Part shown: positions 1 to 48,575 of the stretch, piece by piece | How positions within the stretch are numbered: the first letter of the stretch is position 1 | Layout of the letters: each line of letters opens with the position of its first letter | Origin: a virus | Taxonomy: Duplodnaviria > Heunggongvirae > Uroviricota > Caudoviricetes | Length of the DNA: 48,575 nt | IMG/VR virus record: IMGVR_UViG_2582581022_000007 | Span: 1 to 48,575 of that record | Direction: 5' to 3' (one strand) | Position numbers and translations under genes: made by a program | The notes under the pieces: model-generated | Databases searched by the model: none | What the model saw: the letters and a program-made list of their open reading frames with translations, nothing else | What the model was told of the DNA's origin: nothing

Positions 1-1
1 C

Positions 2-562
2 CTTTTCCATGAGCTGGTAACACCATCGATTGTGCTGGAACTGCTGGATGAACAGGAAAGAAACCAGCAATACATCAAACGCCGCGACCAGGAGAACGAG
101 GAGATTGCGCTTACGGTTGGGAAGCTGCGTGTTGAGCTTGAAGCAGCAGAGAACAACCTTATTGATAGTGAATGCCATGTTGCTGAACTGGAAGAAGCTC
201 TACGCGATAAGCAGGCGTTACTTGAAGCCTCAGAAAAGCGCAACGCAAAATTACAAAGCGAGAATGCATACATCCGCAACCGGTACAAAGAACTGGACCT
301 ATTAATCGGGAAAAACATTCTGGTCATGCAGGCTGCCATTATCGAATGGCAGGCAACTGGCGACGCTAAGAGCGGACTAGCATGGATTTATAACACACTG
401 TTTGGCCCTGGCGAATTACCGGACGAATCTGAGAAAGATGCTCAGGCCTACTTTAATCGCAAATATGCACCGATTGACGAAAAGCTTATGGCGCTTCACA
501 AGTGGTTTTGGGAACAAAGTGAAGCCGAGCGCGCCGCTGGCATTCGCATCAAAGGAGAGTGA
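2..562 (+). CDS. hypothetical phage protein, coiled-coil rich; 5' end truncated by window edge
   Basis: Frame is open from window start (no upstream stop); charged/leucine heptad-like segment LRVELEAAENNLIDSECHVAELEEALRDKQALLEASEKRNAKLQSE; stop at 560-562 followed 1 nt later by next gene ATG. Confidence 0.5.
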   Translation, partial: LFHELVTPSIVLELLDEQERNQQYIKRRDQENEEIALTVGKLRVELEAAENNLIDSECHVAELEEALRDKQALLEASEKRNAKLQSENAYIRNRYKELDLLIGKNILVMQAAIIEWQATGDAKSGLAWIYNTLFGPGELPDESEKDAQAYFNRKYAPIDEKLMALHKWFWEQSEAERAAGIRIKGE

Positions 563-563
563 G

Positions 564-755
564 ATGAACGGACAAATCTCAATTGTTCGACCGGGAGCAT
601 GTGACGATTGCGAGATACGAATGATTATTCGTCTGGCGAGGGGGAAAACAATAACTGCTCTCATTACTCCAGAAAATCTCGCATTAGCATTAACCGGAAA
701 GTCAGACCTGCCAGTAGAGCTAAAGCTGCGAAATGTTGAGATTAAGGTGAAATAG
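564..755 (+). CDS. small hypothetical phage protein (63 aa)
   Basis: ATG at 564 preceded by AAAGGAGAG RBS; tight packing with neighbours. Confidence 0.5.
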   Translation: MNGQISIVRPGACDDCEIRMIIRLARGKTITALITPENLALALTGKSDLPVELKLRNVEIKVK

Positions 756-757
756 CT

Positions 758-1153
758 ATGACCACTATTACCAAAGAGCGACTGCTGACAATCAAGCAGT
801 GGCGCGAAACATACGGACCGGGTAGCAACGTTGTACTGCCAGCAGAAGAAGCGGAAGAACTGGCACGAATTGCTCTGGCATCGCTGGAAGTCGAGCCGAT
901 AGGTTTCCGTTGCAGGCGCAATGATAACCTTGGTGATTGGAGTTACGTATATCATCGAGAGCCAGATGATTTTGAGCGCAAACATTTAGTGATAGAGGGC
1001 ATTTACGCCGCCCCTCCAGCGCAAGTAGTACCGGAAGAAAAACCAATGCCTAATCCTCTTAGCATGTACGCGGTTGATGCTGTTGCCGCTATTGCAGAGG
1101 TGAGAGGCTGGAACGCCTGCCGTGCCGCTATGCTTCAGGGGAAAGGAGACTGA
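758..1153 (+). CDS. hypothetical phage protein; N-terminus paralogous to downstream DUF551-like gene
   Basis: N-terminal MTTITKE...ELARIALASLEVEP mirrors MTTITRE...ELARIALASLEAEP of the 1363..1989 product. Confidence 0.55.
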   Translation: MTTITKERLLTIKQWRETYGPGSNVVLPAEEAEELARIALASLEVEPIGFRCRRNDNLGDWSYVYHREPDDFERKHLVIEGIYAAPPAQVVPEEKPMPNPLSMYAVDAVAAIAEVRGWNACRAAMLQGKGD

Positions 1154-1154
1154 T

Positions 1155-1352
1155 ATGGATAAAAACACCACTGCTTACTGGAATCTGTCACTTGATACCG
1201 AATGCCCAAAATGCGGTCACAATTTCGATCTGCTTTGTGACGCTGATTTCTGGGAGTTTTCTGGAGCTAAACAGGCATGTGAAGAAATAAAAGGTTACGA
1301 AACATGCTGTCCAGAATGTAACCATGAATTTAAAACAGATTTCGTGTATTGA
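1155..1352 (+). CDS. small zinc-ribbon-like protein (65 aa)
   Basis: ATG at 1155 with GAAAGGAGAC RBS; two Cys pairs CPKCG ... CCPEC. Confidence 0.5.
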   Translation: MDKNTTAYWNLSLDTECPKCGHNFDLLCDADFWEFSGAKQACEEIKGYETCCPECNHEFKTDFVY

Positions 1353-1362
1353 GGCATAACAA

Positions 1363-1989
1363 ATGACCACTATTACCAGAGAACAGGCACAGAAAATTAT
1401 TGAAGCAGCCGATGAGGTTATTAGTGCGCTTGCCGGAACTAACGAGGATGTTCACCCTGGTAGCGATAACATGCTACGCCTGTGGGATGACCTGAATGAC
1501 CGTTACGCGCCCCCTGAAGTTGTGCGTGAGCTGGCACGAATTGCACTGGCATCACTGGAAGCAGAGCCTGTAAGCCAAACTTACAACTTGCCAGAATTAA
1601 TCGAAGGGATGGAAGTTTCCATTGATGTAAGCACTTGTGATGCTGATTTAGGTAATCGCTATTTCGGTACCGTCACCGAGGCGTTAGAACTTGATACAGC
1701 CAAGAATGGTTACATCCTCCTAGTTCAGGACGCAGAGCCAAACTTCGATGTAAATGGCAACTCTCCGGTAATTCCGGGCGGTTGGATAAGCTGTAGTGAG
1801 CGAATGCCGGATAGCAAAACAGCCGTTCTTGTTGCCAGGGAGTTTGACAGGAAAGGTGACTGGCGAATGAAATGGGCGACTTACATCCCGGGGCATCCTG
1901 ACGCTAATGATGGGTGGGTAATACCTGGTGCGTCGTGGATACCATCACACTGGATGCCGCTACCAGAACCGCCGCAGGAGGCAAAATGA
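1363..1989 (+). CDS. DUF551-like phage protein
   Basis: C-terminal Trp-rich segment GGWISCSERMPDS...WIPSHWMPLPEPP recalled as typical of DUF551 prophage proteins; RBS before ATG. Confidence 0.6.
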   Translation: MTTITREQAQKIIEAADEVISALAGTNEDVHPGSDNMLRLWDDLNDRYAPPEVVRELARIALASLEAEPVSQTYNLPELIEGMEVSIDVSTCDADLGNRYFGTVTEALELDTAKNGYILLVQDAEPNFDVNGNSPVIPGGWISCSERMPDSKTAVLVAREFDRKGDWRMKWATYIPGHPDANDGWVIPGASWIPSHWMPLPEPPQEAK

Positions 1990-2246
1990 TGGATGTAAAA
2001 GAGAAGGTTTTGCAGGTGATACGTTCCCGTGCGGCCCTGCAAGAGAAAGCTCTCGGCGGGGAATATCCATTCACGATAGCAACCTGGAATCTGCGGTTGG
2101 CAATGGAGAAGGAATTTCCTGATGAAGAATGGCGCTCGGCAGATTTGCGCAAAATTCTTATGGAGCTGGCTAAAGACGGAACAGTATCTAAAGATACCCA
2201 TGCCAGCCGGATTGGTCAGGCGGTATGGAGACTGGAGGTGAGGTAA
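1986..2246 (+). CDS. hypothetical phage protein (86 aa)
   Basis: ATG at 1986 with CAGGAGG RBS 5 nt upstream, overlapping stop of previous gene. Confidence 0.5.
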   Translation: MMDVKEKVLQVIRSRAALQEKALGGEYPFTIATWNLRLAMEKEFPDEEWRSADLRKILMELAKDGTVSKDTHASRIGQAVWRLEVR

Positions 2247-2607
2247 TGGCTAAATCCGCAGCAGAACGCAAAGCCGCGCAGCGGGCCCGCCAGGCTGAAT
2301 CTGGTAACCGCAAGCTTGAATTGCAACTCGATGAGCAGGAGCATGAGATGCTGGCGCGGAACTGCGCCGCCCGGCGCCCTGGTCGTGCGCCGCCCGGCGC
2401 CCTGGTCGTGCGCCGTATGAGATGAGCGAGTACATCGCGTTGCTTATCCGCCAGGATGATGCGCGAGTTCGTGGCCGTATCAAGTCAATCAGCACCAACC
2501 GCTGCGGCAAGTGCGGCGATGCGTTGCCGGTTAAGTCGTGTCCGTGCGATGGTGATTCGGCATGTTGGGTGACGCGTGGCTGGCATGAGACTAAATTATC
2601 AGTGTGA
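2246..2607 (+). pseudogene. phage gene split into two overlapping ORFs (2246..2425 and 2422..2607) by a 23-bp tandem duplication; C-terminal Cys-rich zinc-finger-like part
   Basis: Removing one 23-bp unit fuses both ORFs into one ~112-aa frame (..RRPGRAPYEMSEYIALLIRQDD..); current ORFs overlap in ATGA. Confidence 0.5.
2364..2409. repeat. perfect 23-bp tandem duplication (GCGCCGCCCGGCGCCCTGGTCGT x2, plus 6-bp partial third copy to 2415)
   Basis: Direct inspection: 2364-2386 identical to 2387-2409. Confidence 0.9.
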
Positions 2608-2616
2608 CATGTCACG
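2603..2616. promoter_or_regulatory. TGTGACATGTCAC palindrome, copy 1 of 3
   Basis: GTGACATGTCAC at 2604-2615 overlapping the stop codon; same 12-mer recurs at 4846-4857 and 23216-23227. Confidence 0.4.
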
Positions 2617-2637
2617 ATATCGACAATAAATTGCAAT

Positions 2638-2664
2638 GGCCGCCGACTATGGCGGCTTTGTTTT
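2638..2664 (+). terminator. rho-independent terminator-like hairpin upstream of terS
   Basis: GGCCGCC-gactat-GGCGGC hairpin followed by TTTGTTTT. Confidence 0.55.
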
Positions 2665-2710
2665 GCGTGTTACTATTACCAAAATGGTAATTATTACTTT
2701 GGTGGTAACA

Positions 2711-3340
2711 ATGCCCGCAGAACCTAAAGCACCAAAACGCAAATCAACGCAGTATAAGCCACTGACAGCGATGCAGGAGGCTTACGCGCAGGAATACACC
2801 AAATGCCCTGAGAATCAGACTCAGGCAGCGATTAACGCAGGATTCTCACCTAATACGGCAGCGGTAAAAGCCAGCGTCATGATGCGTGATGAGCGTATCC
2901 AGAAACGGATCGCCGAACTGATGGAAGAGCGCAACAAGCGTCTGCGTGTCAGTGCTGATTACGTGCTGCTCCGCCTGGTGGAAATCGACCAGATGGATGT
3001 GCTGGACATCCTGAATGAAGATGGCTCAATGAAGCCGATCAGCAGCTGGCCAAAGGTATGGCGTACTTCTCTCAGTGCTCTTGATATTGCAACGATAAAA
3101 ACCACGCAGGCATCACTGCAAAAAGATAATGGTGAAGCGGATCTGTCAGTTGAGGATGTAGAGCATATTCTCAAAAAAATAAAATGGCCGGACAAGGTGA
3201 AGAACCTTGAGCTTATCGGTAAGCACGTCGACGTCAATGCGTTCAAAGAGCGCCTGGAGGTTTCCGGTACCGTCACGATTGCCGACCGCATGGCGAAGGC
3301 CCGTCGTCGCGTGAAAGAACAGGCTGGTGGTGAAGAATGA
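2711..3340 (+). CDS. terminase small subunit
   Basis: Immediately upstream of and overlapping terL; N-terminal region (AMQEAYAQEY...QTQAAINAGFSPNTAAVKASVMMRDERIQKRI) resembles terminase small subunit HTH region; start chosen at ATG 2711 because the ORF-track start at 2636 would span the terminator hairpin. Confidence 0.7.
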   Translation: MPAEPKAPKRKSTQYKPLTAMQEAYAQEYTKCPENQTQAAINAGFSPNTAAVKASVMMRDERIQKRIAELMEERNKRLRVSADYVLLRLVEIDQMDVLDILNEDGSMKPISSWPKVWRTSLSALDIATIKTTQASLQKDNGEADLSVEDVEHILKKIKWPDKVKNLELIGKHVDVNAFKERLEVSGTVTIADRMAKARRRVKEQAGGEE

Positions 3341-4818
3341 CAGCTGCAGCCATGTCGCCGGAAGATCAGCTCGTCGAGGATATCGCATCGTTCACGTATG
3401 ACCCGCTGGGCTATTCGCTGTATGCGTTTCCGTGGGGCGAAGAGGGAACAGAGCTGGCGCATGCCACCGGTCCGCGAAAATGGCAGGCTGATGCATTCCG
3501 CGAGATACGGGATCACCTTCAGAATCCTGCTACCCGTCACCAGCCACTGATGCTGGCCCGCGCATCCGGTCACGGTATCGGAAAATCCGCTTTCATTTCG
3601 ATGCTGATCAACTGGGGCATGTCCACCTGCGAGGACTGCAAGGTGGTGGTGACCGCCAACACAGACAACCAGCTGCGCACCAAAACATGGCCTGAAATCA
3701 TCAAATGGTCGAACCTGGCTATCACGAAAGAATGGTTCACCTGCACCGCCACGGCGATGTACAGCAACGATCCCGGTCACGACAAACGCTGGCGCGCTGA
3801 CGCAATCCCATGGTCTGAGCACAACACAGAGGCGTTCGCCGGTCTGCACAACGAGCGTAAGCGCATCATCGTCGTATTCGACGAGGCGTCCAACATCGCC
3901 GATCTGGTGTGGGAGGTGGCCGAGGGTGCGCTGACGGACGAAGACACCGAAATCATCTGGGTGGCGTTCGGTAACCCGACGCGTAACACCGGGCGTTTCC
4001 GTGAATGCTTCCGAAAATACAAACACCGCTGGAAGTGCGCGCAGATAGACAGCCGTACTGTCGAAGGAACAAACAAGCAGCAGTTGCAGAAATGGGTGGA
4101 CGACTACGGCGAGGATAGCGACTTTGTGAAGGTCCGTGTGCGCGGGATCTTCCCTGATGCGTCTGAAAACCAGTTTATTCCATCCGGCCTGACGCAACCA
4201 GCTGTTGGCAGGGTTATCACTCCGGCACAGGTCCAGCACGCTGCTGTAGTTCTTGGCGTCGACCCGTCTCACCAGGGTAAAGACCCCGCAGTTATCTACC
4301 TGAGGCAGGGGCTGCACTGCAAAAAACTCGGGGAGTGGCAGCGTACCACTGACGATGTGCTGTTTGCGAAAGTGATCGCCGACTTTGAGGATCAGTACCA
4401 GGCTGATGCTGTGTTTATCGATTACGGCTATGGCACAGGTCTTAAATCTGTTGGCGATAACTGGGGGCGTAACTGGACGCTGATAATGTTCGGCAGCGGT
4501 ACGGCAGATCCTGAAATGGGCAATAAGCGCGGCGAGATGTACAAATCAGCCCGTGATGCGCTGAAGCTTGGTGCGCAACTTGATAGCCAGGATTTAGCCG
4601 ACGAGCTGAGCGCTCCTGAATACAAGGTCAGGCTCAAGGACAGCCGGAAGATTTTGCAGGACAAGGAAGAGGTGAAAGAATTGCTTGGCCGGTCACCTAA
4701 CAACGCCGACGCCTATGTGCTGACTTATGCTGCTCCGGTTACTAAAAAACAGTTCAATTATGGGCAGCAGCAAAGCCAGCAGGGTAAGGCTCTCACAGAG
4801 TACGATCCCTATGCATGA
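3337..4818 (+). CDS. terminase large subunit
   Basis: 493 aa; ATPase region (ARASGHGIGKSAF.. / IIVVFDEAS) followed by nuclease-like C-terminal half; position between terS and portal. Confidence 0.85.
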   Translation: MTAAAMSPEDQLVEDIASFTYDPLGYSLYAFPWGEEGTELAHATGPRKWQADAFREIRDHLQNPATRHQPLMLARASGHGIGKSAFISMLINWGMSTCEDCKVVVTANTDNQLRTKTWPEIIKWSNLAITKEWFTCTATAMYSNDPGHDKRWRADAIPWSEHNTEAFAGLHNERKRIIVVFDEASNIADLVWEVAEGALTDEDTEIIWVAFGNPTRNTGRFRECFRKYKHRWKCAQIDSRTVEGTNKQQLQKWVDDYGEDSDFVKVRVRGIFPDASENQFIPSGLTQPAVGRVITPAQVQHAAVVLGVDPSHQGKDPAVIYLRQGLHCKKLGEWQRTTDDVLFAKVIADFEDQYQADAVFIDYGYGTGLKSVGDNWGRNWTLIMFGSGTADPEMGNKRGEMYKSARDALKLGAQLDSQDLADELSAPEYKVRLKDSRKILQDKEEVKELLGRSPNNADAYVLTYAAPVTKKQFNYGQQQSQQGKALTEYDPYA

Positions 4819-4841
4819 AAAAGCCCGCGCATCGGCGGGCT
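4816..4841 (-). terminator. terminator hairpin between convergent terL and moron gene
   Basis: AGCCCGC-gcatc-GGCGGGCT stem-loop; on the minus strand it is followed by TTTTTCA. Confidence 0.55.
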
Positions 4842-4844
4842 GAT

Positions 4845-4858
4845 TGTGACATGTCACA
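4845..4858. promoter_or_regulatory. TGTGACATGTCACA palindrome, copy 2 (perfect 14-mer)
   Basis: Perfect 14-bp palindrome directly next to the terminator hairpin. Confidence 0.4.
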
Positions 4859-4861
4859 TCA

Positions 4862-5278
4862 TTATTTTTCGCTCATTATCTGCTTCAGAAGATAACCTTC
4901 CAGCATCCAGATTTTATTTACCGCATTTTCGCGGGAAATCTTTCGCCCGATCTCTGGGTCGAAGTTCTCAGGGCTGGCGCATGCACTCTCGCCGGTGACA
5001 GTGAATCCATTTCGCAGCACTAGAACGCAAAACGTAAGTACTGCAGCCTGCTCAGGAATGTTCAACTCCTCAACCTTTTCATCATCTGACTTTGTATCAG
5101 TCAAATATTGATGGCGACCTGCTATACCATCAGCAGCCGTGAAGTAATGCTCACTTACTATAACGTCGGCAATCCGTTGTGGCGTAATGCGCGGCGCGTT
5201 TAAGCCTTTAGCCTGAATTTCCTGCTCGATTGCCATGCAGGATGGTGCTGGAGATGCGGTTGATACCATGATTTTCAC
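4862..5278 (-). CDS. hypothetical protein (moron between terL and portal)
   Basis: 138-aa ORF on opposite strand to the structural operon, AAGGTGA RBS 5 nt before ATG, own terminator. Confidence 0.5.
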   Translation of the reverse strand: MKIMVSTASPAPSCMAIEQEIQAKGLNAPRITPQRIADVIVSEHYFTAADGIAGRHQYLTDTKSDDEKVEELNIPEQAAVLTFCVLVLRNGFTVTGESACASPENFDPEIGRKISRENAVNKIWMLEGYLLKQIMSEK

Positions 5279-5476
5279 CTTAAAAAAATGCCCACCGAAG
5301 TGGGAGAACTGGAAGCAAGGGTGCCTTCCATGGCTTTACGGGTTTACAGCGCAACGTCATCGCAATGGCGTTCTGCTGTAAAAGTGACGGTGGTCAGCAT
5401 CAAGGGAAACTGCCACCGCCAATAGCTACACAGCATCGTTCTTATGGGCGCTTCATCACGGTCCTAAGGCGTGATC

Positions 5477-5553
5477 TGGTGCGGCATGCAGGATTCGAAC
5501 CTGCGACCAACCGCTTAGAAGGCGGTTGCTCTATCCAACTGAGCTAATGCCAC
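5477..5553 (-). tRNA. tRNA-Arg (anticodon UCU)
   Basis: Reverse complement folds as cloverleaf: acceptor GTGGCAT/ATGCCGC, D-arm GCTC-AGTTGGAT-AGAGC, anticodon stem ACCGC/GCGGT with loop CTTCTAA, T-arm GCAGG-TTCGAAT-CCTGC, 3' ACCA. Confidence 0.85.
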
Positions 5554-6112
5554 AACGCTGAGAGCACTCCCATCTTTGCTAATGGGCTTCAAGAGCGGCA
5601 GGCCTACCACTTGGAATGCTCTCATCGTTGCATCCTCGTCTCTTCCGAGGTGTCACACCGTATCGCCACGATGGTGAGTCGTCATGTCCGTGCTTACCTG
5701 ACACTGGCTTGCACATTCCGGCTACCCGGTTGGGGAAGTAGCATCAAGGGAACCCATCCGGACCGCTGCGGCACATGTGCCATATGCCGTACTGCTACAC
5801 ATCTGAAAGCGCACTCCACCGTTTGGATTTAACGACCAGGCTCAAAGGTCATTCACTGAAGCGCGCTTTTAGTTGTGTGCGGAGATGATGCTCCGCTTAT
5901 CCACCGCCTTTACTTTTAAGCCCAATTTATTGCTGCGGTACTCCGGGCTACTGCACAAGCGGTTACATAACCACCTCCGCAATTCGTCAATTCAACACGC
6001 GAACTAATTACCTAAAAGGTAATATCTGATGTTATAAGTGTCAATAGCCTACGCTAAATAAATCATATGTGGTTAAATTGGTAATAATTTAATTGCGTAC
6101 GGAGCTATTGCT

Positions 6113-6319
6113 ATGTGTATCGGCAGCAAGCCATCAGTGCCAGCAGCACCAGAAGTACAGGCCGCGCCACAGGAGCAGGATGCAGCAGTTGTCAGTTCTC
6201 GTGACGATGAAGAGCGCCGCCGCCGTGCAGCTGCTGGTCGCAGTTCTACTCTGCTGACTGGTGCGCAGGGCGACACCTCAACCGCAAACACCAGCGGTAA
6301 AACGCTGCTCGGTCAGTAA
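6113..6319 (+). CDS. small hypothetical protein upstream of portal (68 aa)
   Basis: ATG with GGAG RBS 8 nt upstream; ends 15 nt before portal start; low-complexity Ala/Arg-rich product, so could be spurious. Confidence 0.35.
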   Translation: MCIGSKPSVPAAPEVQAAPQEQDAAVVSSRDDEERRRRAAAGRSSTLLTGAQGDTSTANTSGKTLLGQ

Positions 6320-6333
6320 CGGAGTAGGCAGAG

Positions 6334-8004
6334 ATGGCGGAAACCGAAAAAGAGCGTCTGCTGAAGCAGCTCGCACAGCTGAAGAATGAGCGCACATCGT
6401 TCGAGTCGCACTGGCGTGACCTGAGCGACTTCATCAATCCGCGCGGCTCTCGCTTTCTGACGTCTGATGTAAACCGTGATGATCGTCGAAACACCAAGAT
6501 TGTTGATCCTACTGGCTCAATGGCTCAGCGCATTTTGTCCAGCGGCATGATGTCAGGCATCACCAGCCCGGCACGTCCATGGTTCAAACTGGCAACGCCA
6601 GACCCTGACATGATGGATTATGGTCCGGTTAAAGTCTGGCTGGAAGTCGTGCAGCGCCGCATGAACGAAGTGTTCAACAAGTCAAACCTGTATCAGTCAT
6701 TGCCTGTCATGTACGCCAGCCTTGGCACTTTCGGCACCGCCGCAATGGCTGTGCTCGAAGATGACCAGGACGTGATCCGCACAATGCCTTTCCCGATTGG
6801 CAGCTACTACCTGGCTAACAGCCCGCGCGGCAGCGTCGACACATCCTTCCGCCAGTTCTCCATGACTGTTCGTCAGCTTGTGCAGGAATTCGGTCTGGAT
6901 AACGTCAGCTCATCGGTGCAGGGGATGTGGCAAAACGGCACGTATGAAACGTGGATCGAGGTTAACCACTGCATTACTCCAAACGTTAACCGTGATACCG
7001 GGAAGATGGACAGCAAGAACAAGCCGTTCCGCTCTGTGTACTTCGAGAGTGGCGGCGATTCCGACAAGCTGCTGCGTGAGTCCGGCTTCGATGAATTCCC
7101 GATCCTGGCGCCGCGCTGGGAAGTTAACGGCGAAGACGTTTACGCATCTTCCTGCCCTGGCATGCTGGCACTCGGTCAGGTGAAAGCCCTTCAGGTTGAG
7201 CAGAAGCGTAAAGCTCAGCTGATCGATAAGGCTACTAACCCGCCGATGGTCGCACCTACCTCGCTAAAAACACAGCGTGTTTCCCTGCTGCCTGGTGATG
7301 TGACGTACCTCGACGTGTTGAACGGTCAGGACGGTTTCAAACCTGCATACCTGGTAAACCCGAATACTGCAGATCTGCTGGCTGATATTCAGGATACCCG
7401 CCAGACCATCAACAGCGCCTACTTCGTCGACCTCTTCATGATGCTGCAAAACATCAACACCCGCTCTATGCCGGTGGAAGCAGTGATCGAGATGAAGGAA
7501 GAGAAACTTCTGATGCTTGGCCCGGTGCTGGAGCGCCTGAACGACGAAGCACTTAATCCGCTTATTGACCGCGTTTTCTCCATCATGGCGCGCAAGAACA
7601 TGCTTCCTCCACCGCCGGACGTTATGCAGGGTATGCCGCTGCGTATCGAATACATCTCCGTTATGGCGCAGGCTCAGAAATCTATCGGACTCACCAGCCT
7701 TTCGCAGACCGTTGGCTTCATTGGCCAACTCGCACAGCTCAAACCTGAAGCGCTCGACAAGCTCGACGTTGATCAGGCTATCGACGCGTTCTCCGAAATG
7801 TCCGGCGTATCGCCAACCGTCATCATTCCGCAGGAGCAGGTTCAGGGCATTCGTGAAGAGCGCGCCAAACAGGCACAAGCCGCACAGGCAATGGCAATGG
7901 GGCAGGCCGTAGCGCAGGGAGCCAAGACTCTCAGCGAGACGCAAACCACTGACCCGAGCGCATTAACCGCTATCGCTAATGCAGCAGGAGCACCGCAGCA
8001 ATGA
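6334..8004 (+). CDS. portal (head-to-tail connector) protein, T7-like
   Basis: 556 aa directly after terminase; Q/A-rich C-terminal tail (AKQAQAAQAMAMGQAVAQGAK) like podovirus connector proteins. Confidence 0.75.
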   Translation: MAETEKERLLKQLAQLKNERTSFESHWRDLSDFINPRGSRFLTSDVNRDDRRNTKIVDPTGSMAQRILSSGMMSGITSPARPWFKLATPDPDMMDYGPVKVWLEVVQRRMNEVFNKSNLYQSLPVMYASLGTFGTAAMAVLEDDQDVIRTMPFPIGSYYLANSPRGSVDTSFRQFSMTVRQLVQEFGLDNVSSSVQGMWQNGTYETWIEVNHCITPNVNRDTGKMDSKNKPFRSVYFESGGDSDKLLRESGFDEFPILAPRWEVNGEDVYASSCPGMLALGQVKALQVEQKRKAQLIDKATNPPMVAPTSLKTQRVSLLPGDVTYLDVLNGQDGFKPAYLVNPNTADLLADIQDTRQTINSAYFVDLFMMLQNINTRSMPVEAVIEMKEEKLLMLGPVLERLNDEALNPLIDRVFSIMARKNMLPPPPDVMQGMPLRIEYISVMAQAQKSIGLTSLSQTVGFIGQLAQLKPEALDKLDVDQAIDAFSEMSGVSPTVIIPQEQVQGIREERAKQAQAAQAMAMGQAVAQGAKTLSETQTTDPSALTAIANAAGAPQQ

Positions 8005-8300
8005 CGGATATCGATGACGAAGCCCGCAAAGCAGAGCTTGACGCTAAACAGCAACTTCTGGCGCAGCGCGACATTGACGACATTCAGTTTGTCATGGGTA
8101 GCGAGCAGGGCCGCCGCGTGATCTGGTCACTGCTTGAGAAAGGTCAGGTGTTCGGTGCTTGCTTCAACGTAGATCCACACATCACAGCATTCAACGAAGG
8201 GCAGCGCAACCTGGCTCTGGTTCTTTTTCAGCGCGTCATGGCGCACTGCCCCGATCAGTATCTGAAGATGGCCGCAGAGGCCGGAGAGGACAATTTATGA
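8001..8300 (+). CDS. hypothetical head-assembly protein
   Basis: ATGA overlap with portal stop; in structural operon. Confidence 0.5.
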   Translation: MTDIDDEARKAELDAKQQLLAQRDIDDIQFVMGSEQGRRVIWSLLEKGQVFGACFNVDPHITAFNEGQRNLALVLFQRVMAHCPDQYLKMAAEAGEDNL

Positions 8301-8620
8301 CACAGGTACAAACGCAGCGCGTCGTGCGCCTCGATGGTTCCAGCCAGGTAGTTGAGGTTCCGGATCCTGCTCCGGCAGTAATTGGCGCTCCAACCGCGAC
8401 TGATTACGGTGGCGTAAAACTGGGCGCGACAATCGCGGCCCCGGCTGCAATGACGGCCACCAAGGATACAGCCTCATCGGCATCAGATGTTGCTGGTCTG
8501 CTCACCGACCATAACGACCTGGTTACGAAATATAACGCACTGCTGGATGACACCACAGCAGTGCGCACCACGCTGGCATCAGTTCTGGCGCAACTGAAAG
8601 CCAAAACGATCCCGGTTTAA
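8297..8620 (+). CDS. hypothetical structural protein
   Basis: ATG 8297 with GGAGAGGA RBS, ATGA overlap with previous stop; the longer track ORF from 8159 would overlap the upstream gene. Confidence 0.5.
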   Translation: MTQVQTQRVVRLDGSSQVVEVPDPAPAVIGAPTATDYGGVKLGATIAAPAAMTATKDTASSASDVAGLLTDHNDLVTKYNALLDDTTAVRTTLASVLAQLKAKTIPV

Positions 8621-8631
8621 GGAGATAACCA

Positions 8632-9339
8632 ATGAATTTGTTTGAACGTCTTCTGCATCGTCGCCTTTGCAACGAACAACCTGCTGATGGTGGCGCAGCT
8701 CCTGCTGCATCTGAACCTGCTGCATCAACTGGGGATAATCCGGCACCAGCTGGCGATCCGGCTAAATCGGAAGGCGATAAGTCACAGCCAGGCGCTGAAG
8801 GTGACAAACCTCAGGAAGAAAAACCTGCTGATGGTGATAAGCCAGAAGAGAAAAAGCCTGGCGAAGAAAAAGAGCAGAAGCAGGAAGGCGCGCCGGAGAA
8901 ATATGAGTTCAAACCAGCCGAAGGACAGGAGCTTGATGCTGCTGCTCTTGAGCAGTTCGAGCCTATCGCCCGTGAACTGAACCTGACCAATGATCAGGCG
9001 CAGAAGATGGTCGACCTGTACGGCACCAAGATCATGCCAATGGTCCAGCAGCAGCAGGCAGAAGCCTGGCAGAAGACCACCGAGCAGTGGGCTGCTGACG
9101 TGAAGGCAGACAAAGAGATCGGCGGCGACAAGCTCACCGGTAACCTGAGCGCTGCACAGCGTGCTCTTGCTCAGTTCGGTACGCCTGAACTGAAAGAATA
9201 TCTGGAAGGCACTGGCCTGGGTAATCACCCTGAACTGGTCAAGGCGTTCGTGAAAATCGGTAAAGCCATGTCGGAAGACGGCATGGTCGATGGCAGTAAT
9301 CAAGGCCAGCGTAGTGCGGCCGAAGTGCTTTATGGCTAA
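8632..9339 (+). CDS. scaffolding protein (putative)
   Basis: Acidic low-complexity protein (GDKSQPGAEGDKPQEEKPADGDKPEEKKPGEEKEQKQEG) immediately upstream of major capsid gene. Confidence 0.6.
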   Translation: MNLFERLLHRRLCNEQPADGGAAPAASEPAASTGDNPAPAGDPAKSEGDKSQPGAEGDKPQEEKPADGDKPEEKKPGEEKEQKQEGAPEKYEFKPAEGQELDAAALEQFEPIARELNLTNDQAQKMVDLYGTKIMPMVQQQQAEAWQKTTEQWAADVKADKEIGGDKLTGNLSAAQRALAQFGTPELKEYLEGTGLGNHPELVKAFVKIGKAMSEDGMVDGSNQGQRSAAEVLYG

Positions 9340-9356
9340 TAAGAGAGGATATAACC

Positions 9357-10343
9357 ATGGCTGTTAAAGGCGTAAATGCGCTGACGCTGGCTGACTGGGC
9401 TAAGCGTACTGATCCAAACGGGAAGGTCGATAAGATCGTCGAACTCCTTTCCCAGACCAACGAAATCCTGACGGACATGATGTTCGTTGAGGGTAACCTG
9501 CCAACCGGCCACCGTACTACCGTGCGCTCTGGTTTGCCATCTGCTACCTGGCGTTTGCTTAACTACGGCGTGCAGCCAAGCAAATCAACTACAGTACAGG
9601 TAACCGACACCTGCGGGATGCTGGAAACTTATGCCGAAGTTGACAAGTCACTGGCAGATCTGAACGGCAACACCGCTGAATTCCGTCTGTCTGAAGACCG
9701 TGCGTTCATCGAAGGCATGAACCAGCAGATGGCTCAGACTCTGTTCTATGGCGATACAAGTGTTAACCCTCAGCAGTTCATGGGGCTTGCTTCTCGTTAT
9801 TCCAGCAAATCTGCCGGTAATGGGCAGAACATTATTGATGCTGGCGGTACCGGTACCGACAACACTTCTATCTGGCTGGTTGTGTGGGGAGAAAACACGG
9901 TTCACGGTATTTTCCCGAAAGGTCAGAAAGCAGGATTACAGACTCAGAATCTGGGCGAACAGACGCTTATCGATGCTGCTGGTGGTAAATACCAGGGATA
10001 CCGTACCCACTACAAGTGGGATAACGGACTGGCCCTGCGTGACTGGCGCTACGTTGTTCGCATCGCCAACATCGATGTGAGCGATCTGTCTGTTCCAGCT
10101 TCTGCTGCAAACATCGTCACGATGATGGTTAAAGCGCTGCACCGCGTTCCTAACCTGAAGATGGGTCGCGCGGCTTTCTACATGAACCGCACTGTTGCCC
10201 AGGCACTCGACCTGCAATCTCTGGATAAAGCTTCTCTGGCTCTGTCCGTCAAAGAGACTGAGGGCGAATGGTGGACCACTTTCCGTGGCATCCCAATCCG
10301 TGAAACTGACGCAATTCTGGAAACAGAAGCGCGCGTTGTTTAA
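9357..10343 (+). CDS. major capsid protein
   Basis: 328 aa, strong RBS (AGAGAGGATATAACC-ATG), position after scaffold, followed by stem-loop. Confidence 0.7.
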   Translation: MAVKGVNALTLADWAKRTDPNGKVDKIVELLSQTNEILTDMMFVEGNLPTGHRTTVRSGLPSATWRLLNYGVQPSKSTTVQVTDTCGMLETYAEVDKSLADLNGNTAEFRLSEDRAFIEGMNQQMAQTLFYGDTSVNPQQFMGLASRYSSKSAGNGQNIIDAGGTGTDNTSIWLVVWGENTVHGIFPKGQKAGLQTQNLGEQTLIDAAGGKYQGYRTHYKWDNGLALRDWRYVVRIANIDVSDLSVPASAANIVTMMVKALHRVPNLKMGRAAFYMNRTVAQALDLQSLDKASLALSVKETEGEWWTTFRGIPIRETDAILETEARVV

Positions 10344-10359
10344 CGCCTGTCATTAACTA

Positions 10360-10379
10360 ATGGGCCTTAACCGGCCCAT
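10360..10379 (+). other. RNA stem-loop directly after capsid gene (ATGGGCC-ttaacc-GGCCCAT)
   Basis: Perfect 7-bp inverted repeat; no T-run, so more likely processing or attenuation structure than full terminator. Confidence 0.4.
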
Positions 10380-10394
10380 GAATGGAGAAAGAAA

Positions 10395-10835
10395 ATGATC
10401 CTCGACAAACTGTTGATGTTCTCCGAGAAGCAGGCGGTTACAGCTTCTGCTGCTTCTACGGATGTGATTGACCTTGGACCTATCGACGGCACCCGCCGCG
10501 ATATCGGTGTGGGTTATCCGCTGGAGTTCTGGGCAACCGTTGACACCACTGCGACCGCTGCCGGTGCTGCGACTCTTAACGTTCAACTACAGACCAGCCA
10601 GGACAACTCCACCTGGACCACTATCTACGATAGCGGTGCTTTGGCACTTGCTGCGTTGACTGCTGGCAAGCGCCTGTTCTCTGCGAAGGTTCCTGCTGGT
10701 GTTCAGCGTTATCTGCGCGTGAACTACACGGTAGGTACTGGCCCACTGACGGCTGGCGCGTTCACCTCGGGAATTAACCTGGATGTTGATAACAACAGCC
10801 CGTACTACCCGATTCGTTCAAAAGTGACTGGCTAA
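10395..10835 (+). CDS. hypothetical structural protein (possible capsid decoration protein)
   Basis: 146 aa, Thr/Ala/Gly-rich, good RBS (GGAGAAAGAAA-ATG), directly after capsid gene. Confidence 0.45.
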   Translation: MILDKLLMFSEKQAVTASAASTDVIDLGPIDGTRRDIGVGYPLEFWATVDTTATAAGAATLNVQLQTSQDNSTWTTIYDSGALALAALTAGKRLFSAKVPAGVQRYLRVNYTVGTGPLTAGAFTSGINLDVDNNSPYYPIRSKVTG

Positions 10836-10845
10836 GGGGATATCG

Positions 10846-11190
10846 ATGTCAGGTGAAAAAGCAAGATACCGAGTCCTGCGTTTATCACACATTCATAACA
10901 ACCTATGGCCTGAAGGCTCTGAAGTTGAGTATGACGGTGAGCCGGGCACGGCGCTGGAGCCGCTGAACGATGCTGCACGTGCAGCAAAGGCTAAAGCAAA
11001 GCACAAAGGCGAACCAACGGTTGTCGTTGCTGAGCATGAGCCGCTGAACGATGCGGATAGCGCTGATGATGGTCTGGATAAACTCCGCGAAGAGTATGAG
11101 TTCCTCTTCAACGAGAAACCGCATCACAACGCCAAAGCCGAAACGCTCCGCGAGAAGATCGCAGATAAGCGTAAAGAACTGGGCGTCTAA
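10846..11190 (+). CDS. hypothetical structural-module protein
   Basis: RBS AAGGGGA before ATG; followed by hairpin. Confidence 0.5.
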   Translation: MSGEKARYRVLRLSHIHNNLWPEGSEVEYDGEPGTALEPLNDAARAAKAKAKHKGEPTVVVAEHEPLNDADSADDGLDKLREEYEFLFNEKPHHNAKAETLREKIADKRKELGV

Positions 11191-11206
11191 GCCTCGCTAA
11201 TCAAAC

Positions 11207-11228
11207 AGGGGGCTTCGGCCCCCTTCTT
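11207..11228 (+). terminator. terminator-like hairpin (AGGGGGC-ttcg-GCCCCCT + TCTT)
   Basis: Perfect GC-rich stem with weak U-tract. Confidence 0.4.
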
Positions 11229-11241
11229 GCAGGAGTCCGTT

Positions 11242-11565
11242 ATGGATCTGGTAAACCTCAAAACCGGCACCGACACATATCAGGATGAGGATGGTAAAAC
11301 CCAGACTCGTGATGATTATCCGTGGGGCCTTTGCATTGAGTTGAACAACGAGACGCTCGCCAAGCTCAAGGCAACGCCTCAATCCGCTGGCACTGAAGTA
11401 ATGATCACCGCAAAGGCAACTATTCGCTCAACGTCTACCCGCGAAACGGAAGATGGAATGCAGCATAACGCCAGTCTGCAGATCACTGATATGGCACTCA
11501 GCCCCGTATCCGGGGAGCAACCGAAGACAGCAGCGCAAACTCTTTACGGTGGGGAGGATGATTAA
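11242..11565 (+). CDS. hypothetical structural protein
   Basis: ATG at 11242 after GCAGGAG RBS. Confidence 0.5.
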   Translation: MDLVNLKTGTDTYQDEDGKTQTRDDYPWGLCIELNNETLAKLKATPQSAGTEVMITAKATIRSTSTRETEDGMQHNASLQITDMALSPVSGEQPKTAAQTLYGGEDD

Positions 11566-12170
11566 TGGCCTCCGTTATCGAGATCTGCAACCGCGCGCTG
11601 AGCAATATCGGCAACAGCCGCAGCATAAACAGTCTGAATGAAGCCAGTAAAGAGGCCGGACAGTGCTCCCTGCATTATGATGCTTGCCGCGATGCTGCTC
11701 TGGCTGATTTCGACTGGAACTTTGCTACCAAGCGCGTTGCGCTAGCTGATACCAATAATCCACCTCCTGACTGGCAATACGCCTACCAGTACCCATCTGA
11801 TTGTGTTCGCATAACCGAGATCATGCCGACAGGCATACGCAATCCTACTGCTGAGCAGCGCATTGAGTATGTTGTCGGTTCCAATGAGGACCTGACAGGT
11901 AAGCTCATTTACACCGATCAGCCGAAAGCGTGGTTGAAGTACGTGGCGCGGGTTACTGACGTCAATATGTATGACGCCATTTTTATGGAGGCGCTTTCCT
12001 GGCGTCTGGCTGCTGCTATCAATATGGCGCTGACCGGTAGCGCAGATCTCGGTAACAACGCACTGACGATGTACAACCGCGTGATCCTGAGTGCTGGCTC
12101 ACATAGCCAGAACGAATCACAGGAGCCACAACCACCGGTAGATGAGTTCACAGCAGCGAGGTTGTCATAA
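11565..12170 (+). CDS. tail tubular protein A-like (adaptor/gatekeeper), T7 gp11-like by size and position
   Basis: 201 aa immediately before an 825-aa gene, matching the gp11 (196 aa)/gp12 (794 aa) pair of T7-like podoviruses; ATGA overlaps. Confidence 0.45.
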   Translation: MASVIEICNRALSNIGNSRSINSLNEASKEAGQCSLHYDACRDAALADFDWNFATKRVALADTNNPPPDWQYAYQYPSDCVRITEIMPTGIRNPTAEQRIEYVVGSNEDLTGKLIYTDQPKAWLKYVARVTDVNMYDAIFMEALSWRLAAAINMALTGSADLGNNALTMYNRVILSAGSHSQNESQEPQPPVDEFTAARLS

Positions 12171-14647
12171 TGGCTTTTAGCTGGATTCAACCGAGCTTTG
12201 CCGGTGGTGAAATTGGTCCGTCACTGTATGGCCGCATTGATATGTCAAAGTATCAGGTGGCGCTTCGCAAGTGCGATAACTTCATTGTTCGTCAGTATGG
12301 CGGTGTCGAGAACAGACCAGGTACGCGCTTTGTTGGCCCAGCTAAATATCCTGATCGCAAGTGCCGGTTAATCCCGTTTCAGTTCTCGACCGTCCAGACC
12401 TACGCGCTTGAGTTCGGTCATAACTATATGCGCGTCATTAAAGACGGAGCTTATGTTCTGACGACCAGTAATGTGATTTATGAGCTGGCGATGCCGTATG
12501 CTGATACCGACCTTTTCCGCATTAAATTCACGCAGAGCGCCGACGTTCTGACGCTGGTGCATCCTGCTTACCCGCCGAAAGAGCTGCGTCGTTACGCGCA
12601 CGACAACTGGCAGATTGTCGACGTCACCACCAAAAACGGACCGTTCGAAGATATCAACGTTGACGAGACAGTAAAGGTATACGCCAGCGCCAGCACCGGC
12701 ACCATTACGCTGACGGCCAGCTCTGCCATCTTCGGTGCTGAGCAGGTCGGAAAACTGTTCTATCTCGAGCAGCCTGCTATTGATTCCGTACCGGTATGGG
12801 AAACCAGCAAGACCACGGCAATCAATGATGTTCGTCGTGCAGACAGCAACTACTACCGCGCCAATACTGCTGGCAAGACCGGAACACTTCGCCCTTCGCA
12901 TACCGAGGGAATGTCGTGGGATGGCTGGGGCGGTACCGGTTCAGATGATACCGGGATCCAGTGGGAGTACCTGCACAGCGGTTTTGGCATTGCCAGAATC
13001 ACAGCGGTGGCTGGTGATGGACTGACAGCAACTGCCGATGTGGTTTCATTCATTCCTTCTCAGGCGGTTGGGTCCACTAACGCCAGCTATAAGTGGGCGA
13101 AATACGCATGGAACAGCGTTAACGGCTACCCGAGCACCGTTGTTTACTACCAGCAGAGGCTGTATTTTGCCGCGTCTACCGCGTACCCGCAAACCATCTG
13201 GGCAAGCCGCACCGGCGATTATAAGGACTTCGGAAAGAACAACCCTATTCAGGATGATGATCGGATTATTTACACCTACGCCGGTAGGCAGGTGAATGAA
13301 ATCCGCCATCTTATTGACGTTGGCAACCTGGTCGCGCTGACTTCCGGAGGGGAATATACGATATCCGGGGACCAGAATAAGGTTCTCACGCCGTCGGCGT
13401 TTTCTTTCAGCTCACAGGGTAATAACGGGTCCAGTAACGTGCCACCTATTGCCGTGGCTAACATTGCGTTGTTCATCCAGGAGAAAGGAAGCGTGGTCCG
13501 TGATCTGGCGTATTCATTTGATGTTGACGGATACCAGGGCACCGACCTGACCATACTGGCAAACCACCTTTTCCAGAAGCACAGTATTGTTGACTGGTCA
13601 TTCTGCATCGTGCCGTACAGCAGCGCGTTCTGCATTCGTGATGACGGCAAGTTGCTGGTGTTGACCTATCTGCGTGATCAGCAGGTTTTTGCCTGGGCAC
13701 CGCAATCCAGTGCCGGTAAGTACGAAAGCACCTGCTCCATCAGTGAAGGCAGCGAGGATGCTGTTTACTTCGTGGTTAACCGTACTATTAATGGGCAGAC
13801 TGTGCGTTACATCGAGCGCCTTTCCAGTCGCCTGTTCACCAACGATGAAGATGCGTTCTTTGTCGACTGCGGCCTGAGCTACGACGGACGCAACACATCA
13901 TCACGCACAATGACCATCAGCGGTGGCACGGGTGACTGGAGCTATCAGGTTGATTATCCGGTTACGGTGAGTGGTGGAGCGTATTTCGTTAATACTGATG
14001 TTGGTTCTCAGATTCAGTTCCCATATACCGGAACGGATCCAGACACCAACGAACCGGTGGCTAAAGAGCTGCGCGGCGATATCATCTCGGTAACAAGCAA
14101 TACCGCAGTTACCGTCCGATTCAATCGCAACGTTCCGGAGATACTTCGCAATGTGCCAACAACTAACTGGCAGATGGCCCGACAGACGTTCGGCGGCCTT
14201 TCTCACCTCGAAGGGCAAACGGTAAACATCCTGTCAGATGCCAGCGTTGAACCACAGAAAACAGTAACTGGTGGCTCTGTCACGCTGGAATCACCAGGCG
14301 CAGTTGTGCACATCGGTCTTCCTATCACTGCTGAATTCGAAACACTGGATATCAATATCAACGGCCAGGAAACGCTGCTGGATAAAAAGCAGGTCATTCC
14401 TACTGTCACGATGGTGGTTAATGCCAGCCGTGGCATCTGGGCCACTACTCCTGGTGGGACATGGTACGAATACCAGCAGCGTGAATTTGAGTTCTACGAC
14501 GATCCTGTTGATGACGCTACCGGCAAGGTTGAAGTAAAACTCGACAGCAACTGGGATAAAAACGGACGCGTTAAGGTTCGCCAACTTGATCCTTTGCCGC
14601 TGTCAGTGCTTGCTGTTCTTCCTCGACTTACCGTCGGAGGCTTCTGA
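12170..14647 (+). CDS. tail tubular protein B-like (nozzle), T7 gp12-like by size and position
   Basis: 825 aa, overlapping start/stop with neighbours. Confidence 0.5.
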   Translation: MAFSWIQPSFAGGEIGPSLYGRIDMSKYQVALRKCDNFIVRQYGGVENRPGTRFVGPAKYPDRKCRLIPFQFSTVQTYALEFGHNYMRVIKDGAYVLTTSNVIYELAMPYADTDLFRIKFTQSADVLTLVHPAYPPKELRRYAHDNWQIVDVTTKNGPFEDINVDETVKVYASASTGTITLTASSAIFGAEQVGKLFYLEQPAIDSVPVWETSKTTAINDVRRADSNYYRANTAGKTGTLRPSHTEGMSWDGWGGTGSDDTGIQWEYLHSGFGIARITAVAGDGLTATADVVSFIPSQAVGSTNASYKWAKYAWNSVNGYPSTVVYYQQRLYFAASTAYPQTIWASRTGDYKDFGKNNPIQDDDRIIYTYAGRQVNEIRHLIDVGNLVALTSGGEYTISGDQNKVLTPSAFSFSSQGNNGSSNVPPIAVANIALFIQEKGSVVRDLAYSFDVDGYQGTDLTILANHLFQKHSIVDWSFCIVPYSSAFCIRDDGKLLVLTYLRDQQVFAWAPQSSAGKYESTCSISEGSEDAVYFVVNRTINGQTVRYIERLSSRLFTNDEDAFFVDCGLSYDGRNTSSRTMTISGGTGDWSYQVDYPVTVSGGAYFVNTDVGSQIQFPYTGTDPDTNEPVAKELRGDIISVTSNTAVTVRFNRNVPEILRNVPTTNWQMARQTFGGLSHLEGQTVNILSDASVEPQKTVTGGSVTLESPGAVVHIGLPITAEFETLDININGQETLLDKKQVIPTVTMVVNASRGIWATTPGGTWYEYQQREFEFYDDPVDDATGKVEVKLDSNWDKNGRVKVRQLDPLPLSVLAVLPRLTVGGF

Positions 14648-15111
14648 TGATTAACGCTCAGATCGTACCAACTACCGCAGAACACATCGAAGCCATGCTT
14701 CCACGTGTCCGCCAGGCTGATATCGATGAGTTTATGGCAACTAATGGATGGAGTCCGCGCCGCGTGCTGGAAACTGGTCTGCGCACGTCAACATTTTGCT
14801 GTGCCGGATTGATTAACGGTGAAGTGGTGACTGTCTTTGGCGTAGCACCAGCATCGATGATCGGCGGCAGCGGTATTCCGTGGCTGGTGGGCACTGACGC
14901 GCTGGAGAAATACCAGAGCACCTTCCTTCGCCGCTGTGGGAAAGTGGTCAATGCAATGCTTACTGTTTACCCGTATCTTGAAAATTATGTTGATGCACGT
15001 AACCACACTGCGCGCATTTGGCTTCACTGGCTGGGATTCACCATCGACGAAGCTCAGCCATACGGCATTAAAAACCTACCGTTTCACCGTTTCCACATGG
15101 AGAGAAAATAA
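14647..15111 (+). CDS. internal virion protein (putative)
   Basis: 154 aa between nozzle gene and internal-virion block. Confidence 0.4.
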   Translation: MINAQIVPTTAEHIEAMLPRVRQADIDEFMATNGWSPRRVLETGLRTSTFCCAGLINGEVVTVFGVAPASMIGGSGIPWLVGTDALEKYQSTFLRRCGKVVNAMLTVYPYLENYVDARNHTARIWLHWLGFTIDEAQPYGIKNLPFHRFHMERK

Positions 15112-15653
15112 TGTGCAGCCCGGCTATCGCTCTCGCTGGCGCCAGTGTCGCTTTAAGTGGCGTTTCAGCATACAACCAGTACCAGCAAGGTAAGTATTCG
15201 TCTGCTGTTGCCGAGCAAAATGCAGAGGTGGCGACGGCACAGGCACAGGATTCTATCAACCGTGGCAACGCTCAGGCTGATGAGGTTCGTCGCCGTAATC
15301 GTCAGGCCGCTGGCACCCAGGCGGCAACCATGGGCGCTACAGGTGCAGATCTATCCACTGGTGGATCGCTGGATATCTTTGGTGATACGGCTCAGTTTGG
15401 TGCACTGGATGCGCTGACAACGGTCAATAACGCTCAGCGTGAAGCGTATGGCTATCAGGTTCAGGCAGAAAACTACAAAGCCCAGGCCAGTGCTTCGCGT
15501 AAGCAGGGGAATATGGGCGCATTTACCACACTGCTGACTGCTCCGCTTAATGCGTATGGTGCTTATAGGATTGGTGGTGGTGAATGGAACCCGTTCACAC
15601 AAAGCACCCCAGCACCAATTAGTGTCGCTATCGGTACACCAACCGGTCGATAA
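15111..15653 (+). CDS. internal virion protein (putative), Ala/Gln-rich
   Basis: 180 aa, in same operon. Confidence 0.4.
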   Translation: MCSPAIALAGASVALSGVSAYNQYQQGKYSSAVAEQNAEVATAQAQDSINRGNAQADEVRRRNRQAAGTQAATMGATGADLSTGGSLDIFGDTAQFGALDALTTVNNAQREAYGYQVQAENYKAQASASRKQGNMGAFTTLLTAPLNAYGAYRIGGGEWNPFTQSTPAPISVAIGTPTGR

Positions 15654-15665
15654 GGAGACATAGAA

Positions 15666-18287
15666 ATGCCAACAGTACCAACAGTCACCGGTCGTCAGGT
15701 CGAAAGCAGGGGGTTTCAGTCTCCTGGTTTTCAGGCATTAGATCAGCCAAACATTGGTGATGCTATCGTCGACGCTGGCAGCAAAGCCATCAACGTATTT
15801 GGAGAGGCCAAGCAACGGGCAAATGTGGCACTTACCCAAGAGGCAACTCTTCAACTGAATGCGGTTGGCAACGATCTGCTAAATAACCCTGATTCAGGAT
15901 TCATGAATCTGCAAGGGAAGAACGCGATCGGCAAGTGGCAGGAGTACGTGCAGCAGTTTGATTCTCAGGCGCAGAGCATTGCAGCAAGCCTGCCGGATGA
16001 GCAGGCGCGAAATGCGTTTCTTCAGCAGGCACAGCAGCAGAGAATCCAGTTCAAGACGACCGCTGTTCGCCATGAAGTTGGGCAGGTGCGTCAGTACGAA
16101 GCAGGTATGCAGGAGGGAACGTTACGTTCGCTGGCACAGCAGGCGATTTCTCCTGGTCTGTTTGTTCCTGCATTGATGAATGCTCGTAATTCTATTATCG
16201 CTTATGGGAAAGCCCACGGACAGAGCGATGAGGAAATAGAGTCTAATTTCGTGCAGTGGCGTGAGCAGGCCGCCAACCGCGCCAGCGAAGCATGGTATAC
16301 ACCAACCTATCAGCAAATCATGGGGCCGGAAGGTAAGATCGAAGTTACCGACACTCCGAGCGAATCGCAGCTTTTTTCCGCGATGATCTGGCAGGAATCC
16401 GGAGGTAATCAGTATGGCAAAGACGGTTTACCACTGGTATCTCCGAAAGGTGCAGTAGGGGTGGCGCAGGTGATGGAGGATACGGGGCCGGAAGCAGCAC
16501 GACTGGCTGGCGTACCGTGGGATCGTGATAAGTGGCTGAACGATACGCGCTACAATGCGAAGCTTGGTCAAGCCTACTTCGGCGCGCAGATGAAGAAGTA
16601 TGACAATAATCCTGTACTGGCGGTGGCGGCGTATAACGCTGGGCCAGGTGCGGTTGATGGATGGATAAAGCAGTTTGGCGACCCGCGTACTGGTGCGGTG
16701 AGCAATGAGCAATTCGCTGCGGCAATCCCTTATGATGAAACTCGCAACTATGTCGCGAAAGTAACCGGCAGCGCTCCGGCGATACCAGGAACTGCTACGA
16801 TGGAAAACCTCATCAATCAGCCTTTCTGGGATGCGATGAGTCCGCAGAACAAATCAGCGATGATGAGCAAAGTGGCAGGCATGTACGATATGCAAGCCGC
16901 AGCTGGTCGCGTGTCATTGCAAAGCCGCATGCAGGATGACCTTGCTAAATTAGAGTCAGGACAGAAAGTTAACCCGATCTCGGAACGTGAGTGGCTGGCG
17001 GTCATGCCGTTGCAGGCAAGCCCGGCGGAGCGCATTCAGATGCGCGAGTCATTCCAGCAATATCAGCAGGCGATGACGCTGCAACCGGTATATCAATCCA
17101 TTGTTCAGGGGTCTGCGCAGCAGGGTATCGCTGCGGTGCAGTCTATGGTGCCGCAGGAAGATGACCCTGACTTTAAATTTAAGCAGAGCTTGTACGCAAC
17201 TGCGCAGGCCAAACTGAATCAGGTAATTAAAGCGCGCGAGTCCGACCCGGGTACGTGGCTACAAGCCAACTCGCCGGTGGTGAAAAACGCCTTTGAGCAA
17301 TATCAGAACAACCAGGCATCAGGTGAATATCTGGTTTCCCGTCTGCAAGCAGAGAAAGACCGCCTTGGTATCAATAGTAAGAAGGTACTTCCTGACGCCA
17401 TGGTTAACAACCTCATTTCTCAGATCGATAACAATAAAGAATCAAGCGTAACCGCCATTCAGTCGGTGGCGCAGTCGTTCGGAAAATACTCCGATCAGGT
17501 TATGCAGCAGGTGCAGAAAAGCGCATATCCAGCGCTTCAAGTCATCATGGCGACCAATAATCCTCGGGCCGCCAACGCGCTCTGGCAAAACCGCAGTGTT
17601 AAAACTTCTGACCTGCGCGGCAGCTTTGAGAAGACAGACGCCGACAGCGCTGATTCATCTTGGAATGACCAGGCAAAAGATTTTGCCGGGACGATGGTTG
17701 TACAGCCTGGCGGGTCTGCCGTGTGGAACAACTTCAACGATCAGGGTAAACGCCTGACCTACACCTATATGCAGCGCGGCATGTCGCCTGGCGATGCAGC
17801 AAAACAGGCATATCAGGACGTTCTCGGTGAGCAGTATCAGACCAATGGCACCTGGCGTATGCCTAACAACGCCGGGCATGATATTCGTGACGTTAATGAC
17901 GGCGCTAACGTGTACCTGAAGAATCTGTCAGCAGATCAGATCATGCCGCTAATCGGTGACGCCCGTCTGCCGGATGAGGTTAACCGAGAGCAAAGTATTT
18001 CCCGCATTCGTGATAACGCACAGTGGGTAACCAACAGCGACGAAACAGGGCTTACGCTGATGATGAATGGTCTGTTGATCAACAATGCGCAGGGGCAGCC
18101 GATTACAGTTTCGTTTGCTGACCTCGCGAAACTTGGCGCTGGCAACCGTACAACTTGGAACAGCCTGACCAAATTAGTGCAGACGCCGGTTAAGTACACT
18201 CCGGGCCAGTCGAAGAATTACACGGTAGAAAGTCAGCGTGAAAATCTGATCAACATTATCCAGAACGGCCAGCAGACGGGACGATAA
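15666..18287 (+). CDS. internal virion/ejection protein with lytic transglycosylase (SLT) domain
   Basis: SLT motifs IWQESGGNQ ... GAVGVAQVM ... AVAAYNAGPGAV in an 873-aa protein. Confidence 0.8.
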   Translation: MPTVPTVTGRQVESRGFQSPGFQALDQPNIGDAIVDAGSKAINVFGEAKQRANVALTQEATLQLNAVGNDLLNNPDSGFMNLQGKNAIGKWQEYVQQFDSQAQSIAASLPDEQARNAFLQQAQQQRIQFKTTAVRHEVGQVRQYEAGMQEGTLRSLAQQAISPGLFVPALMNARNSIIAYGKAHGQSDEEIESNFVQWREQAANRASEAWYTPTYQQIMGPEGKIEVTDTPSESQLFSAMIWQESGGNQYGKDGLPLVSPKGAVGVAQVMEDTGPEAARLAGVPWDRDKWLNDTRYNAKLGQAYFGAQMKKYDNNPVLAVAAYNAGPGAVDGWIKQFGDPRTGAVSNEQFAAAIPYDETRNYVAKVTGSAPAIPGTATMENLINQPFWDAMSPQNKSAMMSKVAGMYDMQAAAGRVSLQSRMQDDLAKLESGQKVNPISEREWLAVMPLQASPAERIQMRESFQQYQQAMTLQPVYQSIVQGSAQQGIAAVQSMVPQEDDPDFKFKQSLYATAQAKLNQVIKARESDPGTWLQANSPVVKNAFEQYQNNQASGEYLVSRLQAEKDRLGINSKKVLPDAMVNNLISQIDNNKESSVTAIQSVAQSFGKYSDQVMQQVQKSAYPALQVIMATNNPRAANALWQNRSVKTSDLRGSFEKTDADSADSSWNDQAKDFAGTMVVQPGGSAVWNNFNDQGKRLTYTYMQRGMSPGDAAKQAYQDVLGEQYQTNGTWRMPNNAGHDIRDVNDGANVYLKNLSADQIMPLIGDARLPDEVNREQSISRIRDNAQWVTNSDETGLTLMMNGLLINNAQGQPITVSFADLAKLGAGNRTTWNSLTKLVQTPVKYTPGQSKNYTVESQRENLINIIQNGQQTGR

Positions 18288-18288
18288 T

Positions 18289-19995
18289 ATGCCGATTTAT
18301 ACAGATGACCCAGGGCAGGGAATAAACCAGCCGCTGTCGAATGCCCCATCAGGGCTTGGTGAATCGCTGCTTTCCTCCCTGAAAGAGGGATTCAAAGAGG
18401 GGCCTGTTGTGTCAGGTTATCGGTTTTCTCAAGCCGACCAACTGGCAAATGACCCAAATTCGACCATCGTCAGTAAATCTGACGCGGAAACACGCCTTAA
18501 AGAGTACGGCGTTAAAAGTATCAATGTGCCTGACGGCGGTGTTACACAAACATTCCTCGACCATGTGATCAGCGAGCGCAGAGAAACTCTGGCGAAGCAG
18601 CAGATCGCCATGTCTGCCCCGTCTGGATGGGTTGCCACTCCGCTTAACTTTGCCGCAAACCTTGCAGGATCAATGGCTGATCCCGGTAACGTGGCTTTGG
18701 CGCTGGTCCCGTTCGGTGGAGAAGCAAAGGCGGCAACTATGCTTGGGCGCTTCGGTGAGCGTCTTTCCACTGGTACTCGGCTTGGCGCTGCTCAGGCCAT
18801 TGCCACCGTACCTCTGACGGCACAGGCAGCAGCGGCAGAAGGAGATGACTTCACATATGGCAACGCGCTGGAGAGCACCTTCTTTAACACCATCGCTGGC
18901 GGGTTGATGCACGCTGGCGGCGGGCTGATATCGGATGTGGTACGCTCCCGCAGGGCTGGTACTGTTGAAAATCCTGCTGCCTCGCAAGACGTTCAGCCTG
19001 TCGCTGATGCGCAGCCAACACCGGTGTTTACGCCTGACAATATACCGGCAGGCGTAAATATTCCTGAGTCCGGCACCAACGCCGATCTGTCAGCGGCAAT
19101 CGCGCGGGATGCGGAAGCGTATGCCTACAGCCGCGCCTATGATGATGTTGTGCCGGAATATATGGTAAGGCAGCAGGAGCTACAGACAGGGAGCATTGAC
19201 AACGTTGCGGATCTGCGAACTGAGTTGGTGACCAACAACAGGCAAAGTGAGGCACTTGACGCAACTCTGGCCCAGCGCACGACCGATTACCAGGCGCAAC
19301 GCATGAAATTCAAAGCAGCACGAGCCAGGGCGCAGCGAGATATTGAGGTTGAGAAAGACGCCATCACCGCGCGTAACCAGGAAATTACGCAACAGATTGA
19401 ACGTAATGCTGCAGCAGAGCAGGCAAAAGGCAGAGAGGCGCAACTGTCCCGCAAAGAGATACCTGACGACTTGGCGCCGTTGATAGCCCAGCGTGCGCAA
19501 CAGATTCGCGAAAGCATGCAGATGTCGCCTGTGGCTGGCGCAGTGCGCACTGCGTCGGCAGCGGTTCGTGAGGCTGACTGGAGCGTTAACCAGCAGGCGT
19601 ATCGAGGCTCACTGGCGCACATGATGGAAGGGCGCTCGCCTGATATTGAGCCATTCTATGATCTGCACAAACCAGCTCTACGCGAGCGTGCTATCCAGCG
19701 CATACAAAATCCGGTGCGGCAGGCTGATGAAGGTTCCCGCGCCGTCAGTGAAAGTGCGGATCGTGTGTGGCAGGATACGCAGAATGTTGACCATGAAATA
19801 ACAGCGGCTACCGCTGATCTGGAAAATGAATTTAATATCAGTGATGCGCTGCTGAACGACATTGCCACTGACAATCCTGACCTGGCTGCGTCGATGCGGG
19901 AGAATATTGCAGCGATCCGTGCAGAGGCCAGTGACGACTCTATCGGAAAAGCGTACCGCGCTTTCGCCGCCTGTCTGATTAACCGGGGGCTGTAA
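18289..19995 (+). CDS. internal virion/ejection protein (putative)
   Basis: 568 aa, abuts SLT-protein gene. Confidence 0.45.
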   Translation: MPIYTDDPGQGINQPLSNAPSGLGESLLSSLKEGFKEGPVVSGYRFSQADQLANDPNSTIVSKSDAETRLKEYGVKSINVPDGGVTQTFLDHVISERRETLAKQQIAMSAPSGWVATPLNFAANLAGSMADPGNVALALVPFGGEAKAATMLGRFGERLSTGTRLGAAQAIATVPLTAQAAAAEGDDFTYGNALESTFFNTIAGGLMHAGGGLISDVVRSRRAGTVENPAASQDVQPVADAQPTPVFTPDNIPAGVNIPESGTNADLSAAIARDAEAYAYSRAYDDVVPEYMVRQQELQTGSIDNVADLRTELVTNNRQSEALDATLAQRTTDYQAQRMKFKAARARAQRDIEVEKDAITARNQEITQQIERNAAAEQAKGREAQLSRKEIPDDLAPLIAQRAQQIRESMQMSPVAGAVRTASAAVREADWSVNQQAYRGSLAHMMEGRSPDIEPFYDLHKPALRERAIQRIQNPVRQADEGSRAVSESADRVWQDTQNVDHEITAATADLENEFNISDALLNDIATDNPDLAASMRENIAAIRAEASDDSIGKAYRAFAACLINRGL

Positions 19996-22541
19996 TGGCT
20001 AACGAATTTCTTACGCAATGCGAAATGACCGTCAATGCAGCTGCCGGGCGCAAGCTGTCTGATGACGAAATGGAATCTTTGGTGCGTGACATGAACGACA
20101 CCACAAACCGGATACTGGCTGGTAATGAAGCACTGACGCTGGAAGAAGCAGCGATGCGCGCCGCGCAGGAGCTTGGTAATCGCGAGCAACTGGCTAAAGT
20201 CATTGAGGCACGGAATAAGGCCATTAATACCCGTATTGCAGCTCAGCGCCTTGGCGAGCTTCGCCGGACTTGGAAAGACCGTCCTGACATCGGTCTGGAG
20301 GCTATTCTTGTCGGACGTAATGACGCGCGCACTGGTTCCCGCCGCTCGGTATCCTCTGAGGTTGCCCAACTGCGCGGTAAGTATCATGCTGGTATCAACT
20401 ATGATTTCGACCAGGCAGGACTGGTTAAATTTATTGCCAGTGGCAGCAATGACCGCGAGATAGCCGACGCCATGTGGCGCATTGGCCGCGGACAGAAAAC
20501 GGACGGTATGACGCCGCAATCAGTCAGTGCCGCTAAGATCATCATGAAGTGGCAGGAAACTGCGCGCGTGGATGAAAACCGTGCTGGTGCCTGGATTGGT
20601 AAGATGCCTGGCTACATCGTCCGGCAGTCGCATGACATACTGAAAATCCGTGCCGCCGGGTATGAATCCTGGCGCAATACCATTCTGCCGCGGCTGGATG
20701 ATGCCACCTTTGACGGGATCACAGACCGAGAAGGGTTCCTGCGTGGTGTCTACGACGGCCTTGCCTCCGGTGTGCACCTTACCTCTGAAAAACCAGACTG
20801 GATGAATGGCTTTAAGGGATCGGCGAATGCGGCCAAACGAGCCAGCCAGGAGCGGGTGTTGCACTTCAAAGACGGTGTTAACTGGCACGAATACAACGAG
20901 CAATTCGGAACTGGCAGCCTGCGTGAGGCAGTATTCGGCGGACTGAACAGCGCGGCGCGCACTACGGGCATGATGCGCGTGCTTGGTACCAACCCGCAGA
21001 ACATGTTCAAGTACCTGACAGACACCATCGCAAAAGACGTGAGCAAGCAGAGCAACCCTTCGGCGCTGGCTGATTTCATGACCAAGGTGCGCCGCCTGAA
21101 TCGCACGGTTATGCCACAGGTTGATGGATCGCTGAATATCCCCGGCAGTGTTGGCTGGGCTAATGCCTCAGCCAACGTGCGCGGCTGGCTGCGTATGAGT
21201 CAGCTTGGAGGAGCGGTCATTTCATCTTTTAACGACGTGCCAATCTCGGCGACAGAAATGCGGTATCAGGGCCAGAACTTCATGCAGGCGCTGACCGGCG
21301 CGATGAAGGGGCGCTTTTCCCGCTACACCAGTGATGAGCAGAAGGAGATCCTTTCATCTATCGGCGTTTACTCCGACACGATGACGCAGGAAATCATCCG
21401 TCGCATGTCTGGCGACGACAGCATGAGCGGCAAGATGGGGCGTGCGCAGCAGCTATTCTTCAAATACAACCTTATGAACTTCTGGACAGAATCCGGGCGT
21501 AACAGCAACGCCATGATGATAACAAACTGGCTGGCGAAGAACGCCGATCAGCAATTTTCTGCACTGCCGGAGGACCTGCGCCGCGTTCTGGACCTGCACG
21601 GCATAGGTGACGCTGAATGGAATATCTACCGCAGCATGGACATGGCAGACAGCGAAGGCCGCAAATTCATGACGACCAGCGGAATTCGTGGCGTTCCGGA
21701 TGAGGTGATAGCCTCATATGTTGAAGGAAAAGGCATGAAGGTCACCGAGCGATCTATTGCCGATGCGAGAGACACGCTGGAAAGCCAACTTCGTGGGTAT
21801 ATTCTTGACCGACTAAACATCGCTATGTCAGAGCCGGGAGATCGTACGCAGGCGTTTATGAAGATGGGCACTGTACCAGGAACAGTAGCTGGGGAGGCAA
21901 TACGTTTCGCTGGTCAGTACAAATCGTTCACTGCGAGTTTCATGCAGAACGTGCTTGGACGTGAGGTATTCGGGCGCGGTTATACTCCCGCTGGCCTGGG
22001 TGAATCAAAAACAGGATCGCTGACGAATGCGCTGCTGCGTAACGGAAAAGGTGCATTCTTGGGGGCGGCAAACCTGTTCGTCTGGGCAACCATGTTTGGC
22101 TATATCTCTATGCAGTCGAAACTATTGCTTAAGGGGCAGACGCCGCGTCCGGCAGATGCCAAGACATTCCTCGCAGCCGCATCTCAGGGCGGCGGCCTAG
22201 GCATCTTGGGCGACTTCATGTTTGGCGAAGTCAATCGCATGGGTGCTGGTCCAGTGACATCATTGATGGGGCCAGCCGCGTCGAACGCTGATAGCATTAT
22301 CACGCTGTTCCAGCAGACAACGCGCGGCGATGCAGACCTGGGTGACTGGTATCGCACCGCGCTGGACAATACGCCTTTCCTTAACGTGTTCTGGCTGCGC
22401 ACAGCAATGAATGGTTTAATATTGAACCGTATACAGGATGCTCTTGACCCTGGATCACTGGAGCGCTATCAGCGCCGTGTTGAACGGGAGCAGGGTAACG
22501 ACTTTCTGATCCCACCATCGCAGTTCATGCTAGGGAAGTAA
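19995..22541 (+). CDS. internal virion/ejection protein (putative)
   Basis: 848 aa; ATGG overlap with previous stop. Confidence 0.45.
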   Translation: MANEFLTQCEMTVNAAAGRKLSDDEMESLVRDMNDTTNRILAGNEALTLEEAAMRAAQELGNREQLAKVIEARNKAINTRIAAQRLGELRRTWKDRPDIGLEAILVGRNDARTGSRRSVSSEVAQLRGKYHAGINYDFDQAGLVKFIASGSNDREIADAMWRIGRGQKTDGMTPQSVSAAKIIMKWQETARVDENRAGAWIGKMPGYIVRQSHDILKIRAAGYESWRNTILPRLDDATFDGITDREGFLRGVYDGLASGVHLTSEKPDWMNGFKGSANAAKRASQERVLHFKDGVNWHEYNEQFGTGSLREAVFGGLNSAARTTGMMRVLGTNPQNMFKYLTDTIAKDVSKQSNPSALADFMTKVRRLNRTVMPQVDGSLNIPGSVGWANASANVRGWLRMSQLGGAVISSFNDVPISATEMRYQGQNFMQALTGAMKGRFSRYTSDEQKEILSSIGVYSDTMTQEIIRRMSGDDSMSGKMGRAQQLFFKYNLMNFWTESGRNSNAMMITNWLAKNADQQFSALPEDLRRVLDLHGIGDAEWNIYRSMDMADSEGRKFMTTSGIRGVPDEVIASYVEGKGMKVTERSIADARDTLESQLRGYILDRLNIAMSEPGDRTQAFMKMGTVPGTVAGEAIRFAGQYKSFTASFMQNVLGREVFGRGYTPAGLGESKTGSLTNALLRNGKGAFLGAANLFVWATMFGYISMQSKLLLKGQTPRPADAKTFLAAASQGGGLGILGDFMFGEVNRMGAGPVTSLMGPAASNADSIITLFQQTTRGDADLGDWYRTALDNTPFLNVFWLRTAMNGLILNRIQDALDPGSLERYQRRVEREQGNDFLIPPSQFMLGK

Positions 22542-22542
22542 T

Positions 22543-22914
22543 ATGAACAGAATTATATTAATGACTCTTCTTATTTTTTTTGTTGGAAAAGCTTCTGCTG
22601 ATACTACATCACCTTTAATGATTCAGCCTAAAAATGGAGAAACATTGGAGGATTCTAAAAAGCATACAATGGAATACTTTGGATGCATAAAAGGGCAGGC
22701 TGTAAAGTATGCCAAGACAGGAGAAAGTGTTGATTCCATATCAAAAGCTTCGGTTGTGTCATGCGAGTCATATATACCAATGATCGCCGAGTCGAATATA
22801 TATTATTTAAACTCTTCGCAAGATGGTAAGCGGCAATTTACAGAAAGGCTAAAATCTGATGGTGAGAGATTAGCCACAAAATTTGCCATGGATGAGAAGA
22901 TTAAAAATAAATAG
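22543..22914 (+). CDS. secreted protein with N-terminal signal peptide (moron)
   Basis: MNRIILMTLLIFFVGKASA signal-like N-terminus; markedly AT-rich relative to flanking structural genes. Confidence 0.55.
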   Translation: MNRIILMTLLIFFVGKASADTTSPLMIQPKNGETLEDSKKHTMEYFGCIKGQAVKYAKTGESVDSISKASVVSCESYIPMIAESNIYYLNSSQDGKRQFTERLKSDGERLATKFAMDEKIKNK

Positions 22915-22922
22915 GTGACCAC

Positions 22923-23219
22923 ATGCAAGCTATTGGTTTCATTGTTTACATAGTTGTTGGTCTTTTTCAGTTGGCTGCGATCATGGCTGGTCTTGAATCG
23001 TGGTGGGGACTGCACTGGATAGTGGCCGCACCCATTGCTTTCATCGTTAGTTATATCCCTTTGGTCGGTTCCATTGTTGGAATGGTTGGCGCTGTCGACG
23101 TATGGCGTTGGGAATGGTGGCAGGCAGGGCTTCTTTTCTTTGGCGGCCTGGTTTTTGCTATTGCGTGCGGGGGGATGTCTTCGTTCTTCGAATGGCTATC
23201 CTTCAGGAAAAGAGCGTGA
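22923..23219 (+). CDS. small inner-membrane protein (moron; possible superinfection-exclusion function)
   Basis: 98 aa, mostly hydrophobic with Trp-rich loops; stop codon embedded in palindrome copy 3. Confidence 0.5.
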   Translation: MQAIGFIVYIVVGLFQLAAIMAGLESWWGLHWIVAAPIAFIVSYIPLVGSIVGMVGAVDVWRWEWWQAGLLFFGGLVFAIACGGMSSFFEWLSFRKRA

Positions 23220-23228
23220 CATGTCACA
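23215..23228. promoter_or_regulatory. GTGACATGTCAC palindrome, copy 3
   Basis: 12-mer at 23216-23227 overlapping TGA stop and abutting terminator. Confidence 0.4.
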
Positions 23229-23256
23229 AAGGCCGCCGAAGCGGCCTTAATTTTTT
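23229..23256 (+). terminator. rho-independent terminator
   Basis: AAGGCCGC-cgaa-GCGGCCTT hairpin followed by AATTTTTT. Confidence 0.7.
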
Positions 23257-23407
23257 AACGCCCGCCAGGACGAGAATCGGCAGAACGACCACCGCAGCGT
23301 GATCCATCCGAAGCCGTATCGCTGTCATGCTGGCAGTTTCCAGCAAAAGCTTGTGTAGCAGAACCCAGAGAAAACAGAACAAACAGCACTGCTAATGCTT
23401 TTTTCAT
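23255..23407 (-). CDS. small secreted peptide (50 aa) with signal peptide
   Basis: Not in ORF track (<60 aa); my translation MKKALAVLFVLFSLGSATQAFA-GNCQHDSDTASDGSRCGGRSADSRPGGR; weak RBS. Confidence 0.3.
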   Translation of the reverse strand: MKKALAVLFVLFSLGSATQAFAGNCQHDSDTASDGSRCGGRSADSRPGGR

Positions 23408-23475
23408 TTCTTATTTCCATGTGTAGGCCAATAAATTATGGCGAAGAATTGTAGCGCGTCCATGCGCTACCGTCA

Positions 23476-24165
23476 TCAGAACTTACCAGCCATGCTGTTG
23501 ATGTACTGCGTATGAGTCTGGATATCGCGCAGGCATTTACTGGCGCCGACAATATAGCTCATCATGGCCGCGAACTCTGCTACAGCACCTTCAACATCAT
23601 GCCCGTCGGAATCCAGTTGGCGCAGCAGGTTCATCATCAAAGAGTGCTCTCTCAAACCAAGAACACCTTCAGGTGAATGGATGTGTTCACGGTAGTTTGG
23701 CTTGAGTGGGGCGCTGTATTCCTGTTTCTCTTCCGTCTTCATCGCTTCCAGAATGGCGGGCATGAAGCTGGCTACAACCTTTTGCGCTTTGTCTGCCGGT
23801 GATAATTCTTCACGAACGTATCGACCAGTGCGGCGGATTTGCGGAAGAACGTCGCCAGTTACCCATTTGCGGAAACGATAGGGGATAGTACCAGGAGTTA
23901 CCGCATCGCGGCAGCGCAGGATCAGAGTGTAGAGGCCGGATTCAGAGATGATGAGGGTATTAGGGTTCCCTCGTTTTCCGTCGGTTAAAGCGACGGTATT
24001 CTTTTCGTCGTCATCCAATTTAAGCAGAGCATCACGGTTGTTTGATATACCAAGAGCATTACATACATCTAACGCAATAAACCATGGCTCGCCGTCGATG
24101 ATGATTGCACGAATATCGGCTTGCGATTCGAAAGAAAAAACTGAAGTATTTTTTTGAGTTGTCAT
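23476..24165 (-). CDS. phage antirepressor (Bro-N/AntA-like N-terminal domain)
   Basis: N-terminal FSFESQADIRAIIIDGEPWFIALDVCNALGI resembles Bro-N/AntA; start set at ATG 24165 with GGTGA RBS. Confidence 0.7.
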   Translation of the reverse strand: MTTQKNTSVFSFESQADIRAIIIDGEPWFIALDVCNALGISNNRDALLKLDDDEKNTVALTDGKRGNPNTLIISESGLYTLILRCRDAVTPGTIPYRFRKWVTGDVLPQIRRTGRYVREELSPADKAQKVVASFMPAILEAMKTEEKQEYSAPLKPNYREHIHSPEGVLGLREHSLMMNLLRQLDSDGHDVEGAVAEFAAMMSYIVGASKCLRDIQTHTQYINSMAGKF

Positions 24166-24323
24166 AGTGATCACCTTTTAGTCTGGTTAATCACCACCGG
24201 AGGTTCCAATCTCGGAGGTGGTGAACTGTGCAGGGTTGGAACTACCGGCTAAAAGGACCCGGCGCACCTTTCGGTGCCCCCACACAGCCCACCATAATGC
24301 GAATGTGGCCGTGCTTAACGCAT

Positions 24324-24343
24324 AAAAAAACCGCTTGCGCGGT
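24324..24343 (-). terminator. rho-independent terminator on minus strand
   Basis: Minus-strand ACCGCGCAAGCGGT hairpin followed by TTTTTTT. Confidence 0.5.
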
Positions 24344-24480
24344 GAATGCGCCTTTTAGTATCCGGGGTTCCAATCCCGGCACTGGATTTTGCCAGTGCCT
24401 GATCACTATGGCACAAGTATTTTGCGTTGTAAATTTACCGTAAAGGTAATAATAAACGCATTATGTAGGTTATTTCAACC

Positions 24481-24741
24481 TTATGTGGTTTGTCTGCGTA
24501 GCTGTTCAACGCAGTAGTCGAGATGCGTTTGCACATCCTTCATGGACAACTGCGAGCTGGTGACATAGTTCACCAGTGCAGTAAGTTCGGCCAGCGGCCC
24601 GTCGACGTTGAATCCGTCTTTATCAAGTTCCCGCAATAAAGTCATAAGGTGCGAGTTCTCCACCAGGGATATAACGCCTCCCGGCGTGTGTACTCTTTCA
24701 TAAAATCCATCTTCCAGTGGGTGGTGATACCGCTGTTGCAT
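24481..24741 (-). CDS. stand-alone paralog of the antirepressor C-terminal domain (86 aa)
   Basis: SLVENSHLMTLLRELDKDGFNVDGPLAELTALVNYVTSSQLSMKDVQTHLDY parallels LGLREHSLMMNLLRQLDSDGHDVEGAVAEFAAMMSYIVGASKCLRDIQTHTQY of 23476..24165; ATG 24741 with GGAGAA RBS. Confidence 0.5.
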   Translation of the reverse strand: MQQRYHHPLEDGFYERVHTPGGVISLVENSHLMTLLRELDKDGFNVDGPLAELTALVNYVTSSQLSMKDVQTHLDYCVEQLRRQTT

Positions 24742-24936
24742 TAACCATTCTCCATACAAACACTGTATATATATACATATATCAGATGAACCACTGTTTC
24801 ACCAGTATGATTTTTAATTACCTGTGAGGTAATAACTTTGTTGATTACATCTCGTGCGATTCATATATGGTTCGTTGGGTAATAGAATAACCAGTAGTGC
24901 GGTGCGCCGGGTGCTGCGACTTTCTGGAGTTTAAAC

Positions 24937-27648
24937 ATGACGGTCTCAACCGAAGTTGACCACAATGACTACACGGGTAACGGGGTCACGACATCATTCC
25001 CATATACCTTCCGAATTTTTCATAATCATGATCTGGTGGTGCAGGTTGTTGACCTGAGCGAAAACATCACTGAATTAACACTGGACACAGATTACACGGT
25101 GACAGGTGCTGGCGGATATACTGGCGGGAATGTTGTTTTATCGTCGCCTCTTGCCAATGGTTATCAGATTTCGATATCCAGAGAGTTACCGGTTACCCAG
25201 GAGACCGATCTCAGAAATCAGGGTAAGTTTTTCGCAGAAGTGCATGAGGATGCTTTTGATAAGTTAACCATGCTGATACAGCAGGCAATTAGTTGGCTGC
25301 GCCTTTCTTTACGTAAGCCGTCTTTTATTGCAAATTATTATGATGCCCTGGGTAACTACATACGAAATCTTCGTGACCCGTCACGACCACAGGATGCAGC
25401 TACAAAAAATTACGTTGACGGGGTTGCTGAAGGTAACATTTCTTATGCAGATTCTCTATTTAAAAGAACCTTAAGAGTTCCTGAGGATTATGTTGACCAG
25501 ATACCATCAAATGCTGATAGATCAAATAAAATACTTGCTTTTGATTCTGGAGGTAAACCGATTGCTGTTTTACCTGAATCTGGTTCTGCTTCAGATGTTT
25601 TAATTGAGCTGGCAAATAACGGTGATAAAAAAATTGGTAGCTCATATGGTGGCACAGTTTATAGCGACTACCAACAATCAATTTTTGTCAAAAAAGGAGA
25701 TTTTTATTCCGGTTTAAGCATATCGGGAAAAGATGATGCCTACCTTTTTTCTGATGGGCTATGGTATGTATGGACTGGCGCATTACCGCACACGATCTTG
25801 TCGGGTGAAACTCCTGATGTAGAAACAACTAAATGGGCTTGTGTAGGCCTGCTTAATGGGCATGAAATTTGTTCTGCTCTTAACTATAGCGATTCATGGG
25901 GCATCCATGATGATTCACCATTACTTCGCAAAGCCATCATTAGTTTAATAAGAACTGGATATGCAAGATTTTGCATTAACGCTGGCGTTACTATTAACCT
26001 TTTTACTGATTGCGAAATTCCGTTCTATCTGGATGGGAGGGCTGTGTCTTTCCGTTTTCATGGAGAAACAGCAATTGGTTCTTTAGGAAGAGTGTCAGAA
26101 CTAGTAGTAGCTCTAGGTATTAGAGGTCTTGTATTCGAGGCTATTCAAGTAGAGATTGACCATTTCACTATGCGTCAGTGGGTTGGTAATGCTGGGCAGT
26201 CTATTGTCAGTTATACATCTGATACAGTTACGCTATCTTTTGACCCATGGCCTGACGGACGCACCCCAGTGATATGGCCTTGGGGAACTACTGCTGGTGA
26301 TGGCACTGTTTACACAAGCTTTTTAGAATTTAAAACTGACAGTGGTGGTTATTACGCATCTGGCGTAACTCGCAACTTAGATGGAACCGTAACACTAACC
26401 AATGTCCATCCTATTGGGCCAACTAATACAATCGCTTCCGCAACGATTGTTAACTTTTTCCAGAGTCATGCTAATAACTATCCAGAAGGAAGTTTCGCAG
26501 ATACGGCAGCAGTAATCACCCTGGGGGTATCAGAAAACCCATTTATTCATAACTTATGGGTGCTTGCTGTCTATCGAGGCTTTGCTCACGGTCTTGGCTC
26601 TGGAGCAGGTCCGGGAGTATTGATGGGAAATATCGGCGTATGGTCTGATATTGTCGTAGACAACGCTTTATACTTTATAGCTAATACTGATGTGAATCCA
26701 TCATCTGGGCAAGGCATCAACAATGGGATGTTCAATAACATTCAGTTATCAAACGTCCGTCGTGGAATAAGAGCACGTAGAGCCTACAATCTTGCATTCA
26801 CAAACCTTCAGCATATTGCTAGCGGTAATGTTTCATTTGATGCTGTTACTATACTGGCAAATGAAATAGAAGGTGTTACTTTAAATGGATCTCAGTTTGG
26901 TTGGACATCTATCGACTGGGTTATAGATACATGGGTTCCTAAACTACTCAAGTGTACCCGATTACGTCGCTCCTCTATTACTGGATGCGTGTTCGGTCGA
27001 CATGATGTAACCATCACAAGAGGTGCCGTAATTGACGTTAAGGACGGCACAATACTAGGTTTAACACTAACTGGTAATTCTATGGTTACAATCGACGAAA
27101 ACTCAGATTCAAGTAACTATGGATGGATTGAGTGTAATGAGCTTAAATCATCAGTTATTTCTGATAACTCCCCTAGTTCAGGTAGTGAGCTTGGTGGAAG
27201 CATTAATCTCTCGCTGAGAACTGCTTCTAATGACTTAACAAAATTTGATAACACATATTTTGGTCAACCAGTCAGAACAAACGCAGAAGCTGGTGTGTTT
27301 GATAATGAACTAGCATCCGGTGGAAATGTTTTTGACAGCACAACTGAATACAGAGACGCAGGTAAAATTTTAATCTTTGTTGATGTAAACAATGCTGCTG
27401 TATGGCCTGATAATTCAAGGAATATCATACCATTCGGCGGAGGATTAACAGGAGGTAAAACACTTGGATTGCCTACCCCAGCAGTACTCCTGTCATTGAA
27501 AAGAAGAAGTGTTCTGGTTGATTTGTCATCTGTGGTTTTTGGTAGCCAGACAATTGGAGTGTATAACGGGGCAACTTTGGTATCAACAATATCAACTCCT
27601 GGTGTTTATGAGTTTCTCCTCGTAGGGGCAAAATACATAAAATTATAA
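24937..27648 (+). CDS. tailspike / tail fiber with conserved podovirus N-terminal anchor and AT-rich variable receptor-binding region
   Basis: N-terminus MTVSTEVDHNDYTGNGVTTSFPYTF is the phage tail-fibre head-binding motif as I recall it; 903 aa; composition drops to AT-rich after ~residue 170; terminator follows. Confidence 0.8.
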   Translation: MTVSTEVDHNDYTGNGVTTSFPYTFRIFHNHDLVVQVVDLSENITELTLDTDYTVTGAGGYTGGNVVLSSPLANGYQISISRELPVTQETDLRNQGKFFAEVHEDAFDKLTMLIQQAISWLRLSLRKPSFIANYYDALGNYIRNLRDPSRPQDAATKNYVDGVAEGNISYADSLFKRTLRVPEDYVDQIPSNADRSNKILAFDSGGKPIAVLPESGSASDVLIELANNGDKKIGSSYGGTVYSDYQQSIFVKKGDFYSGLSISGKDDAYLFSDGLWYVWTGALPHTILSGETPDVETTKWACVGLLNGHEICSALNYSDSWGIHDDSPLLRKAIISLIRTGYARFCINAGVTINLFTDCEIPFYLDGRAVSFRFHGETAIGSLGRVSELVVALGIRGLVFEAIQVEIDHFTMRQWVGNAGQSIVSYTSDTVTLSFDPWPDGRTPVIWPWGTTAGDGTVYTSFLEFKTDSGGYYASGVTRNLDGTVTLTNVHPIGPTNTIASATIVNFFQSHANNYPEGSFADTAAVITLGVSENPFIHNLWVLAVYRGFAHGLGSGAGPGVLMGNIGVWSDIVVDNALYFIANTDVNPSSGQGINNGMFNNIQLSNVRRGIRARRAYNLAFTNLQHIASGNVSFDAVTILANEIEGVTLNGSQFGWTSIDWVIDTWVPKLLKCTRLRRSSITGCVFGRHDVTITRGAVIDVKDGTILGLTLTGNSMVTIDENSDSSNYGWIECNELKSSVISDNSPSSGSELGGSINLSLRTASNDLTKFDNTYFGQPVRTNAEAGVFDNELASGGNVFDSTTEYRDAGKILIFVDVNNAAVWPDNSRNIIPFGGGLTGGKTLGLPTPAVLLSLKRRSVLVDLSSVVFGSQTIGVYNGATLVSTISTPGVYEFLLVGAKYIKL

Positions 27649-27655
27649 GCTTAAC

Positions 27656-27680
27656 AGGCCGGGAAACCGGCCTATTTTTT
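27656..27680 (+). terminator. rho-independent terminator after tailspike
   Basis: AGGCCGG-gaaa-CCGGCCT hairpin + ATTTTTT. Confidence 0.75.
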
Positions 27681-27801
27681 ACTAATTATTTTTTGAAGTT
27701 ACTAAATAGTCACAATGAAAATTTAAACCATATATGGTTTATTGTGTATGATGTGATCACCAACTAATGGGGGTCTTTATGCACAGTAAACGGTGGTCAC
27801 C

Positions 27802-28206
27802 ATGTCAGCCCAGCTAACCAGTGAGTCTTTAAATCAGTGGCTTAGTATGGGTTCTCTGGCTGCAGTGATCGCAGGAGTTCCACCAGAGGTGGCGCTTGGT
27901 GCTTTATCAGGTGCGGTAATATTTATTACCTCAGCCGTTGAGTATCCAATACGCCGTCGGGTTCTCCTGTCGATGCTCAGCTTCCTCTGCGGGCTTCTAT
28001 TCTACAAACCAACTGCATCAATCCTTATCGGCGTAGCCAGCCTGATCCCAACTATCACGCAGGACTCTTTCGAGAAAGGGATCGTCTTCTCTGCTGGCGC
28101 GTTCGTGTCGGCAATCGTCGCAGTACGTATTGGTATCTGGCTCTATCACCGTTCCGACAATCCACGCGATTTAATCCCGGGGAGAAAAGACGATGACAAC
28201 TCATGA
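27802..28206 (+). CDS. holin (putative), multi-pass membrane protein
   Basis: ~134 aa with several hydrophobic segments and charged C-terminus, first gene of lysis cassette. Confidence 0.5.
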   Translation: MSAQLTSESLNQWLSMGSLAAVIAGVPPEVALGALSGAVIFITSAVEYPIRRRVLLSMLSFLCGLLFYKPTASILIGVASLIPTITQDSFEKGIVFSAGAFVSAIVAVRIGIWLYHRSDNPRDLIPGRKDDDNS

Positions 28207-28498
28207 GCTGCTTTTACTGATTGCCAATGCGGTTATCTGTTCAGCTATAGCAATCCGCGTCGGTACATTCAGGCGTAATGGATCGCAACACCGCCGGTGG
28301 GGTGGGTGGATAGCCTACTTCCTTATCGTGGCATCAGCCAGCATCCCCGTCCGGGCTGCATATGCAATCTGGTATCACACACCAATGTCCGCTGATTTAT
28401 CAGAGGTCATCATCAATGCTGTCATGCTTGCCGCCGTTCTGAAGACGCGCGGTAACGTCGTGCAGATATTCAAAATATCGAGGTCTCAACATGAGTGA
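28193..28498 (+). CDS. second small membrane protein of lysis cassette (holin/antiholin-like)
   Basis: 101 aa, hydrophobic segments, GGAGAAAAGACG-ATG RBS, overlaps neighbours. Confidence 0.45.
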   Translation: MTTHELLLLIANAVICSAIAIRVGTFRRNGSQHRRWGGWIAYFLIVASASIPVRAAYAIWYHTPMSADLSEVIINAVMLAAVLKTRGNVVQIFKISRSQHE

Positions 28499-28970
28499 AC
28501 TTGCATGGATTTCTGAAGGAAGAAAATATATAGGGCAACTGGAAATCAAAGGCCCTCGTCATAATCCTCTAATTCTCCAGTTCTGGAAGGATATTAAACG
28601 AGGTGGTATCAAAGATGATGAAACGCCATGGTGTGCTGCATACGTCGGATCAATGCTCGAGCGTGTCGGAATCAAATCAACCCGTTTCGAGTCTGCAAAA
28701 TCTTACCTCAACTGGGGCGTCGAAATTAGCGAACCAGCTTATGGGTGTGTAGTGGTATTCAATCGTGACGGTGGCGGACATGTCGGGTTTGTTGTCGGAC
28801 AGCAACAGAACGGTGACCTGATGGTGCTGGGCGGTAATCAGTCAGATGCCATCAATATTCGTGCATTTTCACGCTCCCGTGTCACCGGTTACCGCTGGCC
28901 TGTTAATGTTGCCAAGGACAACAGGAAGTTACCTTTAATGACCGGCTCATTATCGGTGAGTGAATCATGA
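28491..28970 (+). CDS. endolysin (putative CHAP/NlpC-P60-like peptidoglycan hydrolase)
   Basis: Cys...His motifs (ETPWCAAYV ... GGHVGFVV) typical of CHAP-type hydrolases; between holin-like genes and spanins. Confidence 0.55.
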   Translation: MSELAWISEGRKYIGQLEIKGPRHNPLILQFWKDIKRGGIKDDETPWCAAYVGSMLERVGIKSTRFESAKSYLNWGVEISEPAYGCVVVFNRDGGGHVGFVVGQQQNGDLMVLGGNQSDAINIRAFSRSRVTGYRWPVNVAKDNRKLPLMTGSLSVSES

Positions 28971-29449
28971 TCAGAGCATTCATGAAAGCGTACTGGAAAC
29001 AGTTGCTTATCGTGGCGATGCTTGCTGCTCTGGTGATCGTCGGCGTTGTTGCCTGGAATGTTCATGGCAGCCGACAGTATGACGCCGGGTATGCGCAGGC
29101 AAAGACAGACCGTAAAACCGAAGATGATAAAGCTCGTCAGCACGACGAACAGGAGAAAGCAATCAATGAACGTAAAGCGCAGCAGAGGATCGACCAGGCG
29201 CGCAATGATGCTCTTGATGCTGCCGCTCGCGCTGGCAGGTTGCAGCAACAGCTCGTTGCCATCCGTGAGCAGCTCAGGCAGTATAACGCCATTGTCGGCG
29301 CTGGGCCGTCAGCCGCAGACACCGGTGTTTTGCTTGCCGACTTGCTCAGCAAATCTCTCGAGCGAAACCGACAACTGGCAGAGTACGCTGATCGGGCAGC
29401 CGAAGCAGGAAGAGTCTGTGAAAAGCAGTACGATTCGCTGACCAGGTGA
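28967..29449 (+). CDS. i-spanin (Rz-like)
   Basis: N-terminal transmembrane segment (LLIVAMLAALVIVGVVAW) then coiled-coil; contains embedded o-spanin in +1 frame. Confidence 0.7.
   Translation: MIRAFMKAYWKQLLIVAMLAALVIVGVVAWNVHGSRQYDAGYAQAKTDRKTEDDKARQHDEQEKAINERKAQQRIDQARNDALDAAARAGRLQQQLVAIREQLRQYNAIVGAGPSAADTGVLLADLLSKSLERNRQLAEYADRAAEAGRVCEKQYDSLTR
29205..29441 (+). CDS. o-spanin (Rz1-like lipoprotein) embedded within Rz gene
   Basis: MMLLMLPLALAGCSNSS lipobox, Pro-rich mature part, fully inside Rz in a different frame. Confidence 0.65.
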   Translation: MMLLMLPLALAGCSNSSLPSVSSSGSITPLSALGRQPQTPVFCLPTCSANLSSETDNWQSTLIGQPKQEESVKSSTIR

Positions 29450-29622
29450 CATGGCATTTTTCATGGTACTGATTTCCGGCGACGGTATATAAAACGGTAT
29501 TGGAAATTTTGTTTCTTTAAAAGTTGTTGTCAGTCAATTACTTATGTTGTCCGTAAATAATTGAGTGGGAATGATTTAACGTCTGGCAACAGCCTGCACG
29601 TAAAAGCAGTAAAGTACCTCTA

Positions 29623-29654
29623 AGCCCGCGTAACTGCGGGCTTTTTTGTTTTTG
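29623..29654 (+). terminator. rho-independent terminator after lysis cassette
   Basis: AGCCCGC-gtaact-GCGGGCT + TTTTTTGTTTTTG. Confidence 0.75.
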
Positions 29655-29880
29655 TATCTGGCACTTTCTGGCAGCTGTTAGCAACGGGAAGCACGGTTTT
29701 TTCAATGGAATTTTTGATGGTACTCTCTGGTTTCGAATTCAGGTTTGAAAAAGTACCATGTGATAAATTTCGGTTGAGTTATGGTATTTATTTTTTATAA
29801 CTCAATTAAAAACAGAGAGTTAAACAAGTTTTCTGAATTTTTTACAACATGGTATTTTTGATAAAGGAAAACAATAAAAC

Positions 29881-31071
29881 ATGTTGACTGACACCAGGCT
29901 GCGTCACCTTAAGCCGAAGGAGAAACTCTATAAAGTTAATGACCGTGATGGTCTGTATGTTGCGGTCACTCCGGCTGGAACTATTTCATTTCGTTATAAC
30001 TATTCAATAAACGGAAGACAGGAGACCGTTACTTTTGGCCGCTATGGTGTTGGAGGGATCACGCTTGCAGAAGCGCGTGAACGGCTCAATGAAGCTAAAA
30101 AAATGGTTGCCAGTGGAAGATCGCCAGCGAGGGAAAAAGCTAGAGATAAAGCTCGTATCAAAGATGCGGAGACTTTTGGTGCATGGGCTGAGAAATGGTT
30201 ACGCGGTTATCAAATGGCTGAATCGACGCGTGATATGCGGCGTTCGGTATATCAAAGGGAGTTGAAGTCAAAATTTGCGCAGCAGAAATTGACCGAGATT
30301 ACACATGAAGACTTACGCGCATTAACCGATAACATTGTCGAGAGAGGGGCACCGGCGACAGCTGTGCACGCCAGAGAGATTGTATTGCAAGTCTATCGCT
30401 GGGCTATTGAGCGCGGTCAGAAGGTTGAGAATCCCGCTGATCTGGTACGGCCTGCAAGCATAGCGAAATTTGAGCCTCGTGACAGGGCATTGACGCCAGT
30501 TGAAATTGGTCTGATGTATCGGTACATGGAACGGGTAGGAACGACGCCATCAATCAGAGCAGCGGTTAAACTTTTGCTGTTAACGATGGTACGTAAAAGT
30601 GAGCTTACTAACGCAACCTGGAACGAGATCAATTTTAGTGAGGCATTATGGACGATACCAAAGGAGAGGATGAAACGACGTAATCCACATTTGGTTTTTC
30701 TTTCCAGACAGGCAATGGATATTATGATTGCTCTCAAAACCTTTGCCGGTAGCTCTGATTTTATCCTTCCTTCGCGGTACGATTCCGATGCGCCAATGAG
30801 TAGCGCTACTTTAAACCGGGTTTTGACACTGACGTATCGTCTGGCTCAGAAAGAAGGGGACTTGTTACCTAAGTTTGGTCCCCATGACTTACGGCGTACT
30901 GCCAGCACCTTGCTACATGAGGCCGGGTACAATACTGACTGGATTGAGAAGTGCCTTGCCCATGAACAAAAGGGGGTACGAGCTGTTTATAACAAGGCTG
31001 AATATCGTGAGCAGAGGGCCGAGATGCTACAAGATTGGGCGAATATGATTGATGAATGGACTAGTAAGTAG
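29881..31071 (+). CDS. int: tyrosine recombinase/integrase, P4-type
   Basis: N-terminal arm-binding-like region (RLRHLKPKEKLYKVNDRDGLYVAV); C-terminal catalytic signature HDLRRTASTLLHEAGY...CLAHEQKGVRAVYNKAEY. Confidence 0.9.
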   Translation: MLTDTRLRHLKPKEKLYKVNDRDGLYVAVTPAGTISFRYNYSINGRQETVTFGRYGVGGITLAEARERLNEAKKMVASGRSPAREKARDKARIKDAETFGAWAEKWLRGYQMAESTRDMRRSVYQRELKSKFAQQKLTEITHEDLRALTDNIVERGAPATAVHAREIVLQVYRWAIERGQKVENPADLVRPASIAKFEPRDRALTPVEIGLMYRYMERVGTTPSIRAAVKLLLLTMVRKSELTNATWNEINFSEALWTIPKERMKRRNPHLVFLSRQAMDIMIALKTFAGSSDFILPSRYDSDAPMSSATLNRVLTLTYRLAQKEGDLLPKFGPHDLRRTASTLLHEAGYNTDWIEKCLAHEQKGVRAVYNKAEYREQRAEMLQDWANMIDEWTSK

Positions 31072-31125
31072 TTAATAATCAGTGATTTAAGTGGATATAC
31101 TTCTTTTATCTACGCCAGGAGAGCA

Positions 31126-31142
31126 ATTTTAGCCGCTAAAAT
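31126..31142. promoter_or_regulatory. 17-bp perfect palindrome ATTTTAGCCGCTAAAAT (KorB operator-like), copy 1
   Basis: Matches the TTTAGC(C/G)GCTAAA IncP KorB operator consensus as I recall it; ~55 bp upstream of gene 31195. Confidence 0.5.
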
Positions 31143-31194
31143 TTACTGAATCTTTACTGGTTTTATCTGGATTGCATAAAAAGGAAAAATAAAA

Positions 31195-31824
31195 GTGCCT
31201 GAGTTGTCTGTAATTATACAATGGATGAATCAATACCCTAAGACCGGCTGGCTATTGCTGTGTATCTATATTGCACTCGGTGTAGTTCGTCACAGAGTAA
31301 TTAATGCTGAATCTGGAAGTGTATTTCGTGGACTACTCAATCTTAGGAAGCGCCGGCTAGAGCAAATGCTGACACAGCCATATTTGAATAAAAATGCGGT
31401 CCGTCTGGCAAAGCGTGAGCTTCGTCAGCGCAGCCTTTATCGGCTCACAGGCTTGTATAATTATCGGCTGCAGGATTTGGCTGTAATAATGTGTGATCGT
31501 TATGGGTTGCGGGCTGGTTATCTCAAGCCGTGGCGTAACTGGCTCGAAGAACGGGATGGACGGATTGTGTTCAACAGGAAATGGCATTGTTTTCGCTGGC
31601 GTCTTTTTCTGGTAGGTCAGATTGTAAACACAGTTCTACTAATCTTATTCATTATGTATATAGTTTCTCATTCTTCGGCCGAAATGATCGCACCGCTTAT
31701 GTTACTCTTCATGCTTGTATGGTGGTTTCCTTGGCTAATGATCACCTCGGTACCTACCCCTAGGTGGACTCGCGAAATGGAAGTCTATCTTGAGAAATTT
31801 AACGCTGAACAGACCATGGTTTAA
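31195..31824 (+). CDS. hypothetical membrane protein
   Basis: 209 aa, several hydrophobic segments; GTG start with AAGGA RBS; flanked by palindrome copies 1 and 2. Confidence 0.45.
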   Translation: MPELSVIIQWMNQYPKTGWLLLCIYIALGVVRHRVINAESGSVFRGLLNLRKRRLEQMLTQPYLNKNAVRLAKRELRQRSLYRLTGLYNYRLQDLAVIMCDRYGLRAGYLKPWRNWLEERDGRIVFNRKWHCFRWRLFLVGQIVNTVLLILFIMYIVSHSSAEMIAPLMLLFMLVWWFPWLMITSVPTPRWTREMEVYLEKFNAEQTMV

Positions 31825-31961
31825 ACTGTTCTTTGTTACCATGCATTCAGAGTGAATTGTCAGAGTTTTGGAAGATTCCATCCTACGAGTAATACTCACA
31901 AGGTAATTCACATAATCAATAGGTTAAGTCATAAGCTTCTTGACCCTACATGAGAAGACGA

Positions 31962-31978
31962 ATTTTAGCTGCTAAAAG
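31962..31978. promoter_or_regulatory. KorB operator-like palindrome, copy 2 (ATTTTAGCTGCTAAAAG)
   Basis: One central and one terminal mismatch; flanking ~15 bp also resemble copy 1. Confidence 0.4.
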
Positions 31979-32401
31979 TTTGGGCATATTTGGACTTAAA
32001 TGCCACCGACATGATTCTAATAATTAAGCCAGTACCTAATGAGCCAAGAGAAGACAACTGTAAACGCCCCTTGGCTTAGACTTGCTTTCAGGAAAGCGAA
32101 TGCTTTTTATGGTCAGGGACAAGTAAGGGGATGAGCCATTGCATAACCATAAAACCAATTCGTTCTATGTCATTACAGATCGGCTTCAGTGATTTACTGG
32201 TGAGGTAGTATCACTGTGATCCGTTTTGCATAACGCTTACAGCTGCGCTACAAACAATAAACTATAATACTGTATTTTCAAAATCATCAATTTGAAGCAG
32301 GGTAATCGCGAAAAACCCTCGTAAGTGGCTGGTTATAATTCAATAAAGTGGATGATATTAAGACTTAAACTGCCACCATAATAGCTCGTGGATATACTAT
32401 T

Positions 32402-33373
32402 TTAAATATAAAATTCTTTCCTCACAGACGCTAAGGCCTTGGACACAGCCTGCTTTGTCATAGTTGTGTAGTGATTTTTTTCTAAAACCTGTGCGGTTTC
32501 AAACTGGTTAAAACCTTGGTGTTTTAATATGATTATTTTTTTCTTAGTATCAGTGAATTTGGAGTCAACCATTCGTCTGGCAATATTCCTAAGTTTATCT
32601 AGATCTGCTGGGGTTAAAGTTTGACCCTGCATCCACTCATGAAAATAGGTATCAATCAATATATCCCCTGTGTTTGCGTTAGCTTTATGCGGTTTAGCGC
32701 ATTGCCGTCTAAGCCTTATTAATTCTTTATTGAACTGTTCGAGAGACCGCTTTCCTTGTCTGTATTTGGGATTCCATAGACCATTGGTGAGTTTGGGCCT
32801 ATGGTCAGAACAATATCGATGACTAAGGACCTGTTTTTCATGAACGGGGAACTCATTATCGTTAGCAACAAATTCTGATATCTCACTGATCAACTTGGAA
32901 AATTCGGTTAGATTACCGCAGAACTCGCAATAACCGAGCTTACGCTGTGAATTTATAGTTACTCCTTTTGCAGGAGAGGATTTCTTCGGCCGCTTGGATG
33001 CGCACTCACTGACTAATTCAATAAGAGACTCAATCGTAGCGGTAAAGCATTTATCAAGAGAAGTTTGTTGATCTAAAGTCAGAACGAAATTACGCAAAAG
33101 AAGTCTTTGTGCCTGTACTACGACGTTTAAGCCCACTTTTTTAAGTACATCACTAAATCCTAGATTTACTCCAGAAATGTAGTCTTTATGACTTGGTGGC
33201 AGGGAATTTACATAAGCAGCTACTGCTGGATCAATAACTTCCTGTATGAGACGCAGTATTGGATACCTCCGTGAAAATATGGAGTACGGATAACTACGCT
33301 CTACAAATAATTTAATTGCAGCTGCAACTGTGAGGTCACAGCCTTCCCAGATAGTAATTTTCATGTCAACCAT
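32402..33373 (-). CDS. hypothetical regulator-like protein with Cys/His cluster and C-terminal HTH-like segment
   Basis: AT-rich ORF divergent from alpA; CEFCGN...CSDH cluster; start set at first ATG not overlapping alpA; no convincing RBS. Confidence 0.4.
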   Translation of the reverse strand: MVDMKITIWEGCDLTVAAAIKLFVERSYPYSIFSRRYPILRLIQEVIDPAVAAYVNSLPPSHKDYISGVNLGFSDVLKKVGLNVVVQAQRLLLRNFVLTLDQQTSLDKCFTATIESLIELVSECASKRPKKSSPAKGVTINSQRKLGYCEFCGNLTEFSKLISEISEFVANDNEFPVHEKQVLSHRYCSDHRPKLTNGLWNPKYRQGKRSLEQFNKELIRLRRQCAKPHKANANTGDILIDTYFHEWMQGQTLTPADLDKLRNIARRMVDSKFTDTKKKIIILKHQGFNQFETAQVLEKNHYTTMTKQAVSKALASVRKEFYI

Positions 33374-33450
33374 TTTAGCCAATGAATAGGTTTTAGCAAG
33401 TGGTAATGCTTGGCATTGTATAGGCCTGATTGGAAACAGGAGGAAGGCAG

Positions 33451-33681
33451 ATGCAAACAAAGGCACATAGCACGCTCATTAACAGAAAAACACTTCTGGA
33501 AATGATCCCATTGTCAGCCCGCACTATTTATAACCTTGAACAGCGAGGCGAGTTTCCTCGCCGTATAGCACTTACTAGTCGAAATGTTGCATGGCAGTTA
33601 TCCGAAGTGGAACAGTGGATTGCGGATCGTAAATCAGCAATGTTTAAAGCGGCCAGACCCGGTGTTGTTTTAGGTAGGTAA
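33451..33681 (+). CDS. alpA: AlpA-family transcriptional regulator (prophage CP4-57 regulatory protein type)
   Basis: ~76 aa with LLEMIPLSARTIYNLEQRGEFPRRI HTH; AGGAGGAAGG RBS before ATG 33451. Confidence 0.75.
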   Translation: MQTKAHSTLINRKTLLEMIPLSARTIYNLEQRGEFPRRIALTSRNVAWQLSEVEQWIADRKSAMFKAARPGVVLGR

Positions 33682-33686
33682 CAGCA

Positions 33687-34544
33687 ATGTCATTGAACAT
33701 AATGGAAGCATTTGAAGCTAAGCCACAACCAATTGATTACGTCTTGCCTAATTTGGCTATTGGTACTATCGGAGCGATTGTTTCTCCGGGAGGCGCTGGA
33801 AAGTCAATGCTGGCATTACAATTGGCTGTGCAGATTACTTGTGGTGTAGATCTTTTAAACTTTGGTGAATATCCGACTGGGTTGGTGGCATATTTACCTG
33901 TGGAGGACTCTGAAACCATCGTTCACCATCGTTTATATGCGTTGGGAAAATATCTAACAGCACGTCAGCAGCAGATTGTAGCTGATAAGCTACTGGTCGA
34001 ACCTTTGGTAGGGAAGTGTCCAAATATTTTCTTGCCGGATTGGAGCAACTTGATCAATGAAGTTTCAAAAGGTAGACGTTTAATAATTTTGGATACTCTT
34101 CGCCGTTTCCACCAGGAGGATGAGAATAATAGCGCAGCAATGTCCAAAGTCATTGGAAAGCTAGAAGGTATTGCTGCTGATACTGGATGTTCGATTATAT
34201 TTCTACACCATTCAAACAAAGGCGCTGCCACGATGGGGGTTGGTGATATACAGCAGGCAAGCAGGGGTAGTAGCGTCCTGGTTGATAATATACGGTGGCA
34301 ATCTTATCTGGCGGGCATGACCGCCTTGGAAGCGAAGACGTATGGTATTTCTGATGATGTTCGAGGTCAATTTGTTAGATTTGGAATAAATAAAGTAAAT
34401 TATGGAGAACGTGCGCCAGATCGTTGGTTACAGAGACATGAGGGGGGAGTATTAAAAATAACGGCGCTCAGCTCGAAGAATAATAAAAAGCTTACTAAAG
34501 AAAGAACATCTACCTGGAGTGGCGCTGACAATGACAACTGGTAA
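33687..34544 (+). CDS. RecA-fold P-loop ATPase (AAA_25/RepA-like)
   Basis: Walker A IVSPGGAGKSMLALQLA, Walker B-like RLIILDTL, IIFLHHSNK; typical partner of alpA in integrative islands. Confidence 0.6.
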   Translation: MSLNIMEAFEAKPQPIDYVLPNLAIGTIGAIVSPGGAGKSMLALQLAVQITCGVDLLNFGEYPTGLVAYLPVEDSETIVHHRLYALGKYLTARQQQIVADKLLVEPLVGKCPNIFLPDWSNLINEVSKGRRLIILDTLRRFHQEDENNSAAMSKVIGKLEGIAADTGCSIIFLHHSNKGAATMGVGDIQQASRGSSVLVDNIRWQSYLAGMTALEAKTYGISDDVRGQFVRFGINKVNYGERAPDRWLQRHEGGVLKITALSSKNNKKLTKERTSTWSGADNDNW

Positions 34545-35313
34545 TAAAGTGGCACCCACAAGTACAGCTTGGCAAGCCCGAGTAATTCTGTACCAGCCAA
34601 GCCAGCGTCCTAAGGAGGTGAAGGGACAATGGATGGAGACTAGTTTTGGTCGTTGTCGTGTTACCGGACGGCTCGGACAGCGTCATGCCGATATCGTAGA
34701 GACAATATTATATGTTGCCGAGCAACGTCGTGAAATTTCTGATGGTGGAATCGAATTATTAGTAGATCCAGCGAAAGTACGCCGAACGCTATCCGATGCA
34801 CAATACAGTTATGGTCGTATACAGAAATTGCTTTTAGATCTGCGCGTCGCAACAGTTGAAATTATAACGCCAGAGCTGGAGAAAAGCGGCGACTGTATAA
34901 TAGGGGGACTGATCGATCATGTAGTGCCATCACCTATGACGCGTCCAGATCCTTTGACTGGGGGAGAACGCCGTTTATGGCGTGTCCGTCTGGGTGTTGC
35001 ATTAGCGATGTTACTCAAAAAAGATTTGCCATTTTATTATCATCCTGGCCCCATAGCTCGGCTACAACATGGTATTAGCCAGGCAGTCGCTCGTCATGTC
35101 TTAACCCATAGTAATAATCCTTTAGGAGGGTGGTATATGGATACGTTGATATTAGCAGTATGCGGTGAAGGAACGAGTAATATGACTTTACGTAACTATC
35201 GTCGGAGATTGAAAGAAGATTCCGTGCAATTGCTGGAAATTGGAATTGATTTGAACGGTTCTAGGATAAAACGTGTCACAACGGCCCGATATTGTGTCAC
35301 AACGGCCCGATAG
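34519..35313 (+). CDS. hypothetical protein, possibly replication-associated (3' end overlaps iteron array)
   Basis: 264-aa ORF; last ~40 nt lie within 21-bp iterons; start codon uncertain (GTG 34519 or ATG 34531). Confidence 0.35.
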   Translation: MALTMTTGNKVAPTSTAWQARVILYQPSQRPKEVKGQWMETSFGRCRVTGRLGQRHADIVETILYVAEQRREISDGGIELLVDPAKVRRTLSDAQYSYGRIQKLLLDLRVATVEIITPELEKSGDCIIGGLIDHVVPSPMTRPDPLTGGERRLWRVRLGVALAMLLKKDLPFYYHPGPIARLQHGISQAVARHVLTHSNNPLGGWYMDTLILAVCGEGTSNMTLRNYRRRLKEDSVQLLEIGIDLNGSRIKRVTTARYCVTTAR

Positions 35314-35356
35314 CGTGTTATAGCGGCCCGGTAGCGTGCTACAGCGGCCCGATTTT
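35273..35356. repeat. iteron-like array, 4 tandem 21-bp repeats (GTGTCACAACGGCCCGATATT and variants)
   Basis: Units at 35273, 35294, 35315, 35336 share GTG-yyAyAgCGGCCCGrTa core; followed by AT-rich region with GATC sites. Confidence 0.7.
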
Positions 35357-35564
35357 TTACTATTCAGCAGTATTTACAGGATCGTTCAGGATCTACAGTC
35401 TTTGAAATCACCTGCCTGAGCAGGCGCTTTCAAATCTAGAATCGGCCAAAGGCCGATGGTTGTACGCCAGAAGAAGAGATTACTTACTCGTTTGGTATAT
35501 TGACACTTGAGGTAGGTTTTATGACATATGAGGTACGCCCCTAGCTTTAGGCATAGGGAGGAAG

Positions 35565-35581
35565 ATTTTAGCCGCTAAAAT
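35565..35581. promoter_or_regulatory. KorB operator-like perfect palindrome ATTTTAGCCGCTAAAAT, copy 3
   Basis: Identical 17-mer to copy 1; ~400 bp upstream of mobC-like gene. Confidence 0.5.
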
Positions 35582-35970
35582 CTGCAATGCACATGCTTTG
35601 ACAATGTAAGTAAAAAAGTGCATGAGAAAATAAAATATTTCTTACAATATATCGAAACATAAATACAGTTGGTGGACGCCCATTTATAACTACTAAAGGT
35701 CATTTTCAAAAGGGAGAAATATAGTTTCCTTGCAAGAAACACATTTGCTGCAGATCTTTACCCGAGTAATCCTATATTAATACGCTAAGAAAACACATCC
35801 TGTACACTGAAATACACATTGATGTGCACAGATATACTACGGCAACAGGAGGGCAGGACATGTAAAGTAGGCCCACCGCTACGGTGTTCCAACTTTACCA
35901 CTCCCTATTCGCCGCATCGCGGCTCAAGGGCGTCCTGCTCTGCCAGGCTACCGCCTGTATGGAGAGCTAT

Positions 35971-36324
35971 ATGAAAGTTACTCAGACTAGAAAAAATAGT
36001 ACGCCAATAAAAGTTTATTGTTTACCCGAAGAAAAAATTCTCATCCAAGAAAATGCAGAAGCATCTGGATTAAGTGTTGCCTGTTTTGTTCGTAGAGTTG
36101 CAATGGGTTATCAGGTTGATTCTATCGTAGATATAAAACAGGTTAATGAACTTAGCCGAGTAAACGCTGATCTTGGAAGACTTGGCGGATTACTTAAATT
36201 ATGGCTCGCAAATGATCCTCGAACAGTTGATTTTTCACCCACCCTGATAAGAACCTTGCTTGCGAAAATAGAATCAACTCGGCAAGAACTAAGGAACATT
36301 ATGGATAAAATCTTGGATAAATAA
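35971..36324 (+). CDS. MobC-like ribbon-helix-helix mobilisation accessory protein (putative)
   Basis: 117 aa from ATG 35971 (GGAGAG RBS); IKVYCLPEEKILIQENAEASGLSVACFVRRVAMG resembles relaxosome RHH proteins. Confidence 0.45.
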   Translation: MKVTQTRKNSTPIKVYCLPEEKILIQENAEASGLSVACFVRRVAMGYQVDSIVDIKQVNELSRVNADLGRLGGLLKLWLANDPRTVDFSPTLIRTLLAKIESTRQELRNIMDKILDK

Positions 36325-36405
36325 ATGTGTGGTTTCCTATATACCTGCGTCTGTTAAAAGACAGTGTGTTAAATATTACTGAACTGATGAAAAAGAGGTG
36401 AGCAA

Positions 36406-37200
36406 ATGAATTTAATGTTCCGAGTGGTTTCATTACAAAGAGGGATTTTAGCCGCTAAAAAAGCTTTAATAGTTCCTTTCGTGGCGTCCGTCATGGCATT
36501 ACCGGTTAAGGCCGGAATTCCCGTTATTGATGGCACTAATGTGGTTCAGACCACAATCAGCGCAGTTAACAACGTTCAGGCTGTGACTAAACAGATCCAG
36601 CAGTACCAGACGCAGCTGCAGCAGTATGAAAACATGCTCAAAAATACCGTCGCACCTGCGGCCTATATCTGGGATCAGGCCAATTCAACCATCAACAAAT
36701 TGTTGCAGGCGCAGGACACTCTTAATTACTACAAAAATCAGGCCGGGAGTCTTGATTCATATCTGAAACGTTATCAGGACGTGAATTACTACCGCTCATC
36801 ACCGTGCTTTAACAGTAATGTTGAATGTACTGCAGATGAAATCAGCGCACTGCGTAAAGCAGAACAGAACAGCTCTGAGGCGCGTAAAAAGGCCAATGAC
36901 GCCGTTTTTAAGGCTCTTGATGAACAGCAAGAAACACTGCAAAGCGATGCTGATAACCTGGCAGATTTGCAAACTCAGGCAACCGGCGCACAAGGGCAAA
37001 TGGAAGCTATTCAGGCCGCTAACCAGCTTGCAAGTGCTCAAACGAACCAGCTGCTGCAAATCCGCTCGCTCCTGGTAGCCCAGCAAAACGCTGCAGCAAC
37101 ACTGGCACAGGCTCAGGCAGATAAAGAATCACAACAGATAGCCGCTGATGAAAAAGCGTTAGCTGGAGAGAATACACCAAGCCCGAAGCGAATTTGGTGA
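36406..37200 (+). CDS. trbJ: TrbJ/VirB5-like type IV secretion protein
   Basis: Signal peptide, Q-rich coiled-coil (QIQQYQTQLQQYENMLKNT), ~260 aa, followed by small lipoprotein and TrbL-like gene as in IncP trbJ-trbK-trbL. Confidence 0.6.
   Translation: MNLMFRVVSLQRGILAAKKALIVPFVASVMALPVKAGIPVIDGTNVVQTTISAVNNVQAVTKQIQQYQTQLQQYENMLKNTVAPAAYIWDQANSTINKLLQAQDTLNYYKNQAGSLDSYLKRYQDVNYYRSSPCFNSNVECTADEISALRKAEQNSSEARKKANDAVFKALDEQQETLQSDADNLADLQTQATGAQGQMEAIQAANQLASAQTNQLLQIRSLLVAQQNAAATLAQAQADKESQQIAADEKALAGENTPSPKRIW
36445..36461. promoter_or_regulatory. KorB operator-like palindrome, copy 4 (ATTTTAGCCGCTAAAAA), inside trbJ 5' end
   Basis: 16/17 palindrome; encodes ILAAK within the putative signal peptide. 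Confidence 0.4.
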
Positions 37201-37211
37201 GGAAACGCAGA

Positions 37212-37385
37212 ATGAAAGATAATCTTTTGATTGTATTTATTCTGATCAGTTTATTGGCCATATGTTCTTGCGATAAAAATGATAAAGATTGTTTATCGAC
37301 GCCAGATAATAAATTTGATGAAAATAAATACGATAAATGTGCTCTACGGAGTAATAATAAACCAAGCCCTAAACGAGAATGGTAA
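37212..37385 (+). CDS. trbK: small lipoprotein, TrbK-like (entry exclusion) by position
   Basis: MKDNLLIVFILISLLAICSC signal/lipobox-like N-terminus, 57 aa, between trbJ-like and trbL-like genes. Confidence 0.45.
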   Translation: MKDNLLIVFILISLLAICSCDKNDKDCLSTPDNKFDENKYDKCALRSNNKPSPKREW

Positions 37386-38779
37386 TCATGAAAATAGCAA
37401 GTAAGCTCACCTTTCTAGGTATCATAATTTTCTTTTCTATAAATGCCTATGCTGGTCAATTAGATAGTAGCGGGCTACTTGATTCTTTATTAGATAAGTT
37501 TCAACAAGTAGCCAGTACATGGACAACAGTAATTGCTGACTATGCAAATTGGCTCTTCTGGGGGCTGGTATTAATAAGTATGGTTTGGACATTTGGTATG
37601 ATGGCAATGCAAGGAGAAGGGTTGACAGGCGTACTTGCTGAAATAGTTCGCTTTTTTGCCGTCATTGGTTTTTTTTATTATCTTTTAATCAACGGCCCAT
37701 CCATATCGCAATCCATAATTAATTCAATGAGGCAACTTGCAGCAAACGCTTTAGGAATAAGTACTGGTATTTCGCCCTCAAGCATAGTTGATATGGCGTT
37801 TGCGATATTAACAAAGGTCAGTTCAGCCGCATCAATTTGGTCGCCAATGATATCCACCATTATGATAACAGTAGCGATAATCGTTTTGGTAGTGATGTCC
37901 CTTATAGCGATAAATATGCTAATCATGTTGGTTTCTGCATGGGTGTTATGTTATGCAGGAGTTATATTGCTTGGATTTAGTGGTTCGAAATGGACCTCTG
38001 ATATAGCAATTAATTACTTACGAACTGTTTTATCGATTGGCATTCAATTATTCACGATGACATTAATTATTGGGATTGGACAATCATTTATAGATCAATA
38101 TTTTTCTCTTATTAAAGATGATGTTCCTGATCTTAATAGTCTTATCGTTTTGCTTCTGGCGTCAATTATCCTGTTAGTATTAACGAATAAGCTACCACTG
38201 TTGTTATCAGGTGTTGTAGGAGGAGCTTCTTTACAAGGGATTGGTGGATTTGGGGCGGGTATGATTACTGGCGCTGCCGCTACTGCCATCAGCGGTGCTG
38301 GAGCAATTGCAATGGGGGCATCAGCTCAAGTCAGCGGCGGAGCCTCTGCATTAAAGGCAGCGTTCGAGTCTGCGCAAGCTGCCATGGCCGAGGAATCTGG
38401 TTCAGGTGGTGGAGGCGGTTCCGGTGGAGGATTTGGCGTCGGGGAAGATACCGGTTCTGTAGATACTTCTGGAGGCCAACCCTCAGGCAGTTCCGGTGGT
38501 TCGTCAGCATGGAGCAGTTCAGTTAGCTCCAGCGGAGGAAGTCAGGGGTTTGCTTCATTCTCACGAGCTGGCCGCATGGCAAGCCATATGGGAAGCATCA
38601 TGGCCAACGGAGCTGCTGAGTACCAGAAAATGAAGCGAAGTAGCAATTCTTCTCGTGTCCAACAAACTATTGGAGGGGAGTTGGCGACTCAGATACGTAA
38701 GCAGACAGCTACTCATCGGGATAACCGCGAACATGATGATTTTGCCGATGATAGCTTATCGGGTAATAATAAATCTTGA
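37379..38779 (+). CDS. trbL: TrbL/VirB6-like polytopic membrane protein
   Basis: 466 aa, many transmembrane segments, Gly/Ser-rich C-terminal tail (SGSGGGGGSGGGFGVGEDTGS). Confidence 0.65.
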   Translation: MVIMKIASKLTFLGIIIFFSINAYAGQLDSSGLLDSLLDKFQQVASTWTTVIADYANWLFWGLVLISMVWTFGMMAMQGEGLTGVLAEIVRFFAVIGFFYYLLINGPSISQSIINSMRQLAANALGISTGISPSSIVDMAFAILTKVSSAASIWSPMISTIMITVAIIVLVVMSLIAINMLIMLVSAWVLCYAGVILLGFSGSKWTSDIAINYLRTVLSIGIQLFTMTLIIGIGQSFIDQYFSLIKDDVPDLNSLIVLLLASIILLVLTNKLPLLLSGVVGGASLQGIGGFGAGMITGAAATAISGAGAIAMGASAQVSGGASALKAAFESAQAAMAEESGSGGGGGSGGGFGVGEDTGSVDTSGGQPSGSSGGSSAWSSSVSSSGGSQGFASFSRAGRMASHMGSIMANGAAEYQKMKRSSNSSRVQQTIGGELATQIRKQTATHRDNREHDDFADDSLSGNNKS

Positions 38780-38860
38780 ATCATGTGCGTCAGTTAACGA
38801 GGTAGCGTGAGCTGACGCTTTCACTGTGCGAACTTTACTCCTGCAATTCAAAGGAAAAAC

Positions 38861-39325
38861 ATGTCCAGGACTCCCTATACACGGTTACGTATTGAGGGCT
38901 TCCGCAAAGCAGAGGCTTCCCTGAGACTTGAAGGAATGGACCCCAGTGGTACGCCACTGTACGAGTCCATTAAGGCACGTATTATTTCAGGTGAACTGAC
39001 GTATGAGCAGGGGCGTTCAGAGATTCTTACATACTACACAAAAGCAGATACTGACGGGCCTGTGACAGTGGGAGAGATGCTGGTAGAGGAATTTTTAAAA
39101 CCGCTGAACATGTCTCATGATGAACTGGCGGAAGCTATGGGTATCTGCAAGCAGTATATTGACGATATTATCTGCGGTTTGCGTCGTCTTACGGATGATG
39201 AGGCTCGCGTTCTTGCTGTCATATTTGGTACTGATGAGGACTTTTGGAGTAACCTTCAAAAGTTGCAAGATTGCAAGGAAAACCAAGTAAGTAGCCTTCG
39301 TCCACTTCGTGTTAGACCATGCTAG
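38861..39325 (+). CDS. HigA-like XRE-family HTH protein with N-terminal VbhA/FicA-like SxxxEG motif region
   Basis: C-terminal VGEMLVEEFLKPLNMSHDELAEAMGICKQYIDDIICGLRRLTDDEARVLAVIFGTDEDFWSNLQ matches HigA antitoxin HTH pattern; N-terminal ASLRLEGMDPSG has the (S/T)xxxE(G/N) motif. Confidence 0.55.
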   Translation: MSRTPYTRLRIEGFRKAEASLRLEGMDPSGTPLYESIKARIISGELTYEQGRSEILTYYTKADTDGPVTVGEMLVEEFLKPLNMSHDELAEAMGICKQYIDDIICGLRRLTDDEARVLAVIFGTDEDFWSNLQKLQDCKENQVSSLRPLRVRPC

Positions 39326-39514
39326 CTGCTCTTCACATGTCATGAATGTTAGAATATTTGTTCAAAGTCATTTCTTCAGAGCAAAATTTTTAATAGCGGA
39401 TAGAAAAATGCAAGGTATGTTGGAAAAATAAACGAAGCGAGTACGCAAACGTCTTGAAATGCAGTAACATCATTCCGCCACACTGGCAGTTGGCTAACGG
39501 CGAAAGGAGTTCAT

Positions 39515-40747
39515 GTGAGCCAAGAAGATGATGATAAGTATCCAGCTAGCGCCGTATCCTCATGGAGCGGCTTCGTTTATCAAGGGAAAATTGCATTATA
39601 TCACTCCCTCAAGATTATTCACGATGGCGATCTAGACTTTGAGCTTCAGCTAGACAGTAGTGACGACTTCGCTATTTATAAAAATGGAAAACTACACACA
39701 GCCCATCAAGTCAAAGCGAAGATAAGTAAATATCGAAGTGGTTACACCAAGGCGCTGGAACAGTCTACTTTAATCGAACACGACAAAATCCAAGGGACAA
39801 CGCGTTACTTCCATGTATCTGTTCCTCTAAATAATACGGACGATCATAGAGGCGCTAGCGGAGAAATAGTAAAATTCTATCGCTATGGGGATAATTATTA
39901 TTGTGGTTTGGGTGAAATTGAAGGGCTTACCAAAGAACTAATAAAAAAAATATGTAATAAGCAGCACATCATTGTCAGTGATAACCTTATAAATTTTAAC
40001 TATTGTTTACTTTCTGAAAAAATCAGCACCAAGGCAATATACAATCATAAATTAAATCAGGTTGGCGGAATTTCAGAAAACAGAGCAGCATATGAGGGTC
40101 GTATCAAGGCCAGAAATATTCTAGAAGACCTGCTAACCGAAAACCCCTATCAGAATAGGGACTACTATGCAGTTGCATTAAAGGCCAGGCTTCAAACTCA
40201 TCTGGAAGAGAGGTTGGATCAGGCGCTTCCAACAATGAGTGACACTACTTACGAGAGAGCTAGATGTCTGTGTGAGCACATTCGCGAAACTCATATCAAT
40301 GAATTGAAAGCCCTATGCCAGATGATGAAGCCCTCCGAGCGATTTCAAGACGTTCAGACGAACGACATCAGGCGATACACCAAGCTTATCCAGGCTATTT
40401 CGGTGGAGCCTATATTCAACCACCTCCCACACTACCTTGACAGCGAAAATCGATTTTACGTACCTACCGCTCTTGATGTAGATGAAAGCGAAGAGTGTGA
40501 GTTTGACATGACCCGTGAAATGAAAAACAACGGGGATCTGCTGAGACTACTTTTTGAGTATAACCATCTAATCGCCAGCAAAGCAGAAGCCTCATTCACC
40601 TTTAATACAAAATTTACAAACTCAGATGACTTCGACAACAAGCAGACCACTGAAAAGCTCGAAAGCAACATCACCAAGTCGCTATGCATTAGCGTGATAA
40701 CAAAAGACGATGCGGAGGAACGACTGAATGATAAAGCAACTCATTGA
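39515..40747 (+). CDS. candidate defence effector, LmuA-like (N-terminal PD-(D/E)xK-like nuclease motifs)
   Basis: GTG start with AAAGGAG RBS; GFVYQGKIALYHS...DLDFELQLDSSDDF...HQVKAK suggests D...D...(E/Q)xK nuclease; first gene of coupled operon. Confidence 0.45.
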   Translation: MSQEDDDKYPASAVSSWSGFVYQGKIALYHSLKIIHDGDLDFELQLDSSDDFAIYKNGKLHTAHQVKAKISKYRSGYTKALEQSTLIEHDKIQGTTRYFHVSVPLNNTDDHRGASGEIVKFYRYGDNYYCGLGEIEGLTKELIKKICNKQHIIVSDNLINFNYCLLSEKISTKAIYNHKLNQVGGISENRAAYEGRIKARNILEDLLTENPYQNRDYYAVALKARLQTHLEERLDQALPTMSDTTYERARCLCEHIRETHINELKALCQMMKPSERFQDVQTNDIRRYTKLIQAISVEPIFNHLPHYLDSENRFYVPTALDVDESEECEFDMTREMKNNGDLLRLLFEYNHLIASKAEASFTFNTKFTNSDDFDNKQTTEKLESNITKSLCISVITKDDAEERLNDKATH

Positions 40748-41393
40748 TGAAGCACTTGTTGCACATGGCTTTGTTAGTAAACGCGACTTGGACAACACAA
40801 GCTTTTATATTCGCGAGTCTGGATCTGCTATCAGGTTTGCAGTTCTATATAATCTTGATGACCTTCCTGACCCAGCCGAATTGAATAATAGAATCAATCA
40901 TCTTGCTCCTAGTGAATTTCTCAGAAACCCAAGCTTTAAGAAAAACTGCGACTTGATTTGTATTTATCGTCTTGATGTTCTGGCCAATTTCAAAGATCAC
41001 GAAGAAGAGATTTTCGCAATTGAAGAAGATCCGCACTTCTATAAAAAGTATGTTCTCTATTACAGTATCGCGGAAGAAAGTGCACTCACTAATTTCACCT
41101 ACGACAAACTGGTATCTGTTATTGCTGACAAAAAAGAATTTCTTGAATACAAAGAAAATCCTCTTAACGCCACACAATACAGCTTTGCGGCGAAGACCTT
41201 TATCAAGCTTCCTTTTTTAGAGTTACCTAACCATCAAGAAAATCTTGTGTCCTTGAGGTTACAGGCAGCAGAGGCCGTTGCACAAGCCAGCCTGAACGAT
41301 ACGTATTTGACTATCCAGAAAGTCACAGATAAAAACGCCGACGAAATTATCAAGGAAATGATTAAAAATGAACTGGCAAATATCCAAGATTGA
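40728..41393 (+). CDS. small middle-gene protein of the operon (LmuC-like by position)
   Basis: 221 aa; overlaps upstream gene by 20 nt and downstream gene by 26 nt; GGAGGA RBS. Confidence 0.45.
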   Translation: MIKQLIDEALVAHGFVSKRDLDNTSFYIRESGSAIRFAVLYNLDDLPDPAELNNRINHLAPSEFLRNPSFKKNCDLICIYRLDVLANFKDHEEEIFAIEEDPHFYKKYVLYYSIAEESALTNFTYDKLVSVIADKKEFLEYKENPLNATQYSFAAKTFIKLPFLELPNHQENLVSLRLQAAEAVAQASLNDTYLTIQKVTDKNADEIIKEMIKNELANIQD

Positions 41394-43701
41394 AGTCTCT
41401 AGCTTCAAAGCTTTCAAGCATATCTATTTGGATCTTGACAAGTCGTCTTTGCTAACTCTGGACGGCCCTAACGGTTATGGTAAAACAAGCATATTCGACG
41501 CAATCGAACTATTGCTTACCGGCCAGATCAGTCGAATACAAAATCTATTCAAGACATTACTAACCAAGAACAAGAGAGACTACGCGGACAATCTTTTCTG
41601 GAATAGTCGCTCAGGAGAGAACGATCTCTGCATTAAGATTGAATTTACTAATGATGGTCGCAAACTTGTCTTAGCTAGACATTGCCAAGCTGCAATATTC
41701 AAAAAACCAGTAAACAATCGTGCAGACAAATACGAAAATTTCAAGCTTTATGAGCTGCCAGAATTCGAATCGTCTGAATTCACTAAGATCAATCTGCGCG
41801 ATAATAATTTCCTTGATGAAATTTTCGGAAAGAATTTCAGGGAAAACTTCTCCTTTCTTAACTATTTGGAGCAAGGGCAAAACCGGCTGTTACACACTCG
41901 GGTAGACGAACGGAAGGATAAACTAGGAAACCTATTTAATATCAGTGATATCGAAGCCGAGATTGAAAACTGCAACACTGTATACAGCAAACTCACAAGG
42001 TACATCAATAATCCTGAACGCACGGCAAAAGCTGCATCTCTTATTGAAGAAATAGCCATCCTAAAGGACACATTGCAGGCAGTGGCTGGGAACATTAAGT
42101 ACAAAAAACTCTCGACGACTGATGTCCAACCGGGGTGGGACAAGGAGATAATGTTCTCTACGTATTCGTCAGTGGACCATGCAGCCTACCAGGAATCAGT
42201 TCGTAAGATTATTGCCCTTCTACCACTCAAAGCCACGATAAAAACTAGGGTCCATAACGAGAGAATTGATGCCTACATCGGTCGTAATGAGGAATCTCTG
42301 AGAAGTCTGGCGCAGTTTGGTAAAGACCTGGGCAAGCTTGATGTGCTTGACGCTATCAAGAAAGGGATTGATGAGTTAGAACGTTCAGCAAGTATCATTA
42401 AACGTGGTGCTACGGTGATCAAGCTCGAAGAAGCTCGTTCATTACAAGGTTGGGCGGGTGGGCGTCTTGAGTGGTTTGAGTTACAAATTAATTCTCGAAA
42501 CAGCTTACAAGTAAAAAGTAGCGCCAACACGAACGTTGTAGCCGAATTGGAACGTCTAAAAAGGCAGTTACTTAGGGAACATAAAAAGTCTTATCCCGAC
42601 GAGCAGTTGTGCCCTCTCTGTGGTGCTGACTGGGAAGATCACAAATTAATGGCAGATGCTATTGAAGCAAGAACTAAGCAGATCTCTGAATCATTAGGAC
42701 AGGACGGTAAGGACTTAGTTAACCTTATCGCTGCTATGGACGCAGAGCTGAAACTTATCGACTCCTTTATACAAGACAGCCTGAAACTCCTTACGCCTAC
42801 ATTTGAATCGAACCTTCATGTAGGGCTGACCAGAATTAAGCTTCGGCTCCCGGCAATAACCCAAGTACTGGAAAAGCTGCAAAGCGAAAATATTCAATTT
42901 ACTGATTCATTCACGGAAATTGATGACTTAGTAGATGAGCGACTTGAAAAGCTCAAAGAGATTCTAAGAAATAAAAAACAGGTTGAGGCTGATGCCTTAA
43001 CGCTGCCGGAGGACTGGCGAGAAACCATAAATAGCTCTTTTAAAGATCTGCAGGACTTCTACATAGTCACGGCTGAAGACCTAAAGGGTAAAGAGCATTA
43101 CATATCGATTAAAGCTAACGAGGCTCAAAGTTCTAGGCTCCAAACTTGTATTAAAGATCTTAATCTTATCGAAAAAGAAACCATGGCAGCTCAAAAAGCA
43201 CAAGGTAAAATCGAAAAGCTCCGCAACACTTTGAAAAAGACCGAGCAGAACTATACTGACCAAACAATTTCGGCTATTGAGTTCATATTCCACATTTATA
43301 GTGGTCGGCTGATCCAAAACTACCAGCGTGGCCTGGGCCTGTTTATTGAGAGCCGCGAAGGTACGCAACTGAGGTTCCTGACTGCTGAGAAGTCTGAACA
43401 CGACGCAGTCATGTCCATGAGTTCAGGTCAGGTGTCTGCGCTCAGCCTTGCTTTCTTCCTCGCGCTCAACAAAGTCTATGCACGGGTTCCTCTCATATTG
43501 ATTGACGACCCGTCGCAATCACTGGATGAAGTAAACGTTGCTTCGTTGACCGATCTACTCCGTTGCGAACTCAAACATTGCCAGTTGGTTGTCTCATCGC
43601 ACGAGGACGATATCTCGGCCTATATGCGCTACCGGTTCGACAGAGCCGGTTTGACAACAAGTTCGCTCAACATGCAGCTTTTGGCGAAAGAAGCTTCGTA
43701 A
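41368..43701 (+). CDS. SMC/Rad50-like ABC ATPase with mid-protein CxxC (zinc-hook-like); LmuB-like
   Basis: Walker A GPNGYGKTS (res ~33-41), CPLCG near res ~415 in long charged helix-rich middle, C-terminal SGQVSALSLAF signature, LILIDDP Walker B, SSHED. Confidence 0.75.
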   Translation: MNWQISKIEVSSFKAFKHIYLDLDKSSLLTLDGPNGYGKTSIFDAIELLLTGQISRIQNLFKTLLTKNKRDYADNLFWNSRSGENDLCIKIEFTNDGRKLVLARHCQAAIFKKPVNNRADKYENFKLYELPEFESSEFTKINLRDNNFLDEIFGKNFRENFSFLNYLEQGQNRLLHTRVDERKDKLGNLFNISDIEAEIENCNTVYSKLTRYINNPERTAKAASLIEEIAILKDTLQAVAGNIKYKKLSTTDVQPGWDKEIMFSTYSSVDHAAYQESVRKIIALLPLKATIKTRVHNERIDAYIGRNEESLRSLAQFGKDLGKLDVLDAIKKGIDELERSASIIKRGATVIKLEEARSLQGWAGGRLEWFELQINSRNSLQVKSSANTNVVAELERLKRQLLREHKKSYPDEQLCPLCGADWEDHKLMADAIEARTKQISESLGQDGKDLVNLIAAMDAELKLIDSFIQDSLKLLTPTFESNLHVGLTRIKLRLPAITQVLEKLQSENIQFTDSFTEIDDLVDERLEKLKEILRNKKQVEADALTLPEDWRETINSSFKDLQDFYIVTAEDLKGKEHYISIKANEAQSSRLQTCIKDLNLIEKETMAAQKAQGKIEKLRNTLKKTEQNYTDQTISAIEFIFHIYSGRLIQNYQRGLGLFIESREGTQLRFLTAEKSEHDAVMSMSSGQVSALSLAFFLALNKVYARVPLILIDDPSQSLDEVNVASLTDLLRCELKHCQLVVSSHEDDISAYMRYRFDRAGLTTSSLNMQLLAKEAS

Positions 43702-43856
43702 AAGCCACCTTGGCCACCTATTAGAGCGGGTGGCTAAATTTAGTGTTTCACTACAAATAGCATAAAAGGATGCAAAAATTCGGCGAATTTATTCCACGTG
43801 TTTTTTTAAATTCAATGTATGTTAAAATTGTGTCTATTTTATATCAGGATTGTCAA

Positions 43857-44744
43857 ATGAACTCAATTGTTACAGCTAAGGCATTGTCAGCAAGGAAAAA
43901 GTTTGCAGGCCGTCAATGGTTCTACGATTTTAGAGAACTAACTCAGCGTATTGATGAACAAAATGCCCAAAAAATTGCAGATAGCCTTTCCGTTCGATAT
44001 TCAAAACTAACAAAATTTTGGGATAAGGAAAAGAATTCAGAATGGATGTGCAGAATTTATTTATCGGCAAAAATGGTGATGAACGCCACAATACAGATTA
44101 ACTCCATGGAGTTTGCAAAAGAACGCAATATCCGTATCACAACTCCTTATTTAACATATTATTCCCTCCTTTCACTTCTTCGAGGAATCGTCTACACATT
44201 ACCAGAAGTGGAATGGGAGAATGGAAAGCTTATTGAGATATCGCATCACAAAGCTATAAATTTGGCATTCGACCATCTTTCGGCATTTAATAAGGACTTA
44301 TCTGAAGAGTTTAAAAATATCACGCTCACAGCCAAGGCATATCGTGAATTAATTTCGTATCGCTCCCCAACGTCGGGTGACTCTATAATTGAATCAATAA
44401 GCATCGAAGCGATTGCCACATTGCTAGCTGAGGTGGCACAATTTAACTCTGAAATTTTGGAGTCATCCATTATTAAGAAAGCAGATGGCGCTTCGTTTGA
44501 GTTTCTTAGTAAGTATATAAAAGAGTTATCTGGCATTACTATCGAAGGTATCAATTTCTTCGATCAAGAAGATGCTTATAGGTTAAACTATCTTCGCCGA
44601 AAATACCCTCTACCTCCAAATGTTCTTCATGTCATGACGGAAGGACATGTAGAGGATTTTTTTGGGGCATGGCTACCTAGTGAAGAAATTGAAGGTGCTT
44701 TTGACCCAGATGAAAATTGGGGAGTTATTTTTGATATCCCATAG
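43857..44744 (+). CDS. hypothetical protein (orphan gene between two defence loci)
   Basis: 295 aa from ATG 43857 (AGGA RBS); follows hairpin after previous operon; no motifs I can assign. Confidence 0.4.
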   Translation: MNSIVTAKALSARKKFAGRQWFYDFRELTQRIDEQNAQKIADSLSVRYSKLTKFWDKEKNSEWMCRIYLSAKMVMNATIQINSMEFAKERNIRITTPYLTYYSLLSLLRGIVYTLPEVEWENGKLIEISHHKAINLAFDHLSAFNKDLSEEFKNITLTAKAYRELISYRSPTSGDSIIESISIEAIATLLAEVAQFNSEILESSIIKKADGASFEFLSKYIKELSGITIEGINFFDQEDAYRLNYLRRKYPLPPNVLHVMTEGHVEDFFGAWLPSEEIEGAFDPDENWGVIFDIP

Positions 44745-45064
44745 TTAATTAATTGCGAAGATTATTTTTTTTGTTAATCCAGAACTAAATTGGAATGAAA
44801 AAATATGGGGTTGGGTAGTAAATAGAGCCAATTCCCCATATCCTTCATGGCAAGAATGTTTAAGCGGTATATAACACGTTTATGGACATTCATGAGTTAT
44901 GATTTTTATAAATTAGCATTTCTAAAATCAACTTGGATATTGTAAACCTAGGTCAGTTGACCAAATCTATTACGACACTATACTATACATTTGTCTTTCG
45001 TCTAAATGCCGCTAGGTCAATATCAACGGTATTGACCTTTGCTTCGAATGAATCTTTATAAATA

Positions 45065-45916
45065 CTATGGGTAAATTAAATTGTGCTTAGTATATAAGAA
45101 CTGGACTACACCTTGGGAGTTTAAAATTCCATGAATAAAGATTGAGAACCAGTTGTTTGGTGTGCTGTACGACTGATCATATCTATTTAATGCATCATTC
45201 AAATATCTCGAAAAGTCAGCAATGGTTGGAGTATTGGCTAATGGTAACGTTTGAATTTTTAAGCTTGGGTTTTGTGTCGTTGTATCCCATTCACCTTCTA
45301 GCCAATTAATAATTCCTGATGGGAGAACAACTTTCTCCGTGTGGTATTTTATGCTGTCTATTTCTAAGTGCTGTGGTAAAACATAAGCTATTTCAATTTT
45401 AGCTTTTGGAAATTGAGGGTCTTGAGTAATGTTACACGACAAAAGCCTCTGATTAAGAAAAACGTCATAATAAGGATGTAGTATCCTTTTATTTCCATCC
45501 GTTAAATTCGTTTTTCGTTTGCTGTTGCAATCACAAGCTGGAACTAAATTTTTTGAATACACAGAAAAGCAAGGGTAGTCATCTTTAGGAAACAGGTGAT
45601 CAAGGGTTCCTGTTTTTAATGAACCGCACATTGGGCAAACGTTTGGTGAAGATGCTCTTAAATCATCAATGAACTTTAAGTCAGTTGGTGGTGAAGCGTA
45701 GTGCTTCTTCAATGCTATTGATAAATCATTGGTAATGTTGACGTTCGCAACTGATAGTGCGTTACCATTATTAGCGTCATAGTCTTGGTATCCATTTAAA
45801 ATGATCTGTAACTCATTGTGTAAATGCGGATAACTTGTTCTATGAAGCCTGTCTCTTTGAGACGTTGTCGTTATTTTCTCAATATCATTTACCGCAGGTA
45901 AAGGAAGCTTTTTCAC
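45065..45916 (-). CDS. HNH endonuclease (PtuB-like)
   Basis: CPMCGS...TLDHLFPK...PACDCNSKR HNH/zinc-finger motifs; GTG start 2 nt after upstream ATPase stop with GGAGGA RBS. Confidence 0.75.
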   Translation of the reverse strand: MKKLPLPAVNDIEKITTTSQRDRLHRTSYPHLHNELQIILNGYQDYDANNGNALSVANVNITNDLSIALKKHYASPPTDLKFIDDLRASSPNVCPMCGSLKTGTLDHLFPKDDYPCFSVYSKNLVPACDCNSKRKTNLTDGNKRILHPYYDVFLNQRLLSCNITQDPQFPKAKIEIAYVLPQHLEIDSIKYHTEKVVLPSGIINWLEGEWDTTTQNPSLKIQTLPLANTPTIADFSRYLNDALNRYDQSYSTPNNWFSIFIHGILNSQGVVQFLYTKHNLIYP

Positions 45917-45918
45917 AA

Positions 45919-47385
45919 TTAATCCTCCATCATGCGTTTTAATCGCATTAAGGCTGATAGCGAAATTTCATTGCCTAGCTGTTCTTCTACGTCAGAAAAG
46001 CTCTTGCCTTTCACTCTATCGTAGAGTTTTTCTGAAAGTCTTATTTCAGTATCTTCCTGAAAGATAAACTGTGAAATAGAATCTACAGTTGCTCCAAATG
46101 TCGGTAACCTCGGTTTATCAGTTACGAGCCTGTGATCTGATATTGAGAGAACAGCTACCTGTTCATTTGATACTTCACGGACAAAATACGCCGAATGAGT
46201 TGCTATAAGTGCCTGTGAGCCTGTTTTTTCTAATAGGAAGTCTAGTAGTCCTATAAAATCAACAATCATGTTAGGATGCATGTGCGTTTCAGGTTCATCC
46301 ATCAATACAAACGTACCGTTTTCAATGAACAAGCAACTCAGTAAAGCAACCTTAAAGAAGGTTAACTGCCCGCTACTAAGCGGGTAGAGTCCGTCGCCTC
46401 TTTTTAATTTAGGGTCTAGGTTGTGCTCAATACTAGCCCAACGCATCAAAGAATCTTGCTCTCCGTTTCCTTGTAAAAAACTCCATAGATTGATTGTTCG
46501 TTCATTTTTTAACTGTAAAAAGATATTTCTAGGGTCTAATCCTGCTTGGTAAAGTGAATCCAAAAAAAGGTTTTTTCGAGTATTTTCACCAATCTCATCT
46601 GCACTTCTCGCTAATTGTACGAGGCAATCACCAATATTATGTGTCCCTTTTCGAGTCAGATTTAACCGTCTATAGTAAAGCTTCTGTGTCGCTCTTCTTT
46701 CAGGGGGAAACGTGTTTGAGGTTTCACCAGGTGTCGCTATTGCGATAATACGATTGATTAGAGGTCGTTTACCGTCATCGTCAACCAGTGACAACCCTTT
46801 ATCTTTATATTGCAGTGCCCCTCGGCAAAATGCTTTAAGCGACTCGCTTTTACCAACACCATTTTTACCTATCAACACAAAAATTCGCTTCGGTATGATA
46901 CTTTGGTGGTTGTATTTTAATGACAGTTGATGAAGCTCTTCAAAACCATCTAACTGGAACTTAAGTTCTAACGAGTTGGATATAGCTACATCACTTTTTA
47001 GCTCTTCTCCAATAATAATACTGTTAGCATTGTGATAAGCGAAGAACGGCTCGGAGTTACGCATGAAACCAAGTTTAAATACTTCAGTATCAATGGCTTT
47101 TCTTACCCATTTTTCATCAGTGTCTTTATATTGAGAAAGATCATTTACTGTACGTAAGAATAGTTCGGCTCCTTCGCGGCCAAACCCGTCGTAAAGGTCT
47201 CGGTAGCTTTGCATGTCAGGTAACAAAGTAAAAAATGGAGGAAGGTCCTCTGAATAAACAACCTCTTTATCAGCCTTTTTTAGGTACTCCCATAGCGTTT
47301 CTTTTTTTTCATAAAAGAGAAGCTCTTCCTCTTTGTTTTCTATGTTATCTGGAGCCATAAAGCCAATTAACATTGAGCCTTCCAT
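45919..47385 (-). CDS. ABC-type/AAA_21-like ATPase (PtuA-like) with ~170-aa N-terminal extension
   Basis: Walker A IGKNGVGKS at res ~173-180, signature LSSGQLTFFKVALL, Walker B FVLMDEPETHMHP, H-loop IATHSAYF. Confidence 0.75.
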   Translation of the reverse strand: MEGSMLIGFMAPDNIENKEEELLFYEKKETLWEYLKKADKEVVYSEDLPPFFTLLPDMQSYRDLYDGFGREGAELFLRTVNDLSQYKDTDEKWVRKAIDTEVFKLGFMRNSEPFFAYHNANSIIIGEELKSDVAISNSLELKFQLDGFEELHQLSLKYNHQSIIPKRIFVLIGKNGVGKSESLKAFCRGALQYKDKGLSLVDDDGKRPLINRIIAIATPGETSNTFPPERRATQKLYYRRLNLTRKGTHNIGDCLVQLARSADEIGENTRKNLFLDSLYQAGLDPRNIFLQLKNERTINLWSFLQGNGEQDSLMRWASIEHNLDPKLKRGDGLYPLSSGQLTFFKVALLSCLFIENGTFVLMDEPETHMHPNMIVDFIGLLDFLLEKTGSQALIATHSAYFVREVSNEQVAVLSISDHRLVTDKPRLPTFGATVDSISQFIFQEDTEIRLSEKLYDRVKGKSFSDVEEQLGNEISLSALMRLKRMMED

Positions 47386-47665
47386 TGGTCTATGTTCTTC
47401 GGATATACAAACCTTAAATTCACATCTAATTTTGAACCCGAAGTCATTTCACGATGTTTCAGCAGGTGAGATGATCACTTGACCAGCCAATGGGATATGT
47501 TCAGCGGTTTTGTTCAGGCTAAATAAAACTTTTAATGACTCCATTTATTTCCCTATTTAATCATGACTTTAACAGCAATCAATTTAGCAATTCGGTATAC
47601 CGAAGTAGATGGCAATTTGGACTGAAGTTCTCTCACTTATTCAGTTTCTAGCTGATGGTTGCGAC

Positions 47666-48237
47666 TTAAGGGCGTTTCATTCTAATTCCATTAATTGGGA
47701 TGGTAATCCTCCCATTTTTAACCGCAATTAAACGTAGAAGTCTAGCGGCCATTAATGGTGGTTTTCCTCCATTGGCTTTGTGTGGCCGTTCATAATTGGA
47801 AAAACTAAAACCATTTAGTGGCATAGTCTTACACTTCTTCAAGTGTATCAAATAAATGTTTGCTGACCTAGCTGTACATGATCGTTTTGTTATGTAGTTC
47901 GATGTAGGCATTTTGCTGTGGTTTGCCAGGCTGAGTGTACTCAATACGGATCCCATGCATTTTCGACCATTTTGTAAACCCTTGGCTGATTAACTCAGGC
48001 CCATTGTCAAAGCGTATCGCTAGCAGTTTTGTTCGCCATTCGAGCAATTGATTTAGTGTTCTTATCACTTGCAGTGCCAGCAATGAGAACTCTGCTTTAA
48101 TCGGCAAACCTCGTTTGAAGTCGTCGATGACGTTGAAGAACTGATAGCTGCGTCCATCCGCTAGCAGGTCAGCGCTATGTAAAGTGTATAGAGATAAGTT
48201 GGAGGTACAAGGTGGATAGAATTACATCGGAACCAGC
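47666..48237 (-). pseudogene. IS3-family transposase (DDE integrase core) remnant, N-terminally truncated and frameshifted
   Basis: Two overlapping frames: ...FFNVIDDFKRGLPIKAEF...RFDNGPELISQ...QPGKPQQNAYIE and ...NYERPHKANGGKPPLMAARL; in-frame stop at 48238, no start. Confidence 0.65.
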
Positions 48238-48481
48238 GATGACTTGTGGCAGAGAAACAAGAACTTCGTCAGGACATGAAAGAATCCTCAGCTTGGGCCA
48301 ACGTCGAACTAAACACCGATGAGACGCAAAAAATCAAAAAATTTACGCATGGTATAGATGATGGTATCGATAAACCTTTTCTTTATAACAAGCTGTTATT
48401 TCTATATATTTTTTTCTCGTTGATATTCGAGTGGGAATGATTTGACCCTGCACTATGAATGAACAAAACCCTCTGTTACTA

Positions 48482-48574
48482 CCTGTCTCTTGATCAGATC
48501 TCCTGATCAAGAGACTTCATCACCAGGTAACCCTCAACCATATCCTGAAGTCTGAACCAGCCATCCCACATGAC
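48482..48574 (-). mobile_element. terminus of an IS50-like (IS4-family) insertion sequence with 3' end of its transposase gene; element continues past window end
   Basis: CTGTCTCTTGATCAGATCT at 48482-48500 equals the Tn5/IS50 inside-end repeat as I recall it (two GATC sites); minus-strand frame ends ..GWFRLQDMVEGYLVMKSLDQEI* with stop inside the repeat. Confidence 0.55.
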
Positions 48575-48575
48575 T

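What the first reader, a model, noticed from the sequence alone, without database searches (positions are those of the whole stretch)
2246..2607. 23-bp tandem duplication splits a phage gene into two overlapping ORFs (possible frameshift switch)
Seen: 2364-2386 and 2387-2409 are identical (GCGCCGCCCGGCGCCCTGGTCGT) and 23 is not a multiple of 3. Deleting one copy fuses ORF 2246..2425 and ORF 2422..2607 into one ~112-aa frame (..AARRPGRAPYEMSEYIALLIRQDD..CGKCGDALPVKSCPCDGDSACW). In the present state the two ORFs overlap in ATGA, so coupled translation of two polypeptides is possible. A perfect direct repeat suggests a recent, possibly reversible slipped-strand or recombination event; an assembly artefact is also possible.
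Basis: seen in the sequence. Interest (0 to 1): 0.55.

Follow-up and report, generated by a model that had tools for sequence, protein, structure and literature searches.

The report
Recurrent 23-bp duplication breaks prophage gene
A perfect 23-base tandem duplication, made by replication slippage between two 7-base repeats, has very recently frameshifted a small conserved prophage gene in this E. coli isolate, and the same mutation has arisen independently in at least eight related prophages, so it is a mutational hotspot rather than a designed two-gene arrangement.

Summary
Window 2364-2386 equals 2387-2409; the full array is 2363-2415, two 23-bp units plus a trailing 7-mer (TGCGCCG). Removing one unit restores a 112-aa ORF that matches PHROG 536 (epsilon15 gp49-like, function untested) end to end.

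Relatives are overwhelmingly single-copy, and their single copy is flanked by the same 7-mers, the classic substrate for slipped-strand duplication. Six independently assembled contigs match the window over 5.6-7.5 kb with zero mismatches and one 23-bp gap, so the event is very recent.

The same duplication, at the same nucleotide, occurs in seven further DNA-verified backgrounds. These are at most 90.6% identical to each other outside the array, on both G and T backbone variants. About six more backgrounds are known only from the diagnostic frameshift tail. Exact intact parent proteins exist for five of seven repaired alleles. It is therefore a recurrent hotspot, still rare: 0 of 122 matching E. 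coli complete genomes and 2 of at least 550 IMG/VR relatives.

An assembly artefact is unlikely. The ATGA overlap is not conserved among duplicated alleles, so coupled translation is incidental. A reversible switch is mechanistically possible but not supported by any evidence here.

The parts
2246..2607 (+). Disrupted gene. With one 23-bp unit removed it is a 339-nt, 112-aa member of PHROG 536 (epsilon15 gp49-like small Cys4 protein). It is the last gene before the terminator and the small terminase gene.
   Evidence: Repaired translation matches phrog_536 at E 5e-52 over residues 1-111. It aligns without gaps to 112-aa CDSs of PAT1, E2348/69, H10407/SEC470 and epsilon15. The protein collection holds 778 clusters, nearly all 112 aa.
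2363..2415 (+). 53-nt tandem array: unit 1 (2363-2385), unit 2 (2386-2408) and a trailing 7-mer (2409-2415). It begins at gene nucleotide 118 (codon 40, Cys).
   Evidence: TRF period 23, 2.3 copies, 100% matches. Exact extent computed and confirmed.
2363..2369 (+). TGCGCCG microhomology, first occurrence. The second is at 2386-2392 and the third at 2409-2415. Single-copy relatives have two occurrences 23 nt apart.
   Evidence: Alignment A1 shows TGCGCCG...16 nt...TGCGCCG in single-copy homologues. 33 of 90 distinct single-copy alleles keep both 7-mers.
2246..2425 (+). ORF A: native residues 1-49, then a 10-aa frameshift tail PGALVVRRMR and a stop.
   Evidence: This exact 59-aa product is on record only on this contig.
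2422..2607 (+). ORF B: native residues 52-112 (third helix plus the four invariant cysteines), starting at internal Met52. Its expression is unproven.
   Evidence: Invariant C79, C82, C91 and C99 in alignment A2. No gene with this product is on record.
2604..2615 (+). Perfect palindrome GTGACATGTCAC overlapping the stop codon (TGA 2605-2607). It is conserved in 4 of 5 aligned homologues. Its role is unknown; it may be a protein-binding site.
   Evidence: Read.
2638..2665 (+). Rho-independent terminator-like hairpin plus T-run between the gene and the small terminase gene. It corresponds to the terminator annotated at the end of the epsilon15 genome.
   Evidence: 8-bp stem, 6 GC pairs, TTGTTTTG tail. 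Epsilon15 annotation.

Best explanation
A real and very recent microhomology-mediated (slipped-strand) tandem duplication. In the progenitor gene, two copies of TGCGCCG lie 23 nt apart (codons 40-42 and 47-49). During replication the nascent strand mispaired between them and copied the 23-nt unit twice.

Because 23 is not a multiple of 3, translation leaves the native frame after residue 49 and stops 10 codons later. The break falls at the end of the second predicted helix and in the loop before the third, so the conserved core is split from the Cys4 tail. The most likely result is loss of function of a small, putatively DNA-binding phage protein.

The site is a mutational hotspot: the same event has happened independently in many related prophages. 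The duplicated state can in principle revert by the reverse slippage.

Shown: the anatomy, the single-copy ancestry, the recency and the recurrence. Inferred: the slippage mechanism, the loss of function and the reversibility.
For: (1) The array is 2x23+7 nt and perfect.

(2) Single-copy relatives carry the two flanking 7-mers.

(3) L133-L136, L138 and L139 share the window's exact large terminase. They match window DNA over 5.6-7.5 kb with 0 mismatches and one 23-nt gap, and they encode the intact 112-aa protein.

(4) The exact repaired protein exists in 31 E. coli contigs.

(5) The same duplication at gene nt 118 is present in L005, L006, L114/115, L116-119, L120, L121 and L122. Each array is internally perfect and is G/G or T/T according to its backbone. 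These backgrounds are at most 90.6% identical to one another outside the array, and the window, L005 and L006 each have closer single-copy relatives.

(6) Exact intact parents exist for 5 of 7 repaired alleles: 31, 7, 609, 11 and 21 contigs.

(7) Six more backgrounds are seen through the diagnostic tail PP[GV]AL[VG]VRR.

(8) The duplicated allele is rare overall: 0 of 122 matching E. coli complete-genome records, 0 of 8 phage records, 0 of 9 plasmids, and 2 of at least 550 IMG/VR relatives.

(9) The AF2 model places the break between helix 30-42 and helix 52-76.
Against: No reads were available, so the duplication in isolate S6995 itself is not verified at read level. Loss of function is inferred, because the protein's function is unknown and no experimental work on it was found in one literature search. 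The fragments could retain or gain activity.

Two duplicated alleles persist in 9 and 11 contigs. So the lesion is at least tolerated and could even be favoured.

The searches were designed around this junction and its frameshift tail, so duplications with other endpoints would have been missed. The hotspot's share of all lesions in this gene is therefore unknown.
Confidence: 0.85

Rival explanations
1. Reversible ON/OFF contingency switch. The 1-copy and 2-copy states interconvert at appreciable rates and both are used, for example to silence or restore a phage regulator in lysogens. This would be analogous to the cap3A tandem duplications of pneumococcus.
For: The event has recurred in at least 8 backgrounds. 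In every duplicated allele except L005 and L006 the downstream frame is still intact after repair, and the two copies are always perfect. Both states exist on identical protein backgrounds for 5 alleles. Direct repeats sharing 30 nt of identity should delete readily (general knowledge of repeat-mediated deletion). A precedent for this kind of switch exists (PMC11163986 citing Waite et al. 2001).
Against: The duplicated state is rare. There are only two copies and no repeat tract built for slippage. The 7-mers are explained by the conserved residues Cys-Ala-Ala and Arg-Ala-Pro. L005 (5' truncated) and L006 (extra TAG) show further decay. The P0130 allele is found in at least four sequencing runs and has picked up a further substitution, so it is inherited stably. 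Young, perfect arrays are equally expected if mutated prophages are simply short-lived.
Confidence: 0.09
2. Assembly or sequencing artefact in this Illumina/Velvet draft.
For: This is a draft assembly from 2014 with short reads. The exact ORF A product is on record only on this contig. Close relatives differ from the window only by this 23-nt gap.
Against: The identical junction is found in independent assemblies made with other pipelines, including a complete Enterobacter genome and many Logan assemblies. A 53-nt array is shorter than a read. A single-copy locus contains no repeat longer than 7 nt that could create a graph cycle (my inference).
Confidence: 0.03
3. A functional two-polypeptide arrangement in which ORF A and ORF B are made by termination-reinitiation at the ATGA overlap and work together or separately.
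For: The ATGA overlap is present in the window. Gene callers predicted both ORFs in L114 and L115. ORF B keeps all four invariant cysteines.
Against: The overlap is not conserved: 8 of 12 duplicated-allele products extend to 66 aa past the Met codon. No Shine-Dalgarno motif lies upstream of 2422 (by eye). The split falls inside the confidently modelled helical core. The 112-aa fused form is overwhelmingly the conserved state.
Confidence: 0.03

Closest known systems
Slipped-strand mispairing / microhomology-mediated short tandem duplications (the classical spontaneous frameshift hotspots at short direct repeats, such as lacI in E. coli; from general knowledge)
   Same: Perfect head-to-tail copies. 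The unit is bounded by a short direct repeat in the progenitor. The array length equals 2 units plus the microhomology. The event recurs at the same nucleotide in independent lineages, and reverse slippage would restore the original sequence.
   Different: The unit is longer (23 nt between 7-nt repeats) than in the textbook 4-nt lacI case. Recurrence is documented here across natural prophage lineages of several genera, not in a laboratory mutation spectrum. No rates were measured.
Pneumococcal cap3A tandem-duplication phase variation (Waite et al. 2001, as summarised in PMC11163986)
   Same: An in-ORF tandem duplication switches the gene off, and precise loss of the duplication switches it on again.
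   Different: For cap3A, high-frequency switching and a phenotype were shown experimentally. Here neither switching nor any phenotype is shown, and the duplicated state is rare in the population.
Salmonella phage epsilon15 gp49 / PHROG 536 'transcriptional regulator' / 'N15 gp46-like' proteins
   Same: The repaired protein is a full-length member: same 112-aa length, same position immediately before the terminator and small terminase gene in epsilon15-like genomes, and the same invariant residues.
   Different: The window's copy is frameshifted. The family name is an annotation only. There is no Pfam or NCBIfam model and no relative with a solved structure, and no functional study turned up in one literature search.
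Simple-sequence-repeat contingency loci (homopolymer or 2-7-nt tracts)
   Same: Frameshifting by change in repeat copy number.
   Different: Those loci have long tracts of many short units and switch at high frequency. This locus normally has one copy and only occasionally two.

Membership tests
Microhomology-mediated (slipped-strand) tandem duplication | Two perfect head-to-tail copies of the unit | tested here: met
   2363-2385 equals 2386-2408, 100%
Microhomology-mediated (slipped-strand) tandem duplication | A short direct repeat bounds the unit in the single-copy progenitor; array equals 2 units plus the repeat | tested here: met
   TGCGCCG...16 nt...TGCGCCG in single-copy homologues. Array 53 = 2x23+7.
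Microhomology-mediated (slipped-strand) tandem duplication | A progenitor allele exists that differs only by the duplication | tested here: met
   Six contigs with 0 mismatches and one 23-nt gap over 5.6-7.5 kb
Microhomology-mediated (slipped-strand) tandem duplication | Elevated mutation rate at the site, dependent on the repeats | not testable with these tools
   There is only indirect support: recurrence in at least 8 backgrounds that all keep intact 7-mers. Detection was biased towards this junction.
PHROG 536 / epsilon15 gp49-like protein family | Full-length match to the family profile | tested here: met
   The repaired protein scores E 5e-52, residues 1-111 against profile positions 2-114 of 115
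PHROG 536 / epsilon15 gp49-like protein family | Invariant residues including four cysteines (C79, C82, C91, C99) | tested here: met
PHROG 536 / epsilon15 gp49-like protein family | Uninterrupted reading frame of about 112 aa | tested here: not met
   The window copy is split into 59-aa and 61-aa ORFs, so it is a disrupted allele of the family
Phase-variable contingency locus | Reversible switching at high frequency; mixed populations | not testable with these tools
   No reads or cultures were available
Phase-variable contingency locus | Both states common among close relatives | tested here: inconclusive
   Both states occur on identical protein backgrounds, with duplicated:intact contig counts of 1:31, 9:7, 11:609, 1:11 and 1:21. 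The duplicated state is rare overall.
Translationally coupled overlapping gene pair | The overlap and the two-ORF layout are conserved among relatives | tested here: not met
   Relatives have one ORF. Among duplicated alleles, 8 of 12 lack the ATGA overlap.
Ribbon-helix-helix DNA-binding proteins | Strand-helix-helix fold or a match to an RHH family | tested here: inconclusive
   No Pfam hit. The AF2 monomer shows helices 30-42 and 52-76 preceded by an unmodelled segment. The best Foldseek hits (TTHA0139, AtaR antitoxin) align about 50 residues at about 2 A, but with E above 1.

The most novel reading that the evidence does not exclude
The 7-mer pair in this widespread prophage gene acts as a built-in, reversible frameshift toggle of the cap3A type. 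Lysogens would repeatedly switch the small regulator off by the 23-bp duplication and back on by precise deletion, possibly more readily on the 'G' backbone, whose unit contains the near-palindrome GCGCCG-CC-CGGCGC. That would make it a population-level control of some prophage function.
Probability: 0.08. Interest if true: 0.6.

Novelty: new member of a known kind. Interest (0 to 1): 0.3.

Why it matters
On its own this is an ordinary frameshift lesion in a prophage gene of unknown function. Three things make it worth recording.

First, the identical 23-bp duplication recurs independently across E. coli, Salmonella, Citrobacter and Enterobacter prophages. That gives a clean natural example of a microhomology hotspot whose forward and reverse rates could be measured.

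Second, annotation pipelines will repeatedly call two small 'hypothetical proteins' of 59-66 aa and 61 aa here. These should be recognised as one disrupted gene.

Third, if the gene matters for lytic growth, the hotspot would be a recurrent route to prophage inactivation, or a reversible one. That could be tested with a simple amplicon assay.

Tried and rejected
(a) Hairpin hypothesis. The window's G variant creates GCGCCG/CGGCGC complementarity, and I asked whether this is required for the duplication. The DNA folding energies of the G and T variants (-7.6 vs -6.2 kcal/mol) are no better than those of shuffled sequences, and three T-backbone alleles also carry the duplication. So it is rejected as a requirement. 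A modest G excess remains (11:3 vs 14:19, Fisher p=0.03), but the sample is biased.

(b) One ancient duplication shared by descent or spread by recombination. This is rejected. The backgrounds differ by 9-30% outside the array, yet all arrays are perfect and match their own backbone variant. Intact exact parents also exist.

(c) The four metagenome junction hits (L007-L010) are chance matches in DNA of 65-75% GC.

(d) I first read 'CVM' in L006 as a decayed Cys motif. That position is naturally variable, so I retracted it. L006's extra TAG stop stands.

(e) Function: no Pfam or NCBIfam family, no relative in PDB sequences, only weak fold matches, and no literature on epsilon15 gp49 function.

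I used the neighbouring large terminase instead.

(g) The exact 39-nt junction gave no hit in the species-representative genome set.

Full report
**Observation**

The window reads GCGCCGCCCGGCGCCCTGGTCGT twice in tandem, at 2364-2386 and 2387-2409. Period-23 identity actually runs from 2363 to 2415: 53 nt, 2.3 copies, 100% match, and the top-scoring tandem repeat in the window. So the array is two 23-nt units followed by a third copy of the first 7 nt, TGCGCCG.

ORF 2246-2425 (59 aa) and ORF 2422-2607 (61 aa) overlap in ATGA.

**What the gene is**

The repaired protein matches PHROG 536 ('transcriptional regulator', an annotation only) over its whole length at E 5e-52. It has no Pfam or NCBIfam family.

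It is the counterpart of epsilon15 gp49. That is the last gene before a rho-independent terminator and the small terminase gene in epsilon15-like (Uetakevirus) genomes. In other, lambdoid-type prophages the same gene sits between the replication genes and DUF1367/YbcO.

The family is large: 778 clusters at 90% identity, nearly all of 112 aa. It spreads through Enterobacterales to Providencia, Proteus, Xenorhabdus and Pectobacterium. An alignment of 52 diverse members shows four invariant cysteines (C79, C82, C91, C99) and a conserved N-terminal half.

An AlphaFold model (mean pLDDT 73.5, above 90 over roughly residues 30-70) has helices at 5-18, 30-42 and 52-76 and a poorly modelled Cys-rich tail. 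Fold matches are weak: TTHA0139 and the AtaR antitoxin align about 50 residues at 2 A, but with E above 1. PDB sequences give nothing. A ribbon-helix-helix-like DNA-binding core plus a Cys4 zinc site is therefore a reasonable guess, not a result. One literature search for functional work on epsilon15 gp49 found none.

**What happened to it**

All close relatives have one copy of the unit, bounded by TGCGCCG on both sides: TGC-GCC-G of Cys40-Ala41-Ala42, and T-GCG-CCG of Arg47-Ala48-Pro49. That is the textbook substrate for slipped-strand mispairing, and the 2x23+7 anatomy is its expected product.

The duplication shifts the frame after Pro49. This yields 49 native residues plus PGALVVRRMR. The remainder, from Met52, is left as a separate ORF. 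The break lies at the end of helix 30-42 and in the loop before helix 52-76, so the confidently modelled core is cut in two.

**How recent**

The window is an entire WGS contig, JICH01000030.1. It comes from EPEC isolate S6995 (O127, EPEC1 lineage), sequenced on Illumina HiSeq and assembled with Velvet.

Contigs that encode the window's exact large terminase are its closest relatives. Six of them (L133-L136, L138, L139), from different projects, align to the window over 5.6-7.5 kb with zero mismatches and a single 23-nt gap, and they carry the intact 112-aa gene. The exact repaired protein is on record in 31 E. coli contigs. The duplication is thus the only difference from a circulating prophage, so it is a very recent event.

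**Recurrence**

A junction-specific DNA pattern found two IMG/VR contigs (L005, L006) with the same duplication in clearly diverged genes. A protein search using the junction plus the frameshift tail found eleven clusters of 59-66 aa ending in PP[GV]AL[VG]VRR.

I fetched DNA for five of those clusters (nine loci). In all nine the same 23-nt unit is duplicated at gene nucleotide 118. The two copies are identical to each other, G/G or T/T according to the backbone's own variant, and removing one copy restores an open 112-aa frame.

The eight DNA-verified backgrounds are 69-90.6% identical to one another outside the array. The window, L005 and L006 each have closer single-copy relatives. For five of seven repaired proteins, the exact intact sequence exists elsewhere, in 31, 7, 609, 11 and 21 contigs.

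One old shared duplication cannot explain perfect arrays on backgrounds that differ by 9-30%. Independent recent events can. Two duplicated alleles are present in 9 and 11 contigs, one of them in a complete Enterobacter cloacae chromosome. One of these alleles has acquired a later substitution. The allele is therefore real and stably inherited.

**Frequency**

The duplicated state is rare:
- none of 122 matching records in 5,426 complete E. coli genomes;
- none of the matching phage or plasmid records;
- 2 of at least 550 relatives in IMG/VR.

Other lesions in the gene are also rare in the sample I could inspect: one 1-nt frameshift, one nonsense codon and one stop two codons early. L005 has lost its 5' end and L006 has an additional TAG, so some duplicated alleles go on to decay.

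**Interpretation**

The best explanation is a mutational hotspot. The 7-mers are kept by the conserved Cys-Ala-Ala and Arg-Ala-Pro residues. They occasionally template a 23-nt duplication that knocks out the gene in a resident prophage.

A rough calculation from general knowledge suggests no selection need be invoked. A per-generation rate of 1e-9 to 1e-8, acting over long prophage residence, would give the sub-percent frequency seen. This is an inference and was not measured.

*Assembly artefact.* Unlikely. Junction k-mers must exist in the reads, and the same junction is found by different assemblers in many samples.

*Coupled translation.* The ATGA overlap depends only on which codon follows Met52. 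It is absent in 8 of 12 duplicated alleles, and there is no Shine-Dalgarno sequence upstream (by eye).

*Reversible switch.* Mechanistically possible, because direct repeats sharing 30 nt of identity should delete. It also has a precedent in the pneumococcal cap3A duplications (PMC11163986). Nothing here requires it, and within-population heterogeneity could not be tested.

**An unexplained detail**

Duplicated alleles are enriched for the backbone that reads CCCGGCGCCC rather than CCCGTCGCCC: 11:3, against 14:19 among susceptible single-copy alleles (Fisher p=0.03). The G variant makes the unit partly self-complementary. However, the folding energies are unremarkable and the sampling is biased, so I treat this as a lead only.

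**Verdict**

Its core interpretation holds, with the unanticipated addition that the mutation is recurrent across genera. It is a new, well-documented example of a known kind of mutation, in a gene of unknown function. Interest is modest.

Noticed in passing
window 2604-2615: A perfect 12-nt palindrome, GTGACATGTCAC, overlaps the gene's stop codon and is conserved in 4 of 5 aligned homologues. It may be a binding site for this or another regulator, just upstream of the terminator and the small terminase gene.
   Followed up: no
window 4862-5553: A PF13876 (Phage_gp49_66) gene on the minus strand (4862-5269) and a tRNA-Arg(tct) (5477-5553, minus) sit between the large terminase and the portal gene. 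The PF13876 gene occupies the same position in relatives L133-L139.
   Followed up: partly
window 24214-24398 (minus strand): Rfam matches to C4 antisense RNA (77 bits) and the isrK Hfq-binding sRNA (76 bits) lie side by side inside the prophage, next to ORF 23476-24174. This looks like a P1/P7-type c4-like immunity or anti-repressor module.
   Followed up: no
window 29881-48575: The right third of the contig is a second integrative island, not core chromosome. It holds an integrase (29881-31071), an AAA_25 protein (33687-34544), a traJ-II RNA (35851-35949), a TrbL-like protein (37379-38779), a Lamassu system LmuA/LmuC/LmuB (39515-43701) and a candidate PDC-M01 pair (45065-47385, minus).
   Followed up: partly
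window 35272-35353: A 21-nt tandem repeat of 3.9 copies (83% match) lies downstream of the AAA_25 gene in the island, overlapping the end of ORF 34519-35313. The arrangement is iteron-like and may be the island's replication origin.
   Followed up: no
L005 895-1245 and 1820-2413: In this IMG/VR prophage the duplicated gene has also lost its 5' end. It is fused to a partial second copy of the N-terminus of the downstream DUF1367-like gene, a local recombination scar.
   Followed up: partly
window 2636-2711: The small terminase ORF as mechanically called (ATG at 2636, or the gene caller's 2630) starts inside the terminator hairpin. An in-frame ATG at 2711 (MPAEPKAPKRK...) may be the true start.
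   Followed up: no

Follow-up and report, generated by a model that had tools for sequence, protein, structure and literature searches.

A conserved 12-base palindrome at operon ends of an epsilon15-like prophage is a candidate recognition site for the phrog_536 protein family

The 48,575-nucleotide stretch of DNA analysed here (the window; IMG/VR record IMGVR_UViG_2582581022_000007) is an epsilon15-like (Uetakevirus) prophage, and it carries exactly three copies (2604-2615, 4846-4857 and 23216-23227) of a 12-base palindrome, GTGACATGTCAC. We looked for a description or annotation of this element and found none. Its conservation, its position, its linkage to one gene family and the predicted fold of that family's product suggest, with about an even chance of our being right, that GTGAC-NN-GTCAC is the DNA recognition site of the phrog_536 protein (the family of epsilon15 gp49 and N15 gp46), serving as a boundary element and an exchange patch. 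The features concerned are as follows.

2604..2615: site 1, GTGACATGTCAC, at the end of the early-right operon, upstream of terS; overlaps the TGA (2605-2607) of the phrog_536 gene
4846..4857: site 2, GTGACATGTCAC, flanked by the terL-side hairpin and by a minus-strand cargo gene's 3' end
23216..23227: site 3, GTGACATGTCAC, at the end of the long structural operon; overlaps the TGA (23217-23219) of ORF 22923-23219
2638..2667, plus strand: intrinsic terminator after site 1, GGCCGCCGACTATGGCGGCT then TTGTTTTG (scan tool)
4814..4841, minus strand: intrinsic terminator by site 2, AGCCCGCCGATGCGCGGGCT then TTTTT, directly downstream for leftward transcription (scan tool)
23229..23258, plus strand: intrinsic terminator after site 3, AAGGCCGCCGAAGCGGCCTT then AATTTTTT (scan tool)
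2246..2607, plus strand: candidate binding-protein gene, phrog_536, split in the window into ORFs 2225-2425 and 2422-2607
4862..5278, minus strand: cargo gene of site 2, Pfam Phage_gp49_66
22543..23219, plus strand: variable cassette left of site 3, ORFs 22543-22914 and 22923-23219 (phrog_3075)
2676..2690: Rep-type operator TTACCAAAATGGTAA in front of terS, a motif distinct from the palindrome

The three-fold recurrence, already noted in a preliminary description of this DNA, stands out clearly from chance, which gave no copy in 100 dinucleotide-preserving shuffles. The perfect 14-mer TGTGACATGTCACA is found only at 4845-4858, sites 1 and 3 each being one flanking base off, and isolated half-sites occur at the expected frequency (14 GTGACA and 10 TGTCAC, against 12.8). 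The same description had coupled the copies to terminator hairpins and, at two of them, to stop codons. Both observations hold: an intrinsic terminator lies by each copy, and sites 1 and 3 overlap stop codons, site 1 including the TGA of ORF 2422-2607; the stop of the minus-strand ORF 4862-5278 lies 4 nt from the 12-mer of site 2. Along the direction of each terminator the order is constant, namely stop codon, palindrome, hairpin and T run. The hairpin begins 22 nt past the palindrome at site 1 (2638-2657, plus strand) and 1 nt past it at site 3 (23229-23248, plus strand), and lies 4 nt from it at site 2 (4841-4822, minus strand). The terminator at site 1 is conserved in relatives, with one annotated there in the epsilon15 record, and the hairpin at site 2 is conserved across relatives as well; at site 3 the hairpin sequence drifts among relatives but the palindrome does not. 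A further half-copy that had been proposed at the Rz stop, GTGACATGGCAT, does exist at 29446 and does overlap that stop codon, but it is a two-mismatch match of a kind expected 1.8 times per window by chance, and it is absent at that position in phiV10. It was accordingly left out of the count of sites.

Absence from the orthologous positions, which the preliminary description would have taken as a refutation, is not what is seen: the motif occupies these three places in epsilon15, in phiV10 and in about 200 related contigs, many of which are not independent samples. The counterpart of site 1 lies at 39612 in epsilon15 and at 39101 in phiV10. The motif is kept in nearly all of 80 TerL-related contigs and in 57 of 65 gp17-related contigs, although the distances vary and the neighbour genes are unrelated. 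At site 2 relatives lose homology right at the palindrome edge, at sites 1 and 3 within 1-9 bases of it, and the breaks adjoin swapped cargo genes: 61 breakpoints fall at 2615-2617, 35 homology blocks terminate exactly at 4857 and 21 blocks begin at 23207-23218. These breaks strengthen the earlier statement that the sites mark the points at which inserted or opposite-strand genes interrupt the operon. In relatives, at least 15 different cargo genes abut site 2, whose cassette extends from the palindrome edge to about 5265-5279, and at least eight unrelated upstream ORF ends are found at site 3, whose cassette is bounded by the end of the gp17-like gene on one side and by the palindrome on the other; ORF 22923-23219 of the window and epsilon15 gp18 are unrelated. 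The 12-mer, together with the hairpin beside it, is all the sequence that persists next to such different neighbours, which would explain why the breakpoints fall at the palindrome edge. A matching motif was looked for at the other cassette boundary and was absent.

The pattern of variation within the motif is informative about what may read it. Among GTGAC/GTCAC pairs spaced by 0 to 7 bp in 2.7 Mb of related loci, the 2-bp spacing is the only enriched arrangement (349 of 353), and the palindrome holds 1.90-1.95 bits per position against 0.30-1.32 in its flanks. Variation lies in the 2-bp centre (AT 282, AG/CT 46, GT/AC 17, CC/GG 9, GC 2), between half-sites that are invariant, and both the AG and the CT centre are found at site 1 in relatives. 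As a sequence signature, invariant halves around a variable centre are what a symmetric dimer reading half-sites leaves. Between the dimeric protein and the RNA-level element that had been put forward as alternatives, this favours the protein, for which a predicted ribbon-helix-helix protein encoded beside site 1 is a concrete candidate; the RNA alternative is weak. It had also been proposed to count the motif in the host genome and related phages. In bacterial genomes (one per species) the 14-mer is present across all phyla, as chance predicts, and enrichment is restricted to certain temperate phages. In a general viral scan, 22% of the motif contexts lie near a terminator.

The candidate partner has been called hypothetical in the sources, or a 'transcriptional regulator' without evidence. 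Modelling predicts a ribbon-helix-helix fold with a basic helix at the N-terminus; the C-terminal region is rich in cysteine, and we read it as a zinc ribbon. Residues R8, K9, Q12, R13 and R15 of the N-terminal helix, which is arginine-rich, are invariant or nearly so in the family; the beta-strand residues vary, whereas the half-sites do not. In the window the gene is broken by a 23-bp tandem duplication (2363-2408), and all three sites are intact. The phrog_536 stop codon overlaps GTGAC-NN-GTCAC in six unrelated phage backgrounds and abuts it in a seventh, with protein identity down to 39%. The overlap is seen in epsilon15-likes, in a lambdoid group, in N15 gene 46, in phiKO2 gp45, in Pantoea AH07 gp31 and in gp13 of the Yersinia P2-like phage vB_YenM_31.17; in ZF40 gp22 the site begins 3 nt past the stop codon. 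A short palindrome with conserved half-sites is accompanied by a putative cognate protein encoded nearby, the combination by which a ribbon-helix-helix operator is recognized.

Linkage between gene and site is also seen among lambdoid loci that share a Q-like gene. The site is present in all 26 that have the phrog_536 gene; the 28 loci without it (571 kb) contain no site besides one coding coincidence. The family is encoded in only 152 of 50,697 phage records, and among 120 viral loci chosen solely by the 14-mer, 31 encode it within the fetched stretch. ZF40, N15 and Vibrio phage K308 have three sites each, against 0.03-0.05 expected per genome; all three in N15 share a TG/CA centre, and one in K308 lies 30 nt upstream of terS. 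Some of the sites in ZF40 and N15 are inside annotated genes, off boundaries, and this, together with the 22% found near a terminator in the viral scan, indicates that a role in termination or insulation is not general. The complete lambdoid genome of Escherichia phage LMessi has two perfect sites, one of them in non-coding-like sequence by cro at a mosaic junction, and no phrog_536 gene, indicating that the site can be retained, or can function, in a genome that lacks the gene.

One site always accompanies the phrog_536 gene, across its stop codon, and epsilon15-likes have two extra copies, each closing another transcription unit a few bases ahead of its terminator. From these results we infer that a bound dimer would form a boundary element that roadblocks or slows RNA polymerase at operon ends, reducing the flow of early-operon transcription into the packaging genes and of cargo-gene transcription into convergent late genes. 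The protein would probably also autoregulate its own gene, as LacI does at O3 at the lacI 3' end, and the 12-mer with its hairpin would double as an identity patch where cassettes are exchanged. A broader proposal, which we put forward more tentatively and think rather less probable, is that of an undescribed and widespread regulator-operator module in temperate phages of Enterobacterales and Vibrio, in which a basic-helix/ribbon-helix-helix protein with a cysteine-rich, zinc-ribbon-like C-terminus would have its operator over its own stop codon, and the extra copies would be protein-dependent transcriptional insulators at operon ends and fixed junctions for moron exchange.

Several known site types were compared with the palindrome. 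The earlier view that a protein other than CRP is more likely was borne out: a CRP/FNR site (TGTGA-N6-TCACA, 22 bp) is rejected by the 4-bp spacer, and although TGTGA and TCACA arms are present in the perfect 14-mer, sites 1 and 3 do not keep the outer T and A, the conserved core being GTGAC/GTCAC. The epsilon15 Rep operator (ATTACC-N5-GGTAAT, annotated in AY150271.2) is a different motif, with Rep-type sites at 2676, 6008, 24435 and 24818 in the window. A LexA box (CTGT-N8-ACAG) is rejected since the palindrome flanks do not fit it; true LexA boxes are found in cassettes by site 1 in relatives, and the window has no strict match. As an intrinsic terminator the palindrome itself fails (-2.9 kcal/mol, z = 0.19, no T run), whereas the adjacent hairpins qualify. 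The matS consensus, GTGACRNYGTCAC, is 13 bp long with a 3-bp centre (PMC6907758). MatP, a ribbon-helix-helix protein that organises the Ter macrodomain, reads half-sites identical to those of the phage motif at that spacing, but the phage motif, 12 bp long and with 2 bp at its centre, is not a matS site. The two proteins have no detectable sequence homology (hhalign probability 0.1), the one from the phages is small and rich in cysteine towards its C-terminus, and the phage sites lie at operon ends, unlike matS, which lies in a chromosomal domain (the Ter macrodomain of E. coli).

Other systems resemble the proposed pair in arrangement. The stoperators of mycobacteriophage L5 and other Cluster A phages are reported to stop elongating RNA polymerase and to silence read-through. 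Like the palindrome, they are short, dispersed sites of a temperate phage at gene boundaries, often over stop codons; however, they are asymmetric, orientation-dependent, present at 20-30 per genome and bound by a helix-turn-helix immunity repressor, whereas the palindrome has three symmetric copies and differs from the Rep operator. The site is not a Cluster A stoperator, and a functional analogy is possible. In lacI, an operator, O3, lies at the 3' end of the regulator's own gene, an arrangement by which the bound protein can truncate its own transcript. It also shares the 7+7 layout (TGTGAGC/GCTCACA against TGTGACA/TGTCACA), a resemblance in sequence that is probably coincidental; the LacI/GalR fold differs from that of phrog_536, and there is no sign here of non-stop mRNA or tagging. 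The antitermination modules of lambda, Q/qut and N/nut, likewise co-inherit a regulator gene and a cis site just before a terminator, and the phrog_536 gene is at the early operon end in epsilon15-likes. The palindrome, however, has no conserved promoter or pause signal, its RNA hairpin is weak, and phages with the phrog_536 module have Q-like or Ogr regulators of their own as well.

The exchange of cassettes may instead be the whole explanation, in which case the palindrome and conserved hairpin would be an identity patch with no binding partner, used in homologous or relaxed (RecT/Red-type) recombination or as a target of site-specific cassette insertion, each successful exchange regenerating the motif. 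The breakpoints, which at each of the three sites lie no more than 9 bases from a palindrome edge (61 at site 1, 35 at site 2 and 21 at site 3), and the many cargo genes swapped there are what it predicts, epsilon15 encodes RecT and an exonuclease, and homology between LMessi and a second locus (L024) begins at the palindrome in a phage with no phrog_536 gene. Yet 12 bases are very short for recombination, a passive sequence would not stay at 1.9 bits while adjacent hairpins drift, and the lack of a matching motif at the other boundary, the stop-codon overlap with one gene family in seven unrelated phage types, and the three copies in N15, ZF40 and K308, some in genes, would go unexplained. 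We consider this reading unlikely on its own; it is compatible with a recognition site for the phrog_536 protein, as a secondary consequence. Slightly less likely still is an RNA-level element, in which a small pre-terminator hairpin would recruit an antiterminator (nut/boxB-like), tune termination or protect the 3' end. The invariable order before every terminator would suit it, as would the identical RNA that a perfect palindrome gives from both directions, the arginine-rich helix of the family, the position just past cro in lambdoid contexts (that of nutR in lambda) and one P2-like locus (L115) with the palindrome as the core of a terminator stem, cgcctGTGACATGTCACaggcg then T8. The hairpin alone, however, is no more stable than shuffles, and the minimum-energy fold of site 3 does not contain it. 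Its 'loop' is the most variable part and occurs in both orientations, and its 'stem' is invariant with no compensatory changes, for which a nut/boxB-type element was rejected. In addition, site 1 is 22 nt from its terminator and often far when a cassette is inserted, the asymmetric centre in N15 has no consistent orientation to transcription, and an antiterminated leftward transcript at site 2 would run antisense into terL.

A host protein of Enterobacterales or Vibrionales could also read the site, for example MatP tolerating a 12-bp matS variant, or another dimeric regulator, with the phage DNA tethered or silenced. The shared half-sites, the restriction of all site-bearing phages to hosts of MatP-bearing orders and the sites retained by LMessi without the phage gene point this way. 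We nevertheless judge it improbable: 349 of 353 cases show the 2-bp spacing, against a single case of the matS spacing in 2.7 Mb, no enrichment is visible in bacterial genomes away from prophages, and neither the linkage to the phrog_536 stop codon nor the contrast of 26/26 with 0/28 is accounted for. The most doubtful of the alternatives, to which we give very little weight, takes GTGACA as the -35 element of a promoter in a Q-like late switch; its short transcript would run to the terminator that follows, and gp49 would load there for read-through. At site 1, GTGACA-17 bp-TAAATT (2604-2632) scores as a promoter with the terminator 6 nt downstream, the lambdoid group has GTGACA-17 bp-TAACAT and then a hairpin, and in epsilon15-likes the phrog_536 gene is the last before the packaging genes and just upstream, like lambda Q. 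Sites 2 and 3, however, have no -10 element in either direction, and the one at site 1 is conserved neither among epsilon15-like variants nor in ZF40, N15 and the Yersinia phage. Regulators of their own are present in the lambdoid group (a Q-like protein) and in the Yersinia phage (an Ogr homologue), and a Rep-operator promoter already lies ahead of terS.

If the pairing of the phrog_536 protein with the palindrome is real, it would give a function to a family that includes genes of the model phages N15, phiKO2, epsilon15 and phiV10, and would add to the ribbon-helix-helix family a new specificity closely resembling that of MatP/matS. It would also provide a testable account of how cargo genes expressed from the prophage are insulated from late operons, and a defined cassette-swap sequence with which the long-debated linker idea in modular phage evolution could be tested directly in podoviruses of E. 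coli or Salmonella, which are easy to work with. The 12-mer is a practical landmark for cargo slots in epsilon15-like prophages and, should the broader module be true, would offer a molecular basis for the 'linker' sequences in phage mosaicism.

By exact count, the 12-mer palindrome GTGACATGTCAC, of the form GTGAC-NN-GTCAC, has three copies in the 48,575-base window, starting at 2604, 4846 and 23216; it was absent from all 100 dinucleotide-preserving shuffles of the window. Only the middle copy (4846) is a perfect 14-mer. Up to ~29,500, the window consists of the late half of a prophage of the epsilon15-like (Uetakevirus) type, with the last part of the early-right operon, terS, terL, the portal, structural and tailspike genes and the lysis genes. 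A terminator scan placed an intrinsic terminator beside each copy:

2604-2615, site 1, includes the TGA stop of ORF 2422-2607
2638-2657, plus strand, intrinsic terminator by site 1
4846-4857, site 2, 4 nt from the stop of ORF 4862-5278 (minus strand)
4841-4822, minus strand, intrinsic terminator by site 2
23216-23227, site 3, includes the TGA stop of ORF 22923-23219
23229-23248, plus strand, intrinsic terminator by site 3

Read in the direction of each terminator, all three copies show the order stop codon, palindrome, hairpin and T run. The preliminary description had claimed the recurrence, the coupling to hairpins and the overlap with a stop codon at two sites, all of which are borne out here. 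It had also placed a half-copy at the Rz stop (29446); this proved to be a two-mismatch match of the kind expected by chance, and phiV10 shows no conservation there.

Epsilon15 carries exactly three copies of the 12-mer (2142, 19517 and 39612) at places orthologous to those in the window, and phiV10 has copies at 2262, 19493 and 39101, of which the third carries one mismatch, so that the element recurs at matching places in both phages. Among 80 viral contigs with TerL 81-99% identical, which are not independent samples, nearly all have a copy upstream of terS and another downstream of terL, at distances that vary from -686 to -1918 on the terS side and from +29 to +1153 on the terL side; the site 3 copy is found in 57 of the 65 contigs encoding a gp17-like protein. 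Across unique contexts, the information content is 1.90-1.95 bits per position in the palindrome versus 0.30-1.32 in the flanks, and the terminator hairpin sequences drift among relatives while the 12-mer stays unchanged. The palindrome is a real and strongly constrained element. In the GenBank record of epsilon15, Rep operators, IHF sites, RNase III sites and terminators are marked and the palindrome is not; the phiV10 record annotates only the neighbouring terminators. The exact 12-mer had no match in the searched literature, a search that did not extend to the epsilon15 genome paper, and the literature on SPC32H, N15 and GTGAC/GTCAC held nothing about it; we found no earlier description or annotation in these sources.

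Alignments of the window with its relatives lose homology right at the edge of the palindrome or a few bases off: 61 homology blocks end at 2615-2617 (site 1), 35 end at 4857 (site 2) and 21 start at 23207-23218 (site 3). Across relatives, at least 15 unrelated minus-strand genes adjoin the palindrome at site 2, and at least 8 unrelated ORF ends terminate in or at it at site 3, where the window ORF is unrelated to epsilon15 gp18. The insertions directly 3' of site 1 are mini-ORFs, or cassettes that bring a promoter and LexA box of their own. The placement at inserted or opposite-strand genes, as originally proposed, is real, and the homology breaks strengthen it. A matching motif at the opposite end of the cassettes was looked for and none was found. 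In many relatives (L159, L160, L184, L187 and others), the cassette right after site 1 has at its start a TTGACT or TTGACG promoter together with a LexA box that fits the consensus (TACTGTATATATATACAGTA, for instance), and a Yersinia P2-like phage (L471, ~10040) has the same arrangement; these genes look SOS-controlled and are perhaps antirepressors. The variable region that separates terL from the portal operon contains a tRNA-Arg gene (anticodon TCT; 5477-5553, minus strand), which related phages annotate at the same place; beyond it on the minus strand come first a terminator (5304-5291) and then the cargo gene, the exchangeable ORF beside site 2.

Several known elements do not account for the palindrome. 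A CRP site has, as initially noted, a 6-bp spacer and not the 4 bp seen here; the outer bases of the 14-mer are also unconserved. The palindrome does not qualify as a LexA box, and the epsilon15 Rep operator (ATTACC-N5-GGTAAT) is a distinct motif. The MatP site matS, GTGACRNYGTCAC (PMC6907758), has a centre of 3 bp, whereas that of the phage site is 2 bp; across 2.7 Mb of related loci, GTGAC and GTCAC are separated by 2 bp in 349 of the 353 pairs and by 3 bp in one. A 13-mer at 19491 in Vibrio phage K308 (GTGACACCGTCAC), beyond its three 12-bp sites, fits the true matS consensus. Among the viral 14-mer matches listed, a terminator lies within 90 nt in 26 of 118 contexts (22%), so the palindrome is not a universal terminator companion, although this proximity is about six-fold above that of random positions (75 of 2,000). 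In a Serratia/Yersinia-type P2-like prophage (L115, 4437-4473), a terminator downstream of the portal gene has the palindrome as the core of its stem (cgcctGTGACATGTCACaggcg, then T8). Across bacterial genomes in general, the 14-mer matches listed stand at chance frequency in all phyla, the collection scans having covered the perfect 14-mer.

The preliminary description had offered a dimeric protein or an RNA-level element as alternatives. That the palindrome acts as an RNA hairpin is not convincing: the hairpin has -2.9 kcal/mol and shuffled sequence does as well; variation peaks in its 'loop' (AT 282, AG/CT 46, GT/AC 17, CC/GG 9, GC 2), with asymmetric centres in both orientations at one site; and its 'stem' is invariant, without compensatory changes. 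Judged from the alignments, invariant half-sites around a free centre are the pattern produced by a symmetric DNA-binding dimer, which favours the dimeric protein.

A candidate for such a protein is encoded next to the palindrome. At site 1 the palindrome overlaps the stop of the epsilon15 gp49 gene, the last of the early-right operon. Its 112-residue product belongs to PHROG 536, labelled 'transcriptional regulator', has no Pfam family and is hypothetical in the sources. The AlphaFold model (pLDDT 72) shows a basic helix, an extended segment, two helices and a cysteine-rich C-terminal region that reads as a putative zinc ribbon. Few phage records (152 of 50,697) encode the phrog_536 family, which is nevertheless present in the fetched stretch of 31 of 120 viral loci chosen solely by the 14-mer among the matches listed. 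Gene and site are arranged as follows:

epsilon15-like phages, phrog_536 stop overlaps GTGAC-NN-GTCAC, zero offset in 65 of 79
lambdoid group, stop overlaps the site, gene ahead of ninB, RusA and a Q-like gene
N15 gene 46 and phiKO2 gp45, stop overlaps the site, GTGACTGGTCAC
Pantoea AH07 gp31, stop overlaps the site, GTGACCTGTCAC
Yersinia P2-like phage vB_YenM_31.17 gp13, stop overlaps the site, GTGACGCGTCAC
ZF40, site begins 3 nt past the phrog_536 stop

Against an expectation of 0.03-0.05 sites per genome, the counts are far higher in ZF40 (three perfect sites, two flanking the immunity region), in N15 (exactly three, all with a TG/CA centre) and in K308, which has a phrog_536 homolog of 39% identity and likewise three sites, including one 30 nt upstream of terS. 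Some ZF40 and N15 sites fall within genes. Among lambdoid loci with a common Q-like protein, the site is present in all 26 that carry the phrog_536 gene and, one coding coincidence aside, in none of the 28 (571 kb) that lack it. Two recurrent matches (LMessi, L348, at 3472; L056 at 3605; L477-L539 at ~+9.5 kb) were set aside as coding coincidences: GTGACATGTCAC in Q-like antiterminators, where it encodes V-T-C-H-T-C of a zinc-finger motif, and GTGACGTGTCAC in a conserved lambdoid late gene. The ZF40 sites at 5125 and 7622, within annotated genes, bracket the cI-cro-cII region ~2.5 kb apart, and comparable pairs 2.1-3.3 kb apart occur in five other loci (L045, L047, L058, L066 and L069); such pairing hints at possible looping, or roadblocks on both early operons.

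Among the weak points of this reading are sites without an intact gene. The complete lambdoid genome LMessi has two perfect sites and no phrog_536 gene, one site being the coincidence in the Q-like gene and the other lying beside cro at a mosaic junction. In the window, a 23-bp perfect tandem duplication (TGCGCCGCCCGGCGCCCTGGTCG twice, 2363-2408; single in epsilon15 and close relatives) shifts the frame and splits the gp49-like gene into ORFs 2225-2425 and 2422-2607, yet the palindrome sites are intact. As to other roles, comparison gave no support for homology of gp49 to MatP; it is not a stand-in for the P2/186 late activator, since the Yersinia phage has an Ogr homolog, nor a Q-type late regulator, because lambdoid carriers encode a separate Q-like gene.

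Elsewhere in the window, four Rep-type operators (TTACC-N5-GGTAA at 2676, 6008, 24435 and 24818) precede terS, the gp3/portal operon and the tailspike region, matching the epsilon15 annotation; each late operon seems to be repressed directly through such an operator. Past the integrase (29881-31071), the segment 31000-48575 is unlike the epsilon15-like early region. It is low in GC (36-44%), encodes a NikA-like mobilisation protein, a TrbL/VirB6 protein, a three-gene ABC-3C system (CTD1, MComp1 and an ABC/SMC-type ATPase; 39515-43701) and a second AAA_21-type ATPase (45919-47385, minus strand), and looks like a separate island adjoining the prophage end.

Conservation, positions, gene-site linkage and the predicted fold are the established part of this account. 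That the 12-mer is bound by a gp49-family protein, and is hence a candidate operator, we regard as an evenly balanced proposition; a role as insulator is held with lower confidence. The protein would bind as a dimer and, at operon ends, form a boundary, acting as a roadblock or pause ahead of the terminators. At site 1 this would limit read-through of the early operon into the packaging genes, at site 2 that of the leftward tRNA/cargo transcript into terL, and at site 3 that of the structural operon into the convergent ant region. Autoregulation of this kind is known for lacI/O3, and the site on the gene's own stop codon suggests that gp49-family proteins may likewise regulate their own gene. 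The homology breakpoints would be a consequence: exchange would occur at the palindrome because it is the sole sequence common to otherwise unrelated neighbours. Altogether, the reading we favour takes the palindrome as an operator, unusually placed for its kind, that belongs to an uncharacterised regulator of the ribbon-helix-helix type and is also a cassette junction.

Follow-up and report, generated by a model that had tools for sequence, protein, structure and literature searches.

Organization of the locus

The DNA analyzed here (the window) is a stretch of 48,575 nucleotides from the Caudoviricetes record IMGVR_UViG_2582581022_000007, an epsilon15-like (Uetakevirus) prophage. The locus is bordered by terL and gp3, the portal gene, which are constant flanks in all relatives; between them lie a minus-strand open reading frame (ORF), a minus-strand tRNA-Arg(UCU), and non-coding DNA. 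The order of the elements suggests that positions 4822-6046 form a single minus-strand accessory unit, which in the 5′ to 3′ direction comprises a sigma-70 promoter overlapped by a palindromic operator, a leader of ~215 nt, a 177-nt pseudoknotted RNA, tRNA-Arg(UCU), a 3′ module of ~170 nt, a weak terminator, an Acb4-family ORF, and a strong terminator (Table 1). The conserved sigma-70 promoter appears to drive the whole unit, from the leader through the Acb4-family ORF to the strong terminator.

An initial annotation, made from the sequence alone, had described the region as a moron within the packaging/head operon, and comparison with relatives bears this out: as in the morons of Hendrix, an extra minus-strand unit with its own conserved promoter and terminators stands between two conserved genes, and close relatives show replacement and presence-absence polymorphism. 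Across relatives the ORF slot is either empty or occupied by an Acb4-like, a Tad2-like, or an unknown gene, and the content of the tRNA slot varies as well; an Rfam scan of the alternative cargo in the latter gave nothing relevant. The tRNA and the ORF are ordinary cargo, and the 177-nt RNA is the new element. Points that go beyond the initial annotation are the minus-strand location of the tRNA, the presence of one RNA family in this phage, P1, and lambdoid/Stx phages, and the assignment of the ORF to the Acb4 family.

Table 1. Features of the accessory unit, with positions in the window
Feature	Position	Strand	Remarks
Strong terminator hairpin	4822..4841	-	Ends the minus-strand unit; T-run, scores on the minus strand only
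ORF, 135 aa, PF13876	4862..5269	-	Likelier ATG start at 5269, 6 nt after AAGGTG
Intrinsic-terminator-like short hairpin CCCACUUCGGUGGG + U7	5282..5304	-	Weak; 12 nt before the ORF start
3′ non-coding module A	5305..5476	-	Conserved 73-97% in relatives
tRNA-Arg(UCU), CCA encoded	5477..5553	-	ARAGORN (anticodon TCT) and Rfam tRNA model
Spacer / tRNA 5′ leader	5554..5614	-	Conserved AGUGCUCUCAGCGUU at 5568-5554
Core structured RNA, 177 nt	5615..5791	-	Seven helices (P1-P7) and CACC:GGUG pseudoknot
Invariant segment GGUAGCCGGAAUGUGCAAG	5726-5708	-	Within the core RNA
Leader (module C)	5792..6007	-	Found in only some relatives
Long hairpin AGCGCGCUUCA / UGGAGUGCGCU	5867-5857 / 5818-5808	-	In the leader (module C)
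Hairpin GCGGAG-catcat-CTCCGC	5879-5896		In the leader (module C)
15-bp palindrome TTACC-N5-GGTAA, probable operator	6008..6022		Overlaps the promoter
-10 hexamer TACCTT	6016..6021	-	17 nt from -35; inside the palindrome
-35 hexamer TTGACA	6039..6044	-	Promoter reading into the RNA

Promoter, operator, and leader

Across ~80 epsilon15-like loci, TTGAC of the -35 hexamer is invariant in all but two, which read TTGGC, and the spacer of 16-17 nt varies freely. The palindrome TTACC-N5-GGTAA, of which the window contains four copies against 0.08 expected, is a probable operator, and the GenBank record of epsilon15 labels the equivalent site as repressor/IHF binding. The non-coding stretch had been proposed to harbor the tRNA promoter and leader, and both were found there; the hairpin quoted in the initial annotation is likewise present, within the leader. 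The long hairpin of the leader reappears 3′ of the RNA in lambdoid-type loci, and the leader area is annotated as an RNase III site in the epsilon15 record.

The cargo: Acb4-family ORF, tRNA-Arg, and module A

The minus-strand ORF was originally described as 138 aa long with its own ribosome-binding site and terminator; the gene and its terminator stand. The 138-aa form spans 4862-5278 from a GTG start, and the likelier start is the ATG, which gives 135 aa. The product matches Pfam PF13876 (E 3.3e-35; 120.9 bits vs a cut-off of 27), with which the Acb4 family has been equated (PMC11722364), and it aligns with Acb4 (PDB 9e4w; E 0.003) over the ENF(N/D)xEIGR core. On these similarities it is predicted to be a strong member of the Acb4 anti-CBASS sponge family. 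It shares PF13876 and the core with SPO1 Acb4. Among the residues of the SPO1 protein that contact 3′3′-cGAMP (PMC11722364), only F48, F62, and I66 are kept, and the alignment to 9e4w indicates the changes K36->V, E49->T, Y57->A, and T70->I.

The tRNA-Arg(UCU) had been called well formed, and the tRNA and covariance-model scans proposed with that call agree: ARAGORN calls a tRNA-Arg, and the Rfam model RF00005 matches it at 71 bits (gathering score 29) over model positions 1-71 of 71, so that it is neither a fragment nor a pseudogene. Its acceptor stem is intact (7 pairs, one G.U; 3′ ACCA), and its anticodon loop reads CUUCUAA. No other tRNA occurs in the window, and as the integrase gene (29881-31071) is ~24 kb away, this one is not an att site, in agreement with its original description as cargo. 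The argN/argO genes of Stx phages are likewise rare-codon tRNA-Arg(UCU) carried as phage cargo, and the tRNA itself is ordinary. The phage ORFs contain 39 AGA codons, 17 of them in the tailspike gene, and AGA is concentrated in the tailspike and integrase genes, not in late genes in general. In relatives, the 5′ leader of the tRNA also stands before non-tRNA inserts, and certain inserts are tRNA-like and closed by an acceptor-like stem.

Downstream of the tRNA, a hairpin of module A (5420-5386) repeats in its loop UUCCCUUGAUGCU from the P2 loop of the RNA. A reading of module A as RprA found no support: scanned at E up to 1, the window gave no RF00034 match, and only short strings are common to the two. 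The RprA-like module of lambdoid relatives scores 49.7 bits with RF00034, under the gathering score of 70.

A conserved structured RNA in the non-coding stretch

The ~560-bp stretch originally noted as devoid of a convincing ORF measures 559 bp (5554-6112) and contains no conserved ORF in 63 homologues; a further 197 bp at 5280-5476 are non-coding. The suggestion that it might hold an unrecognized small RNA proved apt, as the 177-nt structured RNA without an Rfam match lies there. The covariance model R1 scores the window copy at 180 bits (E 1e-52), and all 63 of the 63 loci gave a single match each. Of the 42 pairs predicted by RNAalifold, 12 have compensatory changes. A 35-pair model was evaluated on 32 diverse homologues: of its 1110 cells, 95.7% are canonical and 65 carry double changes; none of 500 shuffles was as good, and slid controls were 26-54% paired. 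Both the tRNA and the 177-nt RNA exceed chance. Canonical pairing falls from 95.7% in the sense to 82.9% in the antisense orientation, with 149 G.U cells, and since G.U pairs are tolerated on one strand only, the RNA is assigned to the minus strand. The predicted CACC:GGUG pseudoknot covaries, its position reading C-G in 60 cases, A-U in 3, and broken in none, and the 19-nt segment stays constant as the helices covary. A second pseudoknot candidate, between the P1 loop and J2/3 (GCACAU:AUGUGC), has both sides invariant, which makes covariation uninformative, and one locus (L014) shows one mismatch. Because the single-sequence folding energy of the region is unremarkable (z = +0.2 to +0.6, both strands), the support for the RNA is comparative and not thermodynamic.

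It is extremely unlikely that the stretch is a mere long tRNA leader, a DNA-level feature such as a packaging site or a conserved site bound by protein, or an overlooked gene for a small protein. The promoter and operator within it and the ordinary folding energy would fit such a reading, as would the annotations of Tyrion, mEp390, mEp460, and BUCT554, where 'hypothetical proteins' have been placed over the RNA. However, the pairs are kept by compensatory changes with G.U on one strand only, the indels do not come in threes, and reading frames are not kept: the length of the 5554-6112 region modulo 3 is evenly spread among the 63 homologues (22/21/20), and frame offsets between conserved blocks are scattered. 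Moreover, the RNA is kept without a downstream tRNA-Arg in 36 epsilon15-like and 49 other loci. A 73-aa plus-strand ORF (5611-5832) was considered as a protein gene and excluded by the scrambled frames and the length modulo 3.

The RNA appears to represent a family absent from Rfam and seemingly unnoticed so far. With Rfam 15 at E up to 1, there was no match on 5615-5791 nor on the P1 or mEp460 copies, and the same scans recovered known RNAs (tRNA, C4, isrK). Over 4700-6400 the same threshold returned the tRNA alone, plus a weak Trp-leader match (28.9 bits vs 41) that is merely the terminator. The RNA is not annotated in any public record examined, and searches by name and by sequence strings found it nowhere described in the literature library used.

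Distribution of the RNA family

The motif is carried by more than 120 viral contigs, and the carriers are of three types, namely epsilon15-like podophages, P1-like phage-plasmids, and lambdoids in which no N gene is annotated. Of 5426 complete E. coli genomes searched by blastn with the 177-nt core, 2029 gave a match, 558 of them at >=80% coverage, with no annotation beneath any of the matches listed. The P1 copy lies between trnI and ban, and the copies of mEp460 and Stx2a_1447 follow cI and a PL-like promoter. The RNA occurs once per genome and often has tRNAs adjacent. It always reads in the sense direction and lies toward the 5′ end of its operon, the promoter of which adjoins a repressor gene or overlaps an operator, and at the loci examined the carrier types have no nearby gene in common. 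Judging from these sequence comparisons, the RNA family is portable. Among 83 epsilon15-like loci, tRNA-Arg(UCU) follows the RNA in 45. CPS-53 of E. coli K-12, which is related to the lambdoid carriers, does not contain the RNA, and a second, PR-side copy was not found in mEp460. A canonical intrinsic terminator separates the RNA from the first ORF in 30 of the 63 loci, usually abutting the ribosome-binding site of that ORF. One locus, L046, contains the RNA, module A, and terminators without a cargo ORF; it is a lone case, in which a recent deletion is possible.

Possible functions of the RNA

We tentatively favor the view that the RNA is a processed stable product engaging a host factor over that of a put-like cis-acting antiterminator. 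The RNA would be made early, upon infection or when repression is lifted, and would be excised from the polycistronic non-coding precursor by the nucleases that mature the neighboring tRNA (RNase P and RNase E). Once folded, it would form a compact particle and bind, through the invariant nucleotides of its junctions and loops, some conserved component of enterobacteria, candidate partners being RNA polymerase, the translation or tRNA machinery, and tRNA-targeting defence. A common need for one host partner would explain the movement of the module among phages that are alike only in host. Within the same unit, tRNA-Arg would provide AGA decoding, chiefly for the tailspike and integrase genes, and the ORF product would sponge cyclic-dinucleotide immune signals. 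In favor of a product role, the neighbors in the transcript are stable RNAs (tRNA, tRNA-like inserts, and the RprA-like sRNA module), L046 retains the RNA in a unit without any cargo ORF, and the 19-nt segment is invariant amid covarying helices. The ROOL and GOLLD RNAs and the T4 species 1 and 2 RNAs, described below, offer precedents. Against it, no terminator belongs to the RNA itself, and a discrete RNA species would require the processing assumed above; most of the RNA and the tRNA has been lost from epsilon15 itself, and the RNA is therefore dispensable for laboratory growth; and the ban operon of P1 is non-essential by CRISPRi. In addition, the location immediately past PL in those lambdoids that have no annotated N gene, together with the terminators in 30 of 63 loci, suits a cis-acting role equally well or better.

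Such a role, possible though in our judgment doubtful, would be that of a processive antiterminator or anti-Rho leader, put-like in action and unrelated to the put of HK022. As it emerges, the RNA would bind the RNA polymerase that is making it and enable that enzyme to traverse an early leader that is untranslated and contains terminators. The genes reached in this way would be the Acb4 ORF in this phage, ban in P1, and, in lambdoids with no annotated N gene, those of the PL operon. A PL-like promoter beside cI precedes the RNA by ~45-130 nt in mEp460, Stx2a_1447, and lambdoid loci of IMG/VR; in these, an N gene is neither annotated nor found, and an intrinsic terminator follows the RNA, ahead of exonuclease, xis, and int genes; the put RNAs of HK022 and HK639 occupy the equivalent position. 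The terminators between the RNA and the first ORF accord with this role, and because carriers alike in host only have no common nearby gene at the loci examined, only a component of the host, its polymerase for instance, could serve as the partner. However, the RNA resembles put neither in sequence nor by covariance model and is larger and pseudoknotted, the P1 copy lies mid-operon with no terminator ahead of ban, each genome has a single copy with none on the PR side, and L046, having no ORF, offers nothing to express. The epsilon15-like unit, moreover, stops at a strong terminator facing terL, where processive read-through would yield antisense terminase RNA.

A self-cleaving ribozyme, or a dedicated processing element that frees a tRNA or sRNA from the polycistronic precursor, is an unlikely alternative to the processed product. 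Small ribozymes are common in phage genomes, and invariant junctions, covarying helices, pseudoknots, and a location inside precursors of stable RNAs would all suit one; yet the Rfam ribozyme models gave no match at E up to 1, no cleavage site is indicated, and host RNase P and RNase E normally mature tRNAs unaided. Still less probable, and indeed hardly to be expected, is a riboswitch or ligand-sensing leader governing the cargo, for example a nucleotide signal switching on the sponge gene. The conservation pattern is aptamer-like, the location is that of a 5′ leader, and J2/3 (AUGUGC) could pair in mutually exclusive ways with the P1 loop or the 3′ tail. Against this, the downstream genes are heterogeneous (tRNA, sRNA-like module, Acb4, Tad2, ban, and the PL operon), and there is no adjacent expression platform, as the closest terminator is ~310 nt away with the tRNA in between.

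It is conceivable, though we would not presume it, that the RNA represents a new portable class of phage RNA acting on a core host machine, either as an N-replacing antiterminator or as an RNA-only inhibitor or decoy of defence. If the former were true, a protein-independent antiterminator structurally unlike put would replace N in a large lambdoid and Stx2 group and serve P1 and epsilon15-like phages; if the latter, a decoy of tRNA- or nucleotide-based defence would be expressed alongside Acb4 and Tad2 sponges. On either reading, a function would be assigned to an element that has blastn matches in phage P1 and ~37% of the complete E. coli genomes, and whose carriers include Stx2-converting phages and epsilon15/phiV10-type Salmonella and O157 phages. 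The RNA holds the slot in which lambdoids without an annotated N gene would want an antitermination device, and its transcript also bears rare-codon tRNAs and Acb4- and Tad2-family genes; it may thus inform how early operons are run in phages lacking an annotated N gene and what role tRNA-associated phage RNAs play. At a minimum, the RNA merits annotation as a family of its own, and it would do away with spurious 'hypothetical protein' calls.

Comparison with known phage RNAs

Like the put RNAs, the RNA in lambdoid carriers is structured and lies right after an early repressor-controlled promoter, terminators follow it, and the put of HK022 and HK639 needs no phage protein partner; the put phages are lambdoids that lack N, and the lambdoid carriers here have no annotated N gene. 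This early-promoter position is found in the lambdoid carriers and does not apply to the podophage of the window. The two differ in size and architecture, put being ~70 nt with two stems and present as putL and putR, whereas this RNA has 177 nt, seven helices, and a pseudoknot, occurs once per genome, and is also found in P1 and podophages, outside the PL/PR setting. The region of HK022 putL was taken using primers from PMC9378689. Motif and covariance-model searches of HK022 and HK639 for homology with put were negative, the put regions scoring <=3 bits with filters off, and the look-alike strings CGGCG..CAUGCGUCG and GGGUUC failed the model test.

The ROOL and GOLLD phage RNAs often have tRNA islands nearby (PMC12286853). 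They resemble the present RNA in being phage- or prophage-borne, pseudoknotted, located near tRNA genes, and unexplained in function. ROOL and GOLLD RNAs range in length from about 580 nt to over 800 nt, and the known examples are mostly from Firmicutes or metagenomes. In contrast, the RNA described here is enterobacterial, has no Rfam match to either, and at 177 nt falls short of a length above 500 nt. The stable RNAs species 1 and 2 of T4 (rnaC and rnaD) lie in a tRNA cluster, are co-transcribed with it and matured by tRNA-processing enzymes, and are obscure in function. T4 is virulent, whereas the carriers considered here are temperate and place the RNA under a promoter beside a repressor gene or overlapping an operator.

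Structure of the 177-nt RNA

The minus strand of this epsilon15-like (Uetakevirus) prophage encodes, at 5791-5615, a structured RNA of 177 nt. Its arms vary in concert in an alignment of 17 copies, for which RNAalifold gives 42 pairs and shows compensatory double changes in 12 of them, and searching IMG/VR with an invariant motif added over 120 copies. A 35-pair model (helices P1-P7), scored on a trimmed alignment of 32 sequences (A2, 1110 cells), is paired in 95.7% of the cells, with double changes in 12 pairs (65 cells); this pairing is matched by 0 of 500 shuffles, and slid controls reach 26-54%. G.U occupies 149 cells, and the same pairs read on the opposite strand are canonical in 82.9% only; RNA and tRNA therefore share one orientation. 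A pseudoknot joins the P5 loop (CACC) to GGUG in J5/6, where the variable position is C-G in 60 cases, A-U in three (L014, a Buttiauxella podophage locus, and the related lambdoid pair L143/L144) and broken in none. Lengths and inter-block frame offsets are uniform mod 3, which marks the region as non-coding. The folding energy of the RNA by itself is unremarkable. Its covariance model, R1, has a single hit in the window (180 bits, E 1e-52) and one per locus in 63 diverse loci, and Rfam 15 yields nothing at the position of the RNA in the window, the P1 copy or the mEp460 copy.

Organization of the putative transcription unit

The unit runs from a promoter/operator through a leader, the RNA, a 61-nt spacer, tRNA-Arg, a 3' non-coding module (module A), a short terminator and an ORF to a strong terminator. 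The initial annotation had described a minus-strand ORF, a well-formed tRNA and a stretch with no convincing ORF between terL and the portal gene, and had guessed that this stretch held the tRNA promoter and leader or an unrecognised RNA. Both observation and interpretation hold: the ORF and the full-length tRNA, the only one in the window, were recovered, no credible ORF was found in 5554-6112 or 5280-5476, and promoter, leader and structured RNA all lie in the stretch, with the hairpin noted earlier inside the long leader.

Features of the putative transcription unit and its surroundings
Feature	Position	Strand	Remarks
terS	2636-3340		
terL	3337-4818		
Hairpin and U-run after ORF	4841-4822	-	terminator score on minus strand only
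ORF	4862-5278	-	from GTG; likelier start ATG 5269 (135 aa), AAGGTG 6 nt before ATG
Short terminator	5304-5282	-	12 nt before start codon of ORF
Module A	5305-5476	-	
tRNA-Arg(UCU)	5477-5553	-	full length, Rfam 71 bits vs 29
Longer conserved leader hairpin	5867-5857 with 5818-5808	-	
Leader hairpin of initial annotation	5879-5896		
TACCTT (predicted -10)	6021-6016	-	inside 15-bp palindrome
TTGAC(A) (predicted -35)	6044-6039	-	
Palindrome copies	2676-2690, 6008-6022, 24435-24449, 24818-24832		
gp3-like ORF	6113-6319		
Portal gene	6334-8004		
Tailspike	24937-27648		
Integrase	29881-31071		

Of about 80 epsilon15-like loci, only two depart from the minus-strand TTGAC(A), after which come 16-17 variable nt and then TACCTT or TACCCT. 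Four copies of the palindrome, TTACC-N5-GGTAA, are present in the window, where 0.08 would be expected; three of them, at 2676, 6008 and 24435, overlap promoter-like hexamers. For 2676 and 24435 the hexamers are plus-strand TTGCGT-17-GGTAAT, lying upstream of terS in the first case and of the tailspike region in the second. The equivalent site in the epsilon15 GenBank record is labelled as repressor/IHF binding, and the palindrome probably places several units under the control of a single DNA-binding protein. The distance from palindrome to P1-loop motif varies from 12 to 231 nt across loci, the window having the long-leader form.

By blastn against 20 relatives, the non-coding DNA consists of conserved modules in mosaic arrangement: 5267-5475 is 73-97% conserved, and the core (5615-5792) is 72-99% conserved from Salmonella to Klebsiella, Kluyvera, Buttiauxella and Scandinavium, while 5793-6005 is found in some relatives only and 6006-6112 is an AT-rich promoter region.

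As cargo, the tRNA and the ORF are ordinary and well classified. The ORF matches PF13876 (E 3.3e-35), the Acb4 anti-CBASS cyclic-dinucleotide sponge family (PMC11722364); it aligns weakly with the SPO1 Acb4 structure 9e4w, and the ligand-contact set is conserved in part only. In relatives, its slot holds Acb4-like (epsilon15, phiV10), Tad2-like (a Klebsiella phage) or unknown genes, or is empty, and may be an anti-defence cargo site, as two of the fillings belong to anti-defence families. In Enterobacter phage Tyrion, where cargo ORFs separate terL from the RNA, an int-alpA RNA motif lies among them (L005 515-579; 44 bits vs gathering score 35.8).

The tRNA slot varies too: tRNA-Arg occupies it in 45 of 83 epsilon15-like loci. 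Non-tRNA structured inserts occur there in other loci (L003 2201-2313; L009/L019 ~2820-2920; L144 ~2665-2800). The inserts of relatives have an acceptor-like closing stem, GUGGU..ACCAC, with AAC(C) after it, and RefSeq lists that of E. coli E2348/69 as a 113-nt pseudogenic tRNA-Gly. AGA codons are nearly absent from the head genes (none in head and portal genes by count) and cluster in two genes: the tailspike, where they make up 17 of 38 Arg codons, and the integrase, which has 7. This pattern makes a role of the tRNA in AGA decoding plausible but narrow. The contrast between tailspike and head/portal genes suggests that the tailspike gene was acquired recently, is foreign in composition and is the one that the tRNA chiefly serves.

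Distribution of the RNA family

The RNA represents a widespread and apparently undescribed structured family; no description of it was found in the literature searched. In P1, P7, D6, SJ46 and RCS47, the 286 bp that separate trnI (tRNA-Ile2, CAT) from ban are unannotated and contain the RNA, the P1-type copy (120 bits) beginning ~13-16 nt past trnI. Lambdoid carriers, with a single copy per genome and no annotated N gene, include mEp390, mEp460, Ayreon, 2H10, 1720a-02, Stx2a_1447/WGPS2, Stx2c phages and related IMG/VR loci. Here the order is a cI-like repressor, an operator-rich promoter, 45-130 nt, the RNA and more structured RNA, then an intrinsic terminator and genes of the PL (early leftward promoter) operon (RecE-like exonuclease, xis, int). 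Directly after the RNA, an RprA-like sRNA module (AAUUGCUGUGUGUAGUCUU plus terminator) occurs at L035 7558-7677 and in L062, L093 and L140 (lambdoid-type). Its score against the Rfam RprA model is 49.7 bits (E 8e-5), short of the gathering score (70); the module may be an RprA mimic carried by phages. The PR operon of mEp460 carries matches at L144 131-319, upstream of its antirepressor gene, to C4 antisense RNA (83.6 bits) and to isrK (67 bits).

Blastn with the core matched 2029 of 5426 complete E. coli genomes, with at least 80% coverage in 558, at 2662 places, 280 of them on plasmids; among the matches listed, no RNA annotation lies under these places. In the phage records shown, the RNA is unannotated or covered by 'hypothetical protein' calls, and it is absent from the CPS-53 remnant of K-12. 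The family merits annotation and experiment.

Loss in epsilon15 and possible functions

In epsilon15, the covariance model matches only the 5' 46 nt of the RNA, after which the sequence runs into module A. The junction (within L001 2616-2680) coincides with the 13-nt string TTCCCTTGATGCT, present twice in the window, at 5740-5752 (P2 loop) and 5396-5408 (a module-A hairpin loop), which suggests that most of the RNA and the tRNA were lost by deletion between these direct repeats. Given this loss, and because the ban operon of P1 is non-essential by CRISPRi, the RNA is dispensable in the laboratory.

Two models fit best. In the first, slightly favoured but still less probable than not, a polycistronic precursor would yield a set of stable RNAs, this RNA among them, its partners being the tRNA, the tRNA-like inserts and the sRNA-like module. 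This reading draws on an epsilon15-like contig (L046 4783-5390) that keeps promoter, RNA, module A and terminators despite having no cargo ORF before terL, on junction conservation of aptamer or ribozyme grade, and on movement of the RNA between phages sharing the host alone. The stable RNAs of T4 offer a likeness. The RNA also resembles ROOL/GOLLD, which often lie near tRNA islands (PMC12286853). The second model, a cis-acting antiterminator or anti-Rho leader, is only a little less likely than the first: the RNA sits where HK022 and HK639, which lack N, have the antiterminator RNA put, in 30 of 63 loci terminators separate it from the first ORF, and leaders are long and untranslated, but it shows no similarity to put, P1 has no terminator ahead of ban, and processive read-through in the podophages would go antisense into terL. 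Less likely than either are a ribozyme, which is improbable, a riboswitch, which is very improbable, and the absence of any RNA function, which we regard as scarcely credible.

Phage setting

The closest records to the window are Salmonella phages SPN1S, SPN9TCW, 65FD and epsilon15 and the prophages of E. coli E2348/69 and H10407. A small minus-strand ORF (24480-24745), between two palindrome copies upstream of the tailspike, adjoins a Bro-N protein gene (23476-24174) and may be a second accessory insertion. Right of the integrase, 31200-48575 is rich in AGA, AGG and ATA (10.8, 7.0 and 21.4 per 1000 codons) and has the look of a further island gained by horizontal transfer, not of core chromosome.

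Follow-up and report, generated by a model that had tools for sequence, protein, structure and literature searches.

We analysed the antirepressor region of a 48,575-nt stretch of viral DNA (IMG/VR record IMGVR_UViG_2582581022_000007), referred to here in its full length as the window. The phage is an epsilon15-like podovirus assigned to Uetakevirus, and its antirepressor region is placed between the last block of virion or injection-type genes and the tailspike gene. A first-pass annotation had described an antirepressor control region with injection-type genes on one side and the tailspike gene on the other; this position is borne out, whereas the likeness to P22-like phages that it drew is not. 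Two protein-coding genes define the region:

23476-24174, minus strand: Bro-N::Ant-like fusion antirepressor (GTG start, 232 aa; likely true start ATG 24165, 229 aa)
24481-24741, minus strand: small antirepressor Ant of SPC32H type, 86 aa, with Shine-Dalgarno GGAG at 24750-24753

The larger gene had been read as a Bro-N-type antirepressor gene, which is confirmed by matches of its product to the Pfam Bro-N domain (PF02498, E = 1.9e-20, 73.7 bits vs a gathering score of 25.6) and to PHROG 130, 'anti-repressor Ant' (E = 4e-52). The Bro-N domain spans residues 21-111 of the 232-aa GTG-start ORF, or about 18-108 counted from ATG 24165. Through its C-terminal part (residues 126-230) the protein also matches phrog_1760 ('anti-repressor', a 232-aa profile), and a C-terminal domain at residues ~148-222 (from the ATG) is homologous to Ant of phage SPC32H, with a match to 5D50_E at E = 5.7e-16. 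The 86-aa minus-strand ORF had been noticed as a paralog of this C-terminal part alone, and BLASTP agrees (41% identity, E = 1e-22, for a 75-aa alignment to Ant residues 150-224). Both proteins share phrog_450, and small Ants aligned with fused C-domains have 27 invariant columns. No Pfam or NCBIfam family covers the shared domain, which is represented only by PHROG 450, 15539 and 1760. The same fusion is found in 58 of 91 related loci, making it the commonest architecture of this phage group. With this Ant-like domain at its C-terminus, the Bro-N protein is most likely directed against the same class of repressors as small Ant.

As judged by its sequence, the 86-aa ORF is a full-length ortholog of the SPC32H-type antirepressor Ant, of the same length and ~81% identical (Kim and Ryu 2013; Kim et al. 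2016; PDB 5D50, 5D4Z), and neither a relic nor a decoy. A phmmer search of the PDB aligned residues 1-86 of 86 with 5D50 chain E, 'Anti-repressor protein' (E = 5.4e-45), phrog_450 was matched at E = 1.4e-44, and the SPC32H counterpart, SPC32H_020, is annotated ant. Citing papers report that SPC32H Ant forms a tetramer which engages two Rep dimers at the Rep C-terminal domain. In SPC32H, as in the window, ant adjoins the tailspike gene; a LexA box precedes it in SPC32H and a candidate box in the window. Unlike the window, SPC32H has neither a c4 cassette nor a Bro-N antirepressor. Homologs of small Ant share 60-91% identity among Enterobacteriaceae prophages, and conservation of this degree across genera argues that the gene is no relic. 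A Bro-N partner is absent beside small Ant in SPC32H and at ~23 of 91 related loci, so that governing the large antirepressor cannot be its primary role. Gifsy LexA-controlled antirepressors (GfoA, GfhA and others) were considered as relatives of small Ant and rejected, as no sequence link was found.

Three candidate protein-binding sites flank the small gene:

24761-24780, minus strand: candidate LexA (SOS) box of small ant, ATATGTATATATATACAGTG, with a 16-nt core at 24763-24778
24817-24833: perfect palindrome ATTACC-N5-GGTAAT, a candidate Rep operator, where the small ant and tailspike genes diverge
24434-24450: Rep-operator-like palindrome ATTACCTTTACGGTAAA (minus-strand reading, 1 mismatch), abutting the -35 hexamer of the isrK/c4 promoter

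The core of the candidate LexA box ends 21 nt upstream of the small ant ATG. In the window this box is degenerate (ATGT-N8-ACAG), its left arm reading ATGT where CTGT, as in SPC32H, is expected; homology suggests that LexA may still bind this variant. Of 84 related loci, 81 place a box 17-21 nt ahead of the ATG: 72 of these 81 carry the canonical TACTGT-N8-ACAGT, with invariant arms and a variable spacer, and the other 9 carry the ATGT variant. All eight chromosomal prophages that encode an identical small Ant protein (8/8) have the variant box. SPC32H and SPC32N, a natural pair, differ by one base in the LexA box (ACAG vs AAAG); this single substitution, in the arm opposite to the one altered in the window, reportedly renders SPC32N constitutively lytic. 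Given that the window box has a substituted conserved CTG trinucleotide, LexA control in this lineage may be weak or supplemented. As a counterpoint, the ATGT variant occurs in stable chromosomal prophages. The promoter scan gave no convincing sigma-70 promoter for small ant.

Allowing at most one mismatch, the palindrome occurs 4 times in the window (vs 0.06 expected); it gives 9 hits in phiV10 (vs 0.42) and 18 in SPC32H (vs 1.07), where it forms three-fold clusters on either side of rep and occurs once in the ant-tailspike region. At 24434-24450 the arms TTACC...GGTAA are invariant among 51 unique related sequences while the 5-nt spacer varies. We infer that Rep binds these palindromes, by homology with the related phages; the rep gene itself lies outside the window. 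The repressor of the related phage phiV10 shares 42% identity with SPC32H Rep; its only domains are of the HTH kind, and an S24 peptidase domain is absent.

The 315-bp 'leader' between the two antirepressor genes is an RNA cassette of the P1/P7 immI type and Gifsy-1 isrK type, with a promoter, an IsrK-like sRNA (decoys b1 and a1 and a leaky terminator), a C4 antisense RNA and the ant leader (b2 and a2) in this order:

24405-24433, minus strand: cassette promoter TTTACA, 17 nt, TG-n-CATAGT, from the promoter scan, with a predicted start near 24398
24324-24398, minus strand: IsrK-like leader sRNA (a1b1 element), Rfam RF01394, 76.1 bits vs a gathering score of 50
24378-24399 (24379-24398 within the IsrK-like RNA), minus strand: third (5') hairpin, GGCACUGG-CAAAAU-CCAGUGCC, from the fold
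24362-24379, minus strand: b1 hairpin with 8-nt loop AUUGGAAC (b1 = 24367-24373), from the fold
24351-24358, minus strand: a1 site CUAAAAGG, within the IsrK-like RNA
24343-24330, minus strand: intrinsic terminator ACCGCGCAAGCGGT followed by 7 T (7 U in RNA), from the promoter/terminator scan
24214-24299, minus strand: C4-family antisense RNA, Rfam RF01695, 77.1 bits vs a gathering score of 45, matched over the whole model (1-87)
24249-24256, minus strand: a' site CCUUUUAG, loop of C4 hairpin 2, from the fold
24236-24242, minus strand: b' site GUUCCAA, single-stranded in C4, from the fold
24171-24223, minus strand: ant leader and target region, from the sequence and its complementarity to C4
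24192-24223, minus strand: b2 hairpin with loop AUUGGAAC (b2 = 24203-24209), from the fold
24174-24181, minus strand: a2 site CUAAAAGG, overlapping the ant Shine-Dalgarno AAGGUGA (24171-24177)

These signals stand far above chance, with 76-77 bits to two Rfam covariance models and with motifs that are kept and covary across 62 related loci. The c4-a1b1 model RF03163 scored 42.1 bits, just under its gathering score of 46.7. The cassette promoter is kept in all related loci and aligns with the position of the Gifsy-1 isrK promoter (TTGACA-17-TATATT); the predicted start near 24398 corresponds to position 1 of the Rfam isrK model. No separate C4 promoter was found in the promoter scan between the isrK terminator and C4. 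Much of this interval had been perceived in the first-pass annotation as isolated elements: the minus-strand terminator between the genes, the two related stem-loops and the third hairpin with GGCACUGG and CCAGUGCC arms were all recovered here. The two stem-loops, described there as centred on GGTTCCAATC, are the b1 and b2 hairpins, whose 8-nt loops are identical (GGTTCCAATC in the plus-strand reading) and whose complement lies inside C4. That complementary copy of the motif, GUUCCAA in the C4 gene, had been overlooked, as had the C4 RNA itself.

The minimum free energy (MFE) fold of C4 (-45.8 kcal/mol) has a 17-bp closing stem around two hairpins, as in the family. An RNAalifold consensus of 12 diverse relatives contains 22 pairs, three of them with double compensatory changes and many with G-C to G-U changes. 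Site a' is complementary to a1 and a2 over 8 nt, and b' to b1 and b2 over 7 nt. When an explicit complementarity scan assigned the a and b sites, those in C4 and both sets of targets covaried perfectly, three ways, in 51/51 unique sequences, which represent the 62 related loci. Four a-types and four b-types were observed, in at least 10 combinations, and a2 always overlapped the ant Shine-Dalgarno. The CACCACC at the C4 3' end is conserved among related sequences, and alternative folds exist since the b2 hairpin shares this motif with the closing stem of C4. In the MFE fold of the full-length transcript, b1 and a1 pair in cis with a' and b'. No reading frame across C4 is conserved among the 51 related sequences, as frames, starts and lengths vary; two relatives have no ORF of at least 10 aa there, and the window has one 17-aa ATG ORF and one 32-aa GTG ORF in different frames. 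A coupling ORF over C4 of the orf45 or icd kind was therefore rejected.

Two characterised systems resemble the cassette closely. The P1/P7 immI operon (Citron and Schuster 1990) has the order a1 b1 - c4 antisense RNA - a2 b2 - icd - ant. The window has the same one-strand order of decoys, C4-family RNA, targets over the ribosome-binding site and antirepressor, and in both cases specificity resides in two short complementarities that differ among related phages. A further likeness concerns the promoter, where both have an operator-like site for the main repressor. The P1 counterpart is the C1 site at Op51. Unlike P1/P7, the window has an intrinsic terminator between a1b1 and C4, so that a discrete IsrK-like sRNA should be made; it lacks an icd-like ORF, a2 directly covering the ant Shine-Dalgarno; its targets are ordered b then a; and its effector, a Bro-N::Ant-like fusion, has no relation to P1 Ant and is encoded by a podovirus.

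The Gifsy-1 locus isrK - orf45/STnc1160 - anrP has an identical two-RNA cassette with the same order and spacing of isrK, C4 and antirepressor (isrK = 79 bits, C4 = 69 bits). The promoter stands at the same aligned position, the terminator is leaky, the antirepressor start codon follows a2, and even the first four residues of the antirepressor, MTTQ, are common to both. However, the Gifsy-1 a-type is UCACCG/CGGUGA, the orf45 frame across C4 is not kept in the window, AnrP is unrelated to the window Bro-N protein (E = 7.4), and the Gifsy-1 cassette follows a Q antiterminator gene whereas that of the window is near the tailspike gene. In Gifsy-1, experiments (Hershko-Shalev et al. 2016, PMC4825925) demonstrated that read-through driven by the promoter gives a long RNA that is translationally silent, that the short form of IsrK is an activator, and that an RNA named STnc1160 arises by processing. 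Lysogens express both IsrK and STnc1160. The Gifsy-1 mechanism needs translation of orf45 across C4, and as there is no such frame here, that part is not transferable.

The homology of all parts, the RNA structures, the three-way covariation and the operator positions are established in the present analysis, and the whole locus is explained by characterised systems, with no new type of system. These data suggest that the region probably consists of two already-known switches for exit from lysogeny, adjoining one another in an epsilon15-like (Uetakevirus) prophage. The first would likely be a small antirepressor under DNA-damage control and the second an antirepressor restrained by a P1-type small RNA.

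Other readings of the locus differ in what they make of the two proteins and of the RNAs. The first-pass annotation had suggested a dominant-negative or decoy role for the 86-aa protein; it might act in this way on the Bro-N antirepressor by forming mixed oligomers via the shared domain, or else be a non-expressed relic. The two proteins do share a domain with 27 invariant columns, and mixed oligomers are physically conceivable, SPC32H Ant being described in citing papers as a tetramer. Yet we consider either reading very improbable, as the ortholog works as an antirepressor and the structure of its complex has been solved, a candidate LexA box of its own precedes the gene, at a position fixed in 81/84 loci, its sequence is 60-91% conserved across genera, and it occurs without a Bro-N partner in SPC32H and at about a quarter of the related loci (~23/91). 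The Bro-N protein, for its part, could be aimed at something other than the repressor of its own phage, namely the repressors of other prophages, or could have a DNA-binding or host-takeover role through Bro-N. The same RNA cassette drives unrelated effectors elsewhere, such as Gifsy-1 AnrP, the genes downstream of the cassette differ between loci, the fused C-domain is only ~38% identical to the cognate small Ant, and trans-acting antirepressors that cross between prophages are already known. Such a role is nevertheless unlikely, if still worth bearing in mind, given the clear homology of the C-domain to an antirepressor that binds Rep, the predominance of the fusion in the phage group (58/91 loci) and the presence, beside the cassette promoter, of the palindrome characteristic of Rep-controlled regions.

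As for the RNAs, the cassette might work as published for Gifsy-1, with the long RNA locked by pairing of its IsrK part with C4 in cis, the short IsrK serving chiefly to activate in trans, by opening the ribosome site on a small ORF that lies upstream of ant and is translationally coupled to it, and repression by free C4 being secondary. The full-length MFE fold, with its cis pairing of b1/a1 and a'/b', resembles the Gifsy-1 'structure A', the order of elements matches, and the shared CACCACC allows alternative folds. We find this improbable for the window, where no ORF is conserved across C4 and where a2 lies directly on the ant Shine-Dalgarno, which fits direct occlusion as in P1. To a control region of P22 immI type (mnt - arc - ant plus sar), in which ant is under an opposite-strand cis-antisense sar RNA and the Arc and Mnt repressors, we give next to no credence. 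The genomic position is analogous, from late structural genes for injection or internal virion proteins to the tailspike gene; ant would be controlled at the RNA level in both; and hairpins and a terminator precede ant. However, no Rfam match to sar was found at E <= 1 within 22500-25500, the neighbouring small ORFs that were scanned gave no Pfam match to Arc or Mnt and included no other conserved ORF, and the phage is a Uetakevirus. The conserved RNAs lie on the ant strand, match the C4 and isrK models and act through loop complementarities, whereas P22 sar is a full cis-antisense overlap. With sar, arc and mnt all missing, the P22 reading was rejected. The earlier proposal that an antisense RNA and operators govern ant thus stands insofar as a small RNA and operator-like sites are present, and falls as to their P22 type.

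Returning to the two adjoining switches, we think it likely that the locus is a two-input antirepressor hub assembled from two known modules. In the first module, LexA would silence small ant from the box that ends 21 nt ahead of the start codon. DNA damage would lead to LexA cleavage and to synthesis of small Ant, which by homology with SPC32H would bind the C-terminal domain of the non-cleavable Rep, break the Rep tetramer and so induce the prophage. In the second module, transcription would start at ~24398, from the promoter flanked by the Rep-operator-like palindrome, and the short terminator would end most transcripts to yield the IsrK-like sRNA with b1 and a1. The C4 RNA would be carried within read-through transcripts and, by homology, probably excised from them as in P1, where RNase P does this; the lack of a promoter-like site ahead of C4 in the scan and the conserved 3' CACCACC are hints of such processing at the sequence level. 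The direction of regulation, again by homology, would be repressive: a' and b' of C4 would pair with a2 over the Shine-Dalgarno and with b2 in the hairpin loop of the ant leader, blocking translation of the Bro-N antirepressor, and the IsrK-like RNA, which bears the same two sites, could titrate C4 and relieve the block.

More tentatively, both antirepressors may converge, through their common repressor-binding domain, on the same non-cleavable repressor in most epsilon15-like phages. They would then form an OR-gate, opened by LexA cleavage or by loss or titration of C4 and possibly involving mixed oligomers, that merges DNA damage with RNA-based superinfection immunity. C4 would serve as a freely recombining two-part 'immunity barcode' (at least 4 a-types by 4 b-types) independent of repressor specificity, and the ATGT box would reflect altered SOS sensitivity, tolerated in this lineage because a second layer of control exists. 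We regard this as possible rather than probable.

Each module has been characterised before, and current concepts are unchanged. For annotation, a gene labelled 'hypothetical' is the small antirepressor, probably under SOS control, and the 'Ash family protein' and 'hypothetical' calls within the interval are non-coding RNAs. The covarying a- and b-types offer a ready natural data set on the specificity rules of C4-type RNA immunity. Finally, SPC32H represents only the minimal version of the switch, as about three quarters of the sampled relatives add an RNA-gated antirepressor with a homologous repressor-binding domain.

Sequence comparison assigns most of the window to a prophage of the epsilon15/phiV10 group (genus Uetakevirus). 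Positions 23200-24950 matched phiV10, ZX5, Tyrion and TL-2011b at 78-84% identity (megablast), and the gene order agrees with that in those phages' records. The immunity region (rep/cro) falls outside the window, whose left end is already in the Ead/Ea22 region. The antirepressor locus lies on the minus strand between the block of the 848-aa virion gene and the tailspike gene. Our analysis confirms the first-pass annotation's observation of this locus, including the positions of the Bro-N gene, the 86-aa ORF, and the terminator and hairpins of the 315-bp interval, and finds its interpretation partly right.

end at 23219, plus strand: 848-aa virion protein gene and two small genes
23476-24165, minus strand: Bro-N antirepressor gene
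24481-24741, minus strand: 86-aa ORF (small Ant), GGAG 8 nt upstream of the ATG
start at 24937, plus strand: 903-aa tailspike gene
29881-31071: integrase gene
35851-35949: traJ-II RNA
35884-36324: NikA-like mobilisation protein
37379-38779: TrbL/VirB6
39515-40747: ABC-3C system CTD1 protein
41368-43701: SMC-like ATPase, alongside the ABC-3C system CTD1 protein

The last five features belong to another region, of mobile or defence type, that lies right of the integrase gene (32400-47400) and also encodes further AAA_21 ATPases. Elsewhere, a tRNA-Arg gene (anticodon tct; 5477-5553, minus strand) separates the terminase genes from the portal gene, and there is a tRNA-Arg at the corresponding place in phage SPC32H.

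The 86-aa protein is paralogous to the C-terminal part of the Bro-N protein (41% identity to residues 150-224, E = 1e-22), as had been proposed. The accompanying suggestion of a decoy fails, and the protein is no relic: small Ant matches 5D50 chain E, 'Anti-repressor protein', over its full length (phmmer against PDB, E = 5.4e-45). That chain is the Ant of SPC32H, whose gene, SPC32H_020, is annotated ant and occupies the same position adjoining the tailspike gene. Papers that cite the SPC32H work describe Ant as a tetramer that binds two dimers of the phage repressor Rep through the Rep C-terminal domain and breaks the Rep tetramer. The repressor of phiV10 shares 42% identity with SPC32H Rep and lacks a peptidase domain. 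Small Ant is conserved at 60-91% across Salmonella, Escherichia, Citrobacter, Klebsiella and Yersinia prophages, and the exact protein of the window occurs in hundreds of assemblies, complete chromosomes among them.

Kim and Ryu are said to have found in 2013 that LexA represses SPC32H ant and that one base change in the ant LexA box makes SPC32N constitutively lytic. The box reads TACTGTATGTTTATACAGTG in SPC32H versus ...ATAAAGTG in SPC32N, a single change from ACAG to AAAG in the arm opposite the one that varies in the window. There, the candidate LexA box (core 24763-24778, minus strand) has ATGT for the otherwise invariant CTGT of the gene-distal arm. A canonical TACTGT-N8-ACAGT box with a variable spacer lies 17-21 nt upstream of the ATG in 72 of 84 loci, the variant ATATGTATATATATACAGT is present in nine, including the window, and in three the conserved position lacks a box. 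All eight chromosomal prophages that encode an identical Ant carry the variant ATGT box, which is thus compatible with stable lysogeny. Upstream of the box, the window's lineage differs in sequence from other lineages, and a promoter scan upstream of small ant gave no good sigma-70 match. The SPC32H/SPC32N, box-survey, repressor and conservation sequences agree with the account of a LexA-controlled antirepressor.

The proposal of an RNA- and operator-controlled antirepressor region at a P22-immI-like position also stands, but not the type of RNA control, as the interval between the two genes matched the isrK and C4 models instead. The cassette comprises the following elements, all read on the minus strand:

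24433-24405: cassette promoter TTTACA-17-TGnCATAGT, invariant in all loci
24324-24398: isrK (RF01394), Rfam 76.1 bits, above the curated threshold
24378-24399: GGCACUGG/CCAGUGCC hairpin
24362-24379 and 24192-24223: two hairpins with the identical loop AUUGGAAC
24351-24358: a1, CUAAAAGG, after the b1 hairpin, matched by a'
24343-24330: intrinsic terminator, followed by a run of 7 T
24214-24299: C4 antisense RNA (RF01695), Rfam 77.1 bits, above the curated threshold
24249-24256: a', CCUUUUAG, in the loop of C4 hairpin 2
24236-24242: b', GUUCCAA, in a single-stranded stretch of C4, complement of b1 and b2
24174-24181: a2, CUAAAAGG, overlapping the ant Shine-Dalgarno, matched by a'

The predicted start from the cassette promoter, ~24398, is position 1 of the isrK model, and a c4-a1b1 match (RF03163, 42.1 bits, slightly under that family's threshold) overlaps isrK. 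The two GGTTCCAATC hairpins of the first-pass annotation are present and correspond to two target sites, b1 in the IsrK-like RNA and b2 in the leader of ant; their complement in C4, b', had been overlooked. The C4 fold (-45.8 kcal/mol) has a 17-bp closing stem that encloses two hairpins, and compensatory changes occur in the stem among 12 diverse relatives. No reading frame across C4 is conserved among related cassette sequences, so the proteins that some records annotate there ('Ash family protein', 'hypothetical protein') are probably spurious. An 'Ash family protein' annotation or a weak precomputed Pfam Phage_ASH hit lies over C4/isrK in ZX5 (1779-1892), the record L090 (3326-3496) and Hafnia phage yong2.

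Gifsy-1 has the same order of isrK (79 bits), C4 (69 bits) and antirepressor start codon, and the two regions can be aligned throughout, promoter position included. Experiments on Gifsy-1 showed that terminator read-through from the isrK promoter drives the antirepressor gene, that the long RNA is translationally silent, that short IsrK activates it in trans, and that STnc1160 is a processed RNA from the region called C4 by Rfam (Hershko-Shalev et al. 2016, PMC4825925). IsrK and STnc1160 are abundant in lysogens. The founding member, c4 of P1/P7, pairs around a ribosome-binding site and blocks ant expression. The isrK, C4 and Bro-N arrangement has already been noted in APSE phages, and 363 phage records, including many of Stx phages, contain the cassette by blastn. 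The Gifsy-1 effector, AnrP, is unrelated to the Bro-N protein of the window. The cassette is a known, portable regulatory unit whose effector differs between phages.

We favour a reading in which C4 would occlude the ant Shine-Dalgarno directly, because a2 overlaps that site and no orf45-like frame is conserved; the IsrK-like RNA would then compete for C4. It is also possible that the long RNA of the window adopts the 'inactive structure' described for Gifsy-1, as its full-length predicted fold pairs b1/a1 with a'/b' in cis.

The pairings themselves were compared across 80 IMG/VR loci with the small protein gene, plus phage records; 62 of the collected loci have the cassette, in 51 unique sequences. 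Each of these has a C4 loop region complementary, over 7-13 nt, to the upstream as well as the downstream site pair. There are four a-types (CUAAAAGG, CUACAAAGG, CUAAGUGG and CUAGUAGG) and four b-types (UUGGAAC, UUGGCGU, UUGGUCU and UUUGCAC), the window's UUGGAAC being the rarest b-type (5 loci). At least 10 a/b combinations were seen, and the three copies switch together every time. Such covariation of all three copies strongly indicates that the a/b pairings have a function and determine specificity, as they do for P1 versus P7.

A palindrome, ATTACC-N5-GGTAAT, is over-represented 15-60 times, with four sites at no more than one mismatch in the window (0.06 expected), 18 in SPC32H (1.07 expected) and nine in the phiV10 early region (0.42 expected):

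window, 2675-2691, 6007-6023, 24434-24450 and 24817-24833: palindrome sites
SPC32H record (L096), 33527-33681 and 34389-34452: palindrome sites
phiV10 record (L004), 7953-8031 and 8727-8743: palindrome sites

Almost all promoter-like intergenic regions of these phages contain it, and triple clusters flank rep on both sides; in SPC32H, three sites separate rep from the early-left genes, another three fall in the rep-cro interval and one is in the ant-tailspike region. Within the window, the site at 24817-24833 lies upstream of small ant, and that at 24434-24450 lies directly next to the -35 of the cassette promoter, with invariant arms and a variable spacer in all relatives. We take the palindrome to be the probable operator of Rep, scattered through the genome in the manner of the C1 operators of P1. 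In P1, the immI promoter is a site of C1 action, and we infer by analogy that Rep would also repress the cassette promoter.

The Bro-N protein (Pfam Bro-N, E = 1.9e-20; PHROG 130 'anti-repressor Ant', E = 4e-52) likely starts at the ATG at 24165, preceded by AAGGTGA. Its C-terminal ~80 residues match 5D50_E (E = 5.7e-16) and have 27 invariant positions in common with the small Ants in four phages. Of 91 loci, 58 have a Bro-N::Ant-like fusion, 10 have a second Ant-like domain but no Bro-N domain that could be detected, and 23, some of them with short flanks, have small Ant alone. SPC32H lacks both cassette and fusion, and some phages, such as TL-2011b, have an opposite-strand gene inserted between small ant and the cassette, so the two modules are separable. 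In a subset of relatives that includes TL-2011b (2777-3505 and downstream), the inserted gene encodes 242 aa, and the Bro-N gene is followed by one for a YafO-family toxin. The region around ant and the tailspike gene looks like a hot spot where morons insert. A 50-aa ORF in the window (23255-23407, minus strand) has a signal-peptide-like N-terminus, promoter-like sites of its own and a match to phrog_14503 ('membrane associated protein', moron category); its type also directly follows small ant in loci without the C4 cassette.

Both modules belong to characterised families, and the locus type is already known. Judged from the sequences compared, what is modestly new is the apparently free combination of a/b specificity types, the candidate Rep operator at both promoters, and a degenerate LexA box that persists in stable lysogens. 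The distribution among loci points to the LexA-controlled small ant as the core gene and the C4-gated fusion as a common accessory, and, also modestly new, these phages would combine LexA-controlled and C4-controlled antirepressors with a common repressor-binding domain.

Follow-up and report, generated by a model that had tools for sequence, protein, structure and literature searches.

How much of a spanin is encoded by the gene at 28967..29449, and is what it encodes new? We addressed this question in the window, i.e. the whole stretch of 48,575 nucleotides of viral DNA that was analysed, following an initial annotation which described there an Rz/Rz1 pair with the Rz1 gene buried in the Rz gene. 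We conclude, with a probability of about 0.93, that 28967..29449 is a two-component spanin of embedded architecture, belonging to the epsilon15/phiV10 ('Bcep176', DUF2514) family. The observations that lead to this conclusion concern the anatomy of the two reading frames, their signal features, the families to which their products belong, the conservation of both frames and the genes that surround them.

An Rz-like gene closes a lysis cassette of four overlapping genes

The outer gene of the pair lies on the plus strand, starts with an ATG and encodes 160 amino acids (AA), as read from the list of open reading frames and from the raw sequence. Its product matches the Pfam family DUF2514 from end to end (E = 1.8e-47, 161.8 bits for a cutoff of 26, positions 1–161 of 161) and the PHROGs family phrog_312, annotated 'Rz-like spanin' (1.6e-58), and an NCBIfam scan of the same protein gave no match. 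Rz contains a single Kyte–Doolittle hydrophobic segment, which is N-terminal (AA 7–35) and in which the transmembrane helix spans about AA 10–30. Because basic residues precede this segment, Rz is predicted to have an N-in, C-out topology. The AlphaFold2 model built from the single sequence (mean pLDDT of 85) is composed of two helices, AA 2–110 and 116–159, broken at residues 111–115 (GAGPS); the model thus predicts a long periplasmic helix that would reach about AA 110, and a second helix at AA 116–159. Rz therefore has the one N-terminal transmembrane domain and the mostly helical periplasmic domain by which i-spanins are recognised, and it carries one periplasmic cysteine, Cys151. The succession of a transmembrane domain, a helix, a linker and a helix is the pattern described for lambda Rz (PMC6139136).

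The initial annotation took the presence of a spanin pair as support for a lysis cassette, with a holin gene and an endolysin gene upstream. The family matches of the upstream products fit a lysis cassette, and the correction to be made is that two genes of holin families are present, not one. The first (27802..28206, plus strand) encodes a membrane protein similar to epsilon15 gp23, with three hydrophobic segments and matches to Phage_holin_8 (1e-10) and to the holin family phrog_198 (4.2e-40). The mechanically defined reading frame of this gene begins at a GTG (27793); starting at ATG 27802 yields 405 nt, which is the length of epsilon15 p03. The second (28193..28498, plus strand) overlaps the first by 14 nt and encodes a holin of 101 AA, with hydrophobic segments and matches to Phage_holin_3_7 (7.8e-30) and to the holin family phrog_217 (3.4e-34). 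Neither of these two proteins had a match in the NCBIfam scan. The third gene (28491..28970, plus strand) encodes a protein of 159 AA of the NlpC/P60–CHAP peptidase type, which matches TIGR02594 above the NCBIfam cutoff (3.1e-42) and Pfam CHAP (2.6e-8), and in which no transmembrane, SAR or hydrophobic segment was detected. Proteins of the TIGR02594 family are annotated either as putative endolysins or as peptidoglycan-degrading effectors of type VI secretion systems (T6SS), and a search of PDB sequences with this protein returned no solved relative at E <= 0.01; its family membership, together with its position, makes it a putative soluble endolysin. The stop codon of the endolysin gene overlaps the Rz start codon (ATGA), and all four reading frames of the cassette overlap, by 4–14 nt. 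The Rz/Rz1 pair is thus the last of four overlapping genes, in the holin–endolysin context in which spanins are found.

A predicted lipoprotein is encoded inside the Rz-like gene

The list of open reading frames contains a frame, 29046..29441 (plus strand), that lies wholly within 28967..29449. The ATG at 29166 is 199 nt away from the Rz start at 28967, which places it in the +1 frame. The gene that starts there, 29166..29441 (plus strand), is entirely contained in the i-spanin gene in another frame, as the initial annotation had proposed and as an embedded o-spanin gene is expected to be, and it runs from 0.41 L to 0.98 L along Rz. These limits agree with the rule for embedded spanins, about 70% of embedded o-spanins extending from 0.4–0.5 L to 0.9–1 L (Kongari et al., 2018, PMC6139136). 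The product is a predicted lipoprotein with a precursor of 91 AA and a mature form of 66 AA. It matches phrog_11621, also annotated 'Rz-like spanin', over its full length (7.5e-40, positions 1–88 of 88). It is recognised by PHROGs only, as the Pfam and NCBIfam scans returned nothing meaningful (GerPB only, at E = 0.067).

The N-terminal sequence of the 91-AA product is MNVKRSRGSTRRAMMLLMLPLALAGCSNSS..., and the precursor read from ATG 29166 begins with MNVKRSRGSTRRAMMLLMLPLALAGC and continues with SNSS. Its n-region is basic, with five basic residues among the first 12, and is followed by an uncharged, hydrophobic h-region and then by the L-A-G-C lipobox that had been noticed initially (Rz1 AA 23–26, codons 29232..29243, plus strand). 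The PROSITE-style pattern rule for lipoproteins is satisfied by MNVKRSRGSTRRAMMLLMLPLALAG followed by CS, which designates Cys26 as the predicted acylated N-terminus. The residue at position +2 is a serine, a non-Asp residue that predicts sorting to the outer membrane. A Shine–Dalgarno-like AGGAG (29151..29155, plus strand) is located 10 nt 5' of the Rz1 ATG, inside the Rz coding sequence. A valid lipobox and a plausible start context, without which the embedded frame would lose its credibility as a lipoprotein gene, are therefore both present (LAGC; ATG 29166 preceded by AGGAG).

The mature protein carries a C-L-P-T-C motif (29331..29345, plus strand), the two cysteines of which, Cys56 and Cys60, are candidate disulfide cysteines. 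With Cys151 in Rz, both partners have the periplasmic cysteines associated with homotypic disulfides; Kongari et al. (2018, PMC6139136) counted at least one such cysteine in 507 two-component spanins out of 528. The mature o-spanin was initially called Pro-rich, which is an overstatement. It contains six prolines (9%) and 16 serines (24%) in 66 residues, compared with 10 prolines in 40 residues (25%) in mature lambda Rz1 (PMC6139136), so that the window's Rz1 is better described as Ser-rich, with only a mild enrichment in proline.

Conservation of the embedded frame and choice of its start

A scan of IMG/VR yielded 80 loci with 88–100% Rz identity, which together with those of epsilon15, phiV10 and the Klebsiella phage vB_KpnP_BUCT711 make 83 related loci; allele counts and entropies refer to the 63 distinct alleles of 483 nt. 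An intact +1 frame with an L[AV]GC lipobox is present in 83/83 loci. Among the 63 variants ATG 29166 is invariant, AGGAG is retained in 62, the lipobox is LAGC in 60 and LVGC in 3, and the +2 serine and the CLPTC motif are each found in 62. Cys151 of Rz and Cys56 and Cys60 of Rz1 are conserved in 62–63 of the 63.

These alignments bear on the explanation that survives best beside our own, namely that the o-spanin is the same but starts elsewhere, either at ATG 29124 (105 AA, with the cysteine at position 40) or at ATG 29205 or 29208 (77–78 AA, with the cysteine at position 12–13). All but one of the 63 variants have ATG 29124, the likeliest starts in distant relatives give shorter signal peptides with the cysteine at position 17, and the choices of GenBank annotators differ (e.g. 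in RSU-F4K5 and Vi II-E1). Nevertheless, we consider another start to be unlikely. The residues that the Rz1 frame encodes from 29124 up to 29166 vary strongly, and in some variants the +1 frame is exactly 91 codons long, ATG 29166 being the first usable start; these two observations fix 29166 as the start of Rz1. In addition, 29166 has both its invariance and the conserved AGGAG ahead of it, a start at 29205 would leave a signal of 12 residues devoid of a basic n-region, and the curators of epsilon15 and phiV10 selected the equivalent of 29166.

Openness of the +1 frame, taken as stand-alone evidence for the gene, was rejected as uninformative. A +1 ORF that starts with ATG and encodes at least 91 AA arises in 28% of the shuffles of Rz codon order and in 6% of the synonymous recodings, and two antisense frames of Rz are open over at least 91 codons in 44/63 and 51/63 variants, respectively. 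Long ORFs are thus frequent in the other frames of Rz, and openness by itself carries little weight. These controls, and the lack of any Pfam or NCBIfam match for Rz1, are what could be expected if the +1 ORF were a non-coding by-product of a coiled-coil sequence rich in Ala, Gln, Arg and Glu, which leaves the other frames free of stops, and if the lipobox were coincidental. We regard this explanation as very improbable, because a +1 ORF with the features of a lipoprotein signal was obtained in just 0.3–0.7% of the shuffle and recoding controls, because the ATG, the lipobox, the +2 serine and CLPTC are near-invariant in the 63 variants, and because the product matches phrog_11621 at 7.5e-40. 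It is further opposed by the distribution of silent variation in Rz and by the persistence of the embedded lipoprotein in distant relatives.

Third-position (wobble) entropy in Rz is 0.57 ahead of the overlap, falls about five-fold, to 0.11, specifically over Rz1 AA 1–61, and is 0.49 over Rz1 AA 62–91. The difference between the AA 1–61 region and the pre-overlap region (Mann–Whitney, p = 1.5e-8) is confounded, because the Rz protein is also less conserved before the overlap; the cleaner comparison is that of the two overlap sub-regions (p = 3.6e-5), where conservation of the Rz protein is similar and where positions 1 and 2 of Rz codons show no difference. The nature of the variants follows the same division. 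In the part that encodes Rz1 AA 1–61, 24 variants are nonsynonymous for Rz and synonymous for Rz1 and 22 are the converse, whereas in the part that encodes the Rz1 tail (AA 62–91) only two are nonsynonymous for Rz and synonymous for Rz1, against 28 that are synonymous for Rz and nonsynonymous for Rz1. Entropies and variant counts together indicate that conservation of Rz1, over its signal peptide and the 36 mature residues that come next, is paid for by synonymous sites in Rz. Judged from these patterns of variation, both the Rz and the Rz1 frames are under selection.

Conservation is poor over the final 30 residues of Rz1, which drift along with the wobble positions of Rz, and this suggests that the stretch may not be functional. 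A more specific proposal, which we make tentatively and hold to be possible but rather doubtful, is that selection acts only on the N-proximal 36 residues of mature Rz1, through C-L-P-T-C, and that the last 30 would be an unconstrained read-through over the codons of the second Rz helix. The i-spanin would then contact a central part of the o-spanin rather than the C-terminal end, and Rz1 would be over-long only because Rz tolerates no stop in this region. The count of 28 variants against two in the tail speaks for this proposal.

The embedded gene is also found outside this group of close relatives. A tblastn search of phage records with Rz returned 271 records, and six with 36–52% identity, from other genera, were inspected (PAS61, RSU-F4K5, Vi II-E1, KE08, ZK22 and eiAU-183). 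A +1 lipoprotein ORF is embedded in the Rz-like gene in 6/6, from about 0.35–0.49 L to 0.90–0.95 L, with a lipobox in all six and with either C-x-P-[TN]-C or C-x-E-T-C in each. The embedded lipoprotein and a C-x-P-T-C motif are thus features that the window has in common with distant members of DUF2514 such as Vi II-E1 and eiAU-183.

Comparison with known spanin pairs

The comparison with known embedded pairs, by which the initial annotation suggested that its proposal be checked, leads to the Salmonella phage epsilon15 and the Escherichia coli phage phiV10. The epsilon15 Rz/Rz1 genes are p06 (NP_848234.1, 26139..26621) and p07 (YP_850992.1, 26338..26613), and those of phiV10 are PhiV10p30 and p30a. 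In both phages, as in the window, the two genes are 483 and 276 nt long, the second is embedded in the +1 frame at an offset of 199 nt, and the pair occupies the last position ahead of the att region. At the amino-acid level the window's proteins are 91% (Rz, p06) and 93% (Rz1, p07) identical to their epsilon15 counterparts, from which they differ by a handful of substitutions. The identity of the locus as a spanin pair, put forward initially from the inner frame, is thereby upheld. At the DNA level, the 2-kb region is 87–93% identical to epsilon15, SPN1S and phiV10, with the exception of the endolysin gene, which is of the TIGR02594/CHAP type in the window and encodes a GH19 enzyme in epsilon15. 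The O-antigen conversion genes located between the tailspike and lysis genes of epsilon15 and phiV10 are another difference, as the cassette of the window lacks them.

Epsilon15, phiV10, SPN1S, SPC32H/N and SPN9TCW are listed in the 'Bcep176' families of i-spanins and o-spanins by Kongari et al. (2018, PMC6139136). The window's proteins have the sequence signatures of these families, with a full-length DUF2514 and phrog_312 match for the i-spanin and a relationship to phrog_11621 and epsilon15 p07 for the o-spanin, and no difference of substance was found between the i-spanin, matched from end to end, and the 'Bcep176'/DUF2514 family. The family matches, the layout shared with the curated annotation of epsilon15 and phiV10, and this published listing indicate that the feature was already known. 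What the window contributes is a new allele of an embedded spanin pair that had been annotated and catalogued before, and in that respect it is ordinary.

The resemblance to lambda Rz/Rz1, the prototype of embedded spanins, is one of organization: a +1 o-spanin gene inside the i-spanin gene, the predicted topologies, the periplasmic cysteines and the final position in the cassette. The numbers of cysteines in i-spanin and o-spanin differ (one and two in the window, two and one in lambda). Neither of the window's proteins matched the lambda-type Rz or Rz1 Pfam families (Phage_lysis PF03245 and, for Rz1, PF06085) at E <= 1. 'Rz/Rz1', as used in the initial annotation and here, is consequently appropriate as a functional label and does not denote sequence homology with the lambda proteins.

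It is hardly credible that the DUF2514 protein is a tail protein or an endopeptidase and no spanin, although GenBank homologues are named 'phage tail protein' (in Vi II-E1), 'tail protein' (in seszw and MK54) or 'endopeptidase' (PAS61, EC.W1-9, Sf11), a name that lambda Rz has also borne historically. The protein matched neither a catalytic nor a tail domain, two long helices follow its transmembrane helix, it always adjoins a holin or an endolysin gene and always comes with an embedded lipoprotein, and PHROGs and RefSeq apply the label of Rz-like spanin. In RefSeq records of E. coli and in several phage records, annotation of the locus stops at 'DUF2514 domain-containing protein', 'tail protein' or 'endopeptidase'.

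The two-component spanin of the window is associated with an endolysin of a type that is in the minority among its relatives: the endolysin slot of the 83 related loci is occupied by GH19 in 77, by TIGR02594 in five and by something else in one. The same spanin pair therefore sits behind unrelated endolysin types, and its combination with two of them provides a further example of the modularity of lysis cassettes. The Klebsiella phage BUCT711 (Uetakevirus) has the same order of four genes, with TIGR02594 in the endolysin slot and then DUF2514. Its DNA aligns with 87% of the 2-kb query at 80% identity, and its Rz is six residues longer; the embedded Rz1 is unannotated in its record, though an ORF with LAGC is present.

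Predicted role of the pair in lysis

In the literature searched, we found no experimental work on a spanin pair of the epsilon15 type. Translation of Rz1, its lipidation, formation of an Rz–Rz1 complex and membrane fusion are proposed here from homology and by analogy with the spanins of lambda, T7, P2 and T4. By this analogy, late transcription would produce one mRNA for the whole cassette. Rz would be anchored in the inner membrane with a type II topology, its helical periplasmic domain spanning the periplasm, and Rz1, translated from the internal +1 start, would be exported, lipidated at Cys26 and, given the serine at +2, taken to the outer membrane by the Lol pathway. The two proteins would bind each other across the periplasm and would form homodimers stabilised by disulfides (through Cys151 in Rz, and Cys56 and Cys60 in Rz1). 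Upon holin triggering, the TIGR02594-type endolysin would be released and would degrade the murein. Once the murein is gone, the spanin complexes, no longer caged, would be free to collapse, and fusion of the inner membrane with the outer one would follow as the final step of lysis.

With proteins of holin families, an endolysin, an i-spanin and an o-spanin, the lysis cassette of the prophage is complete. Beyond correct annotation the significance of the pair is small; exact coordinates are now available for an o-spanin gene of a type that automatic pipelines regularly leave unannotated.

The right end of the prophage and its neighbour

The window does not represent the genome of a free phage. 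From position 1 to about 29560 it corresponds to the late arm of a prophage similar to epsilon15, with genes for the small and large terminase subunits, portal, GP7 capsid protein and tailspike, followed by the lysis genes. Aligning the window with both epsilon15 and E. coli M8 revealed an att core of 18 bp, ATTGAGTGGGAATGATTT (29560..29577), which is common to the epsilon15 att region and to the end of guaA in E. coli M8, where it forms the last guaA codons. This alignment places the right end of the prophage at the core, 110 nt past the Rz stop codon. The terminator that comes first after the lysis operon lies beyond the core: a consensus scan identified a hairpin followed by a T-run, resembling an intrinsic terminator (29622..29643, plus strand), and its sequence is identical to that found after guaA in E. 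coli M8.

Rightward from the att core, the sequence is 99.8% identical to the post-guaA sequence of many E. coli chromosomes and contains this terminator, a gene for an integrase of 396 AA and a hypothetical gene. As the post-core sequence is E. coli post-guaA sequence, the integrase gene at 29881 is part of a second, tandemly integrated element. Its assignment to the epsilon15-like phage was considered and rejected on the basis of the limits of homology and of the alignment of the att core. Also located on the second element are a Lamassu system (LmuA, LmuC and LmuB, 39515..43701) and, on the minus strand, a PDC-M01 candidate system (45065..47385).

The lysis cassette

In the epsilon15-like cassette of the window, the endolysin slot (28491..28970) encodes a 159-amino-acid TIGR02594/CHAP (NlpC/P60-type) peptidase, whereas epsilon15, phiV10 and SPN1S carry a 209-amino-acid GH19 enzyme at this position. 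When the window is compared with epsilon15, DNA homology is lost across precisely the endolysin gene. GH19 occupies the slot in 77 of the 83 related loci and TIGR02594 in 5, the remaining locus (L071) encoding another product. By sequence comparison, the endolysin is a module swap.

Exchange may also have reached into the spanin gene of more distant relatives. The distal halves of Rz and Rz1 occur as two alternative 'alleles' (loci L086, phage PAS61, and L090, phage ZK22; Rz residues ~88–160). PAS61, a Uetakevirus, and ZK22, a Skatevirus, share a '...LRAE...LAE.YTG...' type of Rz together with a 'C-S-P-[TN]-C-L' type of Rz1. In both phages this distal type replaces that of epsilon15 while the N-terminal halves are still epsilon15-like or E1-like (phage Vi II-E1), which suggests recombination within the spanin gene, Rz and Rz1 being swapped together.

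Within the embedded o-spanin Rz1 (29166..29441, + strand), conservation is uneven. The last 30 residues (62–91, window 29349..29441) are poorly conserved, with an amino-acid entropy of 0.61 compared with 0.09 for residues 26–61, and the Rz residues that overlap this tail are conserved. Variants in the region are synonymous in Rz and nonsynonymous in Rz1 in 28 cases, against 2 of the converse type. Two antisense ORFs on the minus strand, of 119 codons (28889..29248) and 106 codons (29137..29457), also overlap Rz (28967..29449, + strand). Comparable open frames are broken in some of the 63 distinct Rz alleles (minimum 55 and 82 codons), and the simplest explanation of these ORFs is that the composition of the coiled-coil coding sequence disfavours stop codons.

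Annotation of the DUF2514 spanin family is inconsistent across public records (loci L003, L085, L088, L089 and L090, and database matches H33–H64). The i-spanin is labelled there 'DUF2514 domain-containing protein', 'tail protein', 'phage tail protein', 'endopeptidase' or 'lysin', and the embedded o-spanin is mostly unannotated, RefSeq E. coli chromosomes included.

The right prophage end and the tandem element

An 18 bp att core, ATTGAGTGGGAATGATTT (29560..29577), identical to the final codons of guaA, marks where the prophage ends on the right. To its left the window matches the att arm of epsilon15; to its right it is 99.8% identical to the region found after guaA in many E. coli chromosomes, that of M8 among them, composed of a terminator, a 396-amino-acid integrase and a hypothetical gene. 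The integrase of the window (396 amino acids, 29881..31071) adjoins Rz, and its assignment to the prophage was rejected because the sequence right of the core is this post-guaA region; the gene thus comes from a second, tandem-inserted element. In E. coli VE-V11-M (L085, NZ_AP027978.1 1247214..1249318), an epsilon15-like Rz is followed by a frameshifted integrase copy of the same 396-amino-acid type, the Rz-to-integrase stretch being contiguous and 93% identical to the window, and then by an EexN-family lipoprotein, an HTH regulator and RepA. Other strains therefore share the Rz–att–integrase junction of the window and carry different cargo beyond it.

The tandem island of the window carries defence genes. 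LmuA (39515..40747), LmuC (40728..41393) and LmuB (41368..43701), all on the plus strand, together form a Lamassu/ABC-3C system (39515..43701), and the minus strand encodes PDC-M01B (45065..45916) and PDC-M01A (45919..47385). The island further includes genes for an AAA_25 protein (33687..34544) and for a protein resembling TrbL/VirB6 (37379..38779). In the late arm of the prophage, a tRNA-Arg gene (anticodon TCT; 5477..5553, minus strand) is flanked by the large terminase (3337..4818) and portal (6334..8004) genes.

Follow-up and report, generated by a model that had tools for sequence, protein, structure and literature searches.

Evidence for a hybrid att site joining an epsilon15-like prophage and a GIsul2/PIME1-type mobilizable island in tandem at the 3′ end of guaA

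Introduction

The attP and attB sites of Uetakevirus phages share the core attgagtgggaatgatt, which lies at the 3′ end of guaA (PMC9782041), and the integrase cluster of epsilon15 targets the 3′ flank of this gene (PMC8138268). GIsul2 has the same guaA target; its integrase has been characterised and recombines att sites with a central GAGTGGGA (PMC9376610). PIMEs also insert adjacent to guaA (bioRxiv 10.64898/2026.01.12.698999), and one of their traits is excision triggered by IncP helper plasmids. Tandem accretion has been described as two functional-looking elements with related integrases of the same specificity, a chimeric internal att site and an outer attL and attR, and prophage–IME tandems are frequent (PMC5704250). 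The documented tandems are mostly pairs of ICEs, IMEs and CIMEs at tRNA or ribosomal-protein genes, whereas at the locus described here the partners would be a podovirus prophage and an IncP-dependent IME, with guaA as the target.

The window, i.e. the whole 48 575-nucleotide stretch of DNA analysed here (IMG/VR record IMGVR_UViG_2582581022_000007), contains a phage lysis cassette followed by an integrase gene and AT-rich DNA. The initial annotation had read this transition as a likely boundary between two mobile elements, and so it proves. The anatomy of the locus, the core copies, the solitary occurrence of each element, the homology of the integrases and the conservation of motifs are shown directly by the sequences. 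We consider it highly probable that the junction is a hybrid att site, with an epsilon15-like prophage and a GIsul2/PIME-type mobilizable island in tandem at the 3′ end of guaA. Both element families are already known, and the att specificities of the two elements and tandem accretion itself are already published; the locus is a clear but ordinary tandem integration.

Results

The junction and its core

The core and its flanks were set base by base against the empty site of K-12, the attP of epsilon15, the island-only strain E. coli M8, the phage-only strain H10407 and the tandem strain VE-V11-M. The core was recognised through this comparison with E. coli chromosomes, with the end of guaA as a guide. 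A comparison with island-free genomes had been suggested at the outset as the way to find direct repeats; the core pair is 29560–29577/48426–48443.

29560–29577 (+), att core ATTGAGTGGGAATGATTT, composed of the last 15 nt of guaA (I-E-W-E-stop) and TTT; shared by the prophage (right end) and the island (left end)
48426–48443 (+), second core copy TTCGAGTGGGAATGATTT, the attR of the island, with two mismatches to the first copy
48444–48479 (+), native chromosome 3′ of guaA with the 5′ half of the original guaA terminator; 36 nt identical to K-12

By sequence comparison, the first copy exactly matches K-12 attB, epsilon15 attP and the island junction of E. coli M8, and the phage–island hybrid junction reads TAAATAATTGAGTGGGAATGATTTAACGTCTGG. 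A second copy with two mismatches would be expected 0.04 times by chance. An IS interrupts the native DNA downstream of guaA at position 48480. The core was not among the 20 families shown by a direct-repeat search of the whole window, because the two mismatches of the second copy lie near its start.

The boundary is not in the AT-rich spacer after the terminator; it is the core at 29560–29577, upstream of this terminator. The initial annotation had seen no tRNA-derived att core. No tRNA was found by ARAGORN or Rfam at either end of the island (29450–29880 and 48300–48575), the sole tRNA in the window being a phage tRNA-Arg (5477–5553), yet an 18-bp core is present, with its second copy at 48426–48443. 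A P4-like island at a tRNA gene was rejected, as there is no tRNA or 3′ fragment of one at the element boundary, and so was a tRNA-derived att site, since the core derives from the protein-coding 3′ end of guaA.

The island and its integrase

The island occupies 29560–48443 (18.9 kb) and is a GIsul2/PIME1-type integrative mobilizable element. The GC content, approximately 0.52–0.57 over most of the prophage, falls to 0.36–0.48 past the junction, in keeping with the AT-rich downstream cargo first noted, in which alpA, ATPases and defence genes are present.

29578–29880 (+), 303-bp att arm on the int side of the island, with TGGCA repeats, a terminator and four ATGGTA boxes
29881–31071 (+), island integrase, a tyrosine recombinase of 396 aa (Pfam Arm-DNA-bind_3, Phage_int_M, Phage_integrase)
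48300–48425 (no strand), att arm at the right of the island; ATGGTAT boxes at 48349 and 48361

The integrase gene follows the spacer as previously described, and all three domains of its product (PF13356, PF22022 and PF00589) score above the cut-off. The protein is 52% identical to epsilon15 Int (395 aa, E = 3e-151) and 87.3% identical to the Int of GIsul2 on plasmid R485, and copies that are 87–100% identical adjoin guaA in many Pseudomonadota. With a three-domain recombinase, this relatedness and att sites containing GAGTGGGA from the last codons of guaA, its sequence places it in the epsilon15/GIsul2 cluster that targets the guaA 3′ end. It is predicted to catalyse excision and integration at these cores.

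The initial annotation had left the integrase to either the island or the prophage. The phage-free islands decide for the former: the int-proximal arm is 100% identical to that of E. coli M8, where it comes directly after guaA, and arm and int together are 99.8–100% identical in genomes where both directly follow an intact guaA without a phage. More widely, 76 of 80 species-representative loci have the core 316–320 nt upstream of the int ATG, and all but two of the 76 show the guaA 3′ end immediately before the core. Over 14 kb the island backbone shares 97% identity with islands of many E. coli strains, with matches up to about position 43735; for the distal cargo (approximately 43735–48443, 4.7 kb) no close match was found in complete E. 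coli genomes, and none of these genomes covers at least 80% of the island. Lysis genes contiguous with int occur in only two of 5426 complete E. coli genomes, and VE-V11-M and R18 have the same tandem arrangement at about 93% identity.

This contiguity, here and in two E. coli genomes, is what a single composite element would produce, in which the prophage would own the integrase at 29881 and carry the AT-rich genes further downstream as cargo; free epsilon15 also has its integrase after Rz, across attP. We regard this reading as extremely unlikely. The 29881 integrase shares only 52% identity with that of epsilon15, and to the right of the core the DNA is wholly different from epsilon15 (56.6% identity, 182 nt compared) but 100% identical to the phage-free guaA islands. 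The core copies bracket only 29560–48443, leaving the prophage outside, and each element is found without the other, rather than a single element spanning both regions. A separate phage integrase is present at guaA in the related tandem strain, and at about 59 kb the two together are longer than the related phage genomes (39–45 kb).

The prophage side

The DNA to the left of the core belongs to the other of the two elements.

27793–29449 (+), lysis cassette, the last genes of the epsilon15-like prophage (Pfam; gene order as in epsilon15)
27793–28206 and 28193–28498 (+), two holins (Pfam)
28491–28970 (+), CHAP-domain endolysin (Pfam)
28967–29449 (+), Rz-like spanin, DUF2514 (Pfam)
29450–29559 (no strand), Rz-side arm of the prophage attP, with ACGGTAT boxes at 29482 and 29494 and an ATGGTAC box at 29463

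The order of the cassette matches the gp23–holin–endolysin–Rz order beside the attP of epsilon15. The Rz-side arm is 83.6% identical to epsilon15 (left of the attP core) and 87.3% identical to the H10407 prophage, but only 51.8% identical to the guaA coding sequence found at the equivalent place in E. coli M8. The prophage shares 78–91% DNA identity with Uetakevirus phages across 40–48% of the query, with a common gene order; this epsilon15/phiV10-like order and similarity, together with an attP between Rz and int, make it a member of this group. As in epsilon15, phiV10 and vB_EcoP_ZX5, the attP core is identical and the lysis cassette abuts it. The window prophage differs in its endolysin (a CHAP domain, versus GH19 in the relatives) and in its right att site, which is joined to the island arm, whereas in Uetakevirus lysogens it is joined to native chromosome.

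Island-free examples of this phage type are free epsilon15 and the prophages of the phage-only lysogens H10407 and ET846, and the equivalent prophage of VE-V11-M carries an integrase of its own beside guaA. Judging from these relatives, the prophage here is probably complete, with a left end (attL and integrase) that would lie beyond the left edge of the window.

Architecture of the int-proximal arm

The arm between the core and int carries the following elements.

29622–29653 (+), intrinsic terminator, island-borne (terminator scan, centroid hairpin, conservation)
29717–29724 (+) and 29752–29759 (−), inverted repeat consisting of two ATGGTAC boxes in opposite orientation, candidate arm-type Int sites
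29781–29786 and 29849–29854 (+), further ATGGTA boxes, candidate arm-type Int sites

The terminator is present to within about 2 nt of where it was initially mapped, but it is not that of the lysis cassette, as had been thought: it stands on the island side of the core. Its hairpin, AAGCCCGC–6 nt–GCGGGCTT at 29622–29643, is followed by TTTTTTGTTTTT, and the element AAGCCCGC...GCGGGCTTTTTT is kept in the island arms of alpha-, beta- and gammaproteobacteria. The MFE z-score is only −1.57 (66-nt stretch), and it is the canonical hairpin, the T-tract and the conservation that argue for a terminator. In island-only hosts it would replace the native terminator of guaA, while here it lies downstream of the phage lysis genes. 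That it could be the own terminator of guaA was rejected: the native one of K-12 differs (CCCTCTGTTACTACAGAGGGTTTTTT) and is located after the second core copy.

Phased TGGCA-type direct repeats flank the terminator (29583, 29658 and 29668, plus degenerate copies), and the AlpA directionality factor may bind those near the core. Beyond the terminator, the non-coding stretch described at first as about 230 bp measures approximately 226 bp (29655–29880), and the inverted repeat reported within it is perfect (ATGGTACT/AGTACCAT, 8 bp), about 2 nt away from its first placement. Taken alone, this repeat is no stronger than 11 other inverted pairs within the same 450 nt; its significance comes from its conservation in other islands. 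Boxes recur at approximately −130 from the int ATG (in minus orientation) in 75 of 80 loci, at approximately −100 in 77 and at −35 in 78, with a less frequent box at about −165 to −175 in some 36, in arms that are otherwise about 59% identical. The two arms of the island together contain six ATGGTA boxes, compared with 0.30 expected.

The boxes, inverted repeat included, are probably arm-type sites for the N-terminal domain of Int. They might instead control int transcription as promoter or operator elements, bound for instance by a host factor, AlpA or the LuxR-like regulator, as they fall in the 170 nt ahead of int, one of them at −35 relative to the ATG. This we think improbable: boxes recur far from int in the right-hand arm, both in the window (48349 and 48361) and in VE-V11-M, whose equivalent arm has three of them; their presence on both sides of attP is the layout expected of arm-type sites; and Int has an N-terminal arm-binding domain. 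A ATGGCATTTTTCATGGTACT block in the Rz-side arm of the phage is 90% identical to a block in the island arm. Because this block is common to both arms, the arm specificities of the two integrases may overlap, which weakens the claim that they are independent.

Backbone, cargo and KorB operators

The backbone (32402–38779) was assigned through Pfam, NCBIfam, Rfam, repeat searches and the RefSeq names of the homologues in E. coli M8.

32402–33466 (−), putative LuxR-like regulator (RefSeq name of the M8 homologue)
33430–33681 (+), alpA (PF05930)
33687–34544, RepA-type helicase (AAA_25)
34519–35313, ORF without a family match
35273–35356, 21-nt iteron-like repeats (repeat search)
35851–36324, traJ-II RNA and NikA-like TraJ (Rfam; Pfam/NCBIfam)
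36406–37200, trbJ (NF010452, 386 bits)
37379–38779, trbL (PF04610)
39515–43701 (+), Lamassu/ABC-three-component system (Pfam CTD1, MComp1 and SMC_N; PADLOC LmuA, LmuC and LmuB)
45065–47385 (−), PDC-M01 candidate defence pair (PADLOC PDC-M01A/B)
31128–31140 (no strand), perfect palindromic KorB operator (OB) of the IncP-1 type, TTTAGCCGCTAAA, 57 nt past the int stop
31964–31976 (one mismatch), 35567–35579 and 36447–36459, other KorB operator-like sites

The ORF divergent from alpA (32402–33466) has no match in Pfam, NCBIfam or PADLOC; RefSeq calls the homologue in M8 a LuxR family regulator. The ORFs at 31195–31824, 34519–35313 and 43770–44744 gave no family match in Pfam, NCBIfam and/or PADLOC.

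The window island and GIsul2 share the same backbone order (int, alpA, repA, then trbJ and trbL). The ISCR2-sul2, ars operon, repC (IncQ-type), trbK and resG of GIsul2 are absent from the window island, which has instead the putative LuxR-like regulator divergent from alpA, the NikA-like TraJ with its traJ-II RNA, Lamassu and PDC-M01. The PIME1 subfamily (bioRxiv 10.64898/2026.01.12.698999; e.g. E. coli RHB23-C07) is another close relative: its co-occurring integrase, alpA, replicase, trbJ and trbL are all found here, as is its traJ, and it too has a guaA-adjacent integration and a large accessory region with immune systems. Its divergent alpA and LuxR-family genes may have their counterpart in alpA and the ORF at 32402–33466. 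The window island shares the guaA site, but is located behind a prophage that separates it from guaA, and not directly behind the gene. Gene set and guaA site argue for a PIME1-type assignment.

With respect to the excision of PIMEs by IncP helpers, the window island has an IncP-type traJ, trbJ and trbL and, as judged by comparison with the published OB core (PMC11790492), four putative KorB operator-like sites, for which 0.04 would be expected. The site after int is found at this position in 32 of 79 related loci, 29 of which have it perfect. We tentatively propose, as a possibility that we hold to be somewhat doubtful, that the four sites are real loading sites. At these the island might sense the KorB clamp of an IncP helper plasmid as it enters, titrate it or exploit it, and so couple integrase/alpA-driven excision at the att site to the arrival of the helper. 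If true, KorB loading could account for the unexplained IncP specificity of the PIME family and for the reported PIME–helper 'incompatibility', and would let the island leave the tandem array independently of the neighbouring prophage.

Discussion

The locus is best described as a tandem of two independent integrative elements, arranged head to tail at a single chromosomal att site provided by the 3′ end of guaA. Each would encode its own tyrosine integrase, the two being 52% identical and both presumably recombining in the core (ATT)GAGTGGGAATGATTT. As the attP of an epsilon15/phiV10-like phage is located between Rz and int, the lysis cassette would end up at the right end of the prophage on integration. 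Each element would bring the last codons of guaA with the stop, followed by a terminator of its own, so that integration would rebuild an intact, terminated guaA. The hybrid site (phage arm, core, island arm) would have formed when one element entered the att site rebuilt by the other; both orders of arrival yield the same core sequence, which is therefore silent on the order. The 303-bp spacer before int is the att arm of the island, and since each element retains both of its own arms, each should be able to excise alone.

The history of the locus may have been different. The guaA–phage–island block, or one element with its flanks, could have been gained by homologous recombination or by transfer of a ready-made composite, and not by site-specific integration in this lineage. 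The arrangement is shared by VE-V11-M and R18 (about 93% identity), which means that the composite either recurs or spreads, and accreted tandems of other elements are known to be transferred (PMC5704250). Against this, the contrast between about 93% identity to the other tandems and 99.8% to the island-only genomes suggests independent assembly from different variants, and we judge block acquisition to be unlikely, even though the sequence itself holds nothing against it. It concerns history only: the junction would remain a hybrid att site.

The two-element reading fixes the annotation of this DNA: the exact ends of the island, the right end of the prophage, and the owners of the integrase and of the terminator. 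The arm layout is fixed in about 80 diverged alpha-, beta- and gammaproteobacterial islands (a core 316–320 nt from int, a replacement terminator, TGGCA repeats and four ATGGTA boxes) and provides footprinting targets for the GIsul2/PIME recombination complex. The conserved KorB operators are a testable lead on how such islands may detect IncP helpers. The locus illustrates how a phage can share one essential-gene target with a plasmid-dependent island whose integrase is related to its own, the two elements stacking there and each restoring guaA.

Junction and att core

The initial annotation placed a likely boundary between two mobile elements at 29450–31071, and this is borne out by copies of an 18-bp att core (the last 15 nt of guaA followed by TTT) and by comparison of its flanks with single-element genomes. 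Although no tRNA-derived core had been seen, one copy of this core lies at 29560–29577 and a second, TTCGAGTGGGAATGATTT, at 48426–48443, the two matches with at most three mismatches found in the window comparing with 0.04 expected. The core is guaA-derived: 29560–29574 reads ATTGAGTGGGAATGA, encoding I-E-W-E-stop, the C-terminus of GMP synthase. It is not of tRNA origin; tRNA and Rfam searches returned no tRNA near the junction. In a megablast search of 5,426 complete E. coli genomes, 29560–31200 was 99.8% identical to the locus directly after guaA in many strains, for example M8, the match beginning within the last codons of guaA. The core was compared base by base across five configurations.

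Configurations of the att core
K-12, empty site: ..CTACC-ATTGAGTGGGAATGATTT-GACCCTGCACTATGAATGAACAAAACCCTCTGTTACTACAGAGGGTTTTTT, native terminator to the right of the core
Free epsilon15, attP between Rz and int: ..TAAATA-ATTGAGTGGGAATGATTT-ACATCTAACTC..
ETEC H10407 and ET846, phage-only lysogens: phage Rz arm - core - native K-12 sequence - yfgI
M8, island only: guaA - core - AACGTCTGGCAACAG..
Window: phage Rz arm - core - AACGTCTGGCAACAG..

The 110 nt to the left of the window core are 84–87% identical to phage arms but only 52% to guaA, whereas the 303 nt to its right are 100% identical to M8, compared with 57% to epsilon15 over 182 nt and 49% to K-12 over 92 nt; the left flank is thus assigned to the phage and the right flank to the island. 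The prophage ends at the core, 29560–29577 is a hybrid att site, and the junction is now fixed to the single-base level. After the second copy come 36 nt that match K-12 guaA-downstream DNA exactly; together with a core at both ends, this delimits an 18.9 kb island at 29560–48443. All of the parts fit known families, and the junction is a fresh case of a known type; tandem integration of integrative mobilizable elements with prophages is a recognized pattern (PMC5704250).

Prophage and terminator

The prophage is a Uetakevirus. Its DNA is 78–91% identical to epsilon15, phiV10, SPN1S and related phages over 40–48% of the query, its gene order is theirs, and its core agrees with the attP/attB reported for phiV10, epsilon15 and vB_EcoP_ZX5 (attgagtgggaatgatt at the guaA 3′ end; PMC9782041). 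A perfect 23-bp tandem duplication (two copies of TGCGCCGCCCGGCGCCCTGGTCG, 2363–2408) is located upstream of the terminase genes. At 24214–24398 (minus strand), a C4 antisense RNA (77 bits) lies beside an isrK Hfq-binding RNA (76 bits), upstream of the minus-strand ORF 23476–24174, whose positional equivalent in the prophage of the related tandem strain VE-V11-M (L002, 13604–14290) is annotated as BRO-N domain-containing. The arrangement resembles the antisense immunity modules of P1/P7, here in an epsilon15-like podovirus.

Every feature initially listed was found in the sequence. The last phage ORF, a DUF2514 Rz-like spanin with its stop at 29449, comes after two holins and a CHAP-domain endolysin. 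A hairpin at 29622–29643 (AAGCCCGC-6 nt-GCGGGCTT, then TTTTTTGTTTTT) is followed, after the T-tract, by about 226 bp of non-coding DNA. The terminator proposed to close the lysis cassette is therefore present, but it does not belong to the cassette, since it sits on the island side of the core. It is instead part of the island arm, standing in for the native terminator of guaA, which integration has moved to 48444 onward; epsilon15 likewise has its own terminator directly past its core (stem_loop 26795–26824). The hairpin is kept in island arms from Vibrio, Cupriavidus, Brucella and Mesorhizobium hosts, and its retention across such distant hosts indicates that it moves together with the island. 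The downstream DNA is indeed AT-rich (GC 0.36–0.48 beyond the junction versus about 0.52–0.57 over most of the prophage). An IS4-family end (48480–48575) is inserted in the stem of the displaced guaA terminator, the K-12 sequence before it stopping at ..CTGTTACTAC. The inserted end reads CTGTCTCTTGATCAGATCT, like the IS50 inside end, and is 95–97% identical to ISEc13-type copies.

Integrase

The gene at 29881–31071 encodes a 396-aa tyrosine integrase (Int) with an N-terminal Arm-DNA-bind_3 domain. The suggestion that it might belong to the downstream island holds: it is 87.3% identical to the GIsul2 Int on plasmid R485 and only 52% to that of epsilon15 (395 aa, gap-free). The GIsul2 integrase has been shown to recombine att sites with a central GAGTGGGA at guaA (PMC9376610), and an ‘epsilon15 cluster’ of integrases, from phages and islands alike, targets this gene (PMC8138268). 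In VE-V11-M the prophage's own integrase lies beside guaA at the far left end; the equivalent end here falls beyond window position 1.

A one-genome-per-species scan yielded at least 533 Int relatives, of which the best 80 were analysed. These are 87–100% identical in protein across alpha-, beta- and gammaproteobacteria (Enterobacterales, Vibrio, Pseudomonas, Burkholderiales, Rhizobiales and Acetobacteraceae), whereas their arm DNA has a median identity of only about 59% to the window. For a site-specific recombinase, this degree of conservation is unusually strong and the host range very broad, in keeping with the invariant guaA C-terminal codons that it targets.

Island arm

The core lies 316–320 nt upstream of the int ATG in 76 of these 80 loci, directly preceded by the guaA 3′ end in all but two, from Comamonas nitrativorans (L083) and a Nitrospira MAG (L067), where other DNA precedes it. 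In L083 (1–1200) this DNA contains a reverse-transcriptase ORF and ends in ATGGTA boxes, which suggests an island right arm; in L067 (1–1200) it holds one long ORF. Both loci are probably further tandem arrays at this site. Despite the low identity, discrete blocks are kept in the arm alignment.

Conserved arm blocks (positions relative to the int ATG)
Core
Terminator
Phased TGGCA repeats: about -300, -290, -280, -225, -215, -205, -180 and -165
ATGGTA box near -165 to -175: position less constant
ATGGTA box at about -130, minus orientation: 75/80 loci
ATGGTA box at about -100: 77/80 loci
ATGGTA box at -35: 78/80 loci

The inverted repeat reported earlier is perfect (ATGGTACT/AGTACCAT, 29717–29724 and 29752–29759, about 2 nt from its first coordinates) and consists of the -165 and -130 boxes as a pair. 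Unique arms carry 2–5 ATGGTA boxes, against 0.17 in shuffles; the two island arms of the window hold six (0.30 expected; Poisson P ~8e-7), two of them in the right arm (48349 and 48361), and the VE-V11-M right arm has three. Their presence on both arms and the arm-binding domain of Int point to putative arm-type Int sites. The tandem TGGCA repeats adjoining the core resemble directionality factor sites and are candidates for binding, for example, AlpA. Phage arms have ACGGTAT boxes in place of ATGGTA, annotated in epsilon15 as predicted integrase sites, and one ATGGCATTTTTCATGGTACT block that shares 90% identity with a block of the island arm; because of this common block, some cross-recognition may occur. 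Three earlier points are corrected or explained by this: the att core, which element owns the terminator, and what the inverted repeat represents.

Assembly and rarity of the tandem

Either element could have arrived first. The island would have rebuilt a left site (guaA end, core and island arm) that then took up the phage, or the phage would have left a right site (phage arm, core and native DNA) that then took up the island; the two routes end in an identical sequence, the one seen here, which therefore carries no trace of the order. Since each element retains both of its own arms, independent excision is expected. The tandem is rare: lysis genes are contiguous with this int in only two of the 5,426 complete E. 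coli genomes, at 93% identity. The phage right end occurs at ≥80% coverage in 377 genomes. With 28900–31200 as query, 17 records reached ≥99% identity, and among the matches listed all were island-only junctions directly after guaA.

Island gene set and KorB operator sequences

Island genes
int, then an ORF (31195–31824)
Putative LuxR-like gene divergent from alpA
RepA-type helicase
traJ (NikA-like) with traJ-II RNA
trbJ and trbL
Lamassu/ABC-3C system
PDC-M01 pair

The island shares its backbone with GIsul2. It also has the core genes of PIME1 elements and apparently their hallmark layout; PIME1 elements insert beside guaA and require IncP helpers for excision (bioRxiv 10.64898/2026.01.12.698999). 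Three 21-nt direct repeats (GTGTCACAACGGCCCGATATT, 35273–35356), spaced at 21 and 42, extend across the end of ORF 34519–35313, which follows the helicase. They resemble the iterons of an IncQ-like oriV that could serve the excised island; at this position GIsul2 carries repA–repC. The Rfam traJ-II motif (35851–35949; 83.5 bits, gathering score 40) overlaps the traJ ORF start and probably lies within the oriT and relaxosome-accessory region. Many complete E. coli genomes carry the backbone at 97% identity. By contrast, the distal cargo (43735–48300), which includes the PDC-M01 candidate defence pair and ORF 43770–44744, had no close match in the 5,426, and the att-distal end seems to be where cargo is exchanged.

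The IncP-1 KorB operator palindrome TTTAGCSGCTAAA also occurs four times in the island (0.04 expected): three copies are perfect and the fourth has a single mismatch. Two of the four flank ORF 31195–31824.

KorB operator copies
31128–31140
31964–31976
35567–35579
36447–36459

In 32 of 79 related loci, spread over many genera, a KorB site again lies just past the int stop. The PIME preprint, which reports IncP-specific induction and an unexplained helper incompatibility, makes no mention of KorB (bioRxiv 10.64898/2026.01.12.698999). These operator sequences, the most promising lead, could serve as a sensor, a titration sink or a means of hijacking partition.
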